A stretch of 64,000 nucleotides of DNA from positions 7,559 to 71,558 of the forward strand of contig JAVBJL010000004.1 of assembly GCA_030827005.1 (NCBI GenBank). Reading direction: 5' to 3'. The translations under genes and the position numbers were made by a program. This document shows, piece by piece, positions 1 through 64,000 of this stretch (the stretch's first letter is position 1; the number at the start of each line of letters is the position of its first letter). Source of the DNA: Wigglesworthia glossinidia. Lineage in GTDB: Bacteria > Pseudomonadota > Gammaproteobacteria > Enterobacterales > Enterobacteriaceae. Under the pieces are notes generated by a model, which saw only the letters and a list, made by a program, of their open reading frames with translations, had not been told where the DNA came from and ran no database searches.

Positions 1-19
1 AATAGAAAAACTCGCGTTT

Positions 20-478
20 TTAAGCGTCTCGTCGAAAGTTCTTTGTAAGAAATTTATAAGAATTTCCGTCAGATCGATATAGTATATTTTCTGGAATAAC
101 TTTTTTGAAAGTTGTATATAATGAATTTATAAGTTGCATATGCGAATTAATTTTTTTATTATTTTTTTCATTTTCTTTATAAACATAAAAGGTGATTGCT
201 TTTATTTTATTCCATAAATGATTAGATTTTATATCTGTAGTTTTGCAGAACTTAATATTTATTATTTTTTCTAAAAAAACACGTTGACTGTCTAAACAAT
301 TTAGCTTATCGATAATTGTTTGTTTTTTTTGAACAATCGATCGAAGGTTTGCGTAATTTACCGGTGTACTGGATAACATTATTGATTCTAAAAGTAGTAT
401 TTTTTTGAACCTTTTGAGATTAAGAAAAATATATTTTAAGATCTCATTTAACTTTTTAAAATAGTGTTTTTTCGTCAT
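20..478 (-). CDS. flgN: Flagellar export chaperone FlgN (for FlgK/FlgL)
   Basis: 152-aa helical ORF downstream of flgA with an FlgN-like pattern (KKQTIIDKLNCLDSQR; W..I; C-terminal LYRSDG); synteny. Confidence 0.85.
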   Translation of the reverse strand: MTKKHYFKKLNEILKYIFLNLKRFKKILLLESIMLSSTPVNYANLRSIVQKKQTIIDKLNCLDSQRVFLEKIINIKFCKTTDIKSNHLWNKIKAITFYVYKENEKNNKKINSHMQLINSLYTTFKKVIPENILYRSDGNSYKFLTKNFRRDA

Positions 479-565
479 ATGTTGATTTTCTTATTGATTT
501 TAAAAAATGTTTGTAAAATTTCAGAATTTTAACTAAAAAATTATAAAATATTTTAGTGAATTAGT

Positions 566-592
566 GTATCGACAAAAATATAATTTTCTTAA
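566..592 (-). promoter_or_regulatory. Putative sigma28 (FliA) promoter for flgN, at the position of the ancestral flgM promoter
   Basis: Minus strand TTAAGAAA-N11-GTCGATAC versus consensus TAAAGTTT-N11-GCCGATAA; lies just after the flgA stop. Confidence 0.5.
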
Positions 593-594
593 AA

Positions 595-1275
595 TTATTT
601 TATATAAAAAACTAACATATTATTTTGATTTAGGATGCCTTGTAAAATTTTCCCAGATGGTAACTTAATTTTTAATATATCTCCAGTAGTAGCATTTTGC
701 ATTGAAATGCCATTATAACGGATATAAAATCCATTTCCTATGAATAAAATAAATATTTTATCTCCTTTATAAACTTTCCAAGGACTACGTATCATGTTAA
801 TTGTAATAGGTTGTCCTATTCCAATTAGTCTTGTAGCAATTTTTCCAATAATAGAAATATTAGATAAAATAAGATTATTTGGTAATTCATTAATATTTCC
901 ATAAACTTTTTTAATATTATTTTTTTCAATGATTGATTTTGGTCTTATCATAGTAGATGCTATATAATATTCTGCATAACTTTTTATACATATTCTTAAA
1001 ATATATTTTTTATTTTCACATGATAAATTCATTACTACCATATCATGAATTTTTATATAGTTAGTAATGTTAATTTTTGGTTTTGTACATTCTTCTTTAA
1101 TATCTTTAGGAGAAATAATAGAAATTTTATACGAAATTATTTTATTATTATTTAATTCGTATAAGAATTTCTCTATTTCTGGAATTAAAAATTCTGATGT
1201 TTTTGCTAATAATCTAAATGAAGTAAAAAAAACAAATAATAATGCAGGAATGAAATTTTTTAAATTTTTTTTCAT
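595..1275 (-). CDS. flgA: P-ring assembly chaperone FlgA
   Basis: Signal peptide; SAF-like C-terminus (PWKVYKGDKI, G.SMQNATTGDILKIKLPSGKIL.G); divergent from flgB. Confidence 0.9.
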   Translation of the reverse strand: MKKNLKNFIPALLFVFFTSFRLLAKTSEFLIPEIEKFLYELNNNKIISYKISIISPKDIKEECTKPKINITNYIKIHDMVVMNLSCENKKYILRICIKSYAEYYIASTMIRPKSIIEKNNIKKVYGNINELPNNLILSNISIIGKIATRLIGIGQPITINMIRSPWKVYKGDKIFILFIGNGFYIRYNGISMQNATTGDILKIKLPSGKILQGILNQNNMLVFYIK

Positions 1276-1340
1276 ATATATAAAATAAAAACATATTTCA
1301 GATAATTAAATTAGTGCAACTCACAAATGATGATAACTGT

Positions 1341-1367
1341 AAATAAGCAAAAAATATTATGTTATTT
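1341..1367. promoter_or_regulatory. Putative FlhD4C2 box between flgA and flgB
   Basis: Imperfect inverted repeat AAATAAGC-N11-TGTTATTT resembling the enteric flgAB class-2 site; weakened by the AT-rich background. Confidence 0.4.
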
Positions 1368-1431
1368 TCTCCATTAAAAATGCCTTATAACAATTAGCAT
1401 ATTGTTCGGATAAATTTTATTAAATCATTTT

Positions 1432-1851
1432 ATGTTAGATAAATTAGAGCAGTATTTAAACTTCCAACAAATTGCCATGAGAACTTTTAGCAAAAGACAA
1501 GAAATATTAGCAATGAATATTGCTAATGCAGATACTCCAAAATATCAATCAAGAGATGTTGATTTTGAAAAAATACTGAAAAAATCACTTAAATCATTAG
1601 ATCAAGATGTAAAAAACTGCACAATGAATCTTAATGTAACATCTAAAAAGCATTTAAATAAAAAAAATTCAGGATATTTTTTTGAAAAAATACTCTATCG
1701 AACACCTGATCAACCATCAGCAGATAAAAATACTGTAGATATGAATCGAGAAAGAATAAATTTTCTTGATAATAGCATTAGATACTATACAAGTATTACT
1801 ATTACAAATAGCTACATCAAAAATATGATGTCCGTTTTATATAAAGGGTAA
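1432..1851 (+). CDS. flgB: Basal-body rod protein FlgB
   Basis: RQEILAMNIANADTPKYQSRDVDF; YRTPDQPSADKNTVDMNRER. Confidence 0.97.
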   Translation: MLDKLEQYLNFQQIAMRTFSKRQEILAMNIANADTPKYQSRDVDFEKILKKSLKSLDQDVKNCTMNLNVTSKKHLNKKNSGYFFEKILYRTPDQPSADKNTVDMNRERINFLDNSIRYYTSITITNSYIKNMMSVLYKG

Positions 1852-1854
1852 ACT

Positions 1855-2253
1855 ATGTTAAATATTTTAAATATTTCAGGATCTGCATTGCTAGCACAAT
1901 CTTGTCGTATCAACGTGAGTGCTAGTAATATAGCAAATGCAGAAAGTTTCGATAAAAATGGCATTCCGTATCAAGCGAAACAAGTAATTTTTAAGTTAGA
2001 TACTAGTAATTGTAATAATAAAATTGGAGGAGTAAAAATAAAAAAAATTATCAACGATAAAAAGCCATGGAAACTAATATACGATCCATACAATCCAAAT
2101 GCAGACGAGTACGGTTATATAAAAACTTCAAATGTAAATATAATCGAAGAAATGGTAAATACAATTTCTGCATCTAGAAGCTATCAAGCGAATATTGAAG
2201 TAATTAACACAGCTCGCACTATGATATTAAAAACATTGAACTTAGGACAATAA
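1855..2253 (+). CDS. flgC: Basal-body rod protein FlgC
   Basis: ASNIANAES; YDPYNPNADEYGY; NVNIIEEMVNTISASRSYQANIEV. Confidence 0.97.
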   Translation: MLNILNISGSALLAQSCRINVSASNIANAESFDKNGIPYQAKQVIFKLDTSNCNNKIGGVKIKKIINDKKPWKLIYDPYNPNADEYGYIKTSNVNIIEEMVNTISASRSYQANIEVINTARTMILKTLNLGQ

Positions 2254-2283
2254 GTATTAAATTTAACTTAAAATAAATAAAAC

Positions 2284-3123
2284 ATGAATATTCCAATTAA
2301 GCAATCCAACATACAAGAATTAAACGAAAACAATATTTATTTAAATAAAATTCGCAAATATCATATAAACAAACGAAATATTTTTCCAGAGAAATTTTCT
2401 CAAAATATGAAAAATAAATTAGAAGAAAATCAGAATTTTTCCGAAATATATCATATTGAAGATCCGAAATATCTTCAAAATAATCATAATAACAGTATAA
2501 AAACAAATGTTAATAATATTGAATCATTAACTAATAATTTTTTAAAAATGATTTTAGTTCAAATAAAAAATCAAGATCCAACACATCCTATAGATAATAA
2601 TCAATTGACATCACAAATGACGCAAATGCATACAGCATTAGGCATAGAAAAACTAAGTAATATTATGCAAGAAATAAAAGATACAAGCAATCACAATCAA
2701 GCAATTAATTTATCTAATTGGATTGGTCATAAAATTATGACACACGGAAATCCAATTATATCATTTGAAGGAAAAAAAGATTATGGATTCAAGTTACCTG
2801 CAAAATCCGACCATGTAATACTAACTTTAACAGATTTATCAGGTAATTCTTATGTGGCAAATTATTATAATTTAAATCCAGGTATTTACAAATTAAATAT
2901 TAATGAAACTAAGACAACACCAGAAATAAATCCAATTAAATTAAAAAATAACGAGCTTTTTAAAGTAAATTTTGAAGCATTCAATACCGACGGTAATCGC
3001 CCAGAAATTTATGCGCTTAAATCACAAAAAATAAAAAATATCATCTTTAAAAATGGTGAACCCAAATTAGCCTTAGAACAAGGAAATTTAGCAGATGTAA
3101 AAGACGTTATTTCTATTGAATAG
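2284..3123 (+). CDS. flgD: Hook-capping protein FlgD with N-terminal extension
   Basis: FLKMILVQIKNQDPTHPIDNNQLTSQM motif; operon order. Confidence 0.93.
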   Translation: MNIPIKQSNIQELNENNIYLNKIRKYHINKRNIFPEKFSQNMKNKLEENQNFSEIYHIEDPKYLQNNHNNSIKTNVNNIESLTNNFLKMILVQIKNQDPTHPIDNNQLTSQMTQMHTALGIEKLSNIMQEIKDTSNHNQAINLSNWIGHKIMTHGNPIISFEGKKDYGFKLPAKSDHVILTLTDLSGNSYVANYYNLNPGIYKLNINETKTTPEINPIKLKNNELFKVNFEAFNTDGNRPEIYALKSQKIKNIIFKNGEPKLALEQGNLADVKDVISIE

Positions 3124-3170
3124 AATTATTATATTTAAAAACAACAAATTATAAAATTAGGAAATAAAAT

Positions 3171-4400
3171 ATGAGTTTTTCTCAAGGTATTAACGGAATT
3201 AACGCGGCATCACAGGCATTAGACGTTATTGGAAATAATATTTCAAATTCTCAAACAATAGGATTTAAATCTTCTTCTATATCATTCTCCGATATATTTT
3301 CAGGATCTATGGCAGGTCTAGGTGCACAAGTGTCTGGTATAACACAAAATTTTGCAAATGGATCAATGCTATCTAGCGATAAAGATCTAGATCTTGCTAT
3401 TTCTGGTAATGGATTTTTTAGATTATCTGATGAAGGAGGAAAAATCTATTTTACACGAAATGGAGAATTTAGATTAAATTCTGATAAACAAATTGTAAAC
3501 TTTCAAAATAAATTTCTCACAGGGTATCAAGCAAAGGGTAATCCTCCATCTATAGAGATGGGATCTTCAATAGAAAATATTTCTCTTCCAGATACTTCCA
3601 TGTATCCCAGCGCCTCCACGCAAGGAATCATCGAAGGAAATTTGAAATCTAATGATAATCCACCGAAAATTGAACAATTTAATTTTAATAATCCAGATAG
3701 CTATAATTTTACTAACCAACTAGAAGCACATGATAGTTTAGGTAAAAAACATATTATAAAAATATTTTATATAAAAAATAAAGAACCTGGTAGTTGGACC
3801 GTAAACGGATATGATGAAACAGCTCCAATGATGAATGGACAAAATATAGACATCCAATCTGTTCCGATTTTTTTTGATGAAAGTGGTAATTTAAAAAAAT
3901 CTGGTGATTTTTATCCCAAACTGATTATATCAAGCGCCAGTGTTAATGGATCTAAACAATCCGAAGTTACAATATCAATGAATAAACTCACTCAACAAGA
4001 ATCCGATAATAAAATTAGTAATCAAAAAATCGACGGATACGGAGTAGGTAACTTTATTGATTTTACAATAAGTAACTCCGGAAAAGTAATTGCTCATTAT
4101 AACAACGGAGAAAATCAGCTAATAGCACAAATAGTTATGGCAAAATTCGCAAGCACATCTGGATTAAAATCTATCGGAGAAAATTGTTGGATAGAAAGCG
4201 AAGAATCAGGACCTGCAATACTAGGAATTTCCGGATCGGGAGGATTTGGTCAAATTTCAAGTCAAAAACTAGAATCATCAAATGTAGATATAAGTAATGA
4301 ATTAGTAAAAATGATGATACAACAAAGCAATTATCAATCTAATGCTCAAACTATAAAAACACAAGATCAATTGCTGCAAGTTCTAGTTAATATGAGGTAA
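3171..4400 (+). CDS. flgE: Hook protein FlgE
   Basis: LDVIGNNISNSQTIGFK; DLAISGNGFF; LESSNVDISNELVKMMIQQSNYQSNAQTIKTQDQ. Confidence 0.98.
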   Translation: MSFSQGINGINAASQALDVIGNNISNSQTIGFKSSSISFSDIFSGSMAGLGAQVSGITQNFANGSMLSSDKDLDLAISGNGFFRLSDEGGKIYFTRNGEFRLNSDKQIVNFQNKFLTGYQAKGNPPSIEMGSSIENISLPDTSMYPSASTQGIIEGNLKSNDNPPKIEQFNFNNPDSYNFTNQLEAHDSLGKKHIIKIFYIKNKEPGSWTVNGYDETAPMMNGQNIDIQSVPIFFDESGNLKKSGDFYPKLIISSASVNGSKQSEVTISMNKLTQQESDNKISNQKIDGYGVGNFIDFTISNSGKVIAHYNNGENQLIAQIVMAKFASTSGLKSIGENCWIESEESGPAILGISGSGGFGQISSQKLESSNVDISNELVKMMIQQSNYQSNAQTIKTQDQLLQVLVNMR

Positions 4401-4406
4401 AATATT

Positions 4407-5153
4407 ATGGATCGTTCAATTTATACAATGATGAATGCAGCTATTTCCACTTCTGAACGTCACAGTATTACTGCAAATAATTTAGCCAATTCTTCTACGT
4501 CAGGATTTCGATCTCAGATCTCTATGTCGAAATCAGTTGAAATAAAAGGACCTACATTTCTCACACGTTCTCTATCTACAAATATTACTACAAAAAATAG
4601 CGATCTACCAGGAGCTATAAATTATAGTGGTAGAGATCTAGACGTAGCAATAATGAACGACGGTTGGTTGTCGGTAAAATTAAAAAATGGAATAGAAGGG
4701 TATACAAAAAACGGACATATTACAATCGACGAAGAAGGAAAACTAAGAATAAAAAATTACATTCTACTTGGGTCGGACGGAAATGAAATAGAAATTCCTC
4801 CAGGCTCTAAATTGACTATTAGCGAAGATGGTATTATTTCTGCACTTAGTGCAGGCGAACCATCAAAATCCATAGTTCCTATCGGTAAGCTAAAGTTAGT
4901 TAAAGCAAAAACAAACGAATTCAATCTAAGTAACGACGGAATATTTACTACTTTTAAAAATAAAAAATTAATTGAAGATGCGTCAGTAAAATTGATTCCA
5001 AAATCATTCGAAGAAAGTAATGTGCAAGCAGTAGACGCCATGATAAAAATAATAAATGATGCTCGTAATTTTGAAATTCACATGAAAGTTATAAGCGATA
5101 TCAGCGAAAACTCTCGAATATCTAATCAATTATTATCAATTAATCAAGTATAA
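4407..5153 (+). CDS. flgF: Basal-body rod protein FlgF
   Basis: MDRSIYT; ANNLANSSTSGFR; GRDLDVA; EESNVQAVDAM. Confidence 0.97.
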   Translation: MDRSIYTMMNAAISTSERHSITANNLANSSTSGFRSQISMSKSVEIKGPTFLTRSLSTNITTKNSDLPGAINYSGRDLDVAIMNDGWLSVKLKNGIEGYTKNGHITIDEEGKLRIKNYILLGSDGNEIEIPPGSKLTISEDGIISALSAGEPSKSIVPIGKLKLVKAKTNEFNLSNDGIFTTFKNKKLIEDASVKLIPKSFEESNVQAVDAMIKIINDARNFEIHMKVISDISENSRISNQLLSINQV

Positions 5154-5162
5154 GGAAAAAAA

Positions 5163-5945
5163 ATGATTCGTTCTCTCAGTATCGCTAAAACAGGATTAGA
5201 AGCACAACAAACAAATATTGATGTTATCTCAAATAATATCGCAAATGTTTCTACAAATGGTTTTAAAAGACAAAGAGCTATATTTGAAGACTTATTATAT
5301 CAAACAATTAGACAGCCAGGATCAAAATCTTCCGAACAAACGACATTACCTTCCGGTTTACAAATAGGAACAGGAGTTCGTCCTTCTGCAACTCTTCGTA
5401 TACATTTACAAGGCGGACTAACTAACACAGGTAATGAAACAGATCTAGCAATAGAAGGAGCAGGTTTTTTTCAAATATTAATGTCAGATGGAACTAATAT
5501 GTATACTCGGGATGGATCTTTTCAGTTAGATCAATACGGACAACTAGTAACCTCTAATGGATACCCCATGCAGCCATCAATTACCATACCTAGTGGTTCA
5601 TCAAATATATCTATTAGTAGAGATGGCATAGTCAGCGTAAATATTCCAGGCCAAACACAACCACAAGAAGTAGGACAAATTACAATTTCCACTTTTGTTA
5701 ATTCATCTGGATTAGAAAGTTTTGGAGAAAATTTATATCGAGAAACACAATCTTCCGGTGCACCGATAGATAACGCCCCGGGAATAAACGGAGCGGGATC
5801 ATTAAAACAAAAATTTGTAGAAAACTCTAATGTTAACATAGCAGAAGAACTCATTACAATGATTCAAGCACAACGCGCTTACGAATTAAATAGCAAAGTA
5901 ATATCCACATCCGATCAAATGCTGCAACGTTTATCACAAATATAA
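5163..5945 (+). CDS. flgG: Distal rod protein FlgG
   Basis: Highly conserved: [53 protein letters not shown]. Confidence 0.99.
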
Positions 5946-5995
5946 TTTTAAATAAAACTATTTTAATTTTTTATTTAAACTCAATAAGGTATAAA

Positions 5996-6682
5996 ATGTA
6001 TGATTCGCGCTATTTTATAGCAACCCTCCTGATCTTATTAGGAGGATGCTCTACTCCTCATAATCCATCTTTAATTCAAGGATCTACTACTACTACTCCA
6101 AATCCACCACCGCCTAGTTTTTTAAATGGAGCAATTTTTCAGCCTGAAAATAATATTAATTACGGATACCAACCTCTATTTGAAGATAGAAGACCAAGAA
6201 ATATCGGAGATATTCTTACCGTATTATTGCAAGAAAATGTTAGCGCAAGCAAAAGCTCTTCGGCAAATGCTAGTCGAAAGAGTAATACAAATTTAGACGT
6301 TAGTGCATTGCCAAATATTCTTAATAGAATTATGGGTAATGATCGATTGACTACAGATGTTAACGGAAATAATAACTTTAATGGAAAAGGCGGGGCTGAA
6401 GCTAATAACACATTCAACGGTGTAATCACAGTAACAGTCATGGAGATTTTAACAAATGGAAATTTAAGTGTCGCTGGAGAAAAAAAAATTTCAATTAATC
6501 AAGGCACGGAATCTATCCGATTTTCTGGTATTGTTAATCCAAAAACAATTGATCATAACAATCAAGTTATGTCGACTTTAATTTCTGATGCTAAAATAGA
6601 ATACGTTGGAGACGGATATATTCATGAAGCTCAAAAAATGGGCTGGTTACAAAGATTTTTATTAAAATACCTTCCATTTTAA
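5996..6682 (+). CDS. flgH: L-ring lipoprotein FlgH
   Basis: Lipobox LLGGC; [18 protein letters not shown]; GWLQRF. Confidence 0.98.
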
Positions 6683-6691
6683 GGAAAAGAT

Positions 6692-7804
6692 ATGAAATTT
6701 CTTTTTATTAAAATATTAATTATCACTACATATATAATCTATAATCATAATAGTTATGCAGAACGTATTAGAGATCTTACCACTATTGTCGGAATCAGAG
6801 ATAATGTGTTGATTGGATATGGATTAGTTGTTGGATTAGATGGAACAGGAGACCAAACTACACAAACTCCATTTACAATACAGAGCTTAAGAAACATGTT
6901 ATCTCAATTAGGAGTGACTATTCCGTCCGGAATCAATATGCAACTTAAAAATATAGCCGCAGTCATGGTTACTGCTAAACTACCACCTTTTGCACATGTT
7001 GGTCAGAAAATAGACGTTATAGTTTCATCATTAGGAAGTGCAAAAAGTTTAAGAGGCGGAACGCTATTAATGACTCCTTTAAAAGGTATAGATAATCAAG
7101 TATATGCCTTTGCGCAAGGAAATATTTTAATTTCTGGATCTGGAGCGCAATCTGGAGGAAATAATATACAAATTAATCAATTAAATGGAGGCAGAATTAA
7201 TGAAGGAGCAATTATAGAAAAATCTATAAAAGTAGATTTTAATAATAAAGAATCAATTACGTTACAATTAAATAATAATGATTTTTCTTTAGCACAACAA
7301 ATTAGTGATGCAATAAATACTTATTTTGGAAATAAAAGTGCATATCCAAAAGATAGCAAAACAATTCAAGTAACAATGTTACGTAATAATAAATTAGAAA
7401 AAGTTGAATTTCTTGCACGCTTGCAAAATATTCCAATTATTGTTGGTCCATCCGACGCTATTATAGTAATTAATTCTCGTACAGGATCTGTAGTAATAAA
7501 TCGTGAAGTAGTTTTAAATAATTGCGCTGTAGCTCATGGAGAATTAGTTGTAGAAATCAAAAAAAATACAAAAATTAGTCAGCCCAACACAATATTAGGA
7601 GGAGGAAGCACTGTGATTACTCCAGAAACAGAAATTGTAGTTAAAAATCAAGGCGATTCTTTACAAGAAATATCATCTGGCACAAGCTTAAATACAGTAA
7701 TTGCTTCGCTTAATAGTCTTGGAGCAAAACCCAACGATTTAATGGCAATTTTAGAATCTATGAAAACCGCTGGTTGCTTAAACGCTAAATTAGAGGTAAA
7801 TTAA
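6692..7804 (+). CDS. flgI: P-ring protein FlgI
   Basis: Signal peptide then AERIRDLT; [21 protein letters not shown]; C-terminal [10 protein letters not shown]. Confidence 0.98.
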
Positions 7805-7807
7805 AAA

Positions 7808-8101
7808 ATGAACAATACAATATTCCTAAAAAATACTACATATAATGCTTTTGAGCAATTAGATAATGCTCAATATAAATCAAATGATATAAAAAATTAT
7901 TCTTCTGAAAAAATAGAAAGTTTATTTGTTAATTTAATGATTAAAAGTATGCGTTCTACGCATTTAGAAGAAAATTTATTAAATAGTGAACAAAAAAATC
8001 TATACGAATCCATTTATGATCAAATTTTATCTGATCAGATAAGCCAAAAAAGCATAGGATTAAAAAAATTTTTTCATGAAAATTTTTTTCAAAAAATATA
8101 A
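7808..8101 (+). CDS. flgJ: FlgJ, rod-capping domain only (no muramidase domain)
   Basis: IESLFVNLMIKSMR...LYESIYDQ matches the FlgJ N-terminal domain; only 123 bp remain before flgK. Confidence 0.88.
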   Translation: MNNTIFLKNTTYNAFEQLDNAQYKSNDIKNYSSEKIESLFVNLMIKSMRSTHLEENLLNSEQKNLYESIYDQILSDQISQKSIGLKKFFHENFFQKI

Positions 8102-8150
8102 AATTTTTTTATAAGATTAGTATTTTTAAATTTAAATAACTAATAAATAT

Positions 8151-8177
8151 CAAATTTTTTACTAATTCATCCGATAA
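8151..8177 (+). promoter_or_regulatory. sigma28 promoter of flgKL
   Basis: CAAATTTT-N11-TCCGATAA, 47 bp upstream of the flgK ATG. Confidence 0.7.
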
Positions 8178-8224
8178 CACCTTATGTATTATTATAAATT
8201 TTTAAATAAATTAAAAGGTTTTAT

Positions 8225-9877
8225 ATGTTCAACCTATATCACATTGCAAAAAATTCATTAAAATCCGGAGAAGTAGCATTAAGTATTGCAGAAAACAACA
8301 TATCTAATGCCAATAATATTCAATATCATCGAGAAAAAGTGATAATCGGCGCTAATTCAGGAAAAAATATTCCAGAAGGATATATCGGAAACGGAGCTTG
8401 CATCAATGATATTTTTAGAATTAATGATGAAATTAGTAATGAGAAAATTAGATATTCTAATGGCGTATTACATGCAATTTATGCTAAAAATAATAAATTA
8501 CAACATTTAGATAATTTTTTTAGCAATAATATTGAAAATTTTTCAAAACAACTAAACGATGTTTTTGATGCGCTAGAATCTATTGCGCAACAACCATCTA
8601 ATGGAATTTATCGCACCAATATAACGTTAGAATTAGAATCTCTTGTGCATCAATTTAATAAAATAGGAAAAGAAATAAAAAATATCGAATTAAATGCTAC
8701 TAAAGACATCTCTTTTTCTATTGAAACAATTAATAATTTATCTAAAGAATTAGCAAATATTAATTGTTTAATATCTCAATCAATCAACAAAAAAATACCC
8801 CTGAATTTATTAGATAAAAGAGACGCTCTTTTAGAAGAGTTAAGCAAAAAAATAGGAATTTTAACAAATATAAATGAAGAAGAAATAGTATATATTAAAT
8901 TAGAAAATGGATCTACTTTACTAGATAACAACGAAACATATCCTTTAATATATGAAAAAAATAACATACAAAATATAACTATTTCAAGTACAAATAATAA
9001 TCAAACTCAAGAGAAAAAAATAAAAATAAATTCGAATAATATTTTAAAAGGAGAACTCGGAGGTTTAATATCTTTTTATAATCAAAATATACCAAAATTA
9101 AAAGAAAAAATTAATCAAGCTATTTTAAAATTTGTACAATTATTTAATACAGTTAACCATCAAGGATATGATTTTTATCATAAACCGGGAGGAGATATAT
9201 TTTCTTATAAATTATTCAATCATACAGGTAGCAATTCAAACTCTGGAAATGCAAAAATTTCTAATATAGAAACAAATGATTCTAATAATATTTTTCCATC
9301 AACATATAATTTACTATATGAATCTGATCAATGGAAAATAGTTAAAACATTTAATGGAAAAAAAGAAACAATTGAATGTCAAATTAAACAAGAAAATTTG
9401 AAAAGCGTAATATCTTTTGATAATTTATCTTTAAACTTAGATGGTTTACCAAAAAATGGAGATAAATTTAAATTAAATGTAGCAATGGACATTGCTGAAA
9501 GTATCAAATTAAATTTATCCGATGGAAATAAAATAGCATCTTCGAATGATAAAAATACTTATAATAATAATTTTAATATTTTAGAATTAATAGATATTCA
9601 AAATAAAAAAATATTTGATAATAAAACTTTTTCAGAGAACTATGCTGATTTCATATCTTATATAGGACAAACTACTAAAAATATACAAAATATACAAGAT
9701 TCTCAAGAAAAAATTAACAAACAATTGCATTTAGAATATGAAAATAAAATCGGTATAAATTTAAATGAAGAATACGTTTATATAGAATTATATCGCCAAT
9801 ATTATTACGCCAATATTCAACTAATTAAAATAGCATCTTCTCTTTTTGAATCATTACTAGGAATAGTAAAAAAATAA
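8225..9877 (+). CDS. flgK: Hook-associated protein 1 FlgK
   Basis: ENNISNANNIQYHRE; LLDKRDALLEELS; GELGGL; GINLNEE. Confidence 0.95.
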   Translation: MFNLYHIAKNSLKSGEVALSIAENNISNANNIQYHREKVIIGANSGKNIPEGYIGNGACINDIFRINDEISNEKIRYSNGVLHAIYAKNNKLQHLDNFFSNNIENFSKQLNDVFDALESIAQQPSNGIYRTNITLELESLVHQFNKIGKEIKNIELNATKDISFSIETINNLSKELANINCLISQSINKKIPLNLLDKRDALLEELSKKIGILTNINEEEIVYIKLENGSTLLDNNETYPLIYEKNNIQNITISSTNNNQTQEKKIKINSNNILKGELGGLISFYNQNIPKLKEKINQAILKFVQLFNTVNHQGYDFYHKPGGDIFSYKLFNHTGSNSNSGNAKISNIETNDSNNIFPSTYNLLYESDQWKIVKTFNGKKETIECQIKQENLKSVISFDNLSLNLDGLPKNGDKFKLNVAMDIAESIKLNLSDGNKIASSNDKNTYNNNFNILELIDIQNKKIFDNKTFSENYADFISYIGQTTKNIQNIQDSQEKINKQLHLEYENKIGINLNEEYVYIELYRQYYYANIQLIKIASSLFESLLGIVKK

Positions 9878-9915
9878 TCAATGAATTTAAAATTTTTAAT
9901 TTAGAGGAGTACCAT

Positions 9916-10866
9916 ATGACCTTAAGCACACGTTCTATATATCGAAATTGTTCTAATAATATCGTACGTGCCACATCCGAATTTCATAAATTAACATCTT
10001 ACTTTAGTGCCGGAAAACGTGTCATCAAGGCCTCAGATAATCCTAAAGCAATTTCGGATAGCATTAATACTCGTAATAAATTATCTCAGATAAATAGATT
10101 TCATAAAACTAGAAATTACGTCAAATCTTTTTTATCTAAAGAATGCAGCATACTTCAAGATATCAGTAATGCCTTATCTGTAATTGGAGTAAAGGTAATA
10201 AGTATTCAAAAAACTTTAGGAGATCCAACAATTTTAATTGAAGAGTTAAAAAGTTTAAAAAACGAACTTATTATGCTTGCTAACAGCACAGATTCTAATA
10301 ATAATTATATTTTTTCTGGAGATCAAGCAAACAAAATACCATTTGATAAAAATCAAGAAAATTCTATAACATACCAAGGAGGTACAAAAAGTTTACAACT
10401 AACTATTTCAGATAACTGGAAAATAGACATTAATCATATAGGAAGCGAAATATTTATACAGCATGAAAAAGAAAATTTATTTCAAAAATTAGATGCATTA
10501 ATAAAAGAATTATCACAATACGCATTAAAAAAAAAACAAATTCCAGATACAAATAATTCCGATATAGTAGATTTACCATATGAATTAATAAATCAAACTA
10601 AAAAGTTAATTAAAAAAACAGAAAATCAAGTCTTATATGCACAAGTTCAATCCGGAAATTATTTAATAAAAATTAACGATCTAGAAAATTCTGAAACTTC
10701 AGATATAGAAAGAATAAATGAATATTTACAAAATAATTTAGGTCAAAATCACACCGAACTAGTTCGCATGGCGTCAGAATTACAAATCTCAAAAGTTCTC
10801 GTAGAATCTTCTATACAAATTTTTCATATCATGAAAAATATGTCTTTATTTAATGGAATTATATAA
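9916..10866 (+). CDS. flgL: Hook-associated protein 3 FlgL
   Basis: GKRVIKASDNP; LANSTDSNNNYIFSG; C-terminal MSLFN; follows flgK. Confidence 0.93.
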   Translation: MTLSTRSIYRNCSNNIVRATSEFHKLTSYFSAGKRVIKASDNPKAISDSINTRNKLSQINRFHKTRNYVKSFLSKECSILQDISNALSVIGVKVISIQKTLGDPTILIEELKSLKNELIMLANSTDSNNNYIFSGDQANKIPFDKNQENSITYQGGTKSLQLTISDNWKIDINHIGSEIFIQHEKENLFQKLDALIKELSQYALKKKQIPDTNNSDIVDLPYELINQTKKLIKKTENQVLYAQVQSGNYLIKINDLENSETSDIERINEYLQNNLGQNHTELVRMASELQISKVLVESSIQIFHIMKNMSLFNGII

Positions 10867-10898
10867 AATAAATTATACTAAAATTGCATTTCTTATGT

Positions 10899-11678
10899 TT
10901 AATAATTAATTAAAATATCATTGATGTATCTAAAAATTTCTTCAATAATTTTTTTAGAAAATTCTTGAAAATTAGATAATATAATATTTAAAAATAATAA
11001 TCCAATTATCAAAGAAAAAGAAAAGCCAACGACAAATACTGAAAATTGCGGAGTAAACCTATTTAAAATTCCAAATAATATATTTAGAATTAATAAAGCA
11101 GTTATTGAAGGTATAGCTAGTAACAAGCCGTAATTAAATATTATACCGGCGCAATTAGTAATAGAAAAAAGTACATCATAATCAATATTAAAATTCATAT
11201 TTATCGGAATGAATTGTAAACTTGTAAAAATTATATGAAATATTAATAAATGAGAATTAAATGATAAAAAAACTAACACGAAAATTACATATAAAAACTT
11301 TGAAATTATAGGTGCATTAGGACCTCCGATTTGATCAAAAAATACAGCAAAAGACAAACCCATCTGTAATCCAATTAATTCTCCAGCAAATTTAACACTA
11401 CAAAAAGCAAATTGTAAAATTAATCCAATAATAAATCCAATAACGATTTGTAGAACCAAAAGGTATAATCCTTCGAAGGAAAAAATTTTAATTTTAATTA
11501 ATGGAAATTGATAAGAAAAAAATAAAGACAACAAAACTGAAATGCCAATTTTAATTTTTTTTTGTATGATGTTATCATTAAATAATGGAGCACTAATAAA
11601 TAGTCCATGTATACGTGCTAAATACCAAATATTTTGATTAATCAAATCAAATAAAAAATTTATTGGAATATCAATCAT
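10899..11678 (-). CDS. fliR: Export gate protein FliR
   Basis: Hydrophobic; AGELIGLQMGLSFAVFFD; GILNRFTPQFSVFVVGF. Confidence 0.97.
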   Translation of the reverse strand: MIDIPINFLFDLINQNIWYLARIHGLFISAPLFNDNIIQKKIKIGISVLLSLFFSYQFPLIKIKIFSFEGLYLLVLQIVIGFIIGLILQFAFCSVKFAGELIGLQMGLSFAVFFDQIGGPNAPIISKFLYVIFVLVFLSFNSHLLIFHIIFTSLQFIPINMNFNIDYDVLFSITNCAGIIFNYGLLLAIPSITALLILNILFGILNRFTPQFSVFVVGFSFSLIIGLLFLNIILSNFQEFSKKIIEEIFRYINDILINY

Positions 11679-11686
11679 TTATGAAT

Positions 11687-11956
11687 TTATCCTGATAGGT
11701 ACGGTATTTGTTGAAACAAATTAATCATATATTCGAGAAACGTTCTCAATATCCAAGATCCAAAAATTAAAATTGTTGCCAATACTGCTAATATTTTAGG
11801 AATAAATGATAGCGTCATTTCATTAATTTGAGTAGAAGCTTGCAATATGCTAATTAATAGTCCAGTAATCATTGCAGCAAATAACGGTAAAAAAGAAATT
11901 TTTAAAGCAATTTTAATTGCATTGACTCCAATTAATATTAATGTTTCTGATGTCAT
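11687..11956 (-). CDS. fliQ: Export gate protein FliQ (start refined to MTSET, 89 aa)
   Basis: GLLISILQASTQINEMTLSFIPKI; ATG at 11956 lies after the fliP stop. Confidence 0.96.
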   Translation of the reverse strand: MTSETLILIGVNAIKIALKISFLPLFAAMITGLLISILQASTQINEMTLSFIPKILAVLATILIFGSWILRTFLEYMINLFQQIPYLSG

Positions 11957-11970
11957 AATTTTTATTTTTT

Positions 11971-12777
11971 TTAATTTATCTGAAAACTTTTTACTAACGA
12001 TCCTAATAAGATTTGCCATCCATCTGCCATAACAAATAGCATTAATTTAAATGGGAGAGATACTGTTGTTGGAGGTAGCATCATCATTCCTAGTGCCATT
12101 AAAATACTTGCAACAACAATGTCGATAATTAAAAAAGGAACGAATAAAGTAAATCCGATTTGAAAAGCAGTCTTTAATTCACTTGTAATAAAAGAAGGTA
12201 ATAAAATTTTCATGGGAACTTTGCTATTATCTTCTATATCAGTTTTACTGATTTTAGAATAAAAAGCTAAGTCTATTTCTCTAGTTTGAGATAACATAAA
12301 CTTTTTAATAGGTATTTCTGAATAAGAAATTGCATTTTCTAATGTAATCTTATTTTGTAAAAATGGCTGATATGCATTATTATAAATTTGTTCTACTATT
12401 GGAGACATAATAAAAAAAGTTAAACATAAAGATAATCCTATTAAAATTTGATTTGGAGGAATAGTGGGCGTTCCAAGAGCATTTCTAAGAATACTTAACA
12501 CGATAATAATTCGAGTAAATCCGGACATTAATAAAATTATTGCAGGAATAAAAGTCAAAAAAGTTAAAAAAATTAGTGTTTGTAATGGAAGAGAAAGTTT
12601 TAAATTCTCTAAACCTGATGCGACATTATTCACGTCATCTATAGCAGAGTATGATTTATGAAATAAAAAAAACACTATATATGTTGAAATAAAAATTGTT
12701 TTTTTTAAAAAACGTTGTATATAAAATATTAGTTTTTTAAGAACTATTACTTTCTTATTTTTATTTCGTTGTTGCAT
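11971..12777 (-). CDS. fliP: Export gate protein FliP (start uncertain, ATG 12777 chosen)
   Basis: [18 protein letters not shown]; [12 protein letters not shown]; [13 protein letters not shown]. Confidence 0.97.
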
Positions 12778-13102
12778 TATGATCCTTAAATATTTTAGAT
12801 TTAGTATGTAATTTGATATTATTTTTTTTATTAGATATAGTATACAAATAATTAATACAATTTGGTGTAACTCCAACTACGATGCATTTTTTATCTATTT
12901 GTAGAATAATAATTCTTTCGCGATTTCCTAAAGATATGCTATTTTTTATTTTAATGTAAGGATGCTTATTGTTATATGTTTTTATTAATCCAAAATAATC
13001 GCATAATTTAAACATTGCAAATATTAACAGTATAATAGAGCTCAATGTAGCAGTGATTTTTAATAAATCGGAAAAATTTGAAAAAAAAATATATTGATTC
13101 AT
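12761..13102 (-). CDS. fliO: FliO
   Basis: One transmembrane helix plus [23 protein letters not shown]; synteny. Confidence 0.88.
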
Positions 13103-13527
13103 CTGTTTAACCGACGCATACGATCCTCCGGAGTGATAATATCTGAAATACGAATCCCATATCTTTCTTGCATAACTACTACTTCTCCTCGAGCAATAAG
13201 ATAGTCATTAATTAAAATATCTAAAGGCTCTCCAATAGAGCCATCTAGAGTTACAATAGAGTCTTTTTTTAAACATAACAAATCTCTGATGCTCATTTTT
13301 GTTCTTCCGAGTTCAATAGTCATTTTTATTGGAATGTCTAAAATTAAATTAAGATTATCTTCTAAATTGTTATTATCATCTTTTTTAATATCTTTTTTTA
13401 AATTTTCATTATGATCGGATTCTATTATTGGATTTGTTTGTTGATCTAAAATATTTTTTTTTATTTTTGGTTGTTTATCATCTATTTTTGTATTATCGAT
13501 CTTTGATTCTTCATTTATACTATTCAT
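13099..13527 (-). CDS. fliN: C-ring protein FliN
   Basis: LILDIPIKMTIELGRTKM; GEPLDILINDYLIARGEVVV; [10 protein letters not shown]. Confidence 0.98.
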   Translation of the reverse strand: MNSINEESKIDNTKIDDKQPKIKKNILDQQTNPIIESDHNENLKKDIKKDDNNNLEDNLNLILDIPIKMTIELGRTKMSIRDLLCLKKDSIVTLDGSIGEPLDILINDYLIARGEVVVMQERYGIRISDIITPEDRMRRLNR

Positions 13528-14491
13528 TATGAGATACTTCCTTTTTTTTTAATTCATTAATAGATGAACTAATTGTATTATCAACTTTTAATGCATAATG
13601 CCCGTTTAAACTTCCATAGTAACCAGAAAATACAGGTACGCAATCAACGTATGCCGTTAATTTTTCTGAACAAGAAATAGGAATAATTTTTCCTTTTTTT
13701 AAATTTATTAAATTTGAAATAGATATTGATATTTCTGAAAATTTTACTTGAATATTTAATTCACTTGATTTTATTTCGTTTGATAATTGTCTTTTCCATT
13801 CTATTTGTTCATTTTTTAATATTTGTGATCGAGATTTTTTGTAAAAAACGTTGGGAATTTCTAATGATGATTCTGAAAAAATAATGAAAAAATCATTTTG
13901 TATATCATTAAATATTAGTTTAAATGAAGAAACTAATACATCTTCTTCATTATCAAATTCAATAGTTTGAATACATGTATCCGAATTAATCAGTTTCATA
14001 TCTATAAAATGATTGTTAATATCCCAAGATTTTTTATATGATTGCATCATCAATATCACTAAATTTTGAATTGTACGATTTTCTGATATAGTAAATTTTT
14101 TATTTTTTTTTAAAAATTTATTATTTCCTGGACCTCCAAAAAAAATTTCTAAAATAGTGGAAACTAGGATGGAATTTAAAAAAAAGAAAATATTTGTCTT
14201 CAATGCATCTGAAAATATTACATTTATACTAATTAATTGATTATTTATTGATTTTATAAATTTATTATATTTCTGTGTAGTAGTTGCATTAAAAAGAACA
14301 TCTACTGGTTTATTTAGATAATTTATTAATGCATTTTTAAAATGCCCGGAAAATTTTTGATGAATTTTTTGTATAATTTCTATTTTTTTTTGATTTTTTT
14401 TATCTGATTTATTTATATTAAGCGAAAAATTTTCATTAAAGTTTAAAAAATTATTTTTGTTTTTATTAATATTAATTTTTTGATCAGACAT
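13520..14491 (-). CDS. fliM: C-ring protein FliM (diverged, no LSQxEID motif)
   Basis: Lies between fliL and fliN; FFGGPG; SpoA-like C-terminus (GYYGSLNGHYALKV). Confidence 0.9.
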   Translation of the reverse strand: MSDQKININKNKNNFLNFNENFSLNINKSDKKNQKKIEIIQKIHQKFSGHFKNALINYLNKPVDVLFNATTTQKYNKFIKSINNQLISINVIFSDALKTNIFFFLNSILVSTILEIFFGGPGNNKFLKKNKKFTISENRTIQNLVILMMQSYKKSWDINNHFIDMKLINSDTCIQTIEFDNEEDVLVSSFKLIFNDIQNDFFIIFSESSLEIPNVFYKKSRSQILKNEQIEWKRQLSNEIKSSELNIQVKFSEISISISNLINLKKGKIIPISCSEKLTAYVDCVPVFSGYYGSLNGHYALKVDNTISSSINELKKKEVSHNE

Positions 14492-14498
14492 ATTTTAA

Positions 14499-14996
14499 TT
14501 ACCTTATAATAAACGAATTAAAAAAAACATCGTTAACTATTGGATCTTGATTGTCAGAAGATTGCTTATTAAGTTCTTTTTTAATTTCTTTTAATAAATT
14601 ATTCTTCCCTTCTGAAGAAGATAGAGATGATGGGGTTTGTTGTGATAATAATAAAATTAATTGATTGCGTAATTCTGGTAGTTTACTGTCTAATAATTCC
14701 TTAATAGATTCATTTTTTAATTTAAGTGTTAGTCCGATATATAACATGCTTCCGTATTCACCATCTTCTGGCTGCAAACTAACGGTAAACGCGTCTAAAG
14801 GAAAATATATTTGAGAGGCGAGATTTTCTATTGGAGTATTATCTATAGTTTGAGAAATAATAGGAACTTCTTTTTTATTTTTTATCCATGGTTGAAAGTA
14901 TATTATACCTCCAGCAAGTGCAATGATTATTCCAATAAGAATCATCAAGAATATTGGATTTTTAAAAAAGTTAAATTTTGTATTTGACACGTTCAT
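14499..14996 (-). CDS. fliL: FliL
   Basis: N-terminal transmembrane helix; PLDAFTVSL; LPELRNQLILLLSQQ; DVFFNSFIIR. Confidence 0.95.
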   Translation of the reverse strand: MNVSNTKFNFFKNPIFLMILIGIIIALAGGIIYFQPWIKNKKEVPIISQTIDNTPIENLASQIYFPLDAFTVSLQPEDGEYGSMLYIGLTLKLKNESIKELLDSKLPELRNQLILLLSQQTPSSLSSSEGKNNLLKEIKKELNKQSSDNQDPIVNDVFFNSFIIR

Positions 14997-15038
14997 TGTC
15001 CTATATTTAATAATATGATAAATTTCATAATATTTAAG

Positions 15039-16316
15039 TTAAGCATAAATATCTATTGTTTTTTGATACTTATTATCTAAAATATACTGTATTTCTTTTT
15101 TATATACATCGTATTTTGTTATTGAATTTAAATTTAAATATTCTTTTTTATTTCTTTTTTTTTCTTTCATAAAATTATTTTTTTTTTCATTTGAACTATT
15201 TTGTTTTTGATATTCTATATTATTGTAGATATTATCTGCTCTTTGATAAGATATATCTTTTGTTAGATTATTGCTAATAATTGCACTATCTAAAAAAATT
15301 CCATTTTCTAACAATGATTGACGTAATTCTTCTAAAGAAGATTTTAAAATATTTCTTATTTCTAGATTATCAGAAGATATATGTAATTTAATTTTGCTTT
15401 CGTAAGATTTTAATATTATATTAATAGGTCCAAGCTGCTTTGGACGTATTGCAAATTCTAAATGAAACACTCCATCTTGCTTAAAACAAATAATTTTTTC
15501 TTTTAATACAGTTGCCAATGATTTTGAGTCAGGAAAATTATTTGTGTTTGTTATTTCAATAAATTTTAAGTTTTCTTCGATCAAAGAAAATTTATTTTTA
15601 TAGATATTTTCTAAGTTAGATAAGTTATGAATATTTTGATCGATATTCTGATGTTTTTTTAAATCATTTTGATGAAAAATAAAATTTTCAAAATTAAATT
15701 TAGATTTAATTTGATTTTTTAGTATATTGCAAGATGTTTTTATACTTTCAATATTTGACGTATTTAATTCATAAGGATGTTCTTTAAAAGAATTTTTATT
15801 TAAAAAAAATATTTTATTTTGATTTTTTTGATCATTAAAATCTTGATCAATAAACAAATCAAAGTTTTCTTTTGATAATTTTTTTATATTTAAATTAAAA
15901 TTATCTAAATTTATATCTTGTATAAATATTAAGTAATTTTGATATACAATAAGTGTATTTGGAAATGAATTTTCTAATTTATTCTGATTTTTTATTTTAT
16001 TAAAATTTTTTATCAATTTATTATGAGTATCAAAATAAAATATATCGTTTATATTATTAAATAATGTATCAAAATTATTTATTATATTATTTTTTTTATA
16101 AATATTTATTTCATCAAATTTTGAATCTTCTAAAATATTTTTATCTATTTCAGAAGTTTTTTTATTAGTGATCAGATCAGTAGGTTGATCAGAATTATTT
16201 TGATTAAAAAAATTTTTCAAAATTTTTTTAAATTCTAATTCTGTTATCAAAGTTGGAATAGCATGAATAGTTTCTTGGGGAATATTATGCTGTTTATTTT
16301 CATGTAAATATATCAC
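15039..16316 (-). CDS. fliK: Hook-length control protein FliK (GTG start)
   Basis: Low-complexity N-terminus; C-terminal IRPKQLGPI, LEELRQSLLENGI.L and IDIYA; AGGAG upstream of the GTG. Confidence 0.88.
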   Translation of the reverse strand: MIYLHENKQHNIPQETIHAIPTLITELEFKKILKNFFNQNNSDQPTDLITNKKTSEIDKNILEDSKFDEINIYKKNNIINNFDTLFNNINDIFYFDTHNKLIKNFNKIKNQNKLENSFPNTLIVYQNYLIFIQDINLDNFNLNIKKLSKENFDLFIDQDFNDQKNQNKIFFLNKNSFKEHPYELNTSNIESIKTSCNILKNQIKSKFNFENFIFHQNDLKKHQNIDQNIHNLSNLENIYKNKFSLIEENLKFIEITNTNNFPDSKSLATVLKEKIICFKQDGVFHLEFAIRPKQLGPINIILKSYESKIKLHISSDNLEIRNILKSSLEELRQSLLENGIFLDSAIISNNLTKDISYQRADNIYNNIEYQKQNSSNEKKNNFMKEKKRNKKEYLNLNSITKYDVYKKEIQYILDNKYQKTIDIYA

Positions 16317-16322
16317 AAGATA

Positions 16323-16758
16323 CTATGCTCCTTTTATATACCTTCTTAAATATAATTCGTCTATTTGTTTTTGCAATGTTTTATCTTCAAAAGTTTTAAT
16401 TATCATATTACGACGTGTTTCTAGAATTTTAAATGCATTTAATTTGTCTTTTTTTTTTCCAATTATTTTTTGCTATATTAACTTTTAATTTATAACTATT
16501 AATCTGCTTATTATGTTCGGAAATTACATCGCATAAGCATATAAGAAACGTTTGATAGTTATTCCATATTTCTATATTTAAACCGTATTTTATCATACTT
16601 TCTTGTAAATTACGTCGGTACTCAGTTTCATAAAATATAAGAATATTTAATTTTTTTACTAATTTTATATATATATCATTAGTTTTTTTTAATTGTAAAC
16701 ATGCTTCTTGAAAATCAATTTTTGCATGTATTTTTAGTACTTTAAAAGTTAATTTCAT
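16323..16758 (-). pseudogene. fliJ: fliJ split by a one-base frameshift in an A10 tract; removing one A gives a 144-aa FliJ (possibly rescued by slippage)
   Basis: The 109-aa ORF ends WKKKRQIKCI*. The shifted frame continues KLNAFKILETRRNMIIKTFEDKTLQKQIDELYLRRYIKGA* to TAG at 16323, matching the FliJ C-terminus. Confidence 0.88.
16449..16458 (-). repeat. A10 homopolymer at the fliJ frameshift
   Basis: Plus strand T10 at 16449-16458. Confidence 0.95.
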
Positions 16759-16787
16759 AATTATAATTTTTAATTTATTTTAGTTTT

Positions 16788-18149
16788 TTAAGAAAATAAT
16801 TCCTTTAATTTTTGATAAGATTCTTCATACGAACATTTATTTTCTACATTTTGTTTTAAATATTTCATTAATTTTGGATAATTTATTATTGCTTGATCTA
16901 ATATGGGATCGTTTCCCGAAACATAAGCACCTACTGAAAGTAAATCTTTATTTTTTTGATAACTTGATATCCATTGTTTTATTTGTTGTATATGAGAAAA
17001 ATGTGATTTGTTTACTAAATTTGGCATAGTTCTGCTAATAGAAGTTTCAATTTCTATAGATGGATAGTGTCCTGATTCTGAAAGTTGTCTGGAAAGCACA
17101 ATATGACCATCTAAAATTGCTCTTGCAGCATCTGCAATAGGATCTTGTTGATCGTCTCCTTCTATTAAAACAGTATAAAAAGCTGTAATAGATCCATGAT
17201 TATGTGTTCCATTTCCAGTTTTTTCTACTAATTCGGATAATTTCGCAAAAACAGAGGGGGGATATCCTTTAGTTGTAGGAGGCTCTCCAATAGCTAATCC
17301 GATTTCGCGTTGTGCCATGGCATATCGTGTTAAGGAATCCATAATTAGTAAGACGTGTTTTCCTTGATTTCTAAAATCTTCTGCAATACGCGTCGCATAA
17401 ACTGCTCCTTGTATACGTAACATTGGTGAAATGTCGGCAGGAGCTGCAATTACTACAGATCTAGAAAGACCGTCTTTCTTTAAAATGTTATCAATAAAAT
17501 CTTTAACTTCGCGACCTCTTTCTCCAATTAATCCGACGACTATAATATCCGCTTGAGTATATCTTGCCATCATGCCAAGTAGCATACTTTTTCCAACACC
17601 AGATCCTGCAAATAACCCCATTCTTTGTCCTCTACCTACAGTAAGGAGTCCATTAATCGCTCTTACGCCAACATCTAAAATTTTTGTAATAGGATCACGT
17701 AGTAGGGGGTTAATAGGGTTAGTATATAAAGATTCTTTTCGCAATATTTTTGGTGGAGCTAATCCGTCTAAAAATTGACCGGAACTGTTCAAAACTCTTC
17801 CTAGTAATTCTTTTCCTAATGGAAGAAGTCGTGTAGAAATTTTTCCGTTGATCAATTCCGGCGAATATACTTTGGCTCCTGGAAATATTCCTTCTACATT
17901 TTCTAAAGGAATTAAAAATAAATTTTTTTCTTTAAAGCCTACTACTTCACATTCTATTTGAATAATAGATTTATCGGAATATTTTTCAATAATACATGTT
18001 GATCCAATAGGTAGTTGTAATCCAGTTACTTCCATAATTATACCGGTAGCACGAATTAATTTGCCGTATTGGTAGTAATCAGGAAGATTTGAAATTAAAT
18101 TTTCTTGATTATTGATTTTATCGATCCATCTTTTTAATTGTAATGTCAT
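16788..18149 (-). CDS. fliI: Flagellar export ATPase FliI
   Basis: Walker [10 protein letters not shown]; [10 protein letters not shown]; [13 protein letters not shown]. Confidence 0.99.
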
Positions 18150-18820
18150 TGAATATTATCTTTTTTTAATGTTTGACAGATATGATTCCATTTTGATTCT
18201 AGTGTTGCATCAATTTCTCCGTCTTCAGAAAGAATACGAAAACCTCCGCGTAACAGTTGTCCGTCCCCTAAAATACGCCATCCTTGATTTTTAAATGTAT
18301 CTCCAAGATATTCTTGTAATAAATTTAAATCATCTGGATGTACATAAAGACGTAGATCTTCTCCTAAAAAATTTTTTTCATGTAATAATTTTTGAATATC
18401 TTTTATGAGCATTTTAGTATTGCATACAGGCGATGTTTTTATTATTTTTTCTGATATTTGTAGTGCAATTTGTATTATACGCGATGGAATTACTGCGTCT
18501 AATCCTAATATACTAGATTTTAATTCTTTAATTAAATTATCTATTTTTATTTTTTTTTCAATTTGTTGATTATTAAATTGTAATAATCCTTCTCTTTTTC
18601 CTTCTTCTAACCCTTTTAAATATCCAGAATTTTTTCCCGATTTATACCCGGATTCAAATCCTTTTTTTTGTGCTTCAATCGTTTTTTTTTCTATTACCTT
18701 TTCGAGGTTTTCCTGATTATCATTTAATATGCTTTTTTGATTTTCTTTTATGTTATTAGGAGTAGCAAAATCTTGTACTAACCATTTTGTCCAATCAGAT
18801 TGTTTATAATGTTCAGACAT
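18146..18820 (-). CDS. fliH: FliH (start refined to MSEH, overlapping the fliG stop)
   Basis: GxxxG repeats; LYVHPDDL; GG(F)[12 protein letters not shown]. Confidence 0.95.
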
Positions 18821-19799
18821 AATTTTCTCCGTCTTGATCAAGCGTTATTTCGTCTGCATCTGATAAACGTCTAATAATGTCTAATATTTTTTTTCTTTCA
18901 GATTCTACTTTAGATAGTTTTATTGGTTTACTTAAATTTAAATCCTCTTGTAAGATTTCTGCTTGACGTTTAGACATATTATTTAATATTTTATCTACTA
19001 ATTCTTTTTTACAGCCTTTTAAAGCAATAATAAGCGAGTCGTTTTCTACTTCTCGTAATATACGTTGTAAATTTTGATCATCTAAATTTTGTAAATCATC
19101 AAAAATAAACATTTTTTTAATTATTTTTTCTGTCAATTTTTGATCTAATTCTTTCATTGATTGAATTGTTTTGTCTTGATCGGATTGCATATAATTTAAA
19201 ATTTCTGCTGCTGGTTTAATACCCCCTTGAGCACTTAAATATGATTTGTGGTTTTGAATTAAATCATTTAATGTAAATGTTAATTCTTTAATTGCTAAAG
19301 GTGTTAATGTAGATAAATTAGCAATTTTTATTAAAATATCTCGACGTAAATTGTCAGTAAATTTTGATAAAATATCAGCTGCTATATTTCTTTTTAATAA
19401 AGATATTGTTACTGTAATCATTTGAGGGTGCTCATCTTTAATAATAGAAAAAATTTTTTCTGGATTCATAGTGTTTAAAGTTTCAATTCCCTTACAAAAT
19501 TGAGAATTTTTAACATTAAATTCATCCAATAATAAGAGTGCTTGTTCTTTTCCTAGAGCGCTACTTAATGTTGTTTTTAAATAATCATAACATTCTTTTT
19601 CTGGGCTAATTAATGTTTGAGCATCATTATGAAATATTTCTAAAACTTCTTTTAAATCTGATTTTGAATAAATACCTAAATTAATTATATTTTTACTAAT
19701 TATTTCTATTTCTTGTTTATTTAAATGTTTAAAAATTGACGTTGCTATTTCTTCTCCGAGAGCCAACATGATAATTGCGCTACTTTTATTTAGATTCAT
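18813..19799 (-). CDS. fliG: Rotor protein FliG
   Basis: EHPQ motif; GGIKPAAEILN; MFIF; charged C-terminal ridge. Confidence 0.98.
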   Translation of the reverse strand: MNLNKSSAIIMLALGEEIATSIFKHLNKQEIEIISKNIINLGIYSKSDLKEVLEIFHNDAQTLISPEKECYDYLKTTLSSALGKEQALLLLDEFNVKNSQFCKGIETLNTMNPEKIFSIIKDEHPQMITVTISLLKRNIAADILSKFTDNLRRDILIKIANLSTLTPLAIKELTFTLNDLIQNHKSYLSAQGGIKPAAEILNYMQSDQDKTIQSMKELDQKLTEKIIKKMFIFDDLQNLDDQNLQRILREVENDSLIIALKGCKKELVDKILNNMSKRQAEILQEDLNLSKPIKLSKVESERKKILDIIRRLSDADEITLDQDGENYV

Positions 19800-21478
19800 G
19801 ATGTTTGTTTTTCTTTTTCAATCCATTGACTTAGAATTTTAGCTACTAATTTTGGTTGTTTAGTTGCAATTTCTTTTAGATCTTTAATTTTATTTTCTAT
19901 TAAAATATTATCATTTTCTATATTTTTTTGATTTTTTAATTGTGTATCTTGATCTTCTGAAATAAGATTATTATCTTTTTGAAGACTTGTTTGTTTTATT
20001 ATATCTTGTTGAGTTTTTTGTTGATTTTTCCATATTTTTATAAATTTATTCCAAATAAACCAGATTAAAATGAAAGATATTACGTATTTGATCATACTTA
20101 TAATTATATTTTGTATATGTATGTTTTCCCAAAAATAAATATGCGATACTTCTTCTTGATTATCAGCAAAATTTATATTTACGATATCTAACGTATCTCC
20201 TCTATTTTCTGAAAATCCCATAGTTTCTCGTACCAAAGAATTTATATCTCTCATTTCTTGATCATTTAGTTTTATTTGATTCCCGTCAATATTACGATTG
20301 TTTATAACTACAGCAACAGATAATTTTTTTAATATTCCAGGAGAAAATTGATTATGTGTAATTGTACGATCTATTTCGTAATTAATAATTTTTTCATTTT
20401 GTATATTGCTAGATTTTTCAGTGTTATTTGATATATTTTCTAAGTTTTCAGATGAAGATGGTTTAGATTGTATATTTTCATTTGTAGGCAAAATATCTGT
20501 AGAAGCTACTTGTGCTGGTTGGTTGCTTAAAGCACCTGGAACACCCTCCGGGATATTACCAAAATTTTTATTTTCTGTAATTTGTTGACTTCTAATTGTC
20601 ATTTCTTCGGGATTAGTATTTGGTTTATGTTGTTCTAAAGTTTGTTCTATTTTAGTAAAATCCATTTGTGCAGTCACTTCGGCACGAATATTGTTTATCC
20701 CTACTATTGGAATTAAAATGTCTTCAATTCTTCTACGATATTCTGATTCAATTTCACGAGTGTATTTCAATTGTGTGCTATTATTATTTTCTTTATTTTC
20801 TATTTGAGTAAGTAGTTTACCGTGATTATCGACTAAAACAATATTGCTCGCTGGTAAATTAGGAGTAGTTCCTGATACCAACCAGGTGATTGCTTGAATT
20901 TGACTATTATCAAGTATTCTTCCTGGATGTAATGTAAGAGTAATGGATGCTCTTGCTGGTTGCTTGTCTTTTATAAAAACAGAATTTTTTGGAATAGCAA
21001 TATGTACGCGTGCAGATTTTATAGGATTTAATATCTCTATTGTGCGTGCAATTTCTCCTTCTAGTGCACGTTGGTAGTTAATTTGTTCATTAAATTGACT
21101 TATTCCAAAACTAGAAGAATCTAGGATCTCAAATCCTACTGAACCTCCTTTTGGTAAATTTTTTTGTGCAAGTAGCAATCTTGTTTTATATATTTGATCA
21201 GCTGGAATCATAATAGATCCATTTGTATTTGAAAACTTATATGGAATATTTGCGGAAGATAGTTCGGATATAATTGCTCCTCCATCTTGATCACTAACGT
21301 TGCTATATAATATTTGATATTCTGGGGTTTTCATCCACATAATTAATACTGCTATTAATGTAGCTCCAAAAATTCCAGATATTAGAAAAAGATATTTTGG
21401 ATTGCTAAAAATTTTTTTAAAAAAATCAGATAAATACTCATTTGATCTGCTTTTCATGCTTTCAGAAAAAACATCCAT
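19796..21478 (-). CDS. fliF: MS-ring protein FliF
   Basis: GFEILDSSSFGISQFNEQINYQRALEGEIARTI; ARVHIAIPK; two transmembrane helices. Confidence 0.98.
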   Translation of the reverse strand: MDVFSESMKSRSNEYLSDFFKKIFSNPKYLFLISGIFGATLIAVLIMWMKTPEYQILYSNVSDQDGGAIISELSSANIPYKFSNTNGSIMIPADQIYKTRLLLAQKNLPKGGSVGFEILDSSSFGISQFNEQINYQRALEGEIARTIEILNPIKSARVHIAIPKNSVFIKDKQPARASITLTLHPGRILDNSQIQAITWLVSGTTPNLPASNIVLVDNHGKLLTQIENKENNNSTQLKYTREIESEYRRRIEDILIPIVGINNIRAEVTAQMDFTKIEQTLEQHKPNTNPEEMTIRSQQITENKNFGNIPEGVPGALSNQPAQVASTDILPTNENIQSKPSSSENLENISNNTEKSSNIQNEKIINYEIDRTITHNQFSPGILKKLSVAVVINNRNIDGNQIKLNDQEMRDINSLVRETMGFSENRGDTLDIVNINFADNQEEVSHIYFWENIHIQNIIISMIKYVISFILIWFIWNKFIKIWKNQQKTQQDIIKQTSLQKDNNLISEDQDTQLKNQKNIENDNILIENKIKDLKEIATKQPKLVAKILSQWIEKEKQTS

Positions 21479-21723
21479 TCAGTGTTCCTAAGATTAAATT
21501 CATTTAATTTAAAAAATTTTGCTAAAGATGAAGTCTTATATTTTTTACTTTTAATTAACATTAATAGTTTTACATATAAAAAATCTATTGAAAGGAAAAT
21601 AAAGCAGTTTTTTTAACCTTAATTTTTTGAATTTGAATGCAGTTTAATAAGTTAATATTACTTATTGAATTAACATTTTAACAAAATAAAAATTTTAACA
21701 TATTGTAACGGAGTGAATTTGCA

Positions 21724-22041
21724 ATGAATATTAATAATAAAATATTAGACACTATGCATTTATTAAAATCCAACTTAGATTTAGAATTTAACACAGATAC
21801 GCAATATAATCTTCGTTCTAAAAGCTTTTTAAGTATTTTTAGCGAAAGTATAAAAAAAATTAATGCACTAGAAGCTCGGTCAGAAAATACATCAAAAAAA
21901 TTCGAATTAGGCAGTAGAGACGTCGAGCTACACGATGTTGTTTTAGATATGCAAAAAGCGTCAATAGCTTTACATTTTGGAATTCAAGCAACTAACAAGT
22001 TGATCGGAGCTTACCAAGAAATTATGAATATGAATATATGA
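21724..22041 (+). CDS. fliE: FliE
   Basis: LHDVVLDMQKASIALHFGIQATNKLIGAYQEIMNM; divergent from fliF. Confidence 0.97.
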   Translation: MNINNKILDTMHLLKSNLDLEFNTDTQYNLRSKSFLSIFSESIKKINALEARSENTSKKFELGSRDVELHDVVLDMQKASIALHFGIQATNKLIGAYQEIMNMNI

Positions 22042-22061
22042 TGCACAAAACCGTTATTATT

Positions 22062-22454
22062 TTACTTAATGGAACTCCAGGCGGAAGATATTTTCCTTAG
22101 CAAAAAGTCTACGTGTCGTATTTTCTTTGTATCATTTTTTAGATTTGCTTCTGTCAATACACAAATACAGTATACGTACAAACTTTTTAAGTTACGAACA
22201 AGAAAAAAGTTATCGTCTTTCTTTAGTGCAGGTATAAGTCCTGACGCGATAATAGAGATAGCATACGAAATTGATTCTCCCTTCATAGGGGTTTTTTTAT
22301 TTTGTATCAAAAATACTGCTCTTTTAAGTTCTGAATGTAATATTTCGAATAAGATTTCAATTAATTCTTTTGGATTAGCGTTTAGAACCTTTTCTTTTAA
22401 AGAATGAAGGTTCAATTTTTTATAAATATTAATTGCACATCGATTCTGATACAT
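22062..22454 (-). CDS. fliS: Flagellin chaperone FliS (start refined to MYQN)
   Basis: KGESISYAISII; NLKSLYVY; ANLKND; AW; GGAG upstream of the ATG. Confidence 0.93.
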   Translation of the reverse strand: MYQNRCAINIYKKLNLHSLKEKVLNANPKELIEILFEILHSELKRAVFLIQNKKTPMKGESISYAISIIASGLIPALKKDDNFFLVRNLKSLYVYCICVLTEANLKNDTKKIRHVDFLLRKISSAWSSIK

Positions 22455-22483
22455 ATCCACACGCTCCAATTTTATATGTAGAT

Positions 22484-23968
22484 CTAATTTTTATTAGACG
22501 ATAATATCATGCTAATTTGTTTGCTAATTGATTCTGTTTTAGTTAAAAAAACATCTAATTTTTGAAATTGCACCTGATACAAATTCATTTTATTTTGAAT
22601 CATTTGTTGTGTATGTAAAATATTTTTATGTATCATTTGATTTTGCATTTCTAAATCTTTAATTTCATATTGGATAATACTTGCGCCATCTGATTTTTTG
22701 TCGTTATTAATATGTTCTTGAATCACTTGTGACATTTGTTTAATAAAACCTATTTGATCTTTTTTTCCGATAAGGAATTCTTTAACTTTAATCCAATCCA
22801 TATGAATATGTTTATTTAATTTATCCTGATCAAAAATTAATTTTCCGGTTTTTTTTTCTATATTTATTCCTAGATCTGTTAAGGAAGAAATTTTAGTCTT
22901 TTTATAGTCACAATAATTTATTAACGTACATTTTTTTAAACGATCAATTAAATGTGTTAATACGCTATCTCCAAATAAAGAACAGCTATCTAATTGACTT
23001 TTAGATTTATTTTTTAGATACGAATTTTCATTATTTTCTGGTATAAATTTTTTCAATTCTAAAGCTTGATCTAAAAATTTATTAAAACTTAGAACAAATT
23101 CTTTTAAGCTTTTTGATACAAGAGTTTTATCTAAAACAAATTGTAGTTTTTCTCCTTCATTAAATATTTTCGAATTATTTTTTGACGTTTTGATTAAGTT
23201 TAAGCTAACATTTTTTATTATATCTTTAATTGTATTATTTTCGCGGTAATATTTTATTCCATCAATTTTTACAATTGATCCTTGTGCTTTTTGATTTTCT
23301 TGTATCTTAGATTTTTTAGTTTGAACTGCATTTTTGTCGTTTTTTGGAAAATGCAACAGATCATCTAGTTGACTATCTCCTTCAACATTAATTGCTAATT
23401 TTCCATTTGATCCGAATATGTTCGATTTGATTACTAAACAATTCTCTTTAAAATTAGTAATATTAACTTCAGCATTTACGTTCAAAGCGAACTTATTTAT
23501 TGCTTTTGCTATTTTATCTAAAGTTGTATCATTTTTATTAAGTTTAATTCTTGTCGTTTTTACCGTATTATTTTTTTTATCTCCTTGAGTAATATTTAAA
23601 TAACGCACATTTTCTGAATTTCCTAAAATTATGTTTGATGCTTTTTGCAAAGATAAAGACAGAACATGTTTTTTTGCTAATTGTATTACTTCTACCTGAT
23701 ACGAGTTTTCAGAATTTCCTCCGGTTGCGACAAAACATTCATTTTCATTCGGTTTAAAAGAAGAAAAAGATTGCGAATCGATATCTAATTTTTGTAATAT
23801 ATTTTGTAATAGATAATGAACTTTTCCCCATGCACTTATTTTACTTTTTATTTTTTCTGTTTTAATCTGCAGTGGTTTTAATCTTAAATTTTCAACTTCT
23901 TTTAAGTGCTGAATTAATTCGGATGTAGCACCCCTTGATCCAATACCTAGCATGGATATATTAGCCAT
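22484..23968 (-). CDS. fliD: Filament cap FliD (start refined to MANISMLGIG)
   Basis: FliD N-terminus; LTDLGI..GKLIFD; QFQKLD; AGGA upstream; a sigma28 promoter lies within the longer called ORF. Confidence 0.92.
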   Translation of the reverse strand: MANISMLGIGSRGATSELIQHLKEVENLRLKPLQIKTEKIKSKISAWGKVHYLLQNILQKLDIDSQSFSSFKPNENECFVATGGNSENSYQVEVIQLAKKHVLSLSLQKASNIILGNSENVRYLNITQGDKKNNTVKTTRIKLNKNDTTLDKIAKAINKFALNVNAEVNITNFKENCLVIKSNIFGSNGKLAINVEGDSQLDDLLHFPKNDKNAVQTKKSKIQENQKAQGSIVKIDGIKYYRENNTIKDIIKNVSLNLIKTSKNNSKIFNEGEKLQFVLDKTLVSKSLKEFVLSFNKFLDQALELKKFIPENNENSYLKNKSKSQLDSCSLFGDSVLTHLIDRLKKCTLINYCDYKKTKISSLTDLGINIEKKTGKLIFDQDKLNKHIHMDWIKVKEFLIGKKDQIGFIKQMSQVIQEHINNDKKSDGASIIQYEIKDLEMQNQMIHKNILHTQQMIQNKMNLYQVQFQKLDVFLTKTESISKQISMILSSNKN

Positions 23969-24000
23969 CTTGTATTCCTGAATTTTTGGTTTACTATATT

Positions 24001-24027
24001 GTATAGGTACGATATCTAAAAAGTTTA
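24001..24027 (-). promoter_or_regulatory. sigma28 promoter of fliDS
   Basis: Minus strand TAAACTTT-N11-ACCTATAC. Confidence 0.6.
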
Positions 24028-24123
24028 AGTACATATCAATTTGAGATAATCAAAAAAAATATTAAAGGTTTAAAAAAATCTGAAAAGATTAAATAATGCA
24101 ACGTAAAAAATTATCATATTTTT

Positions 24124-24150
24124 TAAAGCTTTATCGATCTAAGCCGATAT
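24124..24150 (+). promoter_or_regulatory. sigma28 promoter of fliC
   Basis: TAAAGCTT-N11-GCCGATAT, near consensus; followed by SD AGGGAG. Confidence 0.9.
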
Positions 24151-24206
24151 CCCTATCGTATTATTGCAACATTCAATAAAACTTCGCATAAAATAGGGAG
24201 TCGTAC

Positions 24207-25475
24207 ATGTCTCATGTAATTAACACTAACATGCTATCTATAACCGCTCAGAATAATCTAAATAAATCGCAAACTTTTCTCAACACAGCTATTCAAAGAT
24301 TATCCTCTGGTCTAAGAATTAATAGTTCTAAAGACGACGCTGCCGGTCAAGCAATTAGTAATAGATTTACATCACTTATTAACGGATTAGGACAAGCAGC
24401 AAGAAATGCAAATGATGGAATTGCAGTTGCTCAAACGGCAGAAGGAGCAATTAATGAAATTAACGAAAACATGCATGCCATTCGAAGACTGACTGTGCAA
24501 ATTAAATCTACCGCTTCAGTTTCTAAAGCAGATAAAAAATCAATTCAAGATGAAATAAAAAAACGTCTTAACGAAATTGATCGCCTATCAGAACAAACAG
24601 AATTTAACGGAATGAAAATTCTAAGTCAAAATCAAAGCCTCATGGTACAAATAGGAGCAAATGACAGTCAAGTAGTCAATATAGATTTGTTTAAATTAAA
24701 TACAGAATCTTTAAACATTAAAGATTTTAACGTAAATTCAGACGCGCTATACGCATCTGATATAAGCGAAAGTGAAGTTTTAAATGCTAAAGTTGGAGTA
24801 GAAGCAACAAAAATATTAGACGCTAGCACTCCGGAAAATAAGAAAAACATACAACGCCAGCTATATGAATCAAACGGAGAATATTTTTTCAAACAAATCG
24901 ATGGAAACGAATATTATAAAGTTGAAATATCAAATACAGGAGAAGCGAAATATAACTCATCTACCGTGGCAGAATTAACTCAAAATCCTCCAAAAGCAGT
25001 CAAAAAAGCCGAAATCACAGTAGAAATTGATTCAAAAACTATAGCAGCAGGGGAAATGCTAAAATCTTATATGAAAGACGGAGTAGAGCAGTATCTAATA
25101 TACAAAAAAGAAGGAGATAAAGAAATTTATCACGAAGCAATTATTAGTAACACAGGAAAAGTAAAAAAAGGATCCGAGTTGATTTTTGAAACACTATTAA
25201 CCATGGATCCATTGAAAGAAATAGACAATGCTATTGCAAAAATAGACGATATACGAGGATCTTTAGGAGCAACTCAAAACCGACTAGGATCTGTAATTAA
25301 TAGTTTAAGCACTACAATAGCAAATTTAACACAATCAAGATCTAATATTTTAGATGCAGATTTTGCAACAGAAGTTTCCAATATGAATCGCGCTAATATA
25401 CTGCAACAAGCAGGAACAGCAGTTTTAGCTCAAGCCAATGCAGTTCCACAAAATATTTTAGCGTTGCTGAGATAA
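24207..25475 (+). CDS. fliC: Flagellin
   Basis: VINTN..AQNNLNKSQ; RLSSGLRINSSKDDAAG; ILQQAGTAVLAQANAVPQNILALLR. Confidence 0.99.
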   Translation: MSHVINTNMLSITAQNNLNKSQTFLNTAIQRLSSGLRINSSKDDAAGQAISNRFTSLINGLGQAARNANDGIAVAQTAEGAINEINENMHAIRRLTVQIKSTASVSKADKKSIQDEIKKRLNEIDRLSEQTEFNGMKILSQNQSLMVQIGANDSQVVNIDLFKLNTESLNIKDFNVNSDALYASDISESEVLNAKVGVEATKILDASTPENKKNIQRQLYESNGEYFFKQIDGNEYYKVEISNTGEAKYNSSTVAELTQNPPKAVKKAEITVEIDSKTIAAGEMLKSYMKDGVEQYLIYKKEGDKEIYHEAIISNTGKVKKGSELIFETLLTMDPLKEIDNAIAKIDDIRGSLGATQNRLGSVINSLSTTIANLTQSRSNILDADFATEVSNMNRANILQQAGTAVLAQANAVPQNILALLR

Positions 25476-25493
25476 TAAAATATAAACAAAAAA

Positions 25494-25528
25494 ATATGGT
25501 CCTCATAAAAAGGACCATATACTTTTTT
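25494..25528. terminator. Bidirectional intrinsic terminator between fliC and trhO
   Basis: ATATGGTCCT-cataaaa-AGGACCATAT with an A run before and a T run after. Confidence 0.85.
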
Positions 25529-25539
25529 ATATAGAAAAT

Positions 25540-26478
25540 CTAAAGATCTTTATGATTATAGCAATATGAAGAGCAAAACTCGTAAAATTTTTTATTACAC
25601 TGTATACATTGAAGAAAAAGAAAATTACATTTTTTTCTTTGGCAATTTTTATGTAAATATGATTTATTAATTTTGCATTGATAGCAATAAGATATTGTAT
25701 GCGGAGTAATACTTTCATATAAACGTGAATCAAAAACAAACATTTTTCCTATAAATTTTAACGGACTATTTCTTTTTATCATATAATTAACATAATTTAT
25801 GATTCCTCCTTTTAAAAAATATACGTATTCGAATTTATTATGTATCAACCAGGCACTTGCTTTTTCGCAGCGTATTCCGCCTGTACAATATAAAATAATT
25901 TTTTTAAATTTAAAATTTTTTAGAACCGTAGTAATATTTGTTATTTGATTTCTAAAAGTATTTGCAGGAATATGCATTGCATTTTTAAAATGCCCTATTT
26001 CATATTCATAACTATTACGTACATCAACTAGTAAATAATCACACATATTATTAAATTTTTTTATTGATATGCTTTTTCCTATTTTTTTCATGTTAAATGT
26101 GGGATCTGTAATTCCGTCATTTAAAATATATGGTCTTATTTTTATTTTTAATTTGCAAAAAGATTCTACATGATTATCGATAGAAAGATTTAATTTTACT
26201 TTTTTGAAAACTGAATTTAATTCGCATAAAAATTTTTTTAACATATATATATATTTTTGAAAAATACTAATTTGTGCATTAATACCTTCATGTGCAATAT
26301 AAACTCTGCCTAAAATGTTTAATTCATGAAACTTTTGTAATAATATTATTTGAAGTTGTTTTGGATTTTTAATATTAAAATATCGATAGAAAGATATTGT
26401 TTTTTTTATTTGTGAAATACAGATTGATTTTTTATTAAAATTTTCCATATCGGTATTTTCATGATTTAAAATTTTCAT
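25540..26478 (-). CDS. trhO: tRNA uridine(34) hydroxylase TrhO (YceA, rhodanese domain)
   Basis: TISFYRYF; GRVYIAHEGINAQ; YCTGGIRCEKAS; GKMFVFDSR. Confidence 0.95.
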   Translation of the reverse strand: MKILNHENTDMENFNKKSICISQIKKTISFYRYFNIKNPKQLQIILLQKFHELNILGRVYIAHEGINAQISIFQKYIYMLKKFLCELNSVFKKVKLNLSIDNHVESFCKLKIKIRPYILNDGITDPTFNMKKIGKSISIKKFNNMCDYLLVDVRNSYEYEIGHFKNAMHIPANTFRNQITNITTVLKNFKFKKIILYCTGGIRCEKASAWLIHNKFEYVYFLKGGIINYVNYMIKRNSPLKFIGKMFVFDSRLYESITPHTISYCYQCKINKSYLHKNCQRKKCNFLFLQCIQCNKKFYEFCSSYCYNHKDL

Positions 26479-26575
26479 TGTGCACTATTAAATGGTTATA
26501 TTTTTGCAGTATAAAATAAATATATGTGAATTTCAAATTGTATAAATTTAAGTATTTTAAATATACTGATATATA

Positions 26576-29080
26576 TTATTTTGATTGAAGTAAATTTTTT
26601 TTAGATTTTAACCAAATCAAAAAATGTAATCTAGTCAATATAACAGGATCATTTAATATAATTAGACGCTCAAAAATATTGAGTTTTTTAATTCCTTTCA
26701 AGAAAATAATATTTAAATATTTTTGTCTATTTAGTTCAATTAAATTAGAGTTATTGTGTCGCGAAGTTGCAAATGTTACGGCAAGAGCATTATATGCAGG
26801 ATGTATGATAGCTTGTAAAAAACCATTTTTTAATAATCTTGATTGATTAATTTTAAAATATTTTTTAGTATTAATTAATTCTTTTGGAGGAAAGTATTCT
26901 TCTGGAATTAAAAATAAATTTAATTTTTTTAAAAATAAACCTATAGTTGCATAACTTGAATAAACAGATATCATGGGAGACATAATTAATGCACTAAGAA
27001 TTGGAATAAACCAGAATAAATATTCAAAATTTATATAATATACTAGTCCTAAAGTCCAAAAAATACCAAGTACTACCTGGGGCGAGTGGTATTTTAAAGC
27101 ATCATGCCAACTTGTAATATCATTATATCGTTTTGGAGATCTCCATTTTATTGGACGTCCAAAAAATGCGCTAAAAATAAAAAAAGTATGACATACCATT
27201 TTAATAGGGGTGAAAAACATAGAAAGTATAATCTCTAACAGTATCGATAATATAAAACATTTAGTACCTCCGAATGGTTTAGAATTTTTAGTAATAACAA
27301 GCATGATACTAAATAATTTTGGTAAAAATAATAAAAATAAAGTAACAAAAAACAGATCTGTAGCTATTTTTAAATACCAATAAGGAAAAAAGTAAGAATA
27401 AGCATTTATTGTAAAAATGTTTTGAAATTCAACATTATATATTACTTGTAATATTGTGGATAAAATTAAAAATGCCAACCATAAAGGTGCCGATAAATAA
27501 GACATCACTCCAGTTAAAAATACTATTCTATGTACCGGATGTAATCCTTTAACAAGAAATAATTTAAAATTCATCAAGTTTCCATAACACCACCTTCTGT
27601 CTCGTTTTAATTCATCTAATAAGTTAGGTGGCGGTTCTTCATAGCTTCCAGGTATATCGTATGCAATCCATACTCCCCATCCGGCACGACGCATTAATGC
27701 TGCTTCAACAAAATCGTGTGACAAAATAGATCCTGATAGTATTCCTTTGCCTGGAAGAGGAGAAAGAATACAATTTTTAATAAATGGTTTAATGCGAATA
27801 ATAGCATTATGACCCCAATAATGTGATTCTCCTAACTGCCAAAAATGCATTCCAGCTGTAAATAAAGAGCCATATACTCGTGTTGAAAATTGATGATAAC
27901 GTGCATATAGCGTATTCATTCCTGAAGTTTTTGGAATACTTTGAATAATACCTGCTTGAGGATTGGATTCCATAAGTTTTACAAGATGAATCAGACAGCT
28001 TCCACTCATTACACTATCTGCATCTAAAATAATCATATAGGTATATTGATATCCCCATTTTCTACAAAAATCGTCAATATTGCCACTTTTTTGTTTTATA
28101 CGCCTGTGTCTACGACGATAAAAAATTTTGCTAAATCCTTTTGTTTCTTCGCACAGCTCTATCCAGGCTTTTTGTTCTGATACGCAAATGTCTGGATTAT
28201 AACTGTCGCTTAATATATATATATCAAATAATTTAGATTTTCCAGTAGCTAAAATAGATTCATAGGTAGCTTTTAATCCTGCAAATACACGTTCGACATT
28301 TTCATTACAAATTGGCATTAAAATTGCCGTACGATGGTGATAATTTAAATTATTTTTAATATATTTTTTAGAAATATTAAATTTATCATTTTTGATACTT
28401 AATTGAATAAACCCCATAAAAGCAGTCCAAAAACTAGCTGATACCCAAAAAAATAGAATAAAAAATAATATTAATATTGTGATGTGTAGTGTATATAAAA
28501 TAATTTTTTCAAAATATTTTAAAATACTATAATGAAAATTATAAATAAAATGAATACAAGATATATTATGATATAGTAAAATACTATTTAATTTGTATGA
28601 TGCTATTGTAGTTTGTATTAAAATTAATAATAAAAATATATATCTTCTTGTAATTCCAACAATTCTCCATGTTTCTAAATTATATTTTTTTTTACTTTTA
28701 AAAAAAAATTGAATAATTTTTTTTTTACTGAAAAATTTTTTAAAAATTAATACAAATGAATTGATTATCCATGGATTTGGGGCGAGACTAGTGCGTTTAA
28801 TTTTAGGAGTAGATTGCATTATTGGACGACTACAAGAATCTCGAGTAATAGCGTTTTGATAATGGATGATTTTTGGCCAAGCTAATTTGATTCGTTTTTT
28901 TACGGATAACATAGGTGAGTCTTGTAAACAAAATATATTATATTTTTTTTTTCTTTTTTCTTTTAAAGAATTATGTATTTGAAATAATTGTTTATAAGTA
29001 TATTGATATATTTTTTTAGTTAAAATATCAATTTTCTTATTAGAAAATTTTAAAAATTTTATATAATGTGTCTCAATCAA
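26576..29080 (-). CDS. opgH: Glucans biosynthesis glucosyltransferase H (GT2)
   Basis: MPICNE; [10 protein letters not shown]; LDADSVM; [11 protein letters not shown]; [15 protein letters not shown]; RDRRWCYGN. Confidence 0.98.
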
Positions 29081-29549
29081 AATACAATCTCATATAATTA
29101 TTTTAGTTGTAAACTAAAATAGTTTAGAACTTAAATTTTTTATAAACTAATTAATTTAAAATAATTTCTATTTATTATTTTAAATTGCTAATATTTATAA
29201 ATATGTTTTTAATACTCAATAAATTTACATTTTTAGTATTCATAATTGAATATTTTAAATTTAATTTTGATAGATTAAATATCTGATATTACTAAAATAT
29301 ATAAAAATTAGTAAATCAATAGTTAGCAAAATTTGTTTAAATATTTTTATTATTTTAAAAAATTTACAACTTTATATATTAACAGTTCGATTATATATAT
29401 TTTATATGTTATTTTAATAAATAACACGACAAGTATGTTACATTTTCAATTAAAATAATTTATTTATTCGATATATCAATTAGTCTACGTCTTAGTTGTA
29501 TACAGAGTTTTGATTGTATACTTCTTTAAATTTTTTTGATATATATGCT

Positions 29550-30299
29550 TTAAAAATTATTCTTCATTTCTCTAAGAGTTTTAAAAATATACCATTCTTC
29601 TTCTAGCAATAAAGATTTTAACTTTCCTTTAAAATCAAAATTATAAGGATTTAAAAAAACATTAATTTGACGTTCTAAGTATAGCATGGATGGTACTATA
29701 GGTTTTTGATGACAAATTAACATTTCTACTTGTTGTTTGTAAAGCGATAATGCTGTATTATCCGGTAATATACTCAATGCAAATTTTAAATTTTGTAAAG
29801 TATATTCGTGTCCCGAACAAATTAATGTCTTTGGAGGAAGCGTATTAATTTTTTTTATTGATGAATGCATTTCGCGAGCACTTCCTTCAAATAATTTTCC
29901 ACATCCTGCAGAAAAAAGAGTATCTCCAGAAAAAAACCATGGAGTAACGTAAAATCCAATATGACCCGACGTATGTCCAGGTAAATCAAATACGTGAAAT
30001 AATTGATTCAATAAAAATAATTTATCTCCCTCTCGTACAATATTAGTTGTACCATTAGTTAATGTCTCTTCAGGTCCATATACAGGAATTTGAAAGATAT
30101 CTTTTAATTTTTGTACGCCATTAACGTGATCATAATGGTGGTGTGTTAGTAATATTGCGATTGGTGTCAATTTTTTTTTTATACATAAATTACATACGGA
30201 ATGATATTCTCCGGGATCAATTATTAAACATTTTTTATTTTCATCATACAATATCCAAATATAATTGTCTTTATATGCTATAATATTAGTTATGTACAT
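29550..30299 (-). CDS. gloB: Hydroxyacylglutathione hydrolase (glyoxalase II)
   Basis: DNYIW; THHHYDHVNG; PGHTSGH; SGDTLFSAGCG; SGHEYT. Confidence 0.97.
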   Translation of the reverse strand: MYITNIIAYKDNYIWILYDENKKCLIIDPGEYHSVCNLCIKKKLTPIAILLTHHHYDHVNGVQKLKDIFQIPVYGPEETLTNGTTNIVREGDKLFLLNQLFHVFDLPGHTSGHIGFYVTPWFFSGDTLFSAGCGKLFEGSAREMHSSIKKINTLPPKTLICSGHEYTLQNLKFALSILPDNTALSLYKQQVEMLICHQKPIVPSMLYLERQINVFLNPYNFDFKGKLKSLLLEEEWYIFKTLREMKNNF

Positions 30300-30641
30300 A
30301 TAATTTCCTTAAATATAATTATAAGTTATTTATTTTTTTTAATATTATGTGATAAATAAAAATTTTATAAAATTAAATTTAATTAATTTTTTTAAAAGAC
30401 AGAGATATATTCTATATGGCATATATTATATTATTCAAATACAATATAAAATTTGATAAAAAATTAATTATTATTTATTTATAAAATACTTATATTTTTT
30501 AAATATATAGAGTATGCATATTATTAATTTTATTTTAATGAAAAATTCATAATATATAAAAAAGTCTATTTTAGATTTATTTTAAATCATCTAGTCGTTG
30601 AATGTTAAAAAATAAATAAATAATAGTATTCGATCACAATT

Positions 30642-31118
30642 TTAACATACTTTTCTATGTTTCTGATATTCTATATCTATAGAGCTTGGATGTTCAGCTG
30701 CAAAACGTGCTAAAGCATCGCATTTGTTGTGTTCTAAATCATTTGTATGTCCTTTAATCCAATTCCAATGAATAAAATGATTTTTAATTAGTAAATCAAG
30801 TTGTTGCCATAAATCGATATTTTTTACAGGCTTATTTTTTTTTGTTTTCCAATTATTACTTTTCCAAAATTGAATCCATTGCGTGATACCATATTTTAAA
30901 TATTTACTATCTGTATTTAAAGTAATATTATGTATTTCCTCTAATGATTCTAAAGCTATAATTGCTGCTAATAACTCCATTCTATTATTAGTTGTAAAAT
31001 AATATCCATTACTGATTTCTTTATATATTCCGTCACCAAATATTAAAATCCCGTATCCTCCTGGTCCAGGATTACCTAAACATGACCCATCTGTAAATAT
31101 TTTAATTTTCTTTTTCAT
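30642..31118 (-). CDS. rnhA: Ribonuclease HI
   Basis: TDGSCLGNPGPGGYG; TNNRMEL; WIKGH. Confidence 0.99.
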   Translation of the reverse strand: MKKKIKIFTDGSCLGNPGPGGYGILIFGDGIYKEISNGYYFTTNNRMELLAAIIALESLEEIHNITLNTDSKYLKYGITQWIQFWKSNNWKTKKNKPVKNIDLWQQLDLLIKNHFIHWNWIKGHTNDLEHNKCDALARFAAEHPSSIDIEYQKHRKVC

Positions 31119-31162
31119 TTTAATATATTAATATTTTAAAAAAATTTAATTATTTTTAATAT

Positions 31163-31909
31163 ATGCAAACTCAAATTGATAGACAAATTGTTTTAGATAC
31201 CGAAACAACTGGAATAAATAAATATGGACCACACTATTATAATCATAAAATTATTGAAATTGGAGCAATAGAAATTATTAATCGTCGATTAACTAATCAA
31301 TGCTTTCATGCATATTTAAAACCTAATCGTTCTGTAGAACTTTCTGCTTTTAAAGTGCACGGTATTAGTGATGAATTTTTATTTGATAAACCTATTTTTT
31401 CTGATATAGCTATAGATTTTATCAATTTTATAAACGGAGCAGAATTAATTATTCATAATGCCAGTTTTGATGTTGGATTTATAAATTATGAACTTGAATT
31501 AATTAAAAAAAATTTTAAGAGCATTACAGAAATTTGTACTGTGACGGATACATTAAAAATGGCGAGAAAAATATTTCCTGGTAAACGTAACAGTCTCGAC
31601 GCATTATCTGAACGGTACGGAATCGATATAAAAAAAAGAATTTTACACGGAGCACTATTAGACGCAGAAATTCTTTCTCATATATATTTATTAATGACAG
31701 GAGGTCAAATTTGTATTAATTTTCCGAAAAAAAGTTTTCATAATGCTGAAAAAAAAAATAATAAAAAACTTTTTATTAAAAATGATATAAATAACATATC
31801 GGTAAGTACTCCAATAATTTATGCAAATTCGGAAGAAATTATTCAACATAAAAAATATATTCAAATGATTAAAAAAAAAACAAAACTCTGTTTATGGGAT
31901 GAATCTTAA
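31163..31909 (+). CDS. dnaQ: DNA polymerase III epsilon
   Basis: DTETTG; HNASFD; HGALLDAE; divergent from rnhA. Confidence 0.99.
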   Translation: MQTQIDRQIVLDTETTGINKYGPHYYNHKIIEIGAIEIINRRLTNQCFHAYLKPNRSVELSAFKVHGISDEFLFDKPIFSDIAIDFINFINGAELIIHNASFDVGFINYELELIKKNFKSITEICTVTDTLKMARKIFPGKRNSLDALSERYGIDIKKRILHGALLDAEILSHIYLLMTGGQICINFPKKSFHNAEKKNNKKLFIKNDINNISVSTPIIYANSEEIIQHKKYIQMIKKKTKLCLWDES

Positions 31910-31935
31910 AAAGATTTAATTATACTAAAATTAAT

Positions 31936-32529
31936 TTATTTAAAAAAATACATTCTATTATAAAGATAATAACTAATACGACCAGTAGTTTTTTTTCTAT
32001 ATATCTTCCAATTTCTTGGTACTATGGGGTCTATATTTATTTTATCCATTTCAACATAAATCCATGATTCATCTTTTAAAAAATAATTTTTTTCTAAAAG
32101 ATAAATTGAATAATTAATTAAATTAGCATTTTTATATGGAGGATCAATAAACACTATATCAAAAGATAATTTTGGTTTTTTCAACCATTTGATGACATCC
32201 ATGGTAATCGCACAAAAATTTTTTGCATTTAAATCATATAATTTTTTAATTAATTTTTTATTTAAAAAAATATTTTTTTCTACAAAAAATACATATTTAG
32301 CATATCTCGATAACGCTTCGCTTCCTAATATTCCAGTGCCAGAAAAACAATCCAGGCAATAAGAATTTTTAATAATTGGCGTTATCCAATTAAATAATGT
32401 TTCTCTTATAACACTTAAAGTTGGGCGTAAATCAATAATTGATGGAACAAAAAATTTTGTATTCTTCCATTTTCCACCAATAATACGAATCTTATGTGTA
32501 TTGAAGTTTTTTTTAATCATTTTAGACAT
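31936..32529 (-). CDS. rsmD: 16S rRNA m2G966 methyltransferase
   Basis: IRIIGGKW; LRPT; RETLFNW; LDCFSGTG; FIDPPY. Confidence 0.96.
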   Translation of the reverse strand: MSKMIKKNFNTHKIRIIGGKWKNTKFFVPSIIDLRPTLSVIRETLFNWITPIIKNSYCLDCFSGTGILGSEALSRYAKYVFFVEKNIFLNKKLIKKLYDLNAKNFCAITMDVIKWLKKPKLSFDIVFIDPPYKNANLINYSIYLLEKNYFLKDESWIYVEMDKINIDPIVPRNWKIYRKKTTGRISYYLYNRMYFFK

Positions 32530-32661
32530 TAAAAATTATTGATTTAATGATTTTTAATGTATATTTTAACAATAAATATAACTAAATGACTAAATTTAAT
32601 AATTTTTTTAATGGTATAATACAAAAATTAATATTTTTTAGTAAAATACCACATCATAATA

Positions 32662-33630
32662 ATGAATAACAAAAATATAAAAAAAAAATCTAATTTTTTA
32701 AAAACATTTAACTCTAAAATATTCTCTAATATCAAATTAAGTCTAATTAATAGTCAAAAATATTTCGGAAAAAAATTATCTAATCTTTTTCAATTGAAAA
32801 AGATAGACGAAAAATTATTCAATGAGATCGAGGCGCATTTACTAAGTGCTGATTTAGGAATATATACTACAAAAAAAATTATTAATAGTCTAATATTTTT
32901 AAATAAAAAAAAAAATATTACATGTTCAAATGATTTATACATATTACTTAAAAAAGAAATCCTAAACATTTTATTAAAAGTACAAATACCACTAACTTTT
33001 CAACAACAAATGCCTTTTATTATTTTAATGGTAGGCGTTAATGGAGTAGGAAAAACAACTACCATTATAAAAATGGCATACAAGTATAAGTTGGAAGGTA
33101 AAAAAGTTATAATAGCAGCTGGAGATACATTTCGTGCTGGAGCGATTGAACAAATTAAAACATTAGGAGAAATATATAATATTCCAGTAATTTTCGATTA
33201 TTACAAATCTGATGCAGCATCAGTAGTTTTCAAAGCCATAAATTATGCAAAAAAAAATGATTTTCAAATTTTAATTATAGATACCGCGGGTAGATTACAT
33301 AATAAAATAAATTTAATGGAAGAACTCAAAAAAATAGTAAAAGTTATTAAAAAGCTCGATTCTACAGCACCACACGAAATCATGATCGCTATTGATGCAC
33401 ATACCGGTCAAAACACAATTAATCAAGTAAATGTTTTTAATAATTCTATCAACATTAGCGGCATTACATTAACTAAATTAGATGGAACTGCAAAAGGAGG
33501 TACTATTATTGCATTAGCAGATAAATTTTATATTCCTATTCGTTATATTGGATCAGGAAAAAATATTCAAGATTTATATCAATTTCAATCTTCTATGTTT
33601 CTAGAAGCACTATTTTCTAAAAAAAAATGA
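32662..33630 (+). CDS. ftsY: SRP receptor FtsY (NG domain only)
   Basis: GVNGVGKTTT; DTFRAGA; DTAGR; TKLDGTAKGG. Confidence 0.98.
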   Translation: MNNKNIKKKSNFLKTFNSKIFSNIKLSLINSQKYFGKKLSNLFQLKKIDEKLFNEIEAHLLSADLGIYTTKKIINSLIFLNKKKNITCSNDLYILLKKEILNILLKVQIPLTFQQQMPFIILMVGVNGVGKTTTIIKMAYKYKLEGKKVIIAAGDTFRAGAIEQIKTLGEIYNIPVIFDYYKSDAASVVFKAINYAKKNDFQILIIDTAGRLHNKINLMEELKKIVKVIKKLDSTAPHEIMIAIDAHTGQNTINQVNVFNNSINISGITLTKLDGTAKGGTIIALADKFYIPIRYIGSGKNIQDLYQFQSSMFLEALFSKKK

Positions 33631-33824
33631 AACGTTATTTATGACTTAAATTTTATTAAATTAATAATTTAGCTATCAAATGTTCAATATTTCATTACAA
33701 ATGAATATTTTAATTTATTTAAAAAGCTATTAAATTTATAATAATTATTAATTTTATTGATTTTTCTAAAAAAATTGATTTATATTAAATTTATTAATAT
33801 ATATAATTATATTTGAGGAAATTC

Positions 33825-34670
33825 ATGAAAAATATAAACACTTTAACATGTGTAACGCAAATTAGTTTAGAATCCTATATTAAAACCGCTAATTCTTATT
33901 CAATGTTAAGTGCAGACGAAGAAAAATTTTTAACTAGACAACTTCACTACCACGGAGATTTAATAGCAGCAAAAAAACTAATATTATCTCATTTACGTTT
34001 TGTGATCCATATTGCGCGAAATTATTCTGGATACGGATTACCTCAAGCTGATTTAATTCAAGAAGGTAACGTAGGATTAATGAAAGCAGTACGTAGATTT
34101 GATCCGGAAATTGGTGTAAGATTAGTATCATTTGCAGTTCATTGGATCAAAGCCGAAATTCATGAGTATGTTTTAAGAAATTGGAGAATTGTCAAAGTTG
34201 CTACTACCAAAGCACAAAGAAAACTATTTTTTAATTTACGTAAAGCTAAAAAAAAACTTGGATGGTTTAATCAATACGAAGTAGATATGCTCGCTAAAAC
34301 TCTTGGTGTAACAAGCAAAGACGTAAGAGAAATGGAATCAAGAATGTCTGCTCAAGACATGAGATTCGATTTTCATTTGGAAGAAGAAAAACATAAAAAC
34401 TGTTCTACGCGTCATTTAAAAGATAAAACTTCAAACTTTGCCAATCTTATCGCAGAAGATAATTGGGATCTTCATGCTACAGATAAATTATGTTCTGCAC
34501 TATCTCAATTAGATACTAGAAGTCAAGAGATTATTCGTGCTCGTTGGTTGCAAGATGATAGTAGAAGTACTTTACAGGTTTTAGCGAAAAAATACGGTAT
34601 TTCAGCAGAAAGAGTACGTCAACTTGAAAAGAACGCTATGAAAAAAATTCGTTTTTCTGTGGAATCCTAA
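33825..34670 (+). CDS. rpoH: RNA polymerase sigma32 (start refined to ATG 33825)
   Basis: [14 protein letters not shown]; RpoH box QRKLFFNLR; AERVRQLE; GAGG upstream. Confidence 0.98.
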
Positions 34671-34698
34671 AAAATTTCTCTATGCTAGCAGCATTATT

Positions 34699-36006
34699 TT
34701 AGTACTGTTTAAAAATATTATTTTTAAACACTCTTTCGGCTGCAAAAATTGTTTTATCCAGATCTTTCTGTTTATGAGTTAACGAAACAAAATTGGATTC
34801 AAAACAAGAAGGAGACATCATTATTCCAAAATTTCTCATTTCTTGATAAAAAAAATTAAATTTTTTTTTACTACATAGTAAAACATCTTCGTATGAAATA
34901 ATTTGCTTATCTTGTGTAAAAAATATACTAAACATACTTTCGGAATAATTTATCAATAAAGGTACGTTGTTAATTTTTGCGGCGTTATTTAATCCATTTA
35001 TTAAATATTTTGTTTTTTTATTTAATATTTTATATACATCTAAAGATTTTAAAATTTTTAAACAAGTATACCCTGCAATCATTGATACTGGATTTCCAGA
35101 AAATGTCCCCGCCTGATATACTCCTCCTGTCGGAGATAAATGTTGCATGATTTTTTTTTTCCCACCAAAAGCTCCAATAGGTAATCCTCCTCCTATAATT
35201 TTTCCAAGACAGGTTAGATCTGGGTAAATTTTATAATAAGATTGCGCACCTCCTAAAGATATGCGGAATCCAGTAATAACTTCGTCCATGATTAATAGTG
35301 AGTTGAATTTATCACATAATGTACGTAATTTTCTTAAAAATTTAGTTTGTGATGGTATGCATCCCATATTTCCTGCAATAGGCTCAACGATTACACATGC
35401 AATTTCATTTGAAAATAATTTAAATACTGTTTCGATGCTATCGCAGTCATTGTAAGGACATGATAAAGTTTCTGATAACAAGTGATGTGGAATTCCATGT
35501 GAGATTGGCTTGCTTGAAAATTTATTTTTTATATTTTTATTTGATCCAATTGCTAATAAGTAGTCTGAATGTCCATGATAACATCCGTCAAATTTTATTA
35601 TTTTATTTTTTTTTGTATATGCTCTTGCTAGCCGTATTGCACTCATTGTAGCTTCTGTTCCTGAGTTTACCATACGTATCATTTCAATAGAAGGTACGCA
35701 TTTTGATATTAATTGAGCTATTTTTATTTCTATTTCAGTTAATAATCCAAAATGTAATCCTTCGTTAATATATTTTTTTATTTGAGATTTAATTCGAATA
35801 TTATTATGTCCTAAAATGATTGCACCCCAAGTACAAATATAATCTATATGACGATTATTATTAATATCAAATAGGTATGGTCCATTTGCTTTTTTTATAA
35901 TTGCAGGTTGCATATGAACTAAATTAAAAGAACGTATTGGAGAGTTTACACCACCAGGCATAATTTTTTTTGCTATACTGTATAAGTTATTTGATTTTAA
36001 ATCCAT
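34699..36006 (-). CDS. hemL: Glutamate-1-semialdehyde 2,1-aminomutase
   Basis: MPGGVNSPIR; NSGTEATMSAIRLAR; GCYHGH; GKIIGGGLPIGA. Confidence 0.98.
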   Translation of the reverse strand: MDLKSNNLYSIAKKIMPGGVNSPIRSFNLVHMQPAIIKKANGPYLFDINNNRHIDYICTWGAIILGHNNIRIKSQIKKYINEGLHFGLLTEIEIKIAQLISKCVPSIEMIRMVNSGTEATMSAIRLARAYTKKNKIIKFDGCYHGHSDYLLAIGSNKNIKNKFSSKPISHGIPHHLLSETLSCPYNDCDSIETVFKLFSNEIACVIVEPIAGNMGCIPSQTKFLRKLRTLCDKFNSLLIMDEVITGFRISLGGAQSYYKIYPDLTCLGKIIGGGLPIGAFGGKKKIMQHLSPTGGVYQAGTFSGNPVSMIAGYTCLKILKSLDVYKILNKKTKYLINGLNNAAKINNVPLLINYSESMFSIFFTQDKQIISYEDVLLCSKKKFNFFYQEMRNFGIMMSPSCFESNFVSLTHKQKDLDKTIFAAERVFKNNIFKQY

Positions 36007-36167
36007 AAAATATAATGTACTATTAGTTTTTATTGTATTAAAGTAATATGGTGCGTAATAATAAAAAGTTAATTAAGACAATATATAATTTTTTTTTGTT
36101 AAATACAATGTTGAAATCAAATCTATTATTTCATGAATAAATAAAATACATTAATAGACTATATTAT

Positions 36168-36506
36168 ATGAATATTAAAAATTTATTAAATTTAAAACTA
36201 ACAAATGCAGCTGTAAGAAAAGTTAAAAATCTTTTAAAATATCAAAAAAATAAAAAATTTAGAGTATATATTTCTGGAGGAGGATGTAATGGGTTTCAAT
36301 ATAATTTCATGCTTGATGATAAAATTAATCAAGAAGATTTTATAGTTTCATTGTCCGAATTTGATATAATAGTCGATTCTATAAGTTTTCAATATATTAA
36401 TGGTGGTATTATAGATTACAAAACAGAACTTCTGGAATCATGCTTTTTTGTCGTTAATCCAAATGCTAAAACTACTTGTAGCTGCGGAGTTTCATTTGGA
36501 ATATGA
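36168..36506 (+). CDS. erpA: A-type Fe-S carrier ErpA
   Basis: GGGCNGFQY; NPNAKTTCSCGVSF; divergent from hemL. Confidence 0.95.
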   Translation: MNIKNLLNLKLTNAAVRKVKNLLKYQKNKKFRVYISGGGCNGFQYNFMLDDKINQEDFIVSLSEFDIIVDSISFQYINGGIIDYKTELLESCFFVVNPNAKTTCSCGVSFGI

Positions 36507-36677
36507 ATAATGCAAATAATGCATAATTTTTTAAATAAAATTCTGGAATTTATAACGGGTTTAATTTCAAAAATTTTTATATTAATCACTTCTAACACAT
36601 ATTTAAATTTATCATTTTATTTTAATTGTCGTAAAGTCATTAATATAAAAAATAATATACGCTAATGCATAGTAAAA

Positions 36678-37766
36678 TTAATTATAATAAGCTTTTTCTA
36701 AATGATATACTTTAAATAAGTATCTACGTGATTCTAATGAAGAATGATGAGCACATATATATTGGTACACATCATCAGGATGTAAATGATTGATAATCTG
36801 AAACGCTTTCATTTGATCACGAGAAAATACCGATAACATAGCTGTTACGCCACCGTGATAAGATGCAATAGTAGCATATTTTTTAGATATAGGATTATTA
36901 ATAGAACTTAAATAATTATCACGTAATAAAGATAAATAGGCAGTCCCTATATCTATATTTTTTTCTGGATTTAATAGCATATTTTTGGTTGGTCGACCAA
37001 CTTTACCCTGCATTTTAAACACATCTCTACCTGCTGTATTTTGTACGATTTGCATTAAACCTAGTGCTTTAGAATTACTTATAGCTCTGGGGTTAAAATT
37101 TGACTCAGCTTCTATAATTGCTAAAATTAAAGATTTATCAATATTATATTTTTTTGCAGATTTATAAATAAAATTTAAATATTTATGTGCCCTTTTGTTT
37201 GAACGATCAAATTTTAAAGGTATTTTAATAGACCAAACTTGGTTTATGTTAATAAAATATGTTTTTAATTTTGTTTTTAATAAATAATCTGCAAACTTAT
37301 TTGCGCGCCATTGATGGCGTACAGGAATACCGTGATGATCTACCACTTGACCATATAATAATGGTTCTTTTCTAGAAAAATTAGAATATTGATTATTTAA
37401 ATCAAAATCCGAAAAATCATTATTCATCAATAAAGCAATTACGATTGCTTTATGTAAATAAGCTATTGGATTTCGATGCATAGTTGTCTCGATAATGATA
37501 TTTTTAAAAATAAAATCTATATGAATTAATGTAATATTATTATACGTAATTTTGGAAAGATTTTTCGAATCAATAATTAAAATTTTGTTATTCTTCCATA
37601 TATTGTCTGAATTTTGAGATATATTTTGTACAATAATATTTAAACTGTTACTATATTTTAATTGATGTTGATCAAGTTTATTTTGACTATTAGAACAGGA
37701 CGTTTGTAAAAAAATTATAATTAACAGAAACGATATATTTTTCATAAAAATTTGAATCAAGTTCAA
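36678..37766 (-). CDS. mltC: Membrane-bound lytic transglycosylase C
   Basis: Lipobox LQTSC; catalytic ESNFNP; ALGLMQIV; synteny with yggX-mutY. Confidence 0.95.
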   Translation of the reverse strand: MNLIQIFMKNISFLLIIIFLQTSCSNSQNKLDQHQLKYSNSLNIIVQNISQNSDNIWKNNKILIIDSKNLSKITYNNITLIHIDFIFKNIIIETTMHRNPIAYLHKAIVIALLMNNDFSDFDLNNQYSNFSRKEPLLYGQVVDHHGIPVRHQWRANKFADYLLKTKLKTYFININQVWSIKIPLKFDRSNKRAHKYLNFIYKSAKKYNIDKSLILAIIEAESNFNPRAISNSKALGLMQIVQNTAGRDVFKMQGKVGRPTKNMLLNPEKNIDIGTAYLSLLRDNYLSSINNPISKKYATIASYHGGVTAMLSVFSRDQMKAFQIINHLHPDDVYQYICAHHSSLESRRYLFKVYHLEKAYYN

Positions 37767-37818
37767 TTTAATTCACAAAATATATGTGGAATTTCAATTT
37801 ATTTGATCTAATATAGTT

Positions 37819-38064
37819 TTAGTTTTGATTTTTTTTAAATAAAAAATCAATCATATGATTTTCTATCAGTTTTCGATCATATATATTCAACATATTAAGC
37901 TTTTGTTCGTTAATTAACATAGTTTGATGATTTTGCCAGATTTTCCACGCTTTTTCGGAAATGTTATTGTAAATTCGTTCTCCTAATATTCCTGGATAAG
38001 GAGGATATTTTAATTTTTCGCTAATTTTATTTAAAAATATACAAAAAACATCATTTTTTTTCAT
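37819..38064 (-). CDS. yggX: Fe(II)-trafficking protein YggX
   Basis: VFC; YPGILGERIYNNIS.KAW..W..HQTMLINE. Confidence 0.96.
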   Translation of the reverse strand: MKKNDVFCIFLNKISEKLKYPPYPGILGERIYNNISEKAWKIWQNHQTMLINEQKLNMLNIYDRKLIENHMIDFLFKKNQN

Positions 38065-38114
38065 AAATTATCCTAAAATTAAAAAATTATTGTTTTGAAT
38101 TTAAATCTTTATAA

Positions 38115-39152
38115 TTAATTTAATTTTTTTAGTATTTTTTTTACAAGTGTTGGTATGCCAATTTTAGGTGGATTTTTAAATCTATACCAGACAAAATTTT
38201 TTTTAGAAAATTTAATCGGAGTATTGTATTTTATAATAATTTTTATTGGAATTATATATAAGTGTAGATGACTAAATTTATGTTGTATATTCTGCATTTC
38301 TTCTATGGAATCTACTTGAATTTTATTAATATTTAACCAAATAAGCAATAACTCTCGGCAACTAAAGTATGGAAAGCAAAATAAATTTTTCCATATTTTA
38401 GATGATTTTTGATTTTTTAATAAAATTGCTTTGTTTCTCTGTCTGATTAATATAAGATTCCATATAACTACTTTAGAAATTTTATACTGCTTTATGTTTT
38501 TTAATGGAGTAAAAGATTGATTTATGTACGTTTTACAATTCGTTTTTATTGGGCATAAAAAACATTTTGGATGATATCTAGTGCAAATTTGTGAACCAAT
38601 ATCCATAATTCCTTGATTAAAATTACCACAATTTTTTTTTGGCATGATCTTATTGAGATATTTCCAAAAATATTTTTCTTTTTTTAATGAATATTGAATA
38701 GACAAGTATCGGCTGAATAATCTTTTAACATTTCCGTCTAATATTGGATATCTTTTATCATGTACTAACGAAAGTATTGCACCTGCAGTAGTCTTTCCAA
38801 TACCTGGAAGTGTTAACAACGAATGAAAATTTTCTGGAAATTTACCATTATATTTTTGTATAATTATTTTGCTAGTTTTATAAACATTATGTGCTCTTAT
38901 GTAGTATCCTAAACCAGACCATAAATGTAAAATTTGATTTAAAGAAGCACGAGATAATGCGTAAATATTTGGATATTTTTGAATAAATTTATTAAAATAA
39001 ATTTTTACGATTTCTACTTGTGTTTGTTGTAACATAATTTCTGACAACCAAACTCTGTACATTGTTTTATGCGTTTGCCATGGTAAATTTTTTCTTCCAA
39101 ATAATTGATACCACGATAATATTTTATAAGAAATATTTGCAATATTATTCAT
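38115..39152 (-). CDS. mutY: A/G-specific adenine glycosylase
   Basis: SEIMLQQTQV; WSGLGYY; LPGIGKTTAGA; Fe-S motif CTRYHPKCFLCPIKTNC. Confidence 0.98.
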   Translation of the reverse strand: MNNIANISYKILSWYQLFGRKNLPWQTHKTMYRVWLSEIMLQQTQVEIVKIYFNKFIQKYPNIYALSRASLNQILHLWSGLGYYIRAHNVYKTSKIIIQKYNGKFPENFHSLLTLPGIGKTTAGAILSLVHDKRYPILDGNVKRLFSRYLSIQYSLKKEKYFWKYLNKIMPKKNCGNFNQGIMDIGSQICTRYHPKCFLCPIKTNCKTYINQSFTPLKNIKQYKISKVVIWNLILIRQRNKAILLKNQKSSKIWKNLFCFPYFSCRELLLIWLNINKIQVDSIEEMQNIQHKFSHLHLYIIPIKIIIKYNTPIKFSKKNFVWYRFKNPPKIGIPTLVKKILKKLN

Positions 39153-39239
39153 AATGTAAATATAAATTTAAATAATAAAGATTATAAGAAATTTTACTAA
39201 AAATAAATAAATTTTATATAAATAAAAATTTATCATTAT

Positions 39240-39911
39240 ATGCAAAAAAAAAATCATATTCGTAGCTTTGTTGTACGTCAAAGGCAATTAAAAAAAAATA
39301 AATTATTGTTTGAAAATAATGATTATAAAAAATATATAGTACACTACAAAAAAGAATTTATAAATTTTCAATTTCTTTTTAAAAGACAATCTTCAATTAT
39401 AATAGAAATTGGTTTTGGATCCGGTATATCGCTAATTCAATCTGCAAAAAATAACTTCAAGAAAAATTTTTTTGGAATCGAGGTGTATTTATCAGGAATT
39501 ATATCTTGTTTAAAATCTATCAAAATAAAAAAGGTGACAAATTTAAAAATTATATATTATGATGCAGTAGAAGTATTAAAAAATATGATTTATGATAATA
39601 CTATATCGCAGATACAACTATTATTTCCAGATCCTTGGAATAAATCACGTCATCATAAAAGAAGAATATTTCAAAAAGAATTTATTAAAATTTTATATCG
39701 TAAACTCATTCAAAAAGGCGTTGTTTTAGTGATTACAGATTCGGAATCTTATTTAGATTATATTTTATATCTAATAAATTCTACTAAGTATTTTAAAATT
39801 TCAAGCGACTTTTCTTCGCTTTTTTGTAAGCACGAGTTTCCTACAAAATTTGAAACTCTTTGTATAAACAAAAAAAGAATTTTTTTTACTTTAATTTTTA
39901 AAAAAATCTGA
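39240..39911 (+). CDS. trmB: tRNA m7G46 methyltransferase
   Basis: IRSFVVRQ; EIGFGSG; FPDPWNKSRHHKRRI; TD.ESY; TKFE. Confidence 0.97.
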   Translation: MQKKNHIRSFVVRQRQLKKNKLLFENNDYKKYIVHYKKEFINFQFLFKRQSSIIIEIGFGSGISLIQSAKNNFKKNFFGIEVYLSGIISCLKSIKIKKVTNLKIIYYDAVEVLKNMIYDNTISQIQLLFPDPWNKSRHHKRRIFQKEFIKILYRKLIQKGVVLVITDSESYLDYILYLINSTKYFKISSDFSSLFCKHEFPTKFETLCINKKRIFFTLIFKKI

Positions 39912-40108
39912 TTTATTTTAAGTTATCATTATAAATAGTAGATTAAAATATTTTATAATTCTAAAATTCATTTTATTTTATATAAAAAATTGTATGTCAA
40001 TTACATAAAAAAATTAAATTTTTTATATTTTTCGTATTAGCAGGAAACTTGAGTAATAGAAACATTAAGTATTATTAAAATAATTTTTTGACTTTAAATT
40101 GATTTATA

Positions 40109-40705
40109 TTAATTTTTAATTAATTTATTAATCATTTTTTTTATCGCTTTACCTCTATGTGATATTTTTATTTTTTCTTTTAATGTTAATTCTGAGAGCA
40201 TTTTTTTTTGTTTTGGAAGAAAAAAAATCGAATCATATCCAAATCCATACGTACTTTTTGATATAAAAGTTGAAATTAATCCATCTAAAGAACTTTCTAT
40301 AATAATAGGTGTTGGATCATTAAAAAATCTTACATATGCTAAAACACAGTATAATTTCGCATGACGTTCAGATGTATTATATTTGGACATTTTTTGTAAA
40401 ACTTTTTCAATATTATTACGATCTGTAGATAACTCGCCACAAAACCGTGAAGAATACACTCCGGGTTTGCCATTTAATGCTTTTATAATTAGTCCAGAAT
40501 CGTCAGCTAAGGCTGGAAAACCTAATTTAGAAGCATTACGTGCTTTTATTAAAGCATTTTCTATGAAAGTCGGTGCAGATTCAAAAACATTATTGATTTT
40601 AAAATTTTTTTGAGAAACGGTATTAATTTGAGCTTTATATAATGCTTCTTTAAGTTCATTAATTTTATTTTGATTTGTTGTTGCTAAAATAATTTTTTTC
40701 ATCAT
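40109..40705 (-). CDS. rdgB: dITP/XTP pyrophosphatase
   Basis: ATTNQNK; ENALIKA; ADDSGL; FGYD; SHRGKA. Confidence 0.97.
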   Translation of the reverse strand: MMKKIILATTNQNKINELKEALYKAQINTVSQKNFKINNVFESAPTFIENALIKARNASKLGFPALADDSGLIIKALNGKPGVYSSRFCGELSTDRNNIEKVLQKMSKYNTSERHAKLYCVLAYVRFFNDPTPIIIESSLDGLISTFISKSTYGFGYDSIFFLPKQKKMLSELTLKEKIKISHRGKAIKKMINKLIKN

Positions 40706-40868
40706 TATAAAAATAGTACGTATAATATAAAATTTAGTTTTTATTAAATATTTAAAAAATTGATATTTTTTAAAAAAAATAAATAACGATATTTAACCTG
40801 CTAAAAAAAATAGTTGATTGGTATTTTATTTTTTAATACAAAGCATTCATTTTATAATAAAGATAATT

Positions 40869-41687
40869 TTAATTTAAATTACATTCGATTTCTTTTGATT
40901 TATTAGCTGCAGAACGCATTGCTTTTTCTATAATTTTTTTAAAATTATATTTTTCAAATAAATTTAACGCTGCTTCGGTGGTACCTCCTTTAGAAATCAC
41001 ATGTTGTTTTAGCACTTCGAAAGATTTATCTTGAAAATGTTCAGCTAAAATAGAAGATCCTTTTGCTGTTTGCACGATCAACTCTTTGATGTATTCTTTG
41101 TTCAATCCCATATTTTCTGCAGCATGTTGCATAGATTCCATCATAAGAAAAAAATATGCTGGTGCACTAGAAGCAACTGCAATAATACCATTCAATTCGT
41201 TTTCGTGAGATAGCCAAAATGTTTTACCAATTTTATTGAATAATGTTGTTATAAATTTTTTTTGGTTTGTATGTATTTTTTTTGCATATAATCCAATAAC
41301 TCCCTGGTTAACTAATACTGGTGTATTCGGCATAGCACGTACTATAGTAGTATTTTTTTCTCCAATATATTTATTTATTTTTTCAATATTAATTCCTGCC
41401 GCTACAGAAATAATTATTTTATTTGATAAATTTTCTATGTGCTTAATTTCTGAACATACTGTAGGTATTATATTAGGTTTAACCGCTAAAATAATTACAT
41501 CTCCTATATGCATTCCGTGTATATTATTTTTAAAATTTTTTAAAGAATATTGATTTGCAATTGTAGTGCGACTTTTTTCATCAGGAGAACAAATACAAAT
41601 ATTTTCTTTTAAGTATTGTGACGAAATTAATCCTAATATCATAGATTCTGCGATTTTTCCAGATCCAATAAATGTTAGTTTTTTCAT
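40869..41687 (-). CDS. proC: Pyrroline-5-carboxylate reductase
   Basis: FIGSGKIA; LAVKP; VRAMPNTP; SKGGTTEAA. Confidence 0.97.
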   Translation of the reverse strand: MKKLTFIGSGKIAESMILGLISSQYLKENICICSPDEKSRTTIANQYSLKNFKNNIHGMHIGDVIILAVKPNIIPTVCSEIKHIENLSNKIIISVAAGINIEKINKYIGEKNTTIVRAMPNTPVLVNQGVIGLYAKKIHTNQKKFITTLFNKIGKTFWLSHENELNGIIAVASSAPAYFFLMMESMQHAAENMGLNKEYIKELIVQTAKGSSILAEHFQDKSFEVLKQHVISKGGTTEAALNLFEKYNFKKIIEKAMRSAANKSKEIECNLN

Positions 41688-41697
41688 TTTTTTACCT

Positions 41698-42405
41698 TTA
41701 AATTTGTTGTTTTTTTAAATTAAAAATCCCATTTCCTATTCGTAATAGTGTACTTCCTTCTGCAATTGCTGAGATCATATCATTTGTCATTCCTATAGAT
41801 AAAATATCTATATTGGAATAACTATGTTTTAAATTAACAAATATTTTATATAAATCACGAAAGGCTTCACGTTGTTTAATTAAATCGTTTGTTTTTAATG
41901 GAATTGCCATAATTCCTCTAAGTTTTAAATATCTGCAATTATCATTAATAAAGTCGGAAATTTTTTTTATTTCTTTTGGATGAGCGCCATGTTTATTACG
42001 TTCTTGATGAATATTAATTTGAATTAAAACCTGCAAAGGATTTTGCATACTTTCTCGATATTTGTTAAGTTTTTTAGCAATTTTTATACTATCAATAGTA
42101 TGACACCAATCAAAATATTTTGATACAAGCATAATTTTATTAGACTGTATTGATCCAATCATATGCCAAAAAATTTTTTTATTTGGTTGATTATTTTGAA
42201 ACCAAATAATTTTTTTAATTGCTTCTTGTATATAGCTTTCTCCAAAATGATTTTGATTACAGTTATAAATTGCACTGATTTTTTGAACAGAGCATGATTT
42301 GCTTACTGCTAATAAATTGATATTTCTTGGATCTTTATGATAAGATTTAGCTGTTTTATCAATTAATTTTTTTATTTTTTGAAAATTATCTTGAATTCGA
42401 TTCAT
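41698..42405 (-). CDS. yggS: PLP homeostasis protein YggS
   Basis: LLAVSK; FGESYIQE; WHMIGSIQSNK; LSIGMTND; GSTLLRIG. Confidence 0.97.
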   Translation of the reverse strand: MNRIQDNFQKIKKLIDKTAKSYHKDPRNINLLAVSKSCSVQKISAIYNCNQNHFGESYIQEAIKKIIWFQNNQPNKKIFWHMIGSIQSNKIMLVSKYFDWCHTIDSIKIAKKLNKYRESMQNPLQVLIQINIHQERNKHGAHPKEIKKISDFINDNCRYLKLRGIMAIPLKTNDLIKQREAFRDLYKIFVNLKHSYSNIDILSIGMTNDMISAIAEGSTLLRIGNGIFNLKKQQI

Positions 42406-42848
42406 TCTTACAACTCGTGAGAGTTTAATTATTTATTTATAGATATTACTAATAACTTTTTATCATTTTATTTTTTATTAGAATTTTTTGATATTTTATA
42501 TTCATATTATATAACATATTTAGTTATTTTAAATTTAAAATATATCAATTTTAAATGTTTTATTGAATAAATTCATTTATTTTTATAAATAAAAAATATT
42601 TTATGTTGATTATATTTATAGATTTTTCAAATATATATAACTGCAAAATGTAATTATGATAATAACTCTTATATTATACAGATGAAAGATTTAATTTTTT
42701 TAATAATTTAAAGGAATAAAAATTAATTTTATTTATTCAGAATAATTTAATTATTATATATTAAATACTACTTATATTAACTAAAATTAAAATCATATTT
42801 TATTTCTAATCATTGTAATTTTCATTATAACTTAATTGGAGAAATTAA

Positions 42849-44762
42849 ATGCCAGTTATAACTTATTTAAACAATAAAAAATTATTTTATGAACATACAT
42901 TAGAAATTGTAAATATTATTAAAAGATTAGATCATAATTTATTACAAGAATGTATTGCTGCAAAAATTAATGGAAGATTAATGGATATATCAGATACGAT
43001 AGACTACGATGCTGATTTAGAAATTATTACTGCAAAAGATAAAATTGGAATTAATATTATTCGAAGATCCTGTGCGCATCTTTTAGGACATGCAGTAAAA
43101 CAATTATGGCCTAAAGCACAAATGGCAATTGGACCTGCTATTTCAAACGGATTTTATTATGATATTTACTTAGAACACCAATTATCTTCAAATGATCTTC
43201 AAAAGATAGAAAATAAAATGCAAACATTATCTCGTAAAAATTATGTAATTAAAAAAAAATGTGTTTCTTGGGAAGAAGCATATAATATTTTTTTAAATCG
43301 TAAAGAAAATTATAAAATAAAAATTCTTAATAAAAATATTCCAAAAAATTCTTCTATCTCTTTATATTCTCACGAAGAATATATCGATATGTGCCTAGGA
43401 CCGCATGTTCCAAATATTAGATTTTGTATTTTTTTTAAATTACAAAAAATTTCTGGAGCTTATTGGAGAGGAAATAGTAAAAATGAAATGTTACAAAGAA
43501 TATACGGTACTGCATGGAATTCCGAATATGAACTAACAAAATTTCTTGAAAACGTAAAAGAATCTAAAAAAAGAGACCACAGAGTAATTGGAAAAAAATT
43601 AGACTTGTTTCACATAGAAGATAATATTCCAGGAATGATTTTTTGGCATCAAAACGGTTTAGTGATTTTTCATATTTTAAAAAAATTTATACGGATGAAA
43701 TTAAAAAAATATCACTATCAAGAAGTTAAAACACCATTAATTATGAATTATAATTTATGGGAAGATAGTGGACATTTAGAAAATTATGGAAATAATATGT
43801 TTTATACTTATGCAGAAAATAAAAAATATTGCATTAAACCAATGAACTGTCCTGCGCATTTGTTAATTTTTAAAAAAACTTTGAAATCTTATCGAGATCT
43901 TCCTTTGAGGATATCAGAATTTGGAATTTGTCATAGAAATGAACCATCCGGATCATTACATGGGTTAATGCGTATTCGAAATTTTACACAAGATGATGCG
44001 CATATATTTTGCACGCATAATCAGATTAAAACAGAAGTAAATGCTTGCATTGATATGGTATATGATATATATAACTGCTTTGGATTTAAAAAAATATTAG
44101 TTCAATTATCTACTCGTCCAAAAAAACGCATTGGTAATGATCATATTTGGGATTTTGCAGAACAACAGCTATCATCTGTATTAGAAAAAAAAGATATTAA
44201 TTTTACTCAAAGTCCATATGATGGCGCGTTTTATGGACCAAAAATCGAATTTACATTGTTAGATTCATTAAATCGCAAATGGCAATGCGGTACAATTCAA
44301 TTAGATTTTTTTTCTCCACAAAAGTTAAATGCATATTATATAAACAATCATAATACGCGTACGCATCCCGTAATGATTCATCGTGCTATTTTAGGTTCTA
44401 TAGAACGATTTATCGGTATTCTTACAGAAGAATATTCTGGAAAATATCCTTTATGGATCGCGCCTATTCAAATTGTTATAATTAATATTACAGATGAAGA
44501 AATTCTATATGCAAAAAATATATATAATTTCTTTTTAAAAAGAAATATTCGAGCAAAACTAGATTTAAGAAATGAAAAAATAGGATTTAAAATTAGAGAA
44601 TATACTTTACGTTGCATACCGTATATATTAATCTGTGGAAAAAGAGAATTAGAAACACAAACAATATCAGTACGTACAAAAACAGGTAAAAAATTAATAG
44701 AAATAAATTTAGAAAAATTTTATGATAAATTATTACAAGAAGTTTTATTAAAAAAATGCTAA
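42849..44762 (+). CDS. thrS: Threonine--tRNA ligase
   Basis: HLLGHA; DHRVIG; KPMNCP; [13 protein letters not shown]; [11 protein letters not shown]. Confidence 0.99.
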
Positions 44763-44778
44763 CTTGGAGGAGTATAAA

Positions 44779-45318
44779 ATTAAAACTGGTAAAAAATACT
44801 CATCTGTACGATTGAATCGTATTAATGAAGAAATTCACTCAAAACTAGTCAGAATCACTGGAAAAAATAGTTCTAAATTAGGAATTTTATCACTATATGA
44901 GGCTTTAAAAATAGCCAAAGAAACTGGAATGGACTTAGTCGAAATCAGTCCAAATGCAAATCCTCCAGTTTGTCGAATTATGAATTACGGGAAATTTTTG
45001 TATGAAAAAAACAAGTCTAATAAAGAACAAAGAAAAAAACAAAAAACTATTAATATTAAAGAAATAAAATTTAGACCAAATACTGATACAGGAGATTACC
45101 AAGTAAAATTACGTAAATTAATAGAATTTTTGAAAAGTGGAGACAAAGTTAAAATTAATTTACGATTTCGCGGCAGAGAAATAATGCATCAAGAAATTGG
45201 TATTAAAATGCTAAATAGAATTTGTAAAGATTTAAATGAAATAGCAACTATCGAATCATTTCCAAAAAAAATCGAAGGAAGGCAAATGATACTAATGTTG
45301 ATTCCAAAAAAAAATTAA
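44779..45318 (+). CDS. infC: Translation initiation factor IF-3 (ATT start)
   Basis: GGAGGAG then ATT AAA ACT GGT; [20 protein letters not shown]; FRGRE. Confidence 0.97.
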
Positions 45319-45381
45319 AAATTCTTAAAAATAAAATAATACCCATATCTTTTAATCTCGAATTCATGTGAAGGAAAAATT

Positions 45382-45579
45382 TTGTTAAAAATAAAAACTA
45401 TACGCAGTGTTTCGAAGCGTTTTAAAAAAACTCATTCTAATAGGCTAAAATATAAAAGATCAAATTTACGTCATATTTTAACAAAAAAATCTTCTCAACG
45501 TAAAAGACGTTTACGAACAAAATCTTTTACAGAAGTAGGAGAAAAAAAAATAATACTACGCTGTTTGCCATATAAATAA
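45382..45579 (+). CDS. rpmI: 50S ribosomal protein L35 (TTG start)
   Basis: KIKT; KRFKKT; RHILTKK; LPY. Confidence 0.97.
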   Translation: MLKIKTIRSVSKRFKKTHSNRLKYKRSNLRHILTKKSSQRKRRLRTKSFTEVGEKKIILRCLPYK

Positions 45580-45626
45580 TTTAATAAATAAAAATTTTAA
45601 TTTATATAAAAATTTCGGGAGGTAAA

Positions 45627-45980
45627 ATGACTCGCGTCAAACGTGGAGTAACCGCTCATGCTCGTCATAAAAAAATATTAAAAAATTCTAAAGGCTACTA
45701 TGGTGCACGATCAAGATCGTATCGAAGTGCATTTCAATCTTTTATTAAATCCGGTCAATATGCATATCGAGATCGTAAAAATAAAAAAAGAACATTGCGA
45801 AGATTATGGATTTGTAGAATTAACGCATCTGCTAGAAAATATGGAATGTCTTATAGCGTGTTTATGCATAAAATTAAGCAATCATCTATTTATCTAGATA
45901 GAAAAATATTATCTGAGATTGCTATATACGATACAAAAGTATTTACAAATTTATGCGAAAAAATCAAAAATTCATCTTAA
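45627..45980 (+). CDS. rplT: 50S ribosomal protein L20
   Basis: [14 protein letters not shown]; QYAYRDRK; LWICRINA; DRKILS. Confidence 0.99.
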
Positions 45981-46131
45981 ATTTTATAATATAACGATAA
46001 TAATATAAAAATATTAATTAAATATTAAAACTAAATAATAAAAATTTTTTAAAAAACTAAATAATAAAACAGTTTATTATTTTTAATAAAAACCTTTATA
46101 TAGCTTATAAAAAATTATTAATACATAAAAT

Positions 46132-47142
46132 ATGATACGCATATCTTATCATTTGAATATTCTAAATATAAAATATTTAATTAATACGGCAAAAATTGCA
46201 ATAAAAAAATGTAACAATATTAAAAAATTGGAATTGATCAAAACATATTGGATTGGGAAAACAGGATTTTTTTCAAAAGCAAACATTATATTAAATACAT
46301 TAATACCTTATTCAAGGATAATCAAAAATGACATTCTTAAAAATGCAAACTTAATAATTAAGAATATGTATTTAAGTAAAAAAGAAAATCTAGAGAATAA
46401 AAAAATTAAATCAAAAATATTTAAAGATTCAATAGACGTTTCACTACCGGGAACAAAAAATATATTAGGATCTCTACATCCAATTTCAAGTATCATATTA
46501 TATGCAGAAGACTTTTTTCAATCTTTAGGTTTTTCTGTCGTTATAGGTAATGAAATAGAAAGTAGCTACTATAATTTTGATGCTTTAAATATTCCAAAAA
46601 ATCATCCATCTCGTACTAAGCATGATACTTTTTGGATTAATAATAGCTGTTTACTTCGCACTCAAACTTCTGGAGTACAAATTCGTGTTATGGAATCTCA
46701 TACCCCACCGTTTAAAATTATATCTTCTGGACGCGTATATAGGCGCGATTACGATAAAACTCACACTCCAATGTTTCATCAAATGGAAGGTTTAATTATT
46801 GATTGTGATGTTAATTTTTCAAATTTGAAATCAATTTTATATAATTTTTGTTACCATTTACTTGGTAAAAAAATAAAAATACGTTTTCGTCCTACATACT
46901 TTCCTTTTACACAGCCTTCTGCCGAAATAGATATTATGAATAAACACGGGAAATGGATAGAAGTACTGGGATGCGGATTAGTACATGCTAATGTTTTAAA
47001 AAATATTGCAAAAAATTCTAATAAATATTCTGGATTAGCATTTGGAATCGGGATTGAAAGACTAGCAATGTTATATTATAAATTATCCGATGTACGTTTA
47101 TTGTTTATGAATAATTTACGCTTTTTAAAACAATTTAAATAA
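46132..47142 (+). CDS. pheS: Phenylalanine--tRNA ligase alpha
   Basis: HPSRTKHDTF; LRTQTS; FHQMEG; RPTYFPFTQPSAE; FGIGIERL. Confidence 0.98.
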   Translation: MIRISYHLNILNIKYLINTAKIAIKKCNNIKKLELIKTYWIGKTGFFSKANIILNTLIPYSRIIKNDILKNANLIIKNMYLSKKENLENKKIKSKIFKDSIDVSLPGTKNILGSLHPISSIILYAEDFFQSLGFSVVIGNEIESSYYNFDALNIPKNHPSRTKHDTFWINNSCLLRTQTSGVQIRVMESHTPPFKIISSGRVYRRDYDKTHTPMFHQMEGLIIDCDVNFSNLKSILYNFCYHLLGKKIKIRFRPTYFPFTQPSAEIDIMNKHGKWIEVLGCGLVHANVLKNIAKNSNKYSGLAFGIGIERLAMLYYKLSDVRLLFMNNLRFLKQFK

Positions 47143-47150
47143 GGTTATAT

Positions 47151-49565
47151 ATGAAGTGCAGTTTGTCTTGGCTAAAAGAATGGATAAAAAACAGTAATAT
47201 AAAATTTAATAAATTTATTGATAAAATACAAAAAGTAGGTTTTGAAGTAGAAAAAATCGTTCCAATAGATACTAAATTTTTTGGAGTAAAAGTTGGAGAA
47301 GTAATTTATTGCGAAACGCATCCGAATAATAAATTACTTAATATATTTTCAATAAATATTGGAAATATGCATATAATCAAAGTTATTTCAAATCATAAAA
47401 AAGATTTATTATATAAAAAAATTGCGGTTGCCATGCACGGATCTAAATTAGAAAATAAAACTATTAAAGCAAAAATATTATTTGGGAAAGAATCAGACGG
47501 CATTTTTTGTTCCTATAAAGATTTAAAAATTTTTAATACGCAAGCCAAATCAAAAAAAATTGTTATATTGCCTAAAAATACACCGGCAGGAAAAGATATT
47601 AAAAAATACTTTTTATTAAAAGATGTTATTTTACATATTAATATAACTCCTAATAGATTTGATTGTTTAAACCTTATTGGGTTATCTAGAGCAATTAAAT
47701 CTGAAAATGATAATATTGTTTTTAAAAGAGAACGTTTAAAAAAAATATTACCAACAAATAATATACAAATTAGCATTGAAGTCAAAGCCCCGGAAGCATG
47801 CCCAAAATACTTAAATAGAATAATCAAAAATGTAAAAATAAATATAAAAACTCCAATTTGGATAATAGAACGATTAAAAAGATCTGGGTATATATCAAAA
47901 AATAATATTCTTATAGACATAATTTATTATGTTTTTATAGAAACAGGTCAGCCGATAAAAATATTTGATATGAATAAAATTTCACGGAATCTTATTATAA
48001 GATATACAAATCGAGATGAATATATCAAAATATCGAAAGAAAAAAAAATTTTTTTAGATGAAAAAACATTAGTAGTATCTGATCAAAATACTATTTTAGA
48101 ATTAGCCGGATTATTAATTAATAATGATGTTAAAATTAATTTAGATACCACAGATATCGTTATATCTTCTGCATTTTATCACGGAAAATTAATTTATGAT
48201 CTAGCAAACAAATATAATATTCATTCTGAATTTACAGAAAAATATATAAAAAATATGGTAGATCCAGACATACAGCTTCTAGCTATAGAACGCATTACAG
48301 AACTTGTTGTACATTGCTGCCATGGAAGTCCGGGCCCAATAAACAGTATAATTTTTAAAAAATTCTTACCAAAACATAAAACAATTATTTTAAATAAAAA
48401 TAAAATAAAAAATATTTTGGGTTTTTGCATCAATAAAAATAAAATAGAAAATATACTATATGCATTAAAGTATAAATTAAAATATCAACAAAATTCTTGG
48501 CATATTACTCCGCCTAGCTGGCGTATTTTTAATGTAAAAAATGAAGCAGATATAATCAACGATATTGCATGTTTGTATGAATTTGAAAATATTCCATTAA
48601 AATTAAATATAAGTGGTTTGAATCAAAAAACATATTGTAAACATACGGAATTAGATCGAATAAAATATTTATTGATTGATCGAGGATATCAAGAAATCAT
48701 AACATATACCTTTGTAGATCAAAATATTCAAAAAATTTTATATCCAAAGAAAACTGCTATATCAATTCTTAATCCTATCGTAGACGATATGTCCGTATTA
48801 CGACTATCTTTGTGGACTAATTTTATTAAAACAATATTATATAATCAAAGTAGACAAATTAGTCATGTGCGAATTTTCGAAAGTGGATTTTGTTTTATTC
48901 CAAATAAAAATTATACATTTGGAATACATCAAAAATTTATGATTGCAGGTGCTGTATCTGAAAATTCTATTATGCACTGGAAATTAAAAAAAGAAAAGCT
49001 AGATTTTTATGATATCAAAGGTGATATAGAGGCTTTAATACAGATCAACCACGATATAGAGCTATTAAAATTTAAAACATATAAAGATTCTGCTTTAAAT
49101 TCGGGAAAAAGTGCAAAAATTTATCTTGAAAACAAGTGTATTGGATTAATTGGAGAAATTAATCCATTTTTAAAAAAACAATTTAAATTAAAAAATAGCA
49201 TTTTTTTATTTGAGTTATCTTGGAAATTAATATCTAACAATTATATCCCAAAAATCGTCAATATATCTGATTTACCTTATTCTCAAAGAGATATTTCTAT
49301 GATAATTCATCATAATATTCCAGTATTAAACATAATTGAAGAATGTAAAAATATTATTAAAAATAAATTAATTGATATTAAAATATTTGATTTATATCAG
49401 GGCGATGAAATTAAGAATGGTTTTAAAAGCATCTCACTACGCCTGATTTTACAAGATAAAAATACTACTTTAACAAATAAAAAAATTAATATTATTCTTG
49501 AAAAATGCATAACAATACTGAAAAATAAATTTAAAGTAGAGATAAGAGGTATTTCTTCAACATAA
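47151..49565 (+). CDS. pheT: Phenylalanine--tRNA ligase beta
   Basis: ITPNRFDC; PPSWR; GYQEIITY; NPI..DMSVLR; C-terminal FDX-ACB domain. Confidence 0.97.
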   Translation: MKCSLSWLKEWIKNSNIKFNKFIDKIQKVGFEVEKIVPIDTKFFGVKVGEVIYCETHPNNKLLNIFSINIGNMHIIKVISNHKKDLLYKKIAVAMHGSKLENKTIKAKILFGKESDGIFCSYKDLKIFNTQAKSKKIVILPKNTPAGKDIKKYFLLKDVILHINITPNRFDCLNLIGLSRAIKSENDNIVFKRERLKKILPTNNIQISIEVKAPEACPKYLNRIIKNVKINIKTPIWIIERLKRSGYISKNNILIDIIYYVFIETGQPIKIFDMNKISRNLIIRYTNRDEYIKISKEKKIFLDEKTLVVSDQNTILELAGLLINNDVKINLDTTDIVISSAFYHGKLIYDLANKYNIHSEFTEKYIKNMVDPDIQLLAIERITELVVHCCHGSPGPINSIIFKKFLPKHKTIILNKNKIKNILGFCINKNKIENILYALKYKLKYQQNSWHITPPSWRIFNVKNEADIINDIACLYEFENIPLKLNISGLNQKTYCKHTELDRIKYLLIDRGYQEIITYTFVDQNIQKILYPKKTAISILNPIVDDMSVLRLSLWTNFIKTILYNQSRQISHVRIFESGFCFIPNKNYTFGIHQKFMIAGAVSENSIMHWKLKKEKLDFYDIKGDIEALIQINHDIELLKFKTYKDSALNSGKSAKIYLENKCIGLIGEINPFLKKQFKLKNSIFLFELSWKLISNNYIPKIVNISDLPYSQRDISMIIHHNIPVLNIIEECKNIIKNKLIDIKIFDLYQGDEIKNGFKSISLRLILQDKNTTLTNKKINIILEKCITILKNKFKVEIRGISST

Positions 49566-49706
49566 AATTTTAACTAAATTATCAAAAATTTTTTTAAAAA
49601 TTATGTATATTCAATGCATATTAAAAATATGTACGTCTTATAAGAATTACGTTCTAATAGAGTAAATGATCAAAAATTAATTATTTAAATATGTAAGTGA
49701 AAATTA

Positions 49707-50786
49707 TTATTTTTTATTTAATCTAGTAGTCCATTTTAATTTTTTATTAAAAAATAAAGGAACGATATACTCATTTTTATTTATTTTTAATTTTTTCTTT
49801 TCTTTTGGTTTGTATGAAGATTTAAATAAATTAATTTTTTCTTTATTAATAGGTAAATTATAAAATAGAGCTCCATTAATAGAGCAAAATTCTTCCAGCT
49901 TATCTAAAATATTAAGATCGTCAAAAATCGTTGCGTACATTTCTAAAGCAATAGGCGCGTTGAATATTCCAGCAAATCCTTGATCGCATTCTTTATTACT
50001 GATAGCATGAGGCGCGCTATCTGTACCAAGAAAAAATCGATTGCAATTACTAGATAGTGCAGCTTGTAACGCAAGTTGGTCCTGTTCTTTTTTTAACAAA
50101 GGAAAACAATAAAAATGCGGTTTAATTTTTTCAGATAACATATCATTTCGATTAAACATAAGATGGTGTGGCGTAATAGTCGCTCCTAAATAAATACTTT
50201 CTGATATTACGTAATCCACTGATTCTTTTGTAGAAATATGCTCGAGAACGACTTTTAATTGTGGAAACAATCGTCGTATTGGCTGCATAATGTTGTTTAT
50301 AAATTTTGATTCTCGAGCAAATACGTCAATGTTTTTGTTATATAATTCTCCGTGAATAAGTAAAATCATGCCAATTTTTTGCATTATTTCTAATATTGGA
50401 AAAATTTTTTTTATTTTATTAATTCCATGATGTGAATTTGTTGTAGTGTGCGATAAGTACATTTTAGCAGCAATAAATATTTTTTCTAAAAACCCTTTAA
50501 TAAGAATATTTTTATTAAAATTTTCTGTTAAGTAACAAGTAATAAGCGGTTCAAATTTGTGATTTTTTGGTATGGCTGCACAAATATTTTTTTTATACTC
50601 ATATGCTTGCGATAAATTAGTGATTGGATTAGCTAAGTTTGGCATCACTATAGCTCTTTTAAAGATACGACTAGTATATGGTAAAACAGTTTTTAAAATA
50701 TCATTTTCTCTTAAATGCACATGAAAATCATCTGGTTTTCTAATAGTCAGAATGTTGTTATTTGAAATAAAATTTTTATTAATCAT
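49707..50786 (-). CDS. pyrC: Dihydroorotase
   Basis: PDDFHVHLR; AIVMPNL; HGE; EHIST; TPHHL; LGTDSAPH. Confidence 0.98.
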   Translation of the reverse strand: MINKNFISNNNILTIRKPDDFHVHLRENDILKTVLPYTSRIFKRAIVMPNLANPITNLSQAYEYKKNICAAIPKNHKFEPLITCYLTENFNKNILIKGFLEKIFIAAKMYLSHTTTNSHHGINKIKKIFPILEIMQKIGMILLIHGELYNKNIDVFARESKFINNIMQPIRRLFPQLKVVLEHISTKESVDYVISESIYLGATITPHHLMFNRNDMLSEKIKPHFYCFPLLKKEQDQLALQAALSSNCNRFFLGTDSAPHAISNKECDQGFAGIFNAPIALEMYATIFDDLNILDKLEEFCSINGALFYNLPINKEKINLFKSSYKPKEKKKLKINKNEYIVPLFFNKKLKWTTRLNKK

Positions 50787-50905
50787 ATCTTATTATATTA
50801 TCATTTTTTATCTTATTTAAATAATCTTTAAAATATTGTTTCAATCACTAATTATGTTTTAAATTACAATCGTCTTGTTTATATATAAATATAATTTTTA
50901 TGTAT

Positions 50906-53248
50906 TTATTTTGTTTTTTTTGAATTTTCATGCATATTATTTAAATTATTAAAATTGTTTTTTATTAAAAAATTATTTTGACGATATCTATAAGTTTTTT
51001 TTCCACTTAATACTCTTAAATATTTAGGAATGCGACGAGATCGATTTTTTAATATTAATTTTTGTTGCTTGTTGTCATGACACTCTTGATTAGCATTAAA
51101 TGATGTATTATTAATCAATTTTTTATTATTTTGATTTAAATTGTTTTTTATCAAGGTATTTAATATTTTTTTATTAAAATTTTCATGATTATTATATAAT
51201 TTTTGTTTATGATTATTCAATTTATAATTGTTGCATAAAATGTGATTTTGGTAATTTTTTTGATTTTTTTCTAAAAATTTTTTACTAGTTTCTACTGAAT
51301 TTTCAATATAATTTTTAAATCGCTTTGAATTTTCTTTGTAAGGTTTATCAGATAAAATACACTTATTAAAGTGTTTATTGCAAAAATCTTCAATATTAAT
51401 ATATTTATCTTGATTTAAAACATTGAATATTAGATTATTTTTTGAATTTAGTTGAATCAAATAATTAAAAAAAGCAATATTATTTTTTTTAAAAAAATTT
51501 TTTTGATTTTTTAGTATACATAATTTAATATTATAAATTAGACGTTTAAATAAACTTTGAGAATGTATAGAATTATTAGATAAATTTAGATTTTTATTTT
51601 GAATTTTTTTTAAATTCGACACCTCGTTTTTTATATAACTACTTATAGTAGTATGATAATCTAAATTAGATTTTTTAACCTCGCTTTTTGCACAAAAATA
51701 ATCTTGATACTTTTTAGGCGTACTAGAATCATATGATTTAGATACTAAATAATTTGCTATGTTTTTTTTATCTCCTGATTTAATTCTAAAAACTGAGTAA
51801 TGAGGCGTTTGTATAGAGTCATTAGGAATAATAATAGTACGAACTCCTTGATTACGTTTTTCAATTGCATTTATTGATTCTCGTTTTTCATTTAATAAAT
51901 ATGAAGCAATATTTACCGGAACTATAGCGTATACTTCACACGTATTATCTTTTATAGATTCTTCTTCAATTAACCTCAAAATAGATAAAGAAAGCGACTC
52001 ATTATCACGAATTGTACCCGCACCATTACATCTTGGACAAATATAATGACTTGATTCTCTTAAAGATGGACTGATACGTTGTCTAGATAATTCTAATAAA
52101 CCAAATCGAGAAATATTTCCAACCTGGATTTTTGCACGATCTTGTTTAACAGATTCTTTTAAAACACGTTCTACTTCTTTTTGATGTTTAATTGGCAACA
52201 TATCAATAAAATCAATTACAATTAAACCGCCCAAATCACGCAATCGTAATTGTCTAACAATTTCTGATACTGCTTCTAAATTAGTATTTAAAGCTGTTTC
52301 TGAAATATCTCCTCCTCGTGTAGAACGCGAAGAATTGATATCAATTGAAGTTAATGCTTCTGTAGTTTCTATAAAAATAGAACCTCCGGAAGGTAATTTT
52401 ACTTCTCTTTGAAAAGCAGATTCAATTTGCGATTCAATTTGATAATGACTAAATAATGGAATTTCACCATTATATAATTTAATTTTCTTTATAAAATCCG
52501 GGCGCCCTAAAGATATTGTATAATTTTTTGCTATATTTAAAATTTTAGGGTTATCAATTAATATTTCTCCGATATCAGCACGCAAATAATCACGAAAAGC
52601 ACGAACAATCACGTCATTATCACTATAAATTAAACATGGAGCATATTTGTTCTGAGCATCTTGTTTAATTTGATCCCAGTATTTTAATCGTAATGATAAG
52701 TCTGCTGTAAGTTCTTTAATAGATTTTCCTAGTCCTGCTGTACGTATTATTAAACTCATACCGTCTGGTATATTTAAAGATGATAATATTTCTTTGACTT
52801 CTAAACGGTCTTCGCCTTCTATATGACGTGAAATTCCTCCAGAATGTGGAGTATTTGGCATTAGCACTAAATAACTTCCTGCAAGACTAATAAATGTAGT
52901 TAGAGCGGCTCCTTTATTACCACGAGCTTCTTTTGATATTTGTATAATAATCTCTTGACCTTCTTTCAAATGATCTTTAATATTTGCACGTTTACAAATT
53001 AAATTTTGATTGGCAAAATATTCGAAGGAAATTTCTTTAAACGGGAGAAATCCATGACGTTCTGATCCGTAATCTATAAATGCCGCTTCCAAACTAGGTT
53101 CAATACGAGTAATTCTACCTTTATAGATATTTGATTTTTTCTGTATATAACTTAGATTTTCAATATCTAAATCATACAATGTTTGTCCATCTACTAAGGC
53201 AATTCTTAGCTCTTCTTCTTGAGTTGCATTAATTAACATTCTTTTCAT
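50906..53248 (-). CDS. rne: Ribonuclease E (shortened C-terminal domain)
   Basis: MKRMLINATQEEELRIALVDGQ; DINS; LRDLGGLIVIDFIDM; CPRCNGAG. Confidence 0.99.
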   Translation of the reverse strand: MKRMLINATQEEELRIALVDGQTLYDLDIENLSYIQKKSNIYKGRITRIEPSLEAAFIDYGSERHGFLPFKEISFEYFANQNLICKRANIKDHLKEGQEIIIQISKEARGNKGAALTTFISLAGSYLVLMPNTPHSGGISRHIEGEDRLEVKEILSSLNIPDGMSLIIRTAGLGKSIKELTADLSLRLKYWDQIKQDAQNKYAPCLIYSDNDVIVRAFRDYLRADIGEILIDNPKILNIAKNYTISLGRPDFIKKIKLYNGEIPLFSHYQIESQIESAFQREVKLPSGGSIFIETTEALTSIDINSSRSTRGGDISETALNTNLEAVSEIVRQLRLRDLGGLIVIDFIDMLPIKHQKEVERVLKESVKQDRAKIQVGNISRFGLLELSRQRISPSLRESSHYICPRCNGAGTIRDNESLSLSILRLIEEESIKDNTCEVYAIVPVNIASYLLNEKRESINAIEKRNQGVRTIIIPNDSIQTPHYSVFRIKSGDKKNIANYLVSKSYDSSTPKKYQDYFCAKSEVKKSNLDYHTTISSYIKNEVSNLKKIQNKNLNLSNNSIHSQSLFKRLIYNIKLCILKNQKNFFKKNNIAFFNYLIQLNSKNNLIFNVLNQDKYINIEDFCNKHFNKCILSDKPYKENSKRFKNYIENSVETSKKFLEKNQKNYQNHILCNNYKLNNHKQKLYNNHENFNKKILNTLIKNNLNQNNKKLINNTSFNANQECHDNKQQKLILKNRSRRIPKYLRVLSGKKTYRYRQNNFLIKNNFNNLNNMHENSKKTK

Positions 53249-53528
53249 TATACTATACTCATTTTATGCACCGATGATTATTAGATGTTATAATATTAAA
53301 ACATTTTAACTGATAAATTATACTATAATTTTATTGTAATTATGTTATATGCTAAAATCTTAATTTTTTTGATATAACTAATTATTATTAAATTATTAAA
53401 TATTTTACATAAATTTTTAATGTTCTTTTTTAAAGAATTAGATATTTTATTTATAATAAACAAATATAATTTATAATTTTTTTATACATCTATCTTACAA
53501 AGATCATTAGAAATATAATTTAAAAAAA

Positions 53529-54509
53529 ATGAAAGTTTTTAAATCTTTAATTCAATTCATTGAAGTATCAAAAAATGAATCTTGTCAGCGAATTGACAAT
53601 TTTTTAAAAAAAAAATTGAAATATACTTCAAAAAATACTATTTACAAAATTTTAAGAACAGGAGAGGTACGTGTTAATAAAAAAAGAGTAGATCCTAATT
53701 ATAAAATAAGAATTAAAGATTTGATTCGTATTCCTCCAATAAAATATTCCCGTATTATAGAAAAGAAGATTTCTTATACATCATATATTAATTTTAACTT
53801 TAAAAATTCTATTTTATACGAAGATAAACATTTATTAATTTTAAATAAGCCTAGCGGAATAGCAGTGCATAAAGGCAGCGGTATAAATTGTGGAATTATT
53901 GAAAAATTACGCGATATATATCCAAAAAATTCTTTTTTAGAATTGGTACATCGTTTAGATAGAGGAACTTCCGGTATACTTTTAATTGCAAAAAAGCGTT
54001 CTACTTTATGTAATTTACATAAACAATTAAGAAGTGGCGAAATATATAAGGAATATTTAATTTTAGTGCACGGAAAATGTCAATTTAAAAGTAAAACAGT
54101 TTCTGTTTCATTAAAAAAACAATTACATTTAGATAAAATACTAAAATTTAAAAAACAAAAAATGTTGGTTGATAAAAATGGAAAATCGGCAATAACCAAC
54201 TTTTATGTAATTAAAATTTTTCGCAATATGACACTTCTTAAAGCAATTACTAAAACTGGTCGTATGCACCAGATTCGTGCACATGCTCAACACATTAATC
54301 ATCCTATTGTATGTGATTTAGTATATAACAAAATAAATAAAATAGAAGCTCCATTAGTTGATAAAAAAATTAATCGCATATTTTTACATGCTTCTAGCAT
54401 ACGTTTTTATCATCCAGATACACTGAAGCATCTTAATATTAAAGCGCCTCTAGATTATTTGTTATTAAATTATCTTAAAAAATTAAAAAAATCAAATCTT
54501 AAATCTTAA
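53529..54509 (+). CDS. rluC: 23S rRNA pseudouridine synthase C
   Basis: S4 domain; NKPSGIAVH; HRLDRGTSG; TGRMHQIR. Confidence 0.97.
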   Translation: MKVFKSLIQFIEVSKNESCQRIDNFLKKKLKYTSKNTIYKILRTGEVRVNKKRVDPNYKIRIKDLIRIPPIKYSRIIEKKISYTSYINFNFKNSILYEDKHLLILNKPSGIAVHKGSGINCGIIEKLRDIYPKNSFLELVHRLDRGTSGILLIAKKRSTLCNLHKQLRSGEIYKEYLILVHGKCQFKSKTVSVSLKKQLHLDKILKFKKQKMLVDKNGKSAITNFYVIKIFRNMTLLKAITKTGRMHQIRAHAQHINHPIVCDLVYNKINKIEAPLVDKKINRIFLHASSIRFYHPDTLKHLNIKAPLDYLLLNYLKKLKKSNLKS

Positions 54510-54733
54510 TATAGATTCTGGTTGCTAAAAGATATTTTTAAGAAAATATTTAATAAAATTAAAAATTACTATATTTCTTTATAAAAGAATATAATAAAAT
54601 ATACTTTAACTTAAGTCCAAATTATTCAGTATCAAATATAAATCTTGCATAAATAAAATTTAATCGTTATTTTATTTATACAATACTTGTTACATTGTAT
54701 AATGTATAATCTTTTTTATTTAAGAAGGACAAT

Positions 54734-54925
54734 ATGGCCGTTCAAAAAAATAAGCCCACAAGATCAAAAAGAGGTATGCGAAGATCACATGACAAAATAA
54801 AAATACCAAAATTGTCAATTGATCAAATATCAGGAGAAACACATTTACGACACTGTTTAACAAAAGACGGCTTTTATCGTGGAAAAAATATTTTAAATAT
54901 TAAGAAAAAAAATAAAAAAAAATAA
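54734..54925 (+). CDS. rpmF: 50S ribosomal protein L32
   Basis: [20 protein letters not shown]; GFYRG. Confidence 0.99.
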
Positions 54926-55202
54926 CAGTATGAATTTATCTAGAGATCTTTAAAGATTCTAGATACTATATGTTATAATATAATTTTTACATAAATTTAA
55001 AAATTTTTAATATACTTAAAATATATCTTATAAATCTTTTTAGCATTTTAATTCACAATTATACTACCTACTAGTACATATAAAATATAAAAAATATAAC
55101 TAGAATATTTAATATAGACAAAGAGATAAAAGATAAAAATTTCATGAATGTAACACAGCACATATAACATATATTCCCAGCTGAATGGATAATAAACAAC
55201 CG

Positions 55203-56162
55203 ATGAATACTTTTGCAATGTTGTTTCCAGGTCAAGGATGCCAAACAATTGGAATGTTAAAATCTTTTTTTAAAAAATTTTCTATCATCAAAGAAACATT
55301 TGATGAAAGTTCAGAAATTCTTAAATACGATCTCTGGAAAATAGTGAATAATGGTCCATGTGATACTTTAAATCAAACTGAAATTACACAACCGGCCATA
55401 CTATCTGCATCATTTGCAATCTGGAAGGTTTGGAAAAAATTATCTGGACAAAACCCTCAATTTATGGCTGGACATAGTTTAGGAGAATATTCAGCTTTAG
55501 TTTGCGCAAATAGTTTATCTTTTTCCGATGCAATAAAAATTGTTGCTTTACGGGGGAAATTTATGCAAGAATCTGTTAATAATAAAGTATGCGCAACTTC
55601 TGCAATTATTGGACTATCAGAAAAAATAATTAATTCAATTTGTAATCAATTTTCAGATTTTGAAATCGTATCTATTGCAAATTTTAATTCTCCAAAACAA
55701 ATAATAATTTCTGGACATAAAAATTCTGTAATTCAAGTTATGCAAAAATGCAAAATTTATGGTGCAAAATACGTAAAAATACTTCCCATTAGCATTCCAT
55801 CTCATTCAATTTTAATGAAACCTGCAGCAAAAAAATTAACAAGTATATTAAATAATACAAAATTTTATCGACCAAAAATACCGATAATTAGCAGTATTAA
55901 TACGCAAGTACAATCTGATCCAAAACAAATAAAAAAATCACTTTCGCGTCAAATTTACAGCCCGATTTTATGGAATCAAACAATACATTATATGATTAAT
56001 AAAAAAGTATATGAATTTTTAGAGGTAGGTCCAGGAAAAATTTTATCTAAGTTAATGAGAGACTTTTTAAACAATTCAAAAATCTCCGGAATATCTTTAA
56101 GTGATCCAGAAATTATGATACAACAGACTAAAAAATATAAAAAGATAATTTATGCAATTTAA
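55203..56162 (+). CDS. fabD: Malonyl-CoA-ACP transacylase (start refined to MNTFA)
   Basis: FPGQG; TQPA; GHSLGEY; SH; EVGPG. Confidence 0.98.
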   Translation: MNTFAMLFPGQGCQTIGMLKSFFKKFSIIKETFDESSEILKYDLWKIVNNGPCDTLNQTEITQPAILSASFAIWKVWKKLSGQNPQFMAGHSLGEYSALVCANSLSFSDAIKIVALRGKFMQESVNNKVCATSAIIGLSEKIINSICNQFSDFEIVSIANFNSPKQIIISGHKNSVIQVMQKCKIYGAKYVKILPISIPSHSILMKPAAKKLTSILNNTKFYRPKIPIISSINTQVQSDPKQIKKSLSRQIYSPILWNQTIHYMINKKVYEFLEVGPGKILSKLMRDFLNNSKISGISLSDPEIMIQQTKKYKKIIYAI

Positions 56163-56886
56163 AGAAAAAATTTCATTAATCACCGGAGCAAATCGAGGTA
56201 TAGGAAAAGTAATTGCAAAAAAATTACTTGAAAATCATGCAATAGTTATTGGAACTTCAACACAACCCGAAGGAGTAAATAAAATTAATAATTATCTAAA
56301 TGGCCAAGGAATAGGAGTACAACTAAACGTATGTGATGCTGATTCAATTACATTATGTATAGAAAAAATAAAAAAAATTTTTGGAGAAGTTGATATTCTT
56401 ATTAATAATGCAGGAATTATAAAAGATAATTTATTAATTAAAATGAAAGAAGAATATTGGAATAAAGTTATTAATACAAATTTAACAGGCGTATTTAGAA
56501 TGTCTAAAGCAGTTATACCTGGAATGTTGAAAAAAAATTATGGAAGAATTATAAATATCGGATCAATTTCCGGATTTATAGGCAATCCGGGACAGGTAAA
56601 TTATGCTGCATCTAAATCTGGATTAATAGGATTTACGCACTCATTATCAAGAGAAGTTGCTAAAAGAGGAATTACAGTGAATATGATATCTCCGGGTTTT
56701 ATCGAGACTGATATGACAAAAATGTTATCTATGCAAAATAAACAAAAGATCCTATCCCATATTCCTATAAATAGATTCGGTTCAACAGAAGATGTTGCAT
56801 ACGCTGCAATGTTTCTGGCTTCTGATAAGGCTTCATATATTACAGGAGAAACTATACATGTCAATGGTGGAATGTATATGAAATAA
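56152..56886 (+). CDS. fabG: 3-oxoacyl-ACP reductase
   Basis: TGANRGIG; NNAG; YAASK; PGFIETDM. Confidence 0.98.
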   Translation: MQFKEKISLITGANRGIGKVIAKKLLENHAIVIGTSTQPEGVNKINNYLNGQGIGVQLNVCDADSITLCIEKIKKIFGEVDILINNAGIIKDNLLIKMKEEYWNKVINTNLTGVFRMSKAVIPGMLKKNYGRIINIGSISGFIGNPGQVNYAASKSGLIGFTHSLSREVAKRGITVNMISPGFIETDMTKMLSMQNKQKILSHIPINRFGSTEDVAYAAMFLASDKASYITGETIHVNGGMYMK

Positions 56887-56904
56887 AATTTAAATCTTAT
56901 TTAG

Positions 56905-56954
56905 TTGCATCCTTTTTTAAAGTTTTATAAACTAAAAACTTTCGCATAAGCGAA
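56905..56954 (+). promoter_or_regulatory. acpP sigma70 promoter and leader hairpin
   Basis: TTGCAT-N17-TAAACT followed by TTCGC-ATAA-GCGAA just upstream of the SD. Confidence 0.6.
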
Positions 56955-56974
56955 TTTGGTAGGAAATTTAAAAT

Positions 56975-57214
56975 ATGAGTACTATTGAAGAAAGTGTTAA
57001 ATCTATTATTGCGGAACAACTAGGTGTAAAAAAAGAAGAAGTAATAAACAGTGCATCTTTTGTGGATGATCTTGGAGCAGATTCTTTAGATACAGTGGAA
57101 TTAGTTATGGCATTAGAAGAAGAATTTGATACTGAAATTCCAGATGAAGAAGCGGAAAAAATCACTACAGTTCAAGCTGCTATTGATTTTATCAAAGAAA
57201 GTAAAAAATCGTGA
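56975..57214 (+). CDS. acpP: Acyl carrier protein
   Basis: [20 protein letters not shown]. Confidence 0.99.
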
Positions 57215-57219
57215 TACTA

Positions 57220-57243
57220 CTTGGCGATCTTAAGATCGCCAAG
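57220..57243 (+). terminator. Hairpin after acpP (perfect 24-bp palindrome)
   Basis: CTTGGCGATCTTAAGATCGCCAAG starts 6 nt after the stop; the U tract is weak. Confidence 0.75.
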
Positions 57244-57445
57244 AATTTGTAGAAGTTAATCAAATATATAAAATAATTTTTACTTTTCACATAAAAAAAG
57301 AATTTAAATTAGAATTTAAAGTTTAACTTTTTTAATTTTTAATTAATTTATAAAAATTTTATAACATAATAAAATTAAAAAAATAACAATATTTTAGTTG
57401 CATATAAAAATCATCCTCAATTTAATTAAAAAAATAACTTATTAA

Positions 57446-58249
57446 ATGCGATCTTGGATTAATGGAATTGAAACAGATAAAATTTCTATAGTTAATAGAA
57501 GTTTACAATTTGGAGATGGATTTTTCACGACGTTTCCGTGTCTTAACGGAAAAATTCAATTTTTAAAAAATCACTTTCAAAGACTTTTTTTATCAGAAAA
57601 GAAATTACTTTTCAAAAGAATTAATTTTTCTGCATTATACGCAGAAGTTAAATTCGCATCTAAATGCATATCTAGTGGAATTATAAAAATTATAATTATA
57701 CGAGGGAACTCCGTACGAGGATATAAAACATCCCAGTGCGCAGAACCAGTACGCATTATTATATTAACAGAAAATTATTTAAATTTTAAAAAAATAAAAA
57801 AAAAAGGTGCAAATTTGTACTATAGTCCTATTAAAATACCAAGAAATCCATTATTATCTGGAATTAAGCATAACAATAAAATTGAACAGATTTTAGCATC
57901 GATTCATTTAGAAAAATCTAAAAAAGATGAAGCAATAATATTGGATAGAAAAGGATTTATTGTAGAATGTTGCGCATGTAACATTTTTTGGAGAAAAAAT
58001 AATTTTGTATTCACCCCGAGCTTAAAATATTGTGGAGTTCCTGGAATTATTAGAAAAAAAATAATCAATATTCTACCAAAACTTGGATATAAAGTAATTA
58101 TATCTTTTTTTAAAAGACATGATGTAATTCTTGCAGAAGAAGTTTTTATAACTAATTCGATTATTTCTATAATACCCGTAAGAATTATTGACAACCAACA
58201 TTTTTATAAACGTACTTTATTCAATAAAATTCGAAATTTCTTTTGGTAA
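57446..58249 (+). CDS. pabC: Aminodeoxychorismate lyase
   Basis: RSLQFGDGFFTT; PLP-lysine GIKH; ECCACNIFW; GVPGIIR. Confidence 0.96.
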   Translation: MRSWINGIETDKISIVNRSLQFGDGFFTTFPCLNGKIQFLKNHFQRLFLSEKKLLFKRINFSALYAEVKFASKCISSGIIKIIIIRGNSVRGYKTSQCAEPVRIIILTENYLNFKKIKKKGANLYYSPIKIPRNPLLSGIKHNNKIEQILASIHLEKSKKDEAIILDRKGFIVECCACNIFWRKNNFVFTPSLKYCGVPGIIRKKIINILPKLGYKVIISFFKRHDVILAEEVFITNSIISIIPVRIIDNQHFYKRTLFNKIRNFFW

Positions 58250-59291
58250 TGCGATATTTATTTATGACAATTTTATATAAAACAAAAAAACAAAAAATAT
58301 CTTTCATATATGCATGGATATTAACATTAATTTTTTTTTTAAAATACATGTTTTTTCTATAGAACCTTTAAATATTACAAATGAAACATTAATTACTATA
58401 CCTAAAGGTAGTACAATGCTTTATTTACAAAGACTTATGGAAAAAAAAAATATTATTAGAAGCAACTCACATCTTTTATCTATTTTAGTTAAAATCAATC
58501 CGAATTTAAAAAATATTAAAGCTGGAACATATGCTTTACATCCAGGGATGAATATTAAAGATGCACTGAATATATTCGTAATAGGTAAAGAAAAACAATT
58601 TTCCATCCAATTTATTGAAGGATCAACCCTAAAAGACTGTTTAAATATTTTAAAAAATTCTCCAGAATTACAACAAGATATAGATATGAATAACTTAAAT
58701 AATTTATCAAAACAATTAGGAGATAAATCAGAAATATTATTAGAAGGAAGTTTATATCCAGATAAATACCTCCATACTAAAAATACAAAAGTCAGCGAAA
58801 TATTAAAACGTGCAAAACAGAACATGACAAATATTTTAAAAGAAATATGGGAAACTAGAGATAAAAATTTACCATACGAATCCCCTCAATCATTATTAGT
58901 TATGGCATCTATTATTGAAAAAGAATCAGCATTAAAATATGAACGATTTAGAATATCTTCTGTATTTGTTAATCGATTAAAAAATAAAATGAAATTACAA
59001 TCAGATCCTACTGTAGAATACGGCGTTAAACTTTTACAACCTAATAAAAAAATAACTTATAAAGATTTTAAAATATCAACTCCTTATAATACTTATATTA
59101 TTTACGGACTGCCAAAAACAGCAATATCCATGCCAAGCTTGGAATCAATTCAAGCTGCTGCACATCCAGAGAAAAGTGATTATTTTTACTTTGTTTCTAC
59201 TGGAAATGGCGATCATATTTTTAGTCAAGATTTCGATAGTCATAAACAAGCAGTTAAAAATTATCGAAGATGGAAAAAAGGAAATAAATAG
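58249..59291 (+). CDS. mltG: Endolytic transglycosylase MltG, frameshifted at a T10 tract between its membrane anchor and the catalytic ORF (58314-59291)
   Basis: ATG overlaps the pabC stop (TAATG) and encodes basic residues plus a transmembrane helix; adding one T joins it to KIHVF...; [27 protein letters not shown] present. Confidence 0.9.
58331..58340 (+). repeat. T10 homopolymer at the mltG frameshift
   Basis: Ten consecutive T at 58331-58340. Confidence 0.95.
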
Positions 59292-59992
59292 TGCAAGGAA
59301 AGTTTATTGTAATCGAAGGATTAGAAGGTTCTGGAAAAACCAATGCTATTTCAAAAATAGTACACATATTAAATCAACAAGGTATAAAAAACATAATTTT
59401 CACACGAGAACCAGGAGGAACACCACTTGCAGAAGCTTTACGCACATTAATTAAAGAAGGAGTAGGATACGAACAAATTACTGATCATGCCGAGCTGTTA
59501 ATGATATATGCAGCTAGGATACAATTAGTAGAACGTATAATTAAACCAGCACTAAGTCAAGGATCTTGGGTAGTTGGAGATCGTCATGATCTTTCTTCTT
59601 TAGCATATCAGGGAGGAGGAAGGTGTATAAACGAAAAATTATTAAAAAATTTAAGAGACTCTTTCTTAGGAAATTTTTATCCGGATTTTACTTTATATTT
59701 AGACATACCTCCTATTATGGGGCTAGCAAGAATTAGAGCACGTGCTATAGTAAGAGCTCAAATCAGAGAAAAAATTAATAAAATTAAAAGAACACATTCA
59801 CATGACATAAAAAATGAATTAGATAGAATAGAAATAGAACCGATATCTTTTTTTGATAGAACAAGGAAGCGATATCAAGAATTAGCTGAAAAATACGAAA
59901 ATATTGTCACTATCGATGCCAGTCAATCTTTAGAAAAAGTAAATTTAGAAATAAAAGAAAAACTATTACATTGGTTAAAAATAAAAAATTAA
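59291..59992 (+). CDS. tmk: Thymidylate kinase (GTG start, LID insertion)
   Basis: EGLEGSGKT; REPGGT; [15 protein letters not shown]; LDRIE. Confidence 0.97.
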
Positions 59993-59999
59993 TATTATT

Positions 60000-60977
60000 A
60001 TGTTATATCCGTGGCTAGTATTACCATATAAAGAAATCATTGCATGTCTTAAATTTAATTATTCTTGTGCAATTTTACTACAAAGTAGTATAGGATGCGG
60101 AATGAAAAACCTATACTATGCAATAGTAAAAAAAATGCTTTGTCAATGCAAAAAAAATATATTACAAAATAAACTCTGTTTAAATTGCCAATTACTATCT
60201 AATAATCAACATCCGGATATTTATGATTTCTCTAAATATATGGTTTTAAATAAAAAAATAGGAATAGATACTGTACGAAATGTTTGTGAAAAAATTTTTT
60301 ATCCTCCACATTATAATAATTCAAAAATAATTTTAATTCAGAATTTAGAACTATTAACTAATCAAGCAGCTCATGCTTTATTAAAAGTAATGGAAGAACC
60401 TGCGAAAAATACATACTTCATATTAGGATGTAAAAAGATAAATTATATTTTACCTACAATTATTAGTAGAACGAAAGTATGGAAAATTTTTATTAAAAAA
60501 AAAGATAGTTTAAAATGGTTGTATGAACAAGGACATACGATTCTAAAAAGAACTAAAATTGTTTTAAACATATGTAACGGGTCGCCAATTTACGCTAAAA
60601 AAATGTTATCTTCAAATTTTTGGGATAAAAGAAAAAAAATGATATTAATCCTAAAAAAAGTTTTTTTTCAAAAAATATCTTTTTTCACTTTATTTGAATA
60701 TTGTCAGGAAATTGAAATATTTTTTATGTTTATAGGATCTTTTATTATAGATACCATAAGATACAAAAGCAAAATTTTTTTAAATATTGTTAATATTGAT
60801 TGTATGAATATTATTCAGTATATGTCTGAAATTTGTTCTATATATTTTTTAAATCAACAATGGGAATTTTGGTTAAACTTTAAAAGGTTAAATGAAAACA
60901 TTATAGGAATCAATAAAGAAATTTTTTTAGTAAAAACTATATTAGACTGGAACAAATTAATTCAGGAAACAAAATAA
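60000..60977 (+). CDS. holB: DNA polymerase III delta prime
   Basis: YPWL; HPD; IGIDTVR; ALLKVMEEP; LPTIISR; synteny. Confidence 0.93.
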   Translation: MLYPWLVLPYKEIIACLKFNYSCAILLQSSIGCGMKNLYYAIVKKMLCQCKKNILQNKLCLNCQLLSNNQHPDIYDFSKYMVLNKKIGIDTVRNVCEKIFYPPHYNNSKIILIQNLELLTNQAAHALLKVMEEPAKNTYFILGCKKINYILPTIISRTKVWKIFIKKKDSLKWLYEQGHTILKRTKIVLNICNGSPIYAKKMLSSNFWDKRKKMILILKKVFFQKISFFTLFEYCQEIEIFFMFIGSFIIDTIRYKSKIFLNIVNIDCMNIIQYMSEICSIYFLNQQWEFWLNFKRLNENIIGINKEIFLVKTILDWNKLIQETK

Positions 60978-60978
60978 A

Positions 60979-61761
60979 ATGCTTTTAATTGATTCACATT
61001 GTCATTTAGACTTGTTGCAAGAATTAAATAAAAATTCGAAAAATATCAATGATTTAATGAAAAAAACAAAAAAAAATCACGTTAAAAAAATGCTATCTGT
61101 ATGTATTTCTATTACAAAATTTTATAATATGATTCATTTGTTTAATAACATTTCAGATATATATTTTTCCTTTGGAGTACACCCATTGTATATTGATAAT
61201 TTATATAGCAAACAAGTTTTATATAGTTTTGCAAATAGAAAAGATGTAATAGCAATTGGAGAAACAGGTCTAGATTATAGTAATATTATTTATGATCAAA
61301 AAATACAAAAAAAAGTCTTCATTGATCATATTCAAATCAGCAAAATAACGAAAAAACCCCTTATTGTTCATTCAAGAAATTCGATAGTTGATACAATTAA
61401 AATTTTATCTAGTTCAAATATCGAGAAATCCGGATGTATTATACACTGTTTTACAGAAAATATAAAAATCGCAAAAATATTTTTAGATTTAGGATGCTAT
61501 ATTTCTTTTTCTGGCATTGTTACTTTTAAAAATGCAAAAATAGTACAAGATAGTGCACGTTATGTTCCTGACGATCGTATTTTGATAGAAACAGATTCTC
61601 CGTACTTAGCTCCAGAGCCATATAGAGGAAAAACAAATGAACCTGCTTATTTGCTTGAAATTGCTAAATTTATCGCAAAATTAAGATGTACAACATTAGA
61701 AAATTTTGCAAAAAATACTACTAAAAATTTTCAAACTTTATTTCCTACCACTAGGATATAA
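60979..61761 (+). CDS. ycfH: TatD-family metal-dependent hydrolase YcfH
   Basis: DSHCH; GVHP; GETGLDY; HSR; HCF; ETDSPYLAP. Confidence 0.95.
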   Translation: MLLIDSHCHLDLLQELNKNSKNINDLMKKTKKNHVKKMLSVCISITKFYNMIHLFNNISDIYFSFGVHPLYIDNLYSKQVLYSFANRKDVIAIGETGLDYSNIIYDQKIQKKVFIDHIQISKITKKPLIVHSRNSIVDTIKILSSSNIEKSGCIIHCFTENIKIAKIFLDLGCYISFSGIVTFKNAKIVQDSARYVPDDRILIETDSPYLAPEPYRGKTNEPAYLLEIAKFIAKLRCTTLENFAKNTTKNFQTLFPTTRI

Positions 61762-61820
61762 AAAAGTTATAAAATAATATATAACGATATTATACAATAA
61801 ATATTAAAGGAAAATATATT

Positions 61821-62165
61821 TTGACAGATAACATTTTTATGAGAATTATTCAAAAAAAAGAACCCGCAGAAATTATATATCAAGATAACTACGTAACTGC
61901 TTTTCGAGATATTTTTCCTAAAGCACCAACACATATTATTATAGTTACAAATATTCATATACCAACAGTAAACGACATAGAAAAAGAACATGCATTAATT
62001 CTTGGACATTTATTTATTGCAGCTTCTAAAATAGCATTAAAAGAAAAAATTAATAAAAGCGGTTATCGATTAATAGTTAATTGTAATCGAGATAGCGGTC
62101 AAGAAATTTATCATTTGCATATGCATTTATTAGGCGGGAAACCACTCGGAAAATTATTATGTTAA
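61821..62165 (+). CDS. hinT: Purine nucleoside phosphoramidase HinT (TTG start)
   Basis: AFRDIFPKAPTH; GYRLIVN; HLHMH HIT motif. Confidence 0.96.
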   Translation: MTDNIFMRIIQKKEPAEIIYQDNYVTAFRDIFPKAPTHIIIVTNIHIPTVNDIEKEHALILGHLFIAASKIALKEKINKSGYRLIVNCNRDSGQEIYHLHMHLLGGKPLGKLLC

Positions 62166-62298
62166 CACATACAATTAATTAATAATTTTAATTAAATTTT
62201 ATATAAAAATATTTAATTTTTTTAAAACTCACATTTTGATTATAAATATTTTTAAAAAATTAGTTTTACTAATAATTAATAAATTTTGAAAATAAAAT

Positions 62299-63612
62299 TT
62301 GGAAATCGCGAAAATGTTACAAAAAATTGTCATAGTTGGTGGGGGAGCTGGAGGATTAGAATTAGCTACAAAATTAGGAAACAACCTAGGAAAAAAAAAA
62401 TTGGCTAAAATTTTTTTAGTTGATCGTAGCTATATCCATTTATGGAAACCTTTACTACATAAATTTGCCGCAGGTTCTTTATATAAAGAAAATCATGCTA
62501 TCAGTTATATCGCACATGCTAAAAATCATTATTTCCAATTTTATATCGGAGAAATGATCGGCATTAATCGTATTAAAAAAACAATTATGTTAAATGAAGT
62601 CATTAGTAAAATAGGGCATGTTGTTATTCCAAAAAGAGAATTAAATTATGACATTTTAGTTATTGCAATTGGAAGCGAATCAAATCATTTTACGATTTCT
62701 GGAGTAAAAAAATATTGTAGTTTTATCGATAATATACTACAGGCTAAGCAATTATATAATCGTATATTTAACTTATTTTTAAAAATTTCTACGAATTTTA
62801 ATATAAATAAAGAAAAATATAATATTACAATTGTAGGAGGCGGTGCAACCGGAGTAGAATTATCTGCAGAATTATATAATACTATCGAAGGATTACATCA
62901 ATACGGATTTCAAGGTTTAAAAAAAGATACTCTCGATATCACACTAATTGAAATGGGGCCCAGAATATTACCTGCTTTGCCAGAAAAAATATCTAACAAA
63001 GTTTACGTATCATTAAAAAAAATTGGCATAAAAGTAATCAATAATACTACTATTGTAAAATGTAATGAAAGTGGATTATTTACTAAAAATGGAGAATATA
63101 TTAAATCCGAACTTATAGTATGGTCGGCAGGAATTAAAACACAAAAATTTAAAACAGAATGTTTTGATTTAGAAACTAATCATATCCACCAATTATTAGT
63201 TAAAGATACATTACAAACTACTTTAGATGAAAAAATATTTGCAATAGGAGACTGCGCATCTTGCTTGTTAAAAAACGGAATTTATGTGCCCCCTAGAGCA
63301 CAAGCAGCACATCAAATGGCAACATGCACATACTTAAACATATTATCTTTAATAAAAGATAGATCGTTAAAAAGCTATATCTACAAAGACCATGGATCGT
63401 TGATCTCATTATCTAAATTTAAAACTATAGGAAATTTGATAGAAAACATAACCAATAATTCTATTTTAATCGAAGGAGTGGTTGCAAGATTAGCATATCT
63501 GCTCGTGTATCGTATGCATCAAATTTCATTACATGGAACCATAAAAACCGGCGTTATTATGTTGTCTACTAATATTAATCGAATTGTACAACCAAAGTTT
63601 AAGTTATATTAA
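62299..63612 (+). CDS. ndh: Type II NADH dehydrogenase (start TTG 62299 or ATG 62314)
   Basis: IVIVGGGAGGLE; HLWKPLLH; GGGATGVE; AIGDCA; PPRAQAAHQ. Confidence 0.97.
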   Translation: MEIAKMLQKIVIVGGGAGGLELATKLGNNLGKKKLAKIFLVDRSYIHLWKPLLHKFAAGSLYKENHAISYIAHAKNHYFQFYIGEMIGINRIKKTIMLNEVISKIGHVVIPKRELNYDILVIAIGSESNHFTISGVKKYCSFIDNILQAKQLYNRIFNLFLKISTNFNINKEKYNITIVGGGATGVELSAELYNTIEGLHQYGFQGLKKDTLDITLIEMGPRILPALPEKISNKVYVSLKKIGIKVINNTTIVKCNESGLFTKNGEYIKSELIVWSAGIKTQKFKTECFDLETNHIHQLLVKDTLQTTLDEKIFAIGDCASCLLKNGIYVPPRAQAAHQMATCTYLNILSLIKDRSLKSYIYKDHGSLISLSKFKTIGNLIENITNNSILIEGVVARLAYLLVYRMHQISLHGTIKTGVIMLSTNINRIVQPKFKLY

Positions 63613-63650
63613 CTGTTAATAAAGTATTATCGTGATATCTTATTATCTAT

Positions 63651-64000
63651 TTAAGAAATAGATGTTAGAAATTTTTTTATATACTTTATTCTATCAGAGT
63701 TACTTGTATAAATTTCTATTTTTAATTTTGTATTTGTAACAAAATTGTACATCTTAGAATTTTGTAAAATTTTTATTAGATTTCTATGGTTTACTTTATT
63801 ATTTTTATGAAATTCAATAAAACCTCCTTTTTGATGCAAATTAATTTTTTTAATACCTAAAGTATGAGCGGTTTGTCTAATTTTTGCAGTTTCAATTAAA
63901 TTACACACAAATTCTGGAATAATTCCAAAATTATGTATTAATTGATTTTCTAAAGAATAAATTTCTGATATAGTACAACTAAAAATTTTTTTATAAAAAT
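63651..64000 (-). CDS. mfd: Transcription-repair coupling factor Mfd, 3' end (runs off the window)
   Basis: Frame is open to the window edge: FYKKIFS...LIHNFGIIPE...KIRQTAHTLGIKKI..KGGFIEF, matching the Mfd TRCF domain. Confidence 0.88.
   Translation of the reverse strand, partial: FYKKIFSCTISEIYSLENQLIHNFGIIPEFVCNLIETAKIRQTAHTLGIKKINLHQKGGFIEFHKNNKVNHRNLIKILQNSKMYNFVTNTKLKIEIYTSNSDRIKYIKKFLTSIS

What the first reader, a model, noticed from the sequence alone, without database searches (positions are those of the whole stretch)
16323..16758. fliJ is interrupted by a one-base frameshift in an A10 run with both halves intact
Seen: TGG-A10-GACAAA stops at 109 aa, whereas A9 gives 144 aa with a typical FliJ tail whose last codons supply the SD of fliK. 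The out-of-frame part has no stops or decay. Known: RNA polymerase slips on A/T runs of about 9 or more, and this rescues frameshifted genes in Buchnera and Blochmannia; FliJ is the central stalk of the FliH/I ATPase and is needed for efficient export. Inference: a dose limiter or ON/OFF switch for flagellar assembly between bacteriome and extracellular phases. A homopolymer sequencing error is the main alternative.
Basis: partly seen in the sequence, partly recalled or inferred. Interest (0 to 1): 0.8.

Follow-up and report, generated by a model that had tools for sequence, protein, structure and literature searches.

The report
Poly(A)-frameshifted fliJ kept in tsetse symbiont
The flagellar export gene fliJ of this tsetse-fly symbiont (Wigglesworthia) really is knocked out of frame by one extra A in a run of ten. 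The same run is out of frame in two other Wigglesworthia lineages while the downstream piece still evolves like a working protein, so full-length FliJ is most likely made by RNA polymerase slipping on the A-run, a rescue already known from other insect symbionts.

Summary
fliJ lies on the minus strand and reads TGG-A10-GAC (run at 16449-16458). The genomic frame stops after 109 aa. A9 or A12 gives a 144-aa protein that covers the whole Pfam FliJ model and aligns with Salmonella FliJ (PDB 3AJW) to residue 143.

It is very unlikely to be an assembly error:
- An independent Logan assembly is identical over 3.3 kb, including the A10.
- The finished 719,535-bp sister genome (G002) has A13 at the same site, and a fourth lineage (L010) has A12. 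Both are out of frame.
- The 697,724-bp genome named W. glossinidia of G. brevipalpis (G001) is in frame, with the run broken by GAG.

In the three broken lineages the 41-codon tail has no stop and no indel. Its dN/dS is 0.08-0.31, lower than the head (0.36-0.45), and this signal appears only in the FliJ frame.

Six of seven other poly(A)-broken genes in this genome are broken at the same site in G002: lpxK, ung, nusB, recJ, zapE and fliJ itself. ung carries A10 in all three species.

The best reading is a long-retained frameshift rescued by transcriptional slippage, as in Buchnera and Blochmannia, with Shigella spa13 as a close parallel. The proposed ON/OFF switch has no support. This is a new member of a known kind.

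The parts
16429..16758 (-). fliJ genomic reading frame (head): 109 aa, ATG at 16758, premature TAA at 16431-16429. It holds the residues equivalent to the FlhA-linker contact set of Salmonella FliJ (L42, Y45, Y49, F72, L76, H83).
   Evidence: PF02050 positions 3-87 of 123. One search gives the alignment to 3AJW. The residue list comes from PMC9114704.
16449..16458 (-). A10 homopolymer (T10 on the + strand), the frameshift site. A9 or A12 restores the frame.
   Evidence: The same run is identical in the independent Logan contig L009.
16323..16448 (-). fliJ tail in the +1 frame: 41 codons, DKLNAF...YIKGA, plus TAG at 16325-16323. It is homologous to residues ~106-143 of Salmonella FliJ, the C-terminal part of helix alpha2.
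   Evidence: dN/dS is 0.08-0.31 with no stop and no indel in three out-of-frame lineages.
16328..16333 (-). AAGGAG Shine-Dalgarno of fliK, formed by the last sense codons of the fliJ tail.
   Evidence: Read directly from the sequence. The fliK GTG lies 11 nt downstream.
15039..16316 (-). fliK (hook-length control protein, 425 aa). Its GTG start is 6 nt after the stop of the restored fliJ frame and 112 nt after the premature stop.
   Evidence: One search gives the gene call with PF02120 Flg_hook.
16788..18149 (-). fliI (export ATPase, 453 aa), directly upstream in the same operon. It is the partner whose hexamer ring FliJ inserts into.
   Evidence: PF00006, PF18269. Searches show 92% identity to W. 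glossinidia (G. morsitans) FliI within the same 90% cluster.

Best explanation
fliJ of this Wigglesworthia carries a genuine, evolutionarily retained +1 frameshift inside a lysine-coding A10 run. Most transcripts would give a 109-aa C-terminally truncated FliJ. A minority of mRNAs, made when RNA polymerase slips on the run (A10 to A9, or to A12), restore the frame. They give the 144-aa coiled-coil stalk protein that plugs into the FliI6 ATPase ring. Ribosomes reading these corrected mRNAs terminate 6 nt before the fliK start, so slippage may also feed translational coupling into fliK. Shown: the lesion, its presence in independent assemblies and sister lineages, and purifying selection on the tail in the FliJ frame. 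Inferred: that the rescue happens at the transcription step, its yield, and any effect on fliK.
For: (1) The lesion is real. The Logan assembly of SRR21669497 is 100% identical over 3,330 bp, including the A10.
(2) The same site is out of frame in other lineages. G002 (719,535 bp) has TGG-A13-T, which needs A11 or A14. L010 (Logan SRR14633898) has TGG-A12-T, which needs A11. In homologous register, G000 and L010 both have A10 before the D/N codon (+1 state) and G002 has A11 (+2 state). G001 is in frame with A6-GAG-A9.
(3) The tail shows 0 stops and 0 indels over 41 codons in all three broken lineages. Tail dN/dS is 0.08, 0.31 and 0.22, against 0.36, 0.45 and 0.40 for the head. In random-substitution simulations, the probability of so few amino-acid changes and no stop is 0.001-0.014. 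The low pN/pS appears only in the FliJ frame (0.09-0.41). The other two frames give 0.6-1.45 and carry 3-7 stops.
(4) The tail is bona fide FliJ: the Pfam model is covered to its end and the alignment to 3AJW runs to residue 143.
(5) The genome-wide habit is conserved. Joined products of recJ, nusB, ung, lpxK, zapE, an AMIN-amidase, dapF and an M23 peptidase have Pfam domains that span an A9-A11 junction. lpxK, recJ and zapE are split at the same place in G002. nusB and ung are split in both G001 and G002. ung has GC(A/T)-A10-GT in all three species. By established knowledge lpxK is essential in E. coli, so some read-through mechanism must operate.
(6) Lineages sit in different offset states (+1 and +2). 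This fits a mechanism that yields both shorter and longer products, as RNAP slippage does, better than a directional ribosomal shift.
(7) Literature: 12-50% of transcripts are corrected at poly(A) frameshifts in Buchnera and Blochmannia, and 25-30% of product is full-length for Shigella spa13 (PMC5009743). The G. morsitans symbiont fliJ homologue is transcribed and is up-regulated in female bacteriomes (PMC8166097).
Against: A search of 5.8 billion predicted proteins with the restored 144-aa sequence found only the truncated forms, so no assembled contig (DNA or RNA) carries an in-frame version. Baranov et al. 2005 inferred from run statistics that slippage 'is not possible' in W. glossinidia (PMC1088944). 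The tail is short (41 codons), so the selection tests are significant but not overwhelming. Part of the signal could date from before independent, recent frameshifts at a hypermutable site. No stimulatory RNA structure was found (z = 0.43). By established knowledge FliJ is not strictly essential for flagellar export in Salmonella, so loss could be tolerated.
Confidence: 0.6

Rival explanations
1. Ribosomal rescue. The mRNA is a faithful A10 copy, and ribosomes slide or shift +1 on the poly(A)/Lys-codon run to reach the tail frame. This could act alone or together with RNAP slippage.
For: The same comparative evidence fits any recoding mechanism. By established knowledge, ribosome sliding on lysine-coding A-runs is documented in E. 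coli. The review PMC5009743 notes that endosymbionts may retain indels compensated by translational frameshifting.
Against: G000 and L010 need a +1 (or -2) shift, whereas G002 needs -1 (or +2), so one directional shift cannot serve all lineages. There is no downstream structure, no obvious slow A-site codon, and no stimulatory element. In the tested endosymbiont cases the heterogeneity was at the transcript level.
Confidence: 0.12
2. Decaying or truncated gene. The frameshift is a tolerated loss-of-function (or partial-function) lesion. Only the 109-aa product is made, and the tail looks intact because the breaks are recent and independent at a hypermutable run.
For: Rio et al. 2012 annotated the G. 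morsitans symbiont fliJ as a pseudogene, as reported in PMC8166097. Mismatch repair is absent (no MutS or MutL), so A-runs should mutate fast and independent hits are plausible. The three lineages do have different run lengths. The head retains all residues equivalent to the FlhA-linker contacts, so a truncated form might keep some activity.
Against: The tail dN/dS is lower than the head, it is frame-specific, and there are no stops or indels in three lineages. This holds even for the close pair L010-G002, which are both broken (2 non-synonymous against 5 synonymous changes). G000 and L010, only about 58-63% identical in FliJ, share the same +1 state. Six of seven poly(A) breaks tested are shared with G002 and two with G001, including lpxK, which is hard to explain as coincidental recent decay.
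Confidence: 0.15
3. DNA-level heterogeneity or phase variation. Without mismatch repair, the polyploid symbiont population holds a mix of A9, A10 and A11 genome copies. In-frame copies supply FliJ, possibly enriched in the milk-gland (transmitted, flagellated) population.
For: No MutS or MutL in any of the three genomes. The run length differs between lineages. Flagellar expression differs between bacteriome and milk-gland populations (Rio 2012, as cited in PMC8166097).
Against: Both assemblies of this lineage, and those of two others, give an out-of-frame consensus. The ung run is A10 in all three species, so these runs are stable over long times rather than flickering. The bacteriome population is re-seeded each generation from the milk-gland population, so an ON-enriched inoculum would have to switch back en masse.
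Confidence: 0.07
4. Homopolymer sequencing or assembly error: the true genome has A9.
For: The assembly is a 10-contig draft. A10 runs are error-prone on some platforms. One of the poly(A) breaks (dapF, A9) is private to this genome.
Against: An independent assembler produced an identical sequence from a public run. The orthologous site is also out of frame in a finished genome and in another Logan assembly. Six of seven poly(A) breaks in this draft recur at the same sites in the finished sister genome. Of the sense-strand A10 runs that lie in long open frames, 74 are in frame and only 7 are shift candidates, so there is no general run-length miscalling.
Confidence: 0.05

Closest known systems
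Poly(A)-tract frameshifted genes of Buchnera aphidicola and Blochmannia, rescued by transcriptional slippage (Tamas et al. 2008; Wernegreen et al. [quoted passage not shown]
   Same: An AT-rich, reduced insect endosymbiont. A 1-2 base indel inside an A-run of 9 or more. Both halves intact. The break is retained across host-lineage divergence with purifying selection downstream. Several genes per genome are affected, including envelope genes.
   Different: A different symbiont genus and a different gene: a flagellar export component, which Buchnera and Blochmannia cases did not involve. Transcript heterogeneity was shown experimentally there (12-50% corrected) but is only inferred here. Rio et al. 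2012 raised the idea for Wigglesworthia pseudogenes in general terms only.
Shigella flexneri spa13 (SctO, the injectisome homologue of FliJ), followed by spa32 (SctP, the needle-length ruler) (Penno et al. 2006, as summarised in PMC5009743)
   Same: The same component of a type III export machine, the coiled-coil stalk of the ATPase. The gene is split into two frames at a slippery run. The full-length product needs slippage. The end of the extended frame abuts the start of the downstream length-control gene (spa32 there, fliK here; a 6-nt gap here). In Shigella this makes slippage control expression of that gene.
   Different: In Shigella the shift occurs after codon 58 and adds 112 aa. Here it occurs after codon ~103 and adds 41 aa. 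Shigella slippage is demonstrated at 25-30% yield and is treated as programmed. Here neither the yield nor the effect on fliK has been measured, and the lesion sits among about 8 similar lesions that look like tolerated damage.
fliJ 'pseudogene' of Wigglesworthia glossinidia from Glossina morsitans (Rio et al. 2012; WIGMOR_RS00305 in Medina Munoz et al. 2021)
   Same: The orthologous gene, broken at the orthologous run, with an intact tail 61% identical to this one. It is reported as transcribed and female-biased, with 'some preservation of function' suggested.
   Different: The run there is A13 (+2 state) against A10 (+1 state) here. The papers describe it as truncated. In the text I could read, they do not link it to the A-run, the conserved tail or slippage.
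Slipped-strand phase-variable contingency genes (homopolymer ON/OFF switches in Haemophilus, Neisseria, Campylobacter flagellar genes)
   Same: A homopolymer inside an ORF that sets the reading frame, in a surface or motility apparatus gene, in a genome without mismatch repair.
   Different: No ON allele was seen in any assembly of the lineages with the long run. The run states are stable over long divergence (ung A10 in three species). A vertically transmitted clonal symbiont has no obvious need for bet-hedging.

Membership tests
FliJ (PF02050), flagellar type III export stalk protein | Sequence match to the family model over its full length | tested here: met
   The restored 144-aa product gives 48.8 bits (cut-off 28.4) over profile positions 3-123 of 123. 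The genomic 109-aa product gives 38.8 bits over positions 3-87 only.
FliJ (PF02050), flagellar type III export stalk protein | Homology to a solved FliJ, including the C-terminal helix | tested here: met
   phmmer against the PDB: 3AJW (Salmonella FliJ), E = 1e-12, query 34-138 aligned to chain 39-143. The tail aligns to ...KKQRLQAWQTLQDRQ...MDEFAQR.
FliJ (PF02050), flagellar type III export stalk protein | Position between fliI and fliK in the fliF-K operon | tested here: met
   The order fliF-G-H-I-J-K-L-M-N on the minus strand. Gene calls with FliH, ATP-synt_ab, FliJ, Flg_hook and FliL.
Endosymbiont poly(A) frameshift rescued by transcriptional slippage (Tamas 2008 / Wernegreen 2010 class) | Indel of 1-2 bases located inside an A/T homopolymer of about 9 or more | tested here: met
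   A10 at 16449-16458; A9 or A12 restores the frame.
Endosymbiont poly(A) frameshift rescued by transcriptional slippage (Tamas 2008 / Wernegreen 2010 class) | Frameshift retained across lineages, with the downstream frame under purifying selection | tested here: met
   Out of frame in G000, G002 and L010. Tail dN/dS 0.08-0.31, frame-specific, with no stops or indels.
Endosymbiont poly(A) frameshift rescued by transcriptional slippage (Tamas 2008 / Wernegreen 2010 class) | mRNA population with heterogeneous run length, including frame-restoring lengths | not testable with these tools
No in-frame product appears among the assembled contigs of the protein collection.
Endosymbiont poly(A) frameshift rescued by transcriptional slippage (Tamas 2008 / Wernegreen 2010 class) | Full-length protein detectable | not testable with these tools
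   No proteomic data were reachable.
Programmed slippage in a T3SS stalk gene (Shigella spa13 type) | The gene encodes the SctO/FliJ stalk and is split at a slippery run, with the C-terminal part required for function | tested here: inconclusive
   The split at the A-run and the FliJ identity are shown. The requirement for the tail is inferred only from its conservation and from its role in the antiparallel coiled coil that enters the FliI6 ring (PMC9114704).
Programmed slippage in a T3SS stalk gene (Shigella spa13 type) | The end of the extended frame overlaps or abuts the start of the length-control gene and modulates its expression | tested here: inconclusive
   The geometry is met: the restored stop at 16325-16323 lies 6 nt before the fliK GTG at 16316, and the SD lies inside the tail. 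The effect on fliK expression was not testable.
Phase-variable contingency locus (DNA slipped-strand mispairing) | ON and OFF run lengths coexisting in the population | tested here: inconclusive
   Two assemblies of this lineage both show A10. The read-level test was impossible. The absence of mismatch repair makes heterogeneity plausible.

The most novel reading that the evidence does not exclude
The out-of-frame A-run may not be mere tolerated damage. It may be a maintained expression device, convergent with Shigella spa13-spa32. By letting only a fixed minority of transcripts encode full-length FliJ, it would set the low FliJ share of the FliH12:FliI6:FliJ1 complex from a tightly packed operon. 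It would also meter ribosome delivery to the fliK start 6 nt beyond the restored stop. The abundant 109-aa form, which keeps the FlhA-linker contact residues but lacks the part that enters the FliI ring, might itself damp export-gate activation in the non-flagellated bacteriome population.
Probability: 0.15. Interest if true: 0.7.

Novelty: new member of a known kind. Interest (0 to 1): 0.45.

Why it matters
Wigglesworthia is unusual among ancient insect mutualists in keeping a complete flagellar system, which is thought to serve its mother-to-larva transmission through the milk gland. If fliJ were a dead gene in the G. morsitans-type lineages, that would bear on how the export apparatus works there. 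The evidence here says it is still a selected, full-length coding gene that is read through a frameshift, so it should not be annotated as a pseudogene.

More broadly, at least six poly(A) breaks are shared between Wigglesworthia species, and ung and nusB are shared by all three. This extends the 'ancient frameshifts maintained in homopolymers' phenomenon to a third endosymbiont genus. It also contradicts an early statistical inference that slippage does not occur in this organism. The parallel with Shigella spa13/spa32 suggests that the stalk-gene/ruler-gene junction of type III systems may be a recurrent place for slippage-based dosing. The rescue itself is a known mechanism, and the sister-species lesion is already in the literature, so the surprise to a specialist is moderate.

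Tried and rejected
- Read-level test of run length in DNA and RNA: the look-up of sequencing runs and read laying were both closed, so no counts of A9, A10 and A11 were possible.
- Search for an in-frame or slipped product among 5.8 billion predicted proteins with the restored 144-aa sequence: only the two truncated forms were found. This is weak negative evidence, because assemblers collapse minority variants.
- Frameshift-stimulating RNA structure, or a terminator, between the premature stop and fliK: none. MFE -13.2 kcal/mol, z = 0.43, 0 terminators, and promoter-like hits no more frequent than in shuffles.
- Independent translation of the tail: rejected. The tail frame has no ATG, GTG or TTG between its upstream stop and the run.
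- Supplementary pseudogene table of Rio 2012: not held.
- Sense-strand T-run scan: most 'candidates' were antisense or boundary artefacts. Only the T10 at window 58331-58340 looked like a real gene break.
- Several A-run 'shift candidates' were rejected as plain gene boundaries: talB/tktA, dfp/dut, holA/nadD and the hisS start.
- Identifying the host species of this genome: FliI comparisons show only that it is neither the G. brevipalpis, G. morsitans nor G. pallidipes symbiont sequence on record.

Full report
**What is there.** The finding lies in the minus-strand flagellar operon fliF-G-H-I-J-K-L-M-N. The minus strand reads ...AAT AAT TGG AAAAAAAAAA GAC AAA TTA AAT GCA TTT.... The run is exactly ten A's (T10 on the + strand, 16449-16458).
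- In the genomic frame the ORF from ATG 16758 stops at TAA 16431-16429 after 109 aa (...NNWKKKRQIKCI*).
- Removing one A or adding two gives a 144-aa product...NNWKKK(K)DKLNAFKILETRRNMIIKTFEDKTLQKQIDELYLRRYIKGA*, which stops at TAG 16325-16323.
- The last sense codons, AAA GGA GCA, form the AAGGAG Shine-Dalgarno of fliK. Its GTG (16316) lies 6 nt after that stop.

**It is FliJ, and the tail belongs to it.** The 144-aa form covers the Pfam FliJ model end to end (positions 3-123 of 123; 48.8 bits). The 109-aa form covers only positions 3-87. Against the PDB, the restored protein aligns with Salmonella FliJ (3AJW) from residue 34 to 138 (E = 1e-12). W100 aligns with the Salmonella tryptophan just before its own KK motif, and the tail aligns with the last ~38 residues of helix alpha2.

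According to PMC9114704, FliJ is a two-stranded antiparallel coiled coil. It sits in the centre of the FliI6 ring (stoichiometry FliH12:FliI6:FliJ1) and contacts the FlhA linker through Q38, L42, Y45, Y49, F72, L76, A79 and H83. In the alignment, L42, Y45, Y49, F72, L76 and H83 are conserved here, and all lie in the head. My inference is that the 109-aa product would keep the gate-contact tip but lose the part of alpha2 that pairs with the N-terminal helix and enters the ATPase ring.

**Which organism.** The window is part of a 719,035-bp, 10-contig, 25% G+C genome. Its genus mates are a 697,724-bp genome (G001) and a 719,535-bp genome (G002).
- The FliI on G001 is named W. glossinidia endosymbiont of Glossina brevipalpis.
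- The FliI on G002 is named W. glossinidia (accession AFA40921.1).
- The sizes match Table 1 of Rio et al. 2012 for the G. morsitans and G. brevipalpis symbionts.

This genome is a third species. Its FliI is 92% identical to a G. pallidipes-derived fragment, so it is not that lineage either.

**Is it a sequencing error?** This is very unlikely, for four reasons.
1. Logan's independent assembly of public run SRR21669497 carries an 85,953-bp contig that is identical to the window over 3,330 bp, including the A10.
2. The orthologous site is out of frame elsewhere.
   - G002 has TGG-A13-TAAACTAAACGCG, which needs A11 or A14.
   - A fourth lineage, on a 155,548-bp Logan contig of SRR14633898 (L010), has TGG-A12-TAAATTAAATGCA, which needs A11 or A14.
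   - G001 is in frame, with the run interrupted: TGG AAAAAA GAG AAAAAAAAA TTA AAT GCA.
   - In homologous register (W, K-run, D/N, K-L-N-A-F), G000 and L010 both have ten A's before the D/N codon (+1 state) and G002 has eleven (+2 state).
3. Among sense-strand A10 runs lying in long open frames, 74 are in frame and 7 are shift candidates, so the assembly does not miscall runs wholesale.
4. Most of those breaks recur in the finished sister genome (see 'A genome-wide, conserved habit' below).

**Is the tail still under selection?** Yes, as far as 41 codons can show.
- Across the three out-of-frame lineages the tail has no stop and no indel.
- Nei-Gojobori dN/dS for the tail is 0.08 (L010-G002), 0.31 (G000-L010) and 0.22 (G000-G002). 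The head gives 0.36, 0.45 and 0.40 for the same pairs.
- The close pair L010-G002, both broken, differ in the tail by 5 synonymous and 2 non-synonymous changes.
- When the observed number of substitutions is placed at random, the probability of as few amino-acid changes and no stop is 0.003-0.004, 0.004-0.014 and 0.001-0.004 for the three pairs, under equal and AT-biased models.
- As a control, pN/pS is low only in the FliJ frame (0.09, 0.41, 0.35). The other two frames give 0.6-1.45 and carry 3-7 stop columns.

So the constraint is on the encoded peptide, not on the fliK ribosome-binding site or some other DNA or RNA signal.

**A genome-wide, conserved habit.** A scan of the whole genome for sense-strand A runs of 9 or more that separate two long open frames gave 14 candidates. 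Four are ordinary gene boundaries. The rest are fliJ and breaks inside recJ (A11), nusB (A10), ung (A10), lpxK (A10), zapE/AFG1 (A10), an AMIN-amidase (A9), dapF (A9) and an M23 peptidase (two sites). For all of these, a single Pfam domain or the expected domain set spans the junction once the frame is restored.

| Gene | State in G002 | State in G001 |
|---|---|---|
| lpxK | split at the same site (AAT-A11-TTATCA; needs A9 or A12), plus a second A11 break | intact |
| recJ | split at the same place | intact |
| zapE | split at the same place | intact |
| nusB | split | split |
| ung | split | split |
| dapF | intact | intact |

The ung run is GC(A/T)-A10-GT in all three species, each needing A11 or A8. 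Only dapF is private to this genome. By established knowledge lpxK is essential in E. coli. Its persistence out of frame in two divergent species implies that Wigglesworthia does read through such runs. None of the three genomes has MutS or MutL, while the control genomes do.

**Mechanism.** The best-supported reading is the known endosymbiont rescue. RNA polymerase slips on the long A-run and produces a length distribution that includes frame-restoring A9 or A12 transcripts.
- The review PMC5009743 reports 12-50% corrected transcripts for poly(A)-broken genes of Buchnera and Blochmannia.
- Sister lineages sit in different offset states (+1 and +2). This fits a process that both deletes and inserts better than a directional ribosomal shift.
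- No stimulatory RNA structure follows the run.
- Ribosomal sliding on the Lys-codon run, and DNA-level run-length heterogeneity in a repair-deficient polyploid symbiont, remain possible contributors.

The steps from 'tail is selected' to 'RNAP slippage at x%' are inference, not observation.

**What is already known.**
- Medina Munoz et al. [quoted passage not shown] They found its homologue (WIGMOR_RS00305) up-regulated in female bacteriomes and suggested 'some preservation of function'.
- Rio et al. 2012 noted that 6 of 11 pseudogenes in that genome have 1-2 base frameshifts. Citing Wernegreen 2010, they suggested that such lesions 'particularly within homopolymeric tracts' may be bypassed.
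- Baranov et al. 2005 had inferred the opposite from run statistics, that slippage 'is not possible' in W. glossinidia. The conserved out-of-frame runs found here argue against that inference.

The closest mechanistic parallel is Shigella spa13. It is the injectisome homologue of FliJ (SctO), and its full-length product needs transcriptional slippage (25-30% yield). Its extended frame overlaps the start of spa32, the needle-length ruler, so slippage strongly affects spa32 expression. Here the restored fliJ frame ends 6 nt before fliK, the hook-length ruler. The geometry is the same but the effect is untested.

Nothing supports an ON/OFF switch between bacteriome and extracellular phases. Every lineage with the long run has an out-of-frame consensus, and comparable runs (ung) have kept the same length across the genus. 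A constant dosing role is conceivable, since one FliJ is needed per six FliI. But fliJ is one of about eight similar lesions, so tolerated damage with rescue is the simpler reading.

**Earlier notes of this scan.** These were treated as leads only. Notes on the sister genome reached the same reading for its A13 fliJ (e1-2523477), and I re-derived that here from the sequences. Other notes reported similar conserved breaks in der, mrdA and tamB (e1-2523520, e1-2652849, e1-2652863), which I did not test. The mltG T10 break in this window (e1-5232529) reappeared in my T-run scan at 58331-58340.

**Limits.**
- The tail is short.
- The Logan assembly may derive from the same reads as the deposited genome.
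- The host species of this genome and of L010 are unknown.

**Verdict.** The lesion is real and long-retained. Rescue by slippage is probable (about 0.6 for the transcriptional route and about 0.75 for any recoding). A regulatory switch is unsupported. This is a new member of a known kind and is of moderate interest.

Noticed in passing
G000 contigs outside the window: C8:32517-32527 (recJ, A11), C8:2219-2228 (nusB, A10), C10:51542-51551 (ung, A10), C10:88536-88545 (lpxK, A10), C10:218375-218384 (zapE/AFG1, A10), C10:66939-66947 (AMIN-amidase, A9), C10:64069-64077 (dapF, A9), C10:20315-20324 and 20499-20507 (M23 peptidase/nlpD-like): At least eight further genes of this genome are broken only at sense-strand A9-A11 runs, with both halves intact. 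Pfam domains span each restored junction.
   Followed up: partly
G000 C10:51542-51551; G002 C1 ~508,545; G001 C1 ~333,720: ung carries the same out-of-frame GC(A/T)-A10-GT run in all three Wigglesworthia species, each needing A11 or A8. The frameshift therefore appears older than the genus radiation and has an unchanged run length despite the absence of mismatch repair.
   Followed up: partly
G002 C1:545150-546400 (L015): lpxK of the finished sister genome has two poly(A) breaks: an A11 at about codon 110 and an A11 at about codon 253. The second is at the same site as this genome's A10 break. G001 lpxK is intact.
   Followed up: yes
window 58331-58340 (+ strand): A T10 run separates a 34-codon upstream frame from a 320-codon downstream frame. 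This is the mltG break described in another first-stage note. It was the only convincing sense-strand T-run break in my genome scan.
   Followed up: no
whole genomes G000, G001, G002: No MutS (PF00488) or MutL (PF08676) domain was detectable in any of the three Wigglesworthia genomes, although the control genomes ring. Homopolymer lengths should therefore be mutationally unstable, which makes the conserved run lengths notable.
   Followed up: partly
G000 C10:64069-64077: The dapF A9 break is private to this genome; dapF is intact in G001 and G002. It is the best candidate among the breaks for either a recent lesion or an assembly error.
   Followed up: no
whole genome G000: A/T runs of 6-10 are 2-4.5 times more frequent than expected from base composition (for example 114 runs of 10 against 30 expected). 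Runs of 12 or more are not enriched.
   Followed up: no

Follow-up and report, generated by a model that had tools for sequence, protein, structure and literature searches.

Why are fliJ and mltG of a Wigglesworthia glossinidia genome each broken at a 10-nt A/T run, with the frame downstream of the run left open? The initial annotation of this DNA listed the two as the only broken genes in the window (the whole 64,000-nt stretch that was analysed), and a tblastn search with the ORFs of two sister genomes indeed flagged no third. It saw in them a homopolymer-gated, checkpoint-free programme for flagellum and wall remodelling, in which slippage or tract-length variation might replace lost regulators, with the caveat that sequencing error might produce the same picture. 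The sister genomes used throughout are G002, which is finished (719,535 bp), and the more distant G001, which we take to be W. brevipalpis, presumably with the same maternal transmission route. The fliJ region is made up as follows:

15039..16316, minus strand: fliK, intact (Pfam Flg_hook, 48.4 bits), with an in-frame A10 (T10 at 15178-15187)
16323..16448, minus strand: 3' part of fliJ, which in the -1 frame has 41 codons and a stop and is conserved in G001 and G002
16449..16458, minus strand: homopolymer of fliJ, T10 on the plus strand, which reads A10 in the mRNA
16429..16758, minus strand: 5' part of fliJ, a 109-aa ORF that closes 8 codons past A10 (Pfam FliJ, 38.8 bits; cut-off 28.4 bits)
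16788..18149, minus strand: fliI, flagellar export ATPase, intact and upstream of fliJ, with 92% identity to G002 and 78% to G001

The Pfam match of the 109-aa ORF spans profile positions 3-87 of 123, and the mRNA-sense context at the break is TGG-A10-GAC, where -1 or +2 restores the frame. With A9 the frame is open to a TAG at 16325-16323, for a product of 144 aa with a FliJ-like tail; a length close to the ~145 aa expected for the family is reached solely through the -1 shift. The frames on either side of the tract are collinear with the G001 orthologue, which is intact at 150 aa (TIGR02473, 45.9 bits; cut-off 50.45). The gene thus has the FliJ domain, a position between fliI and fliK (order fliI-fliJ-fliK) and, after the shift only, the FliJ length. 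We note that the in-frame A10 of fliK is a usable control tract, with the same length in the public sequencing runs X9, X5, X7 and X8. At the second locus the features are:

57446..58249, plus strand: pabC, intact and upstream of mltG, with an in-frame A10 at 57796-57805
58249..58362, plus strand: 5' part of mltG, a 37-aa piece with an N-terminal membrane helix and a stop at 58360-58362
58331..58340, plus strand: mltG homopolymer, T10, where +1 or -2 restores the frame
58341..59291, plus strand: body of mltG with the YceG domain (Pfam YceG, 260 bits), open in the frame of the ORF at 58314

The start codon of mltG (ATG, 58249) overlaps the stop of pabC, and the 5' part aligns collinearly with the N-terminal end of MltG in G001, where the protein is intact at 348 aa (TIGR00247, 287.8 bits). 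T10 puts the membrane anchor and the enzyme body into different frames; T11, which is the length in G001, where the gene is in frame, would fuse the 37-aa anchor piece to the 58314..59291 frame. The YceG match covers profile positions 1-274 of 275. A full YceG domain, an anchor helix in the other frame and the order pabC-mltG-tmk identify the gene as mltG, and the longer order pabC-mltG-tmk-holB presumably matches that of E. coli.

Breaks that fall exactly at 10-nt runs look like homopolymer sequencing or assembly errors, and in this draft the apparent frameshifts in tamB and plsB are indeed scaffold gaps. For fliJ and mltG, however, such error is already refuted, and we leave it next to no probability. 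The independently finished G002 is out of frame at both genes rather than in frame as a polished assembly might have been, with mltG split at an identical T10 and fliJ split at the same tract, there A13; in G001 both genes are in frame. The tract lengths of this genome also recur in 7-10 independent runs, from several studies, with three host labels and at depths to ~940. The T10 of mltG is found in contigs of X1, X2, X3, X4, X5, X7 and X17, and that of fliJ in contigs of X5, X7 and X8, and 10 runs, produced by 4 studies between 2014 and 2024, contain words that span the T10 of fliJ; Logan contigs lose minor variants, and these run comparisons therefore concern majority tract lengths. The A10 of fliJ and the T10 of mltG are thus confirmed as real breaks, and the caveat of sequencing error falls away.

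Downstream of the breaks, the frames are maintained by selection. Between this genome (G000) and G002, dN/dS after the shift is 0.21 for fliJ, imprecise because the segment has only 39 codons, and 0.14 over the 312 codons of mltG; 580 gene pairs (median dS 0.67) give a genome median of 0.174, with 0.075-0.283 as the 10th-90th percentile range. The corresponding values for four other broken genes are 0.24 (lpxK), 0.18 (zapE), 0.23 (der) and 0.21 (recJ), and both lineages (dS 0.7-0.97) are free of stop codons across the 39 to 447 codons downstream. Codon comparison shows these downstream frames to be under purifying selection like intact genes, and the intact downstream frames of the initial annotation hold up, with no relaxation of selection. 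Since their downstream dN/dS lies near the genome median, fliJ and mltG are not decaying pseudogenes. We therefore regard it as very unlikely that they are young pseudogenes on the way to loss, without rescue, in a cell that tolerates a 109-aa FliJ and an anchorless or absent MltG. Stop-free frames with a dN/dS of 0.14-0.24 speak against this, as does the same state in der, which encodes a ribosome-assembly GTPase and is essential in E. coli. In addition, a species with broken fliJ makes flagellin in the milk gland (Rio et al., 2012; PMC3280448). On the other side, symbiont genome reduction is known to run via homopolymer indels (PMC3017870), the FlgJ hydrolase domain and FliT have already been lost, and slippage has been doubted for this very species: A/T runs of every length are equally frequent in coding and non-coding DNA of W. 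glossinidia, from which it was inferred that transcriptional slippage may not occur there (Baranov et al., 2005; PMC1088944).

The two genes do not stand alone. In this genome, at least 11 genes have lost their frame at a pure run of A or T, 9 to 13 nt long, when compared with an intact orthologue, in which the tract is interrupted or of in-frame length: fliJ, mltG, amiC, dapF, lpxK, zapE, der, recJ, recD, lipB and ubiE, named via NCBIfam or Pfam except for ubiE, which was identified by eye from an alignment to the intact G002 orthologue. G002 and G001 have about 10 to 14 such genes each. Six of the 11 breaks, that in der among them, are common to G002 at dS ~0.67, and four of these six have tracts that are unlike in the two genomes yet out of frame in both. 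The proposal that the breaks are specific to flagellum and wall, for which a genome-wide scan with enrichment testing had been suggested, finds little in this set, which also holds der, recJ, recD, lipB, ubiE and zapE. Envelope and flagellum account for 5 of the 11 genes (binomial P = 0.05-0.11 if 20-25% is assumed as background), and since P = 0.05 at the assumed 20% is borderline, a mild functional bias is possible. Moreover, 17 A/T runs of at least 10 nt lie in the window, all within ORFs and two of them out of frame, as compared with ~9 of ~115 runs genome-wide; the window is thus typical of the genome.

The fliJ tract is hypermutable. X9, a 2025 data set, carries T9 at fliJ, in frame, in an 11.5-kb contig at depth 372; all 35 SNPs are common to X9, X5, X7 and X8, and T9 versus T10 at fliJ is the sole difference, eleven other runs of at least 9 nt in the same 11.5 kb being unchanged. 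Over four lineages, the fliJ tract lengths match all three frames. This polymorphism, the only indel in 11.5 kb, is a new detail, and the tract-length variation foreseen by the initial annotation is thus seen at fliJ; at mltG, no variation was found across 7-8 public runs, which read T10 throughout.

Could these tracts be phase-variable contingency loci, at which replication slippage heritably toggles fliJ and possibly also mltG between ON and OFF to give a flagellated, wall-remodelling subpopulation for milk-gland transmission? The isolated fliJ indel and the occurrence of all three frames would suit such a switch, as would the lack of mismatch repair and the formation of flagella only in milk-gland and larval stages (PMC3280448). 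We nonetheless consider it unlikely. Close isolates differ in frame at fliJ (T9 versus T10), but all runs and G002 agree on T10 at mltG, and the out-of-frame fliJ allele spans a decade of studies, from 2014 to 2024. Similar breaks occur in der, recJ, lipB and ubiE, where ON/OFF toggling would be senseless, and both genes are in frame in G001, with tracts interrupted or of in-frame length. Nor are the tracts exceptional: of the runs of at least 10 nt in the 580 intact genes, 108 are A and 2 are T on the sense strand, and these ~110 in-frame runs indicate that long tracts are genomic background and not a maintained device. A narrower version, in which the fliJ A-run is a heritable stochastic switch of flagellar export, with in-frame variants such as T9 concentrated among the extracellular milk-gland cells from which the larva is colonised and out-of-frame variants dominant in bacteriocytes, seems to us slightly less likely again. 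Hendrixson and colleagues are said to have described homopolymer phase variation of flgR, flgS and flhA in Campylobacter jejuni, which resembles the present case in having A/T or G/C runs inside flagellar genes, lengths that toggle the frame and no canonical MutS/MutL. There, however, ON variants occur alongside OFF variants, their reversion rates are measurable and motility is the affected phenotype, whereas here there is one length variant between data sets, and the tracts are not specific to flagellar genes.

A switch that stands in for lost regulators also fits poorly with the regulators that remain. In the genome, we found no FliT, no CheY-type single-domain response regulator and no glucosaminidase domain, and two wall-related genes of the window are relevant here:

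7808..8101, plus strand: flgJ, 97 aa, rod-binding domain only (Pfam Rod-binding, 36.9 bits), without the hydrolase domain
36678..37766, minus strand: lytic transglycosylase with an SLT domain, intact 362-aa ORF (PF01464, 99.8 bits at C5:44356-44727)

The initial annotation was therefore correct that FliT, a CheY-type regulator and the FlgJ hydrolase are absent. It had counted FlgM among the missing controls as well, but a 95-aa ORF at C9:86612-86899 is collinear with E. coli FlgM and is probably FlgM, although its Pfam score (16.8 bits) is below the cut-off of 25. FlhC and FliA (sigma-28) are present, and their retention together with the probable FlgM argues against slippage as a replacement for lost regulators. 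Transcription of fliC and motA is tissue-specific in a sister species that has both frameshifts (Rio et al., 2012; PMC3280448), and with G001 in frame at both genes, a checkpoint-free programme is not supported.

A further possibility is that the out-of-frame tract is itself favoured, as an expression throttle that keeps FliJ, MltG, AmiC and others low in bacteriocytes, with slippage setting the dose. The persistence of six frameshifts in two species, four of them with different tracts that are both out of frame, would be expected from such selection, and MltG and AmiC cut peptidoglycan and might be harmful in excess. Persistence is equally expected, however, if slippage makes the frame nearly neutral, and the shared set was chosen for being out of frame in both genomes, which is an ascertainment bias. 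About six breaks are private to G000 and about eight to G002, which indicates turnover and not maintenance, and the in-frame fliJ allele became the majority in one population. We rate the throttle as improbable, on a par with the general switch.

We think it probable instead that the tracts are hypermutable, that the frameshifts are tolerated through slippage, and that fliJ and mltG belong to a class found throughout the genome. In a genome of 25% G+C in which neither a MutS_V domain nor MutL was found, long pure A/T runs would gain or lose bases fast in replication; this rapid change can in part be observed, in the fliJ tract that differs between otherwise identical strains. RNA polymerase would slip on the same run, giving a minority of in-frame transcripts, from which the cell would produce full-length FliJ and MltG in reduced amounts. 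Rescue by RNA polymerase slippage is the most likely route, by analogy with Buchnera and Blochmannia. No symbiont reads were found in the raw RNA runs X21-X23, and a single RNA contig over mltG reads the genomic T10, as the majority species would with or without slippage. For mltG, -1 ribosomal slippage may be a second route: the zero frame, A-UUU-UUU-UUA, contains the heptamer U_UUU_UUA, and a -1 shift there gives exactly the MltG frame. The heptamer is of the X_XXY_YYZ type used in programmed -1 frameshifting in E. coli dnaX and HIV-1 gag-pol, and has the very sequence of the HIV-1 site, but at mltG it stands alone, with no stimulatory RNA structure in the 100 nt 3' of it (z-score -0.51 versus shuffled sequence), and is a by-product of T10; conservation does not discriminate between this route and transcriptional slippage. 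Nothing links the breaks to a dedicated flagellum or cell-wall programme; rather than a special switch, they represent the "leaky frameshift" habit for which AT-rich insect symbionts are already known.

Conserved homopolymer frameshifts rescued by transcriptional slippage have been described in Buchnera aphidicola and Blochmannia (Tamas, 2008; Wernegreen, 2010; both as summarised by Williams and Wernegreen, 2010; PMC3017870). The likeness is close: a reduced, AT-rich genome of an insect symbiont, one +/-1 indel within 9 to 13 nt of uninterrupted A or T, a gene that is otherwise intact and evolves at normal rates, a frameshift conserved between species and populations, and intact orthologues with interrupted tracts. 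Indeed, fliJ and mltG both combine a single indel in the run with intact flanks, a conserved break and purifying selection. The affected genes likewise include essential ones (dnaX and dnaG there, der in Wigglesworthia) and envelope ones (erfK and ytfM there, mltG and amiC in Wigglesworthia). The present case differs in concerning a tsetse symbiont clade and other genes, in the number of loci per genome (at least 11, as compared with 4 to 8 in Blochmannia) and in the sense-strand poly(T) of mltG, which also forms a canonical -1 heptamer; RNA heterogeneity was demonstrated experimentally in Buchnera and Blochmannia, whereas the Wigglesworthia class is known here from DNA. Within the genus, 6 of 11 annotated W. 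morsitans pseudogenes have only 1-2 indels, and correction at homopolymeric tracts was suggested (Rio et al., 2012; PMC3280448). That list covers only genes truncated by at least 50%, fliJ goes unmentioned in the main text, and the study had no second close species with which to show that breaks are conserved under selection.

On the basis of six breaks, including that in der, shared at dS ~0.67, the "frameshifted but functional" class of aphid and ant symbionts now extends to a tsetse symbiont. For annotation, the consequence is that each Wigglesworthia genome has at least 11 genes at risk of being miscalled as pseudogenes or as truncated. The polymorphic fliJ tract provides a concrete locus at which to look for tissue differences in tract length. 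The flagellar export apparatus and the peptidoglycan-cleaving enzymes are probably made at reduced, slippage-limited levels, and both flagellar export and peptidoglycan cleavage are relevant to maternal transmission and host immune signalling.

Both breaks reported in the initial annotation, in fliJ at an A10 run and in mltG at a T10 run, are confirmed, and a cross-genome tblastn search with the ORFs of two same-genus sister genomes turned up no further split genes across the window. The window, at C5:7559-71558 of the assembly, has a G+C content of 25.0% and contains 17 A/T runs of at least 10 nt, all of them within ORFs, and only the fliJ and mltG tracts are out of frame. The genome under study (719,035 bp in 10 contigs) was compared with G001 (697,724 bp) and with the nearer, finished G002 (719,535 bp), whose FliI proteins are 78% and 92% identical, respectively, to its own; it is a third Wigglesworthia lineage beside these two, with a median dS of 0.67 to G002 across 580 gene pairs. 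The features at the two loci are as follows:

16788-18149, minus strand: fliI, upstream neighbour of the 109-aa fliJ ORF
16758-16429, minus strand: 5' part of fliJ, a 109-aa ORF matching positions 3-87 of the 123 in the Pfam FliJ profile
16449-16458, minus strand: A10 tract of fliJ, T10 on the plus strand
16316-15039, minus strand: fliK, next after the 109-aa ORF (order fliI, fliJ ORF, fliK)
58249 (ATG) to 58360-58362 (frame closes), plus strand: 5' part of mltG, encoding the MltG membrane helix; its ATG overlaps the pabC stop codon
58331-58340, plus strand: T10 tract of mltG, reached by the frame from the ATG at 58249
58314-59291, plus strand: body of mltG, with a complete YceG domain (Pfam, 260 bits)

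In fliJ the 109-aa ORF reads TGG-A10-GAC and meets a stop eight codons further on; with one A fewer, the frame is open to a TAG at 16325-16323 and encodes 144 aa. In mltG, one extra T joins the 5' piece to the frame of 58314-59291. A10 tracts that are in frame, and equal in length to the two broken ones, occur in fliK (15178-15187), in pabC (57796-57805) and further along mltG itself (58441-58450). Both genes are intact in G001, where the FliJ tract (150-aa protein) is interrupted as A6-GAG-A9 and the MltG tract (348-aa protein) is an in-frame T11. The suspicion that homopolymer sequencing error produced the two breaks is refuted, since G002, finished independently, is split at the same tracts, at an A13 that is likewise out of frame in fliJ and at an identical T10 in mltG, and contigs from public sequencing runs agree: fliJ has T10 (plus strand) in runs X5, X7 and X8, and mltG has T10 in X1, X2, X3, X4, X5, X7 and X17. 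A tract-centred word search found words spanning the fliJ tract in ten runs from four studies dated 2014-2024.

The downstream frames are also retained, as had been claimed. Downstream of the shift, dN/dS (Nei-Gojobori, genome under study versus G002) is 0.21 for fliJ (39 codons) and 0.14 for mltG (312 codons), near the genome median of 0.174 (10th-90th percentile 0.075-0.283), and no new stop codon has appeared in the downstream parts in either lineage at a dS of 0.7-0.97. The two breaks are thus real, conserved and still under selection rather than decaying.

The initial annotation had hypothesised that these breaks belong to a programme for flagellum and wall remodelling. Specificity for these functions is lost once the whole genome is considered. 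Our screen looked for two ORF pieces flanking an A/T run, both matching a single stop-free frame in a sister genome; an intact orthologue, stop-free across the junction, was demanded because out-of-frame translations of homologous DNA match too. Looser screens (junction-spanning HSPs, or two-piece hits without a stop check) returned hundreds of false positives. Every candidate was checked by hand. The gene names rest on NCBIfam or Pfam profiles, save that ubiE was identified by eye on aligning it with its intact orthologue in G002. At least 11 genes are broken in this way.

Genes broken at A/T runs in the genome under study (gene; tract; whether broken at the same tract in G002)
fliJ; A10; yes
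mltG; T10; yes
lpxK; A10; yes
zapE; A10; yes
der; A13; yes
recJ; A11; yes
amiC-like amidase (C10:65900-67260, outside the window, minus strand); A9 at C10:66939-66947, the first tract; no
dapF; A9; no
recD; A11; no
lipB; A11; no
ubiE (same contig as the window, outside it); A11 at C5:98323-98333, directly after the ATG; no

The downstream parts of lpxK, zapE, der and recJ have dN/dS values of 0.18-0.24. G002 has breaks of its own (surA, uppP, thiL, cpoB, engB, pssA and others), as does G001 (trmD, rimM, tilS, hemC, rlmE, ubiE, a lolC/E-like gene, engB and others); gene names in these two genomes were read from sequence by eye, and only some were profile-checked. Where an orthologue is intact, its tract either contains an interrupting G, C or T or has a length that keeps the frame. 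All three genomes carry a poly(A) frameshift in the amiC-like peptidoglycan amidase, with two A runs involved: the genome under study is broken at the first, G001 and G002 at the second, which lies about 45 codons downstream. In each genome the amidase domain remains intact. Because of its A11, the start codon of ubiE is not in frame with the rest of the gene; in G001, ubiE is broken at a different A10. The break in G001 rluC lies at a C5/G5 pair rather than at an A/T run.

Among the 580 intact genes, sense-strand runs of at least 10 nt number 108 for A and 2 for T. Out-of-frame tracts thus make up about 8% of coding tracts of this length, and two are to be expected in 64 kb. Coding poly(T) of this length is rare, and mltG supplies one of these two tracts. 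Envelope and flagellum account for five of the 11 broken genes, an enrichment that is not convincing (binomial P = 0.05-0.11, with a background share of 20-25% that was assumed, not measured).

Several other candidates were discarded. Apparent frameshifts in tamB (C7, around 63420) and plsB (C10, around 237575) lie at runs of N marking scaffold gaps and are assembly artefacts; at plsB, overlapping duplicate sequence around an A9 run lies on either side of the gap. The pairs rpsG/fusA, rplB/rpsS and cdsA/rseP are adjacent genes, two candidates are short antisense ORFs, rpmB differs merely at its C terminus, and an nlpD-like remnant is ambiguous. Within the window, trmB (39240-39911, plus strand) has its ATG followed directly by an in-frame A10; tblastn against G001 and G002 found no match save a 22-aa syntenic remnant in G002, and trmB appears to have been kept in this lineage alone.

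The proposal that the usual flagellar controls are missing holds only in part. Neither FliT, nor any Glucosaminidase domain, nor any CheY-like protein was found in the genome: FlgJ is a 97-aa rod-binding domain, and the sole receiver domain sits in a 232-aa OmpR-type regulator. FlhC (253.8 bits) and FliA (277.8 bits), however, are present, both exceeding their cut-offs, and FlgM is probable. Two further features bear on these controls:

C9:86612-86899, outside the window, plus strand: FlgM-like 95-aa ORF, collinear with E. coli FlgM
36678-37766, in the window, minus strand: SLT-domain lytic transglycosylase, intact, 362 aa; no other SLT match in the genome

The 95-aa ORF agrees with E. coli FlgM in length, in the MSI at its start and in a KIAD-LI region at the C terminus; it scores 16.8 bits against Pfam FlgM, below the cut-off of 25. 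Its orthologue in G002 is 64% identical, and none was found in G001. It is probably FlgM, a diverged anti-sigma-28 factor, and one that could escape annotation. FlgJ, which lacks a hydrolase domain, would more plausibly be partnered by the SLT transglycosylase than by MltG. In a sister species that carries both frameshifts, which we take to be that of G002 (W. morsitans), fliC and motA transcripts and flagellin are restricted to symbionts of the milk gland and the larva (Rio et al., 2012; PMC3280448). Transcriptional control is thus in place, and the fliJ break does not prevent flagellin from being made.

The fliJ tract is hypermutable. Over window positions 12900-24400, a contig from run X9 (depth 372) has 35 of 35 substitutions in common with X5, X7 and X8 and differs from them only in having T9 rather than T10 at fliJ; the 11 other runs of at least 9 nt in this interval are unchanged, and a word search found no T10-spanning fliJ words in X9. 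The distance from the TGG to a conserved TTA/CTA codon is 15 nt in X9, 16 in the genome under study, 17 in G002 and 18 in G001, so that all three frames have been visited. Searches for a MutS_V domain and for MutL returned nothing anywhere in the genome, although control genomes respond to the same searches; mismatch repair is therefore absent, which fits hypermutable homopolymers, and we regard the change in fliJ tract length in X9 as a consequence. The one novel possibility left, a switch at the level of the population formed by the fliJ tract, we consider very improbable.

We propose instead, as the most likely reading, that the frame of the broken genes would be restored during expression. 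Transcriptional slippage at poly(A) tracts has precedent in Buchnera and Blochmannia (reviewed in PMC3017870), and slippage rescue has already been proposed for Wigglesworthia pseudogenes with one or two indels (Rio et al., 2012; PMC3280448). The zero frame of mltG also contains the heptamer U_UUU_UUA, at which a -1 ribosomal slip would give exactly the frame needed, offering a second possible route. A stimulatory RNA structure for such frameshifting was considered and rejected, there being no downstream structure (z-score -0.51). In raw RNA-seq from X21-X23, no symbiont reads were found at the mltG operon, only host poly(A)-like reads. Run statistics led Baranov et al. (2005; PMC1088944) to infer that W. 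glossinidia might lack slippage. Their statistic would be explained equally well by weak selection, the organism being a symbiont, but their caution on slippage still stands. The breaks themselves are real and well documented, and they belong to an already known class of homopolymer frameshifts rather than to a dedicated programme for flagellum and wall.

Follow-up and report, generated by a model that had tools for sequence, protein, structure and literature searches.

The mltG (yceG) gene of this Wigglesworthia glossinidia genome is laid out in two reading frames that meet at a run of ten T residues, with the membrane anchor encoded in one frame and the enzyme in the other. This arrangement is a real frameshift that is, on balance, probably rescued at expression, mainly through slippage of RNA polymerase; both the slippage and the resulting dose of enzyme are points that we infer. 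The analysed window is a stretch of 64,000 nucleotides with a GC content of 25%, taken from a parent assembly of 719,035 bp that is a 10-contig draft. The local gene order, assigned from the open reading frame (ORF) list and Pfam matches, is fabG, acpP, pabC, mltG (yceG), tmk and holB, and the features relevant to the frameshift are as follows.

57446–58249, forward strand: pabC-like class IV aminotransferase, 267 aa (Pfam Aminotran_4, E 6e-38)
58249–58362, forward strand: mltG anchor frame, 37 aa, closed by TAG at 58360–58362 (ORF list and hydropathy)
58264–58266, forward strand: candidate conserved mltG start ATG (alignment with the starts of the W. morsitans lineage and of the related contig L022)
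58314–59291, forward strand: mltG/yceG body ORF, 325 aa, anchorless, with its stop at 59289–59291
58331–58340, forward strand: T10 homopolymer, the frameshift site, coding for the Phe residues that end the anchor helix
58335–58341, forward strand: T TTT TTA, a −1 slippery heptamer of the X XXY YYZ type, in the register of the anchor frame
58441–58450, forward strand: A10 run within the mltG body, in frame (ME KKN)
59291–59992, forward strand: tmk (thymidylate kinase), with a GTG start that shares one base with the mltG stop

The anchor frame begins with a Lys-rich stretch followed by a 14-residue hydrophobic helix. An earlier note on this DNA had described it as a 30-residue frame that then stops; the 30 residues are as read, but seven further codons (LKYMFFL) precede the stop. 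The same note placed the start at the ATG that overlaps the pabC stop. The overlap is present, the TAA of pabC and ATG 58249 sharing bases as TAATG, but the start common to the other lineages aligns with the second in-frame ATG, at 58264, which is likely the conserved mltG start as judged from the alignment. The body frame differs from the anchor frame; it is open from 58281, directly after a TAA at 58278–58280, and has its first ATG at 58314. Any switch between the two frames has to fall in their 79-nt overlap, 58281–58359. The 719-kb genome contains 139 A/T runs of at least 10, and about 2% of 79-nt intervals are expected to hold one; since so few intervals of this kind would contain a run, the presence of T10 at the frame junction exceeds chance.

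In the window's genome, the anchor-like segment and the enzyme are joined only after addition of one nucleotide to T10. Specifically, in-silico insertion of a single T yields one 347-aa MltG from 58249, or a 342-aa product from ATG 58264 with the N-terminus MTILYK..., confirming both that this run puts the anchor and the enzyme in different frames and that a T11 tract would give a 347-aa protein with the catalytic Glu. The 347-aa fusion carries a full YceG domain (Pfam PF02618, 260 bits, E 3.6e-77, against a gathering cut-off of 32.4 bits), the match spanning profile positions 1–274 of 275. Its catalytic Glu is residue 224 (codon 58917–58919), located in the motif SIIEKES, whose counterpart in the alignment with E. 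coli YceG (PDB 2r1f) is SIIEKET; in E. coli MltG the catalytic residue is E218 (PMC8135044). Additionally, the best 19-residue Kyte-Doolittle mean is 1.92 at the fused N-terminus versus 0.96 for the product starting at ATG 58314, and the anchor helix itself reaches 2.3–2.4 over 15 residues. A Kyte-Doolittle scan of the 58314 product reveals no hydrophobic segment, which bears out the earlier description of that product as anchorless.

This anchorless product is the centre of one alternative, in which the lesion is uncorrected and the gene either yields a cytoplasmic or functionless MltG from 58314 or represents an incipient pseudogene. ATG 58314 opens an unbroken ORF of 325 aa that includes the YceG domain in full, and this is also the state in public collections, which hold the window's mltG as a 325-aa protein (P0001); an exact look-up of the upstream peptides of 37 aa and 39 aa found neither in a collection of 15 billion proteins. 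Moreover, gene loss in symbionts usually begins with a homopolymer indel (PMC3017870), and several small-genome relatives lack mltG, which is without a match in 7 of 31 genomes. ATG 58314, however, is not conserved. It is lineage-specific, created where the anchor frame has GCA TGG (Ala-Trp), and is therefore not a conserved start; the matching codons of the W. morsitans lineage read TTG TTT TTG in the anchor frame. The location of the enzyme is a further difficulty for this alternative. MltG is bound to the cytoplasmic membrane, with a transmembrane helix followed by a LysM-like subdomain and then the catalytic domain (PMC8135044; bioRxiv 10.1101/2021.03.06.434200), and it acts beyond that membrane, so that a form left in the cytoplasm for want of an anchor would be cut off from its substrate. 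Together with the lineage comparison and the selection analysis given below, these observations make an uncorrected lesion unlikely.

The run was compared in four Wigglesworthia lineages: the window's genome, WGM (from Glossina morsitans; G002), the Logan contig L022 and WGB (from G. brevipalpis). The WGM and WGB comparison genomes are one contig each, and the published genome sizes are 719,535 bp for WGM and 697,742 bp for WGB (Rio et al. 2012, PMC3280448); the window represents a third Wigglesworthia lineage beside these two. The tract state in each lineage is as follows.

Window's genome: T10, mltG shifted
WGM (W. morsitans): T10, mltG shifted at the identical site
L022 (Logan contig, SRR14633898; 93% amino acid identity to WGM): T11, mltG intact, 344 aa (P0123), at 2001–3035 of its contig
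WGB (W. brevipalpis; P0003): T11, mltG intact, 348 aa

The orthologue comparison proposed earlier thus separates two shifted lineages from two in-frame ones. In L022 and W. brevipalpis, anchor and enzyme form one continuous ORF in the DNA, and from the start codon onward the sole indel relative to these in-frame relatives maps inside the poly-T run. All four lineages, both shifted ones included, have an open anchor frame that retains the motif YK.KKQKI.FIY followed by the hydrophobic helix, and the window's anchor frame can be aligned with the in-frame N-termini of L022 (P0123) and W. brevipalpis (P0003). On its own, this conserved hydrophobic anchor is given little weight, because the segment is short and hydrophobic peptides rich in Phe, Ile and Leu arise easily at 25% GC, codon usage being 8661 TTT versus 804 TTC. 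The WGM body frame is more telling: the first 52 codons beyond the upstream stop include no ATG, GTG or TTG, and a complete MltG in WGM consequently needs frame correction. Public WGM proteins instead use ATA as start codon (329 and 317 aa) or begin at a distant ATG (286 aa), and the 286-aa record is annotated as 'putative aminodeoxychorismate lyase' with no frameshift flagged.

Homopolymer length is the commonest consensus error, and the window's assembly is a draft, which raises the alternative that the true tract is T11 and that mltG is intact, the shift being an artefact of sequencing or assembly. For the window's lineage, the deposited assembly and an independent Logan contig (L023) nonetheless agree on T10, and WGM, a different species whose finished genome rests on Sanger shotgun data of 9.4-fold coverage, has T10 as well. 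About ten homopolymer breaks are present in each of three genomes from different projects, several of them at shared sites. On this evidence, an artefact is very unlikely.

Synonymous divergence places the lineages in the topology ((WGM, L022), window), WGB, with dS of 0.37 between WGM and L022, 0.71–0.77 from these to the window and 1.05–1.18 to WGB. The distribution of T10 and T11 on this topology implies at least two changes in tract length among the four lineages. Such lability, together with the standing of homopolymers as replication-slippage hotspots (PMC3017870), would suit a population-level explanation, in which a polyploid symbiont population mixes T10 and T11 chromosomes by replication slippage and the T11 copies supply MltG through heteroplasmy or phase variation, the assemblies giving the majority allele alone. 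Exact look-up in the 15-billion-protein collection, however, returned no T11 protein of the window or of WGM, and each of three contigs from the lineage of the window encodes the T10-type product, although both observations weigh little because contigs drop minority alleles. The mltG run resembles the phase-variable genes of Campylobacter, Haemophilus and Neisseria in that the length of a homopolymer at the 5' end toggles the frame and varies between lineages, but differs from them in belonging to a vertically inherited obligate symbiont with no obvious need for on/off switching. A supply of MltG from T11 chromosomes is considered very unlikely.

Selection on the mltG body points to a gene that is still maintained. 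Between the two T10 genomes (window versus WGM), the body has a dN/dS of 0.145–0.149 at a dS of 0.71, below the genome median of 0.179, and 66% of 608 orthologue pairs have higher values. Codon changes polarised with the window's sequence amount to 19 synonymous and 5 non-synonymous on the shifted WGM branch, and to 20 and 4 on the branch of its in-frame sister L022; these branch counts give no sign of relaxed selection on the shifted WGM branch relative to L022. By these substitution patterns, the mltG body is under purifying selection and the gene is probably still in use, which stands against both the functionless product and the incipient pseudogene of an uncorrected lesion. The anchor segment, at about 25 codons, is too short for an informative selection test of its own. 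The earlier note had concluded that functional MltG is made only by slippage or by phase variants, and this stands in part, as far as the gene being alive and in need of correction (T10 in WGM, dN/dS).

A point on the other side is that T10 and T11 differ between close lineages; the shifted state could therefore have arisen recently in each lineage, in which case the selection could be a legacy signal.

The mltG break is one of a larger set in the genus. An initial screen, which made one-base edits in runs and sought longer ORFs, returned 67 matches, many of them false (merged neighbours and chance short upstream ORFs), and it was replaced by a tblastn cross-comparison of three Wigglesworthia genomes with a Pfam junction check. 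In this comparison, about ten genes per genome are frameshifted relative to the other two, nearly all at A/T runs of 9–14. Broken genes in the window's genome include der (T13), recJ (T11), recD (T11), lipB (T11), lpxK (A10), fliJ (T10) and dapF (T9), with nusB (A10) coming from the run-edit screen only, and several breaks are common to the window's genome and WGM at identical sites. In der, recJ, nusB, lpxK and lipB, a one-base edit of the run produces a single Pfam domain across the junction. Additionally, mrdA (PBP2) is out of frame in all three genomes at a T9 run within its membrane anchor. In this, mrdA is a close parallel to mltG, which suggests that poly-Phe (TTT) stretches of anchor helices are natural hotspots. 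Similar lesions have been recorded before: of 11 annotated W. morsitans pseudogenes, 6 have no more than one or two indels, and processes at homopolymeric tracts have been suggested as possibly restoring function in Wigglesworthia (Rio et al. 2012, PMC3280448). The main text of that paper contains no mention of mltG or yceG.

The sequence of events that would account for these observations begins with the loss of one base (T11 to T10) from the run coding for the Phe-rich end of the single anchor helix of MltG. The DNA would then encode a 37-aa anchor peptide, with the LysM-like and catalytic parts in another frame. RNA polymerase would slip on the A10 template, and some transcripts would gain one U; ordinary translation of these corrected mRNAs would give a full-length, membrane-anchored endolytic transglycosylase of 342–347 aa at a lower dose. 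The yield of correct mRNA would depend on a +1 event at T10 combined with no event at the A10 run 100 nt downstream, a run whose length is the same, by alignment, in L022 and the W. morsitans lineage. The required event is a +1 insertion in a T run, and runs of at least 9 cause E. coli RNA polymerase to slip, with a poly(T) bias and with insertions at least as frequent as deletions (PMC6260861). No intrinsic terminator is predicted at the U10 run, and promoter-like matches were no commoner than in shuffles.

A ribosomal contribution has to be weighed against the polymerase. Correction could be mainly translational, through a −1 shift on U UUU UUA giving a product that reads ...LIFFLKIHV..., and both T10 lineages have the X XXY YYZ heptamer in the register that this requires; ribosomal frameshifting of a corrective kind is considered for organelles and endosymbionts by Atkins 2016 (PMC5009743). 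The mltG site shares with programmed −1 frameshifting of the dnaX type a U UUU UUA in the zero frame at the fusing position, but it is unlike dnaX-type sites in having neither a downstream hairpin or pseudoknot nor an evident upstream Shine-Dalgarno (SD)-like enhancer. Specifically, the 80 nt downstream of the heptamer contain no stimulatory structure in either T10 lineage, window or WGM (minimum free energy −6.2 and −3.1 kcal/mol; z 0.16 and 1.09 against shuffles), and inspection of the upstream sequence finds no clear SD-like stimulator. The existence of T11 relatives moreover indicates that the mltG run is a decayed in-frame run and not a dedicated shift signal. The corrections needed in other broken genes are of either sign, +1 or −1, and fall at runs of plain A or T, a pattern more in keeping with polymerase slippage than with a single specific site for ribosomes. 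Transcriptional slippage is therefore ranked first, on the lack of structure downstream of the heptamer and on the either-sign corrections at plain runs elsewhere, with ribosomal shifting second; a mainly ribosomal correction is improbable, and a −1 shift on the heptamer may contribute a little.

Correction by polymerase slippage places mltG among the genes of this kind in Buchnera and Blochmannia, where 12–50% of transcripts are corrected by RNA-polymerase slippage (Tamas 2008 and Wernegreen 2010, as relayed in PMC5009743 and PMC3017870), and where poly(A)/poly(T) frameshifts are kept across species without rate acceleration, with conserved homopolymer frameshifts on record for Blochmannia (PMC3017870). 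As in those systems, the host of the lesion is an AT-rich obligate insect symbiont, a one-base indel sits in an A/T run of about 10 nt, the frames are otherwise intact, and the shift is kept in more than one diverged lineage with no rate acceleration. Cell-wall genes are affected in both settings (the mur genes of Buchnera, mltG here), and independent shifts or reversions on the tree recall Blochmannia erfK and ytfM (PMC3017870). The mltG lesion fits the traits of this slippage class in its in-run indel, intact flanks, retention at dS 0.71 and purifying selection; its T10 state is not universal, L022 and W. brevipalpis being T11. Two differences from the Buchnera and Blochmannia cases are apparent. 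In Wigglesworthia mltG the break falls at the anchor–enzyme junction, and the uncorrected products would be a small membrane peptide and, in the window's lineage only, possibly an anchorless enzyme; and corrected transcripts were demonstrated in the Buchnera and Blochmannia work, as relayed in the same two sources, and are inferred for mltG. Compared with E. coli MltG (YceG), the Wigglesworthia protein has the same YceG domain and SIIEKE(T/S) catalytic Glu motif and, once frame-corrected, the same order of transmembrane helix, LysM-like subdomain and catalytic domain, but it is encoded in two frames in the Wigglesworthia DNA where E. coli has one ORF. The mltG case is an ordinary instance of a known endosymbiont phenomenon and introduces no new mechanism. 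The mltG frameshift itself is flagged neither in the main text of Rio et al. 2012 nor in public annotation.

A more ambitious reading, which we regard as quite improbable, holds that the T10/T11 run of mltG and the T9 run of mrdA are U-tract 'dosage valves', a maintained setting and not a tolerated lesion. If this were true, the tracts would make the supply of anchored cell-wall elongation enzymes depend on polymerase slippage and, through it, on UTP level or transcription speed; toggling between T10 and T11 over evolutionary time would reset the MltG dose in different tsetse hosts; and the non-slipped products, the 37-aa membrane peptide and, in this lineage, the anchorless enzyme, might have roles of their own.

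Under the favoured reading of a frameshift corrected mainly by polymerase slippage, the finding bears on how Wigglesworthia genomes are interpreted. A plain annotation of the 325-aa protein, or of the 286-aa or ATA-start proteins of WGM, hides the need for frame correction if the enzyme is to reach the membrane. In the YceG family, the predominant product of the enzymes is about seven disaccharides long (PMC8135044; bioRxiv 10.1101/2021.03.06.434200). Recognition of the shift alters what is to be inferred about the cell-wall capability of Wigglesworthia. Baranov et al. 2005 reported that A/T runs of W. glossinidia are equally frequent in coding and non-coding DNA, and proposed that this organism may lack transcriptional slippage (PMC1088944); conserved frameshifts, as read from the genomes compared here, argue against that suggestion. 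The T10 and T11 states of sister lineages offer a clean case for measuring slippage in the very organism in which it had been doubted.

The three Wigglesworthia genomes carry about ten genes apiece with a frameshift at an A/T run of at least 9, and the set includes the normally essential der and lpxK. In the window's own genome, of which C6, C8 and C10 are contigs, the following breaks are among them:

C6, ~37.1 kb: T13 run, der
C8, ~32.5 kb: T11 run, recJ
C8, reverse-strand coordinate 71741: A10 run, nusB
C10, ~64.1 kb: T9 run, dapF
C10, ~67.5 kb: T11 run, recD
C10, ~88.5 kb: A10 run, lpxK
C10, ~177.2 kb: T11 run, lipB
window ~16442: T10 run, fliJ

Three of these genes are broken at the same site in W. 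morsitans with runs of different length, namely der (T13 in the window's genome, T10 in W. morsitans), recJ (T11 and T12) and fliJ (T10 and T13). The lpxK gene is also broken in both genomes, at differing sites.

A further break, outside the window, lies in mrdA, which encodes PBP2:

C10:181630-181638, minus strand: T9 run at the mrdA frame break

The first 27 codons of mrdA (MKDKLNYYKQYF...IIISFF) occupy a different frame from the body (FFFIMLLTGILIF...). The T9 run at the break lies within the membrane anchor. In W. morsitans and in W. brevipalpis, mrdA has an identical T9 and an identical shift. The architecture matches that of mltG, with a poly-Phe run positioned within the anchor helix.

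Around mltG, the gene overlaps its neighbour by one base at each end:

window 58247-58251: TAATG, junction of pabC and the mltG anchor frame
window 59289-59293: TAGTG, junction of mltG and tmk

These overlaps suggest translational coupling along the gene string. W. brevipalpis lacks pabC between acpP and mltG (1119-1477 of its mltG locus, L004, versus window 57446-58249); the window's genome, W. morsitans and L022, a Logan contig near W. morsitans, all have the gene. Its absence fits the differences in folate and chorismate described by Rio et al. 2012 (PMC3280448).

Public protein records of W. morsitans MltG (1528-2517 of its locus, L003) use three different starts, and none of the three forms records the frameshifted anchor:

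L003 1528: ATA start, 329 aa
L003 1564: ATA start, 317 aa
L003 1657: ATG start, 286 aa, named 'putative aminodeoxychorismate lyase'

Additionally, mltG contains a second slippery run, 100 nt downstream of the T10 run that splits anchor from enzyme:

window 58441-58450: A10 run, in frame, coding E-K-K-N

This A10 also occurs in W. morsitans and L022, and is interrupted in W. brevipalpis. Slippage there would cancel part of any frame correction, proposed to proceed mainly through RNA-polymerase slippage, at T10.
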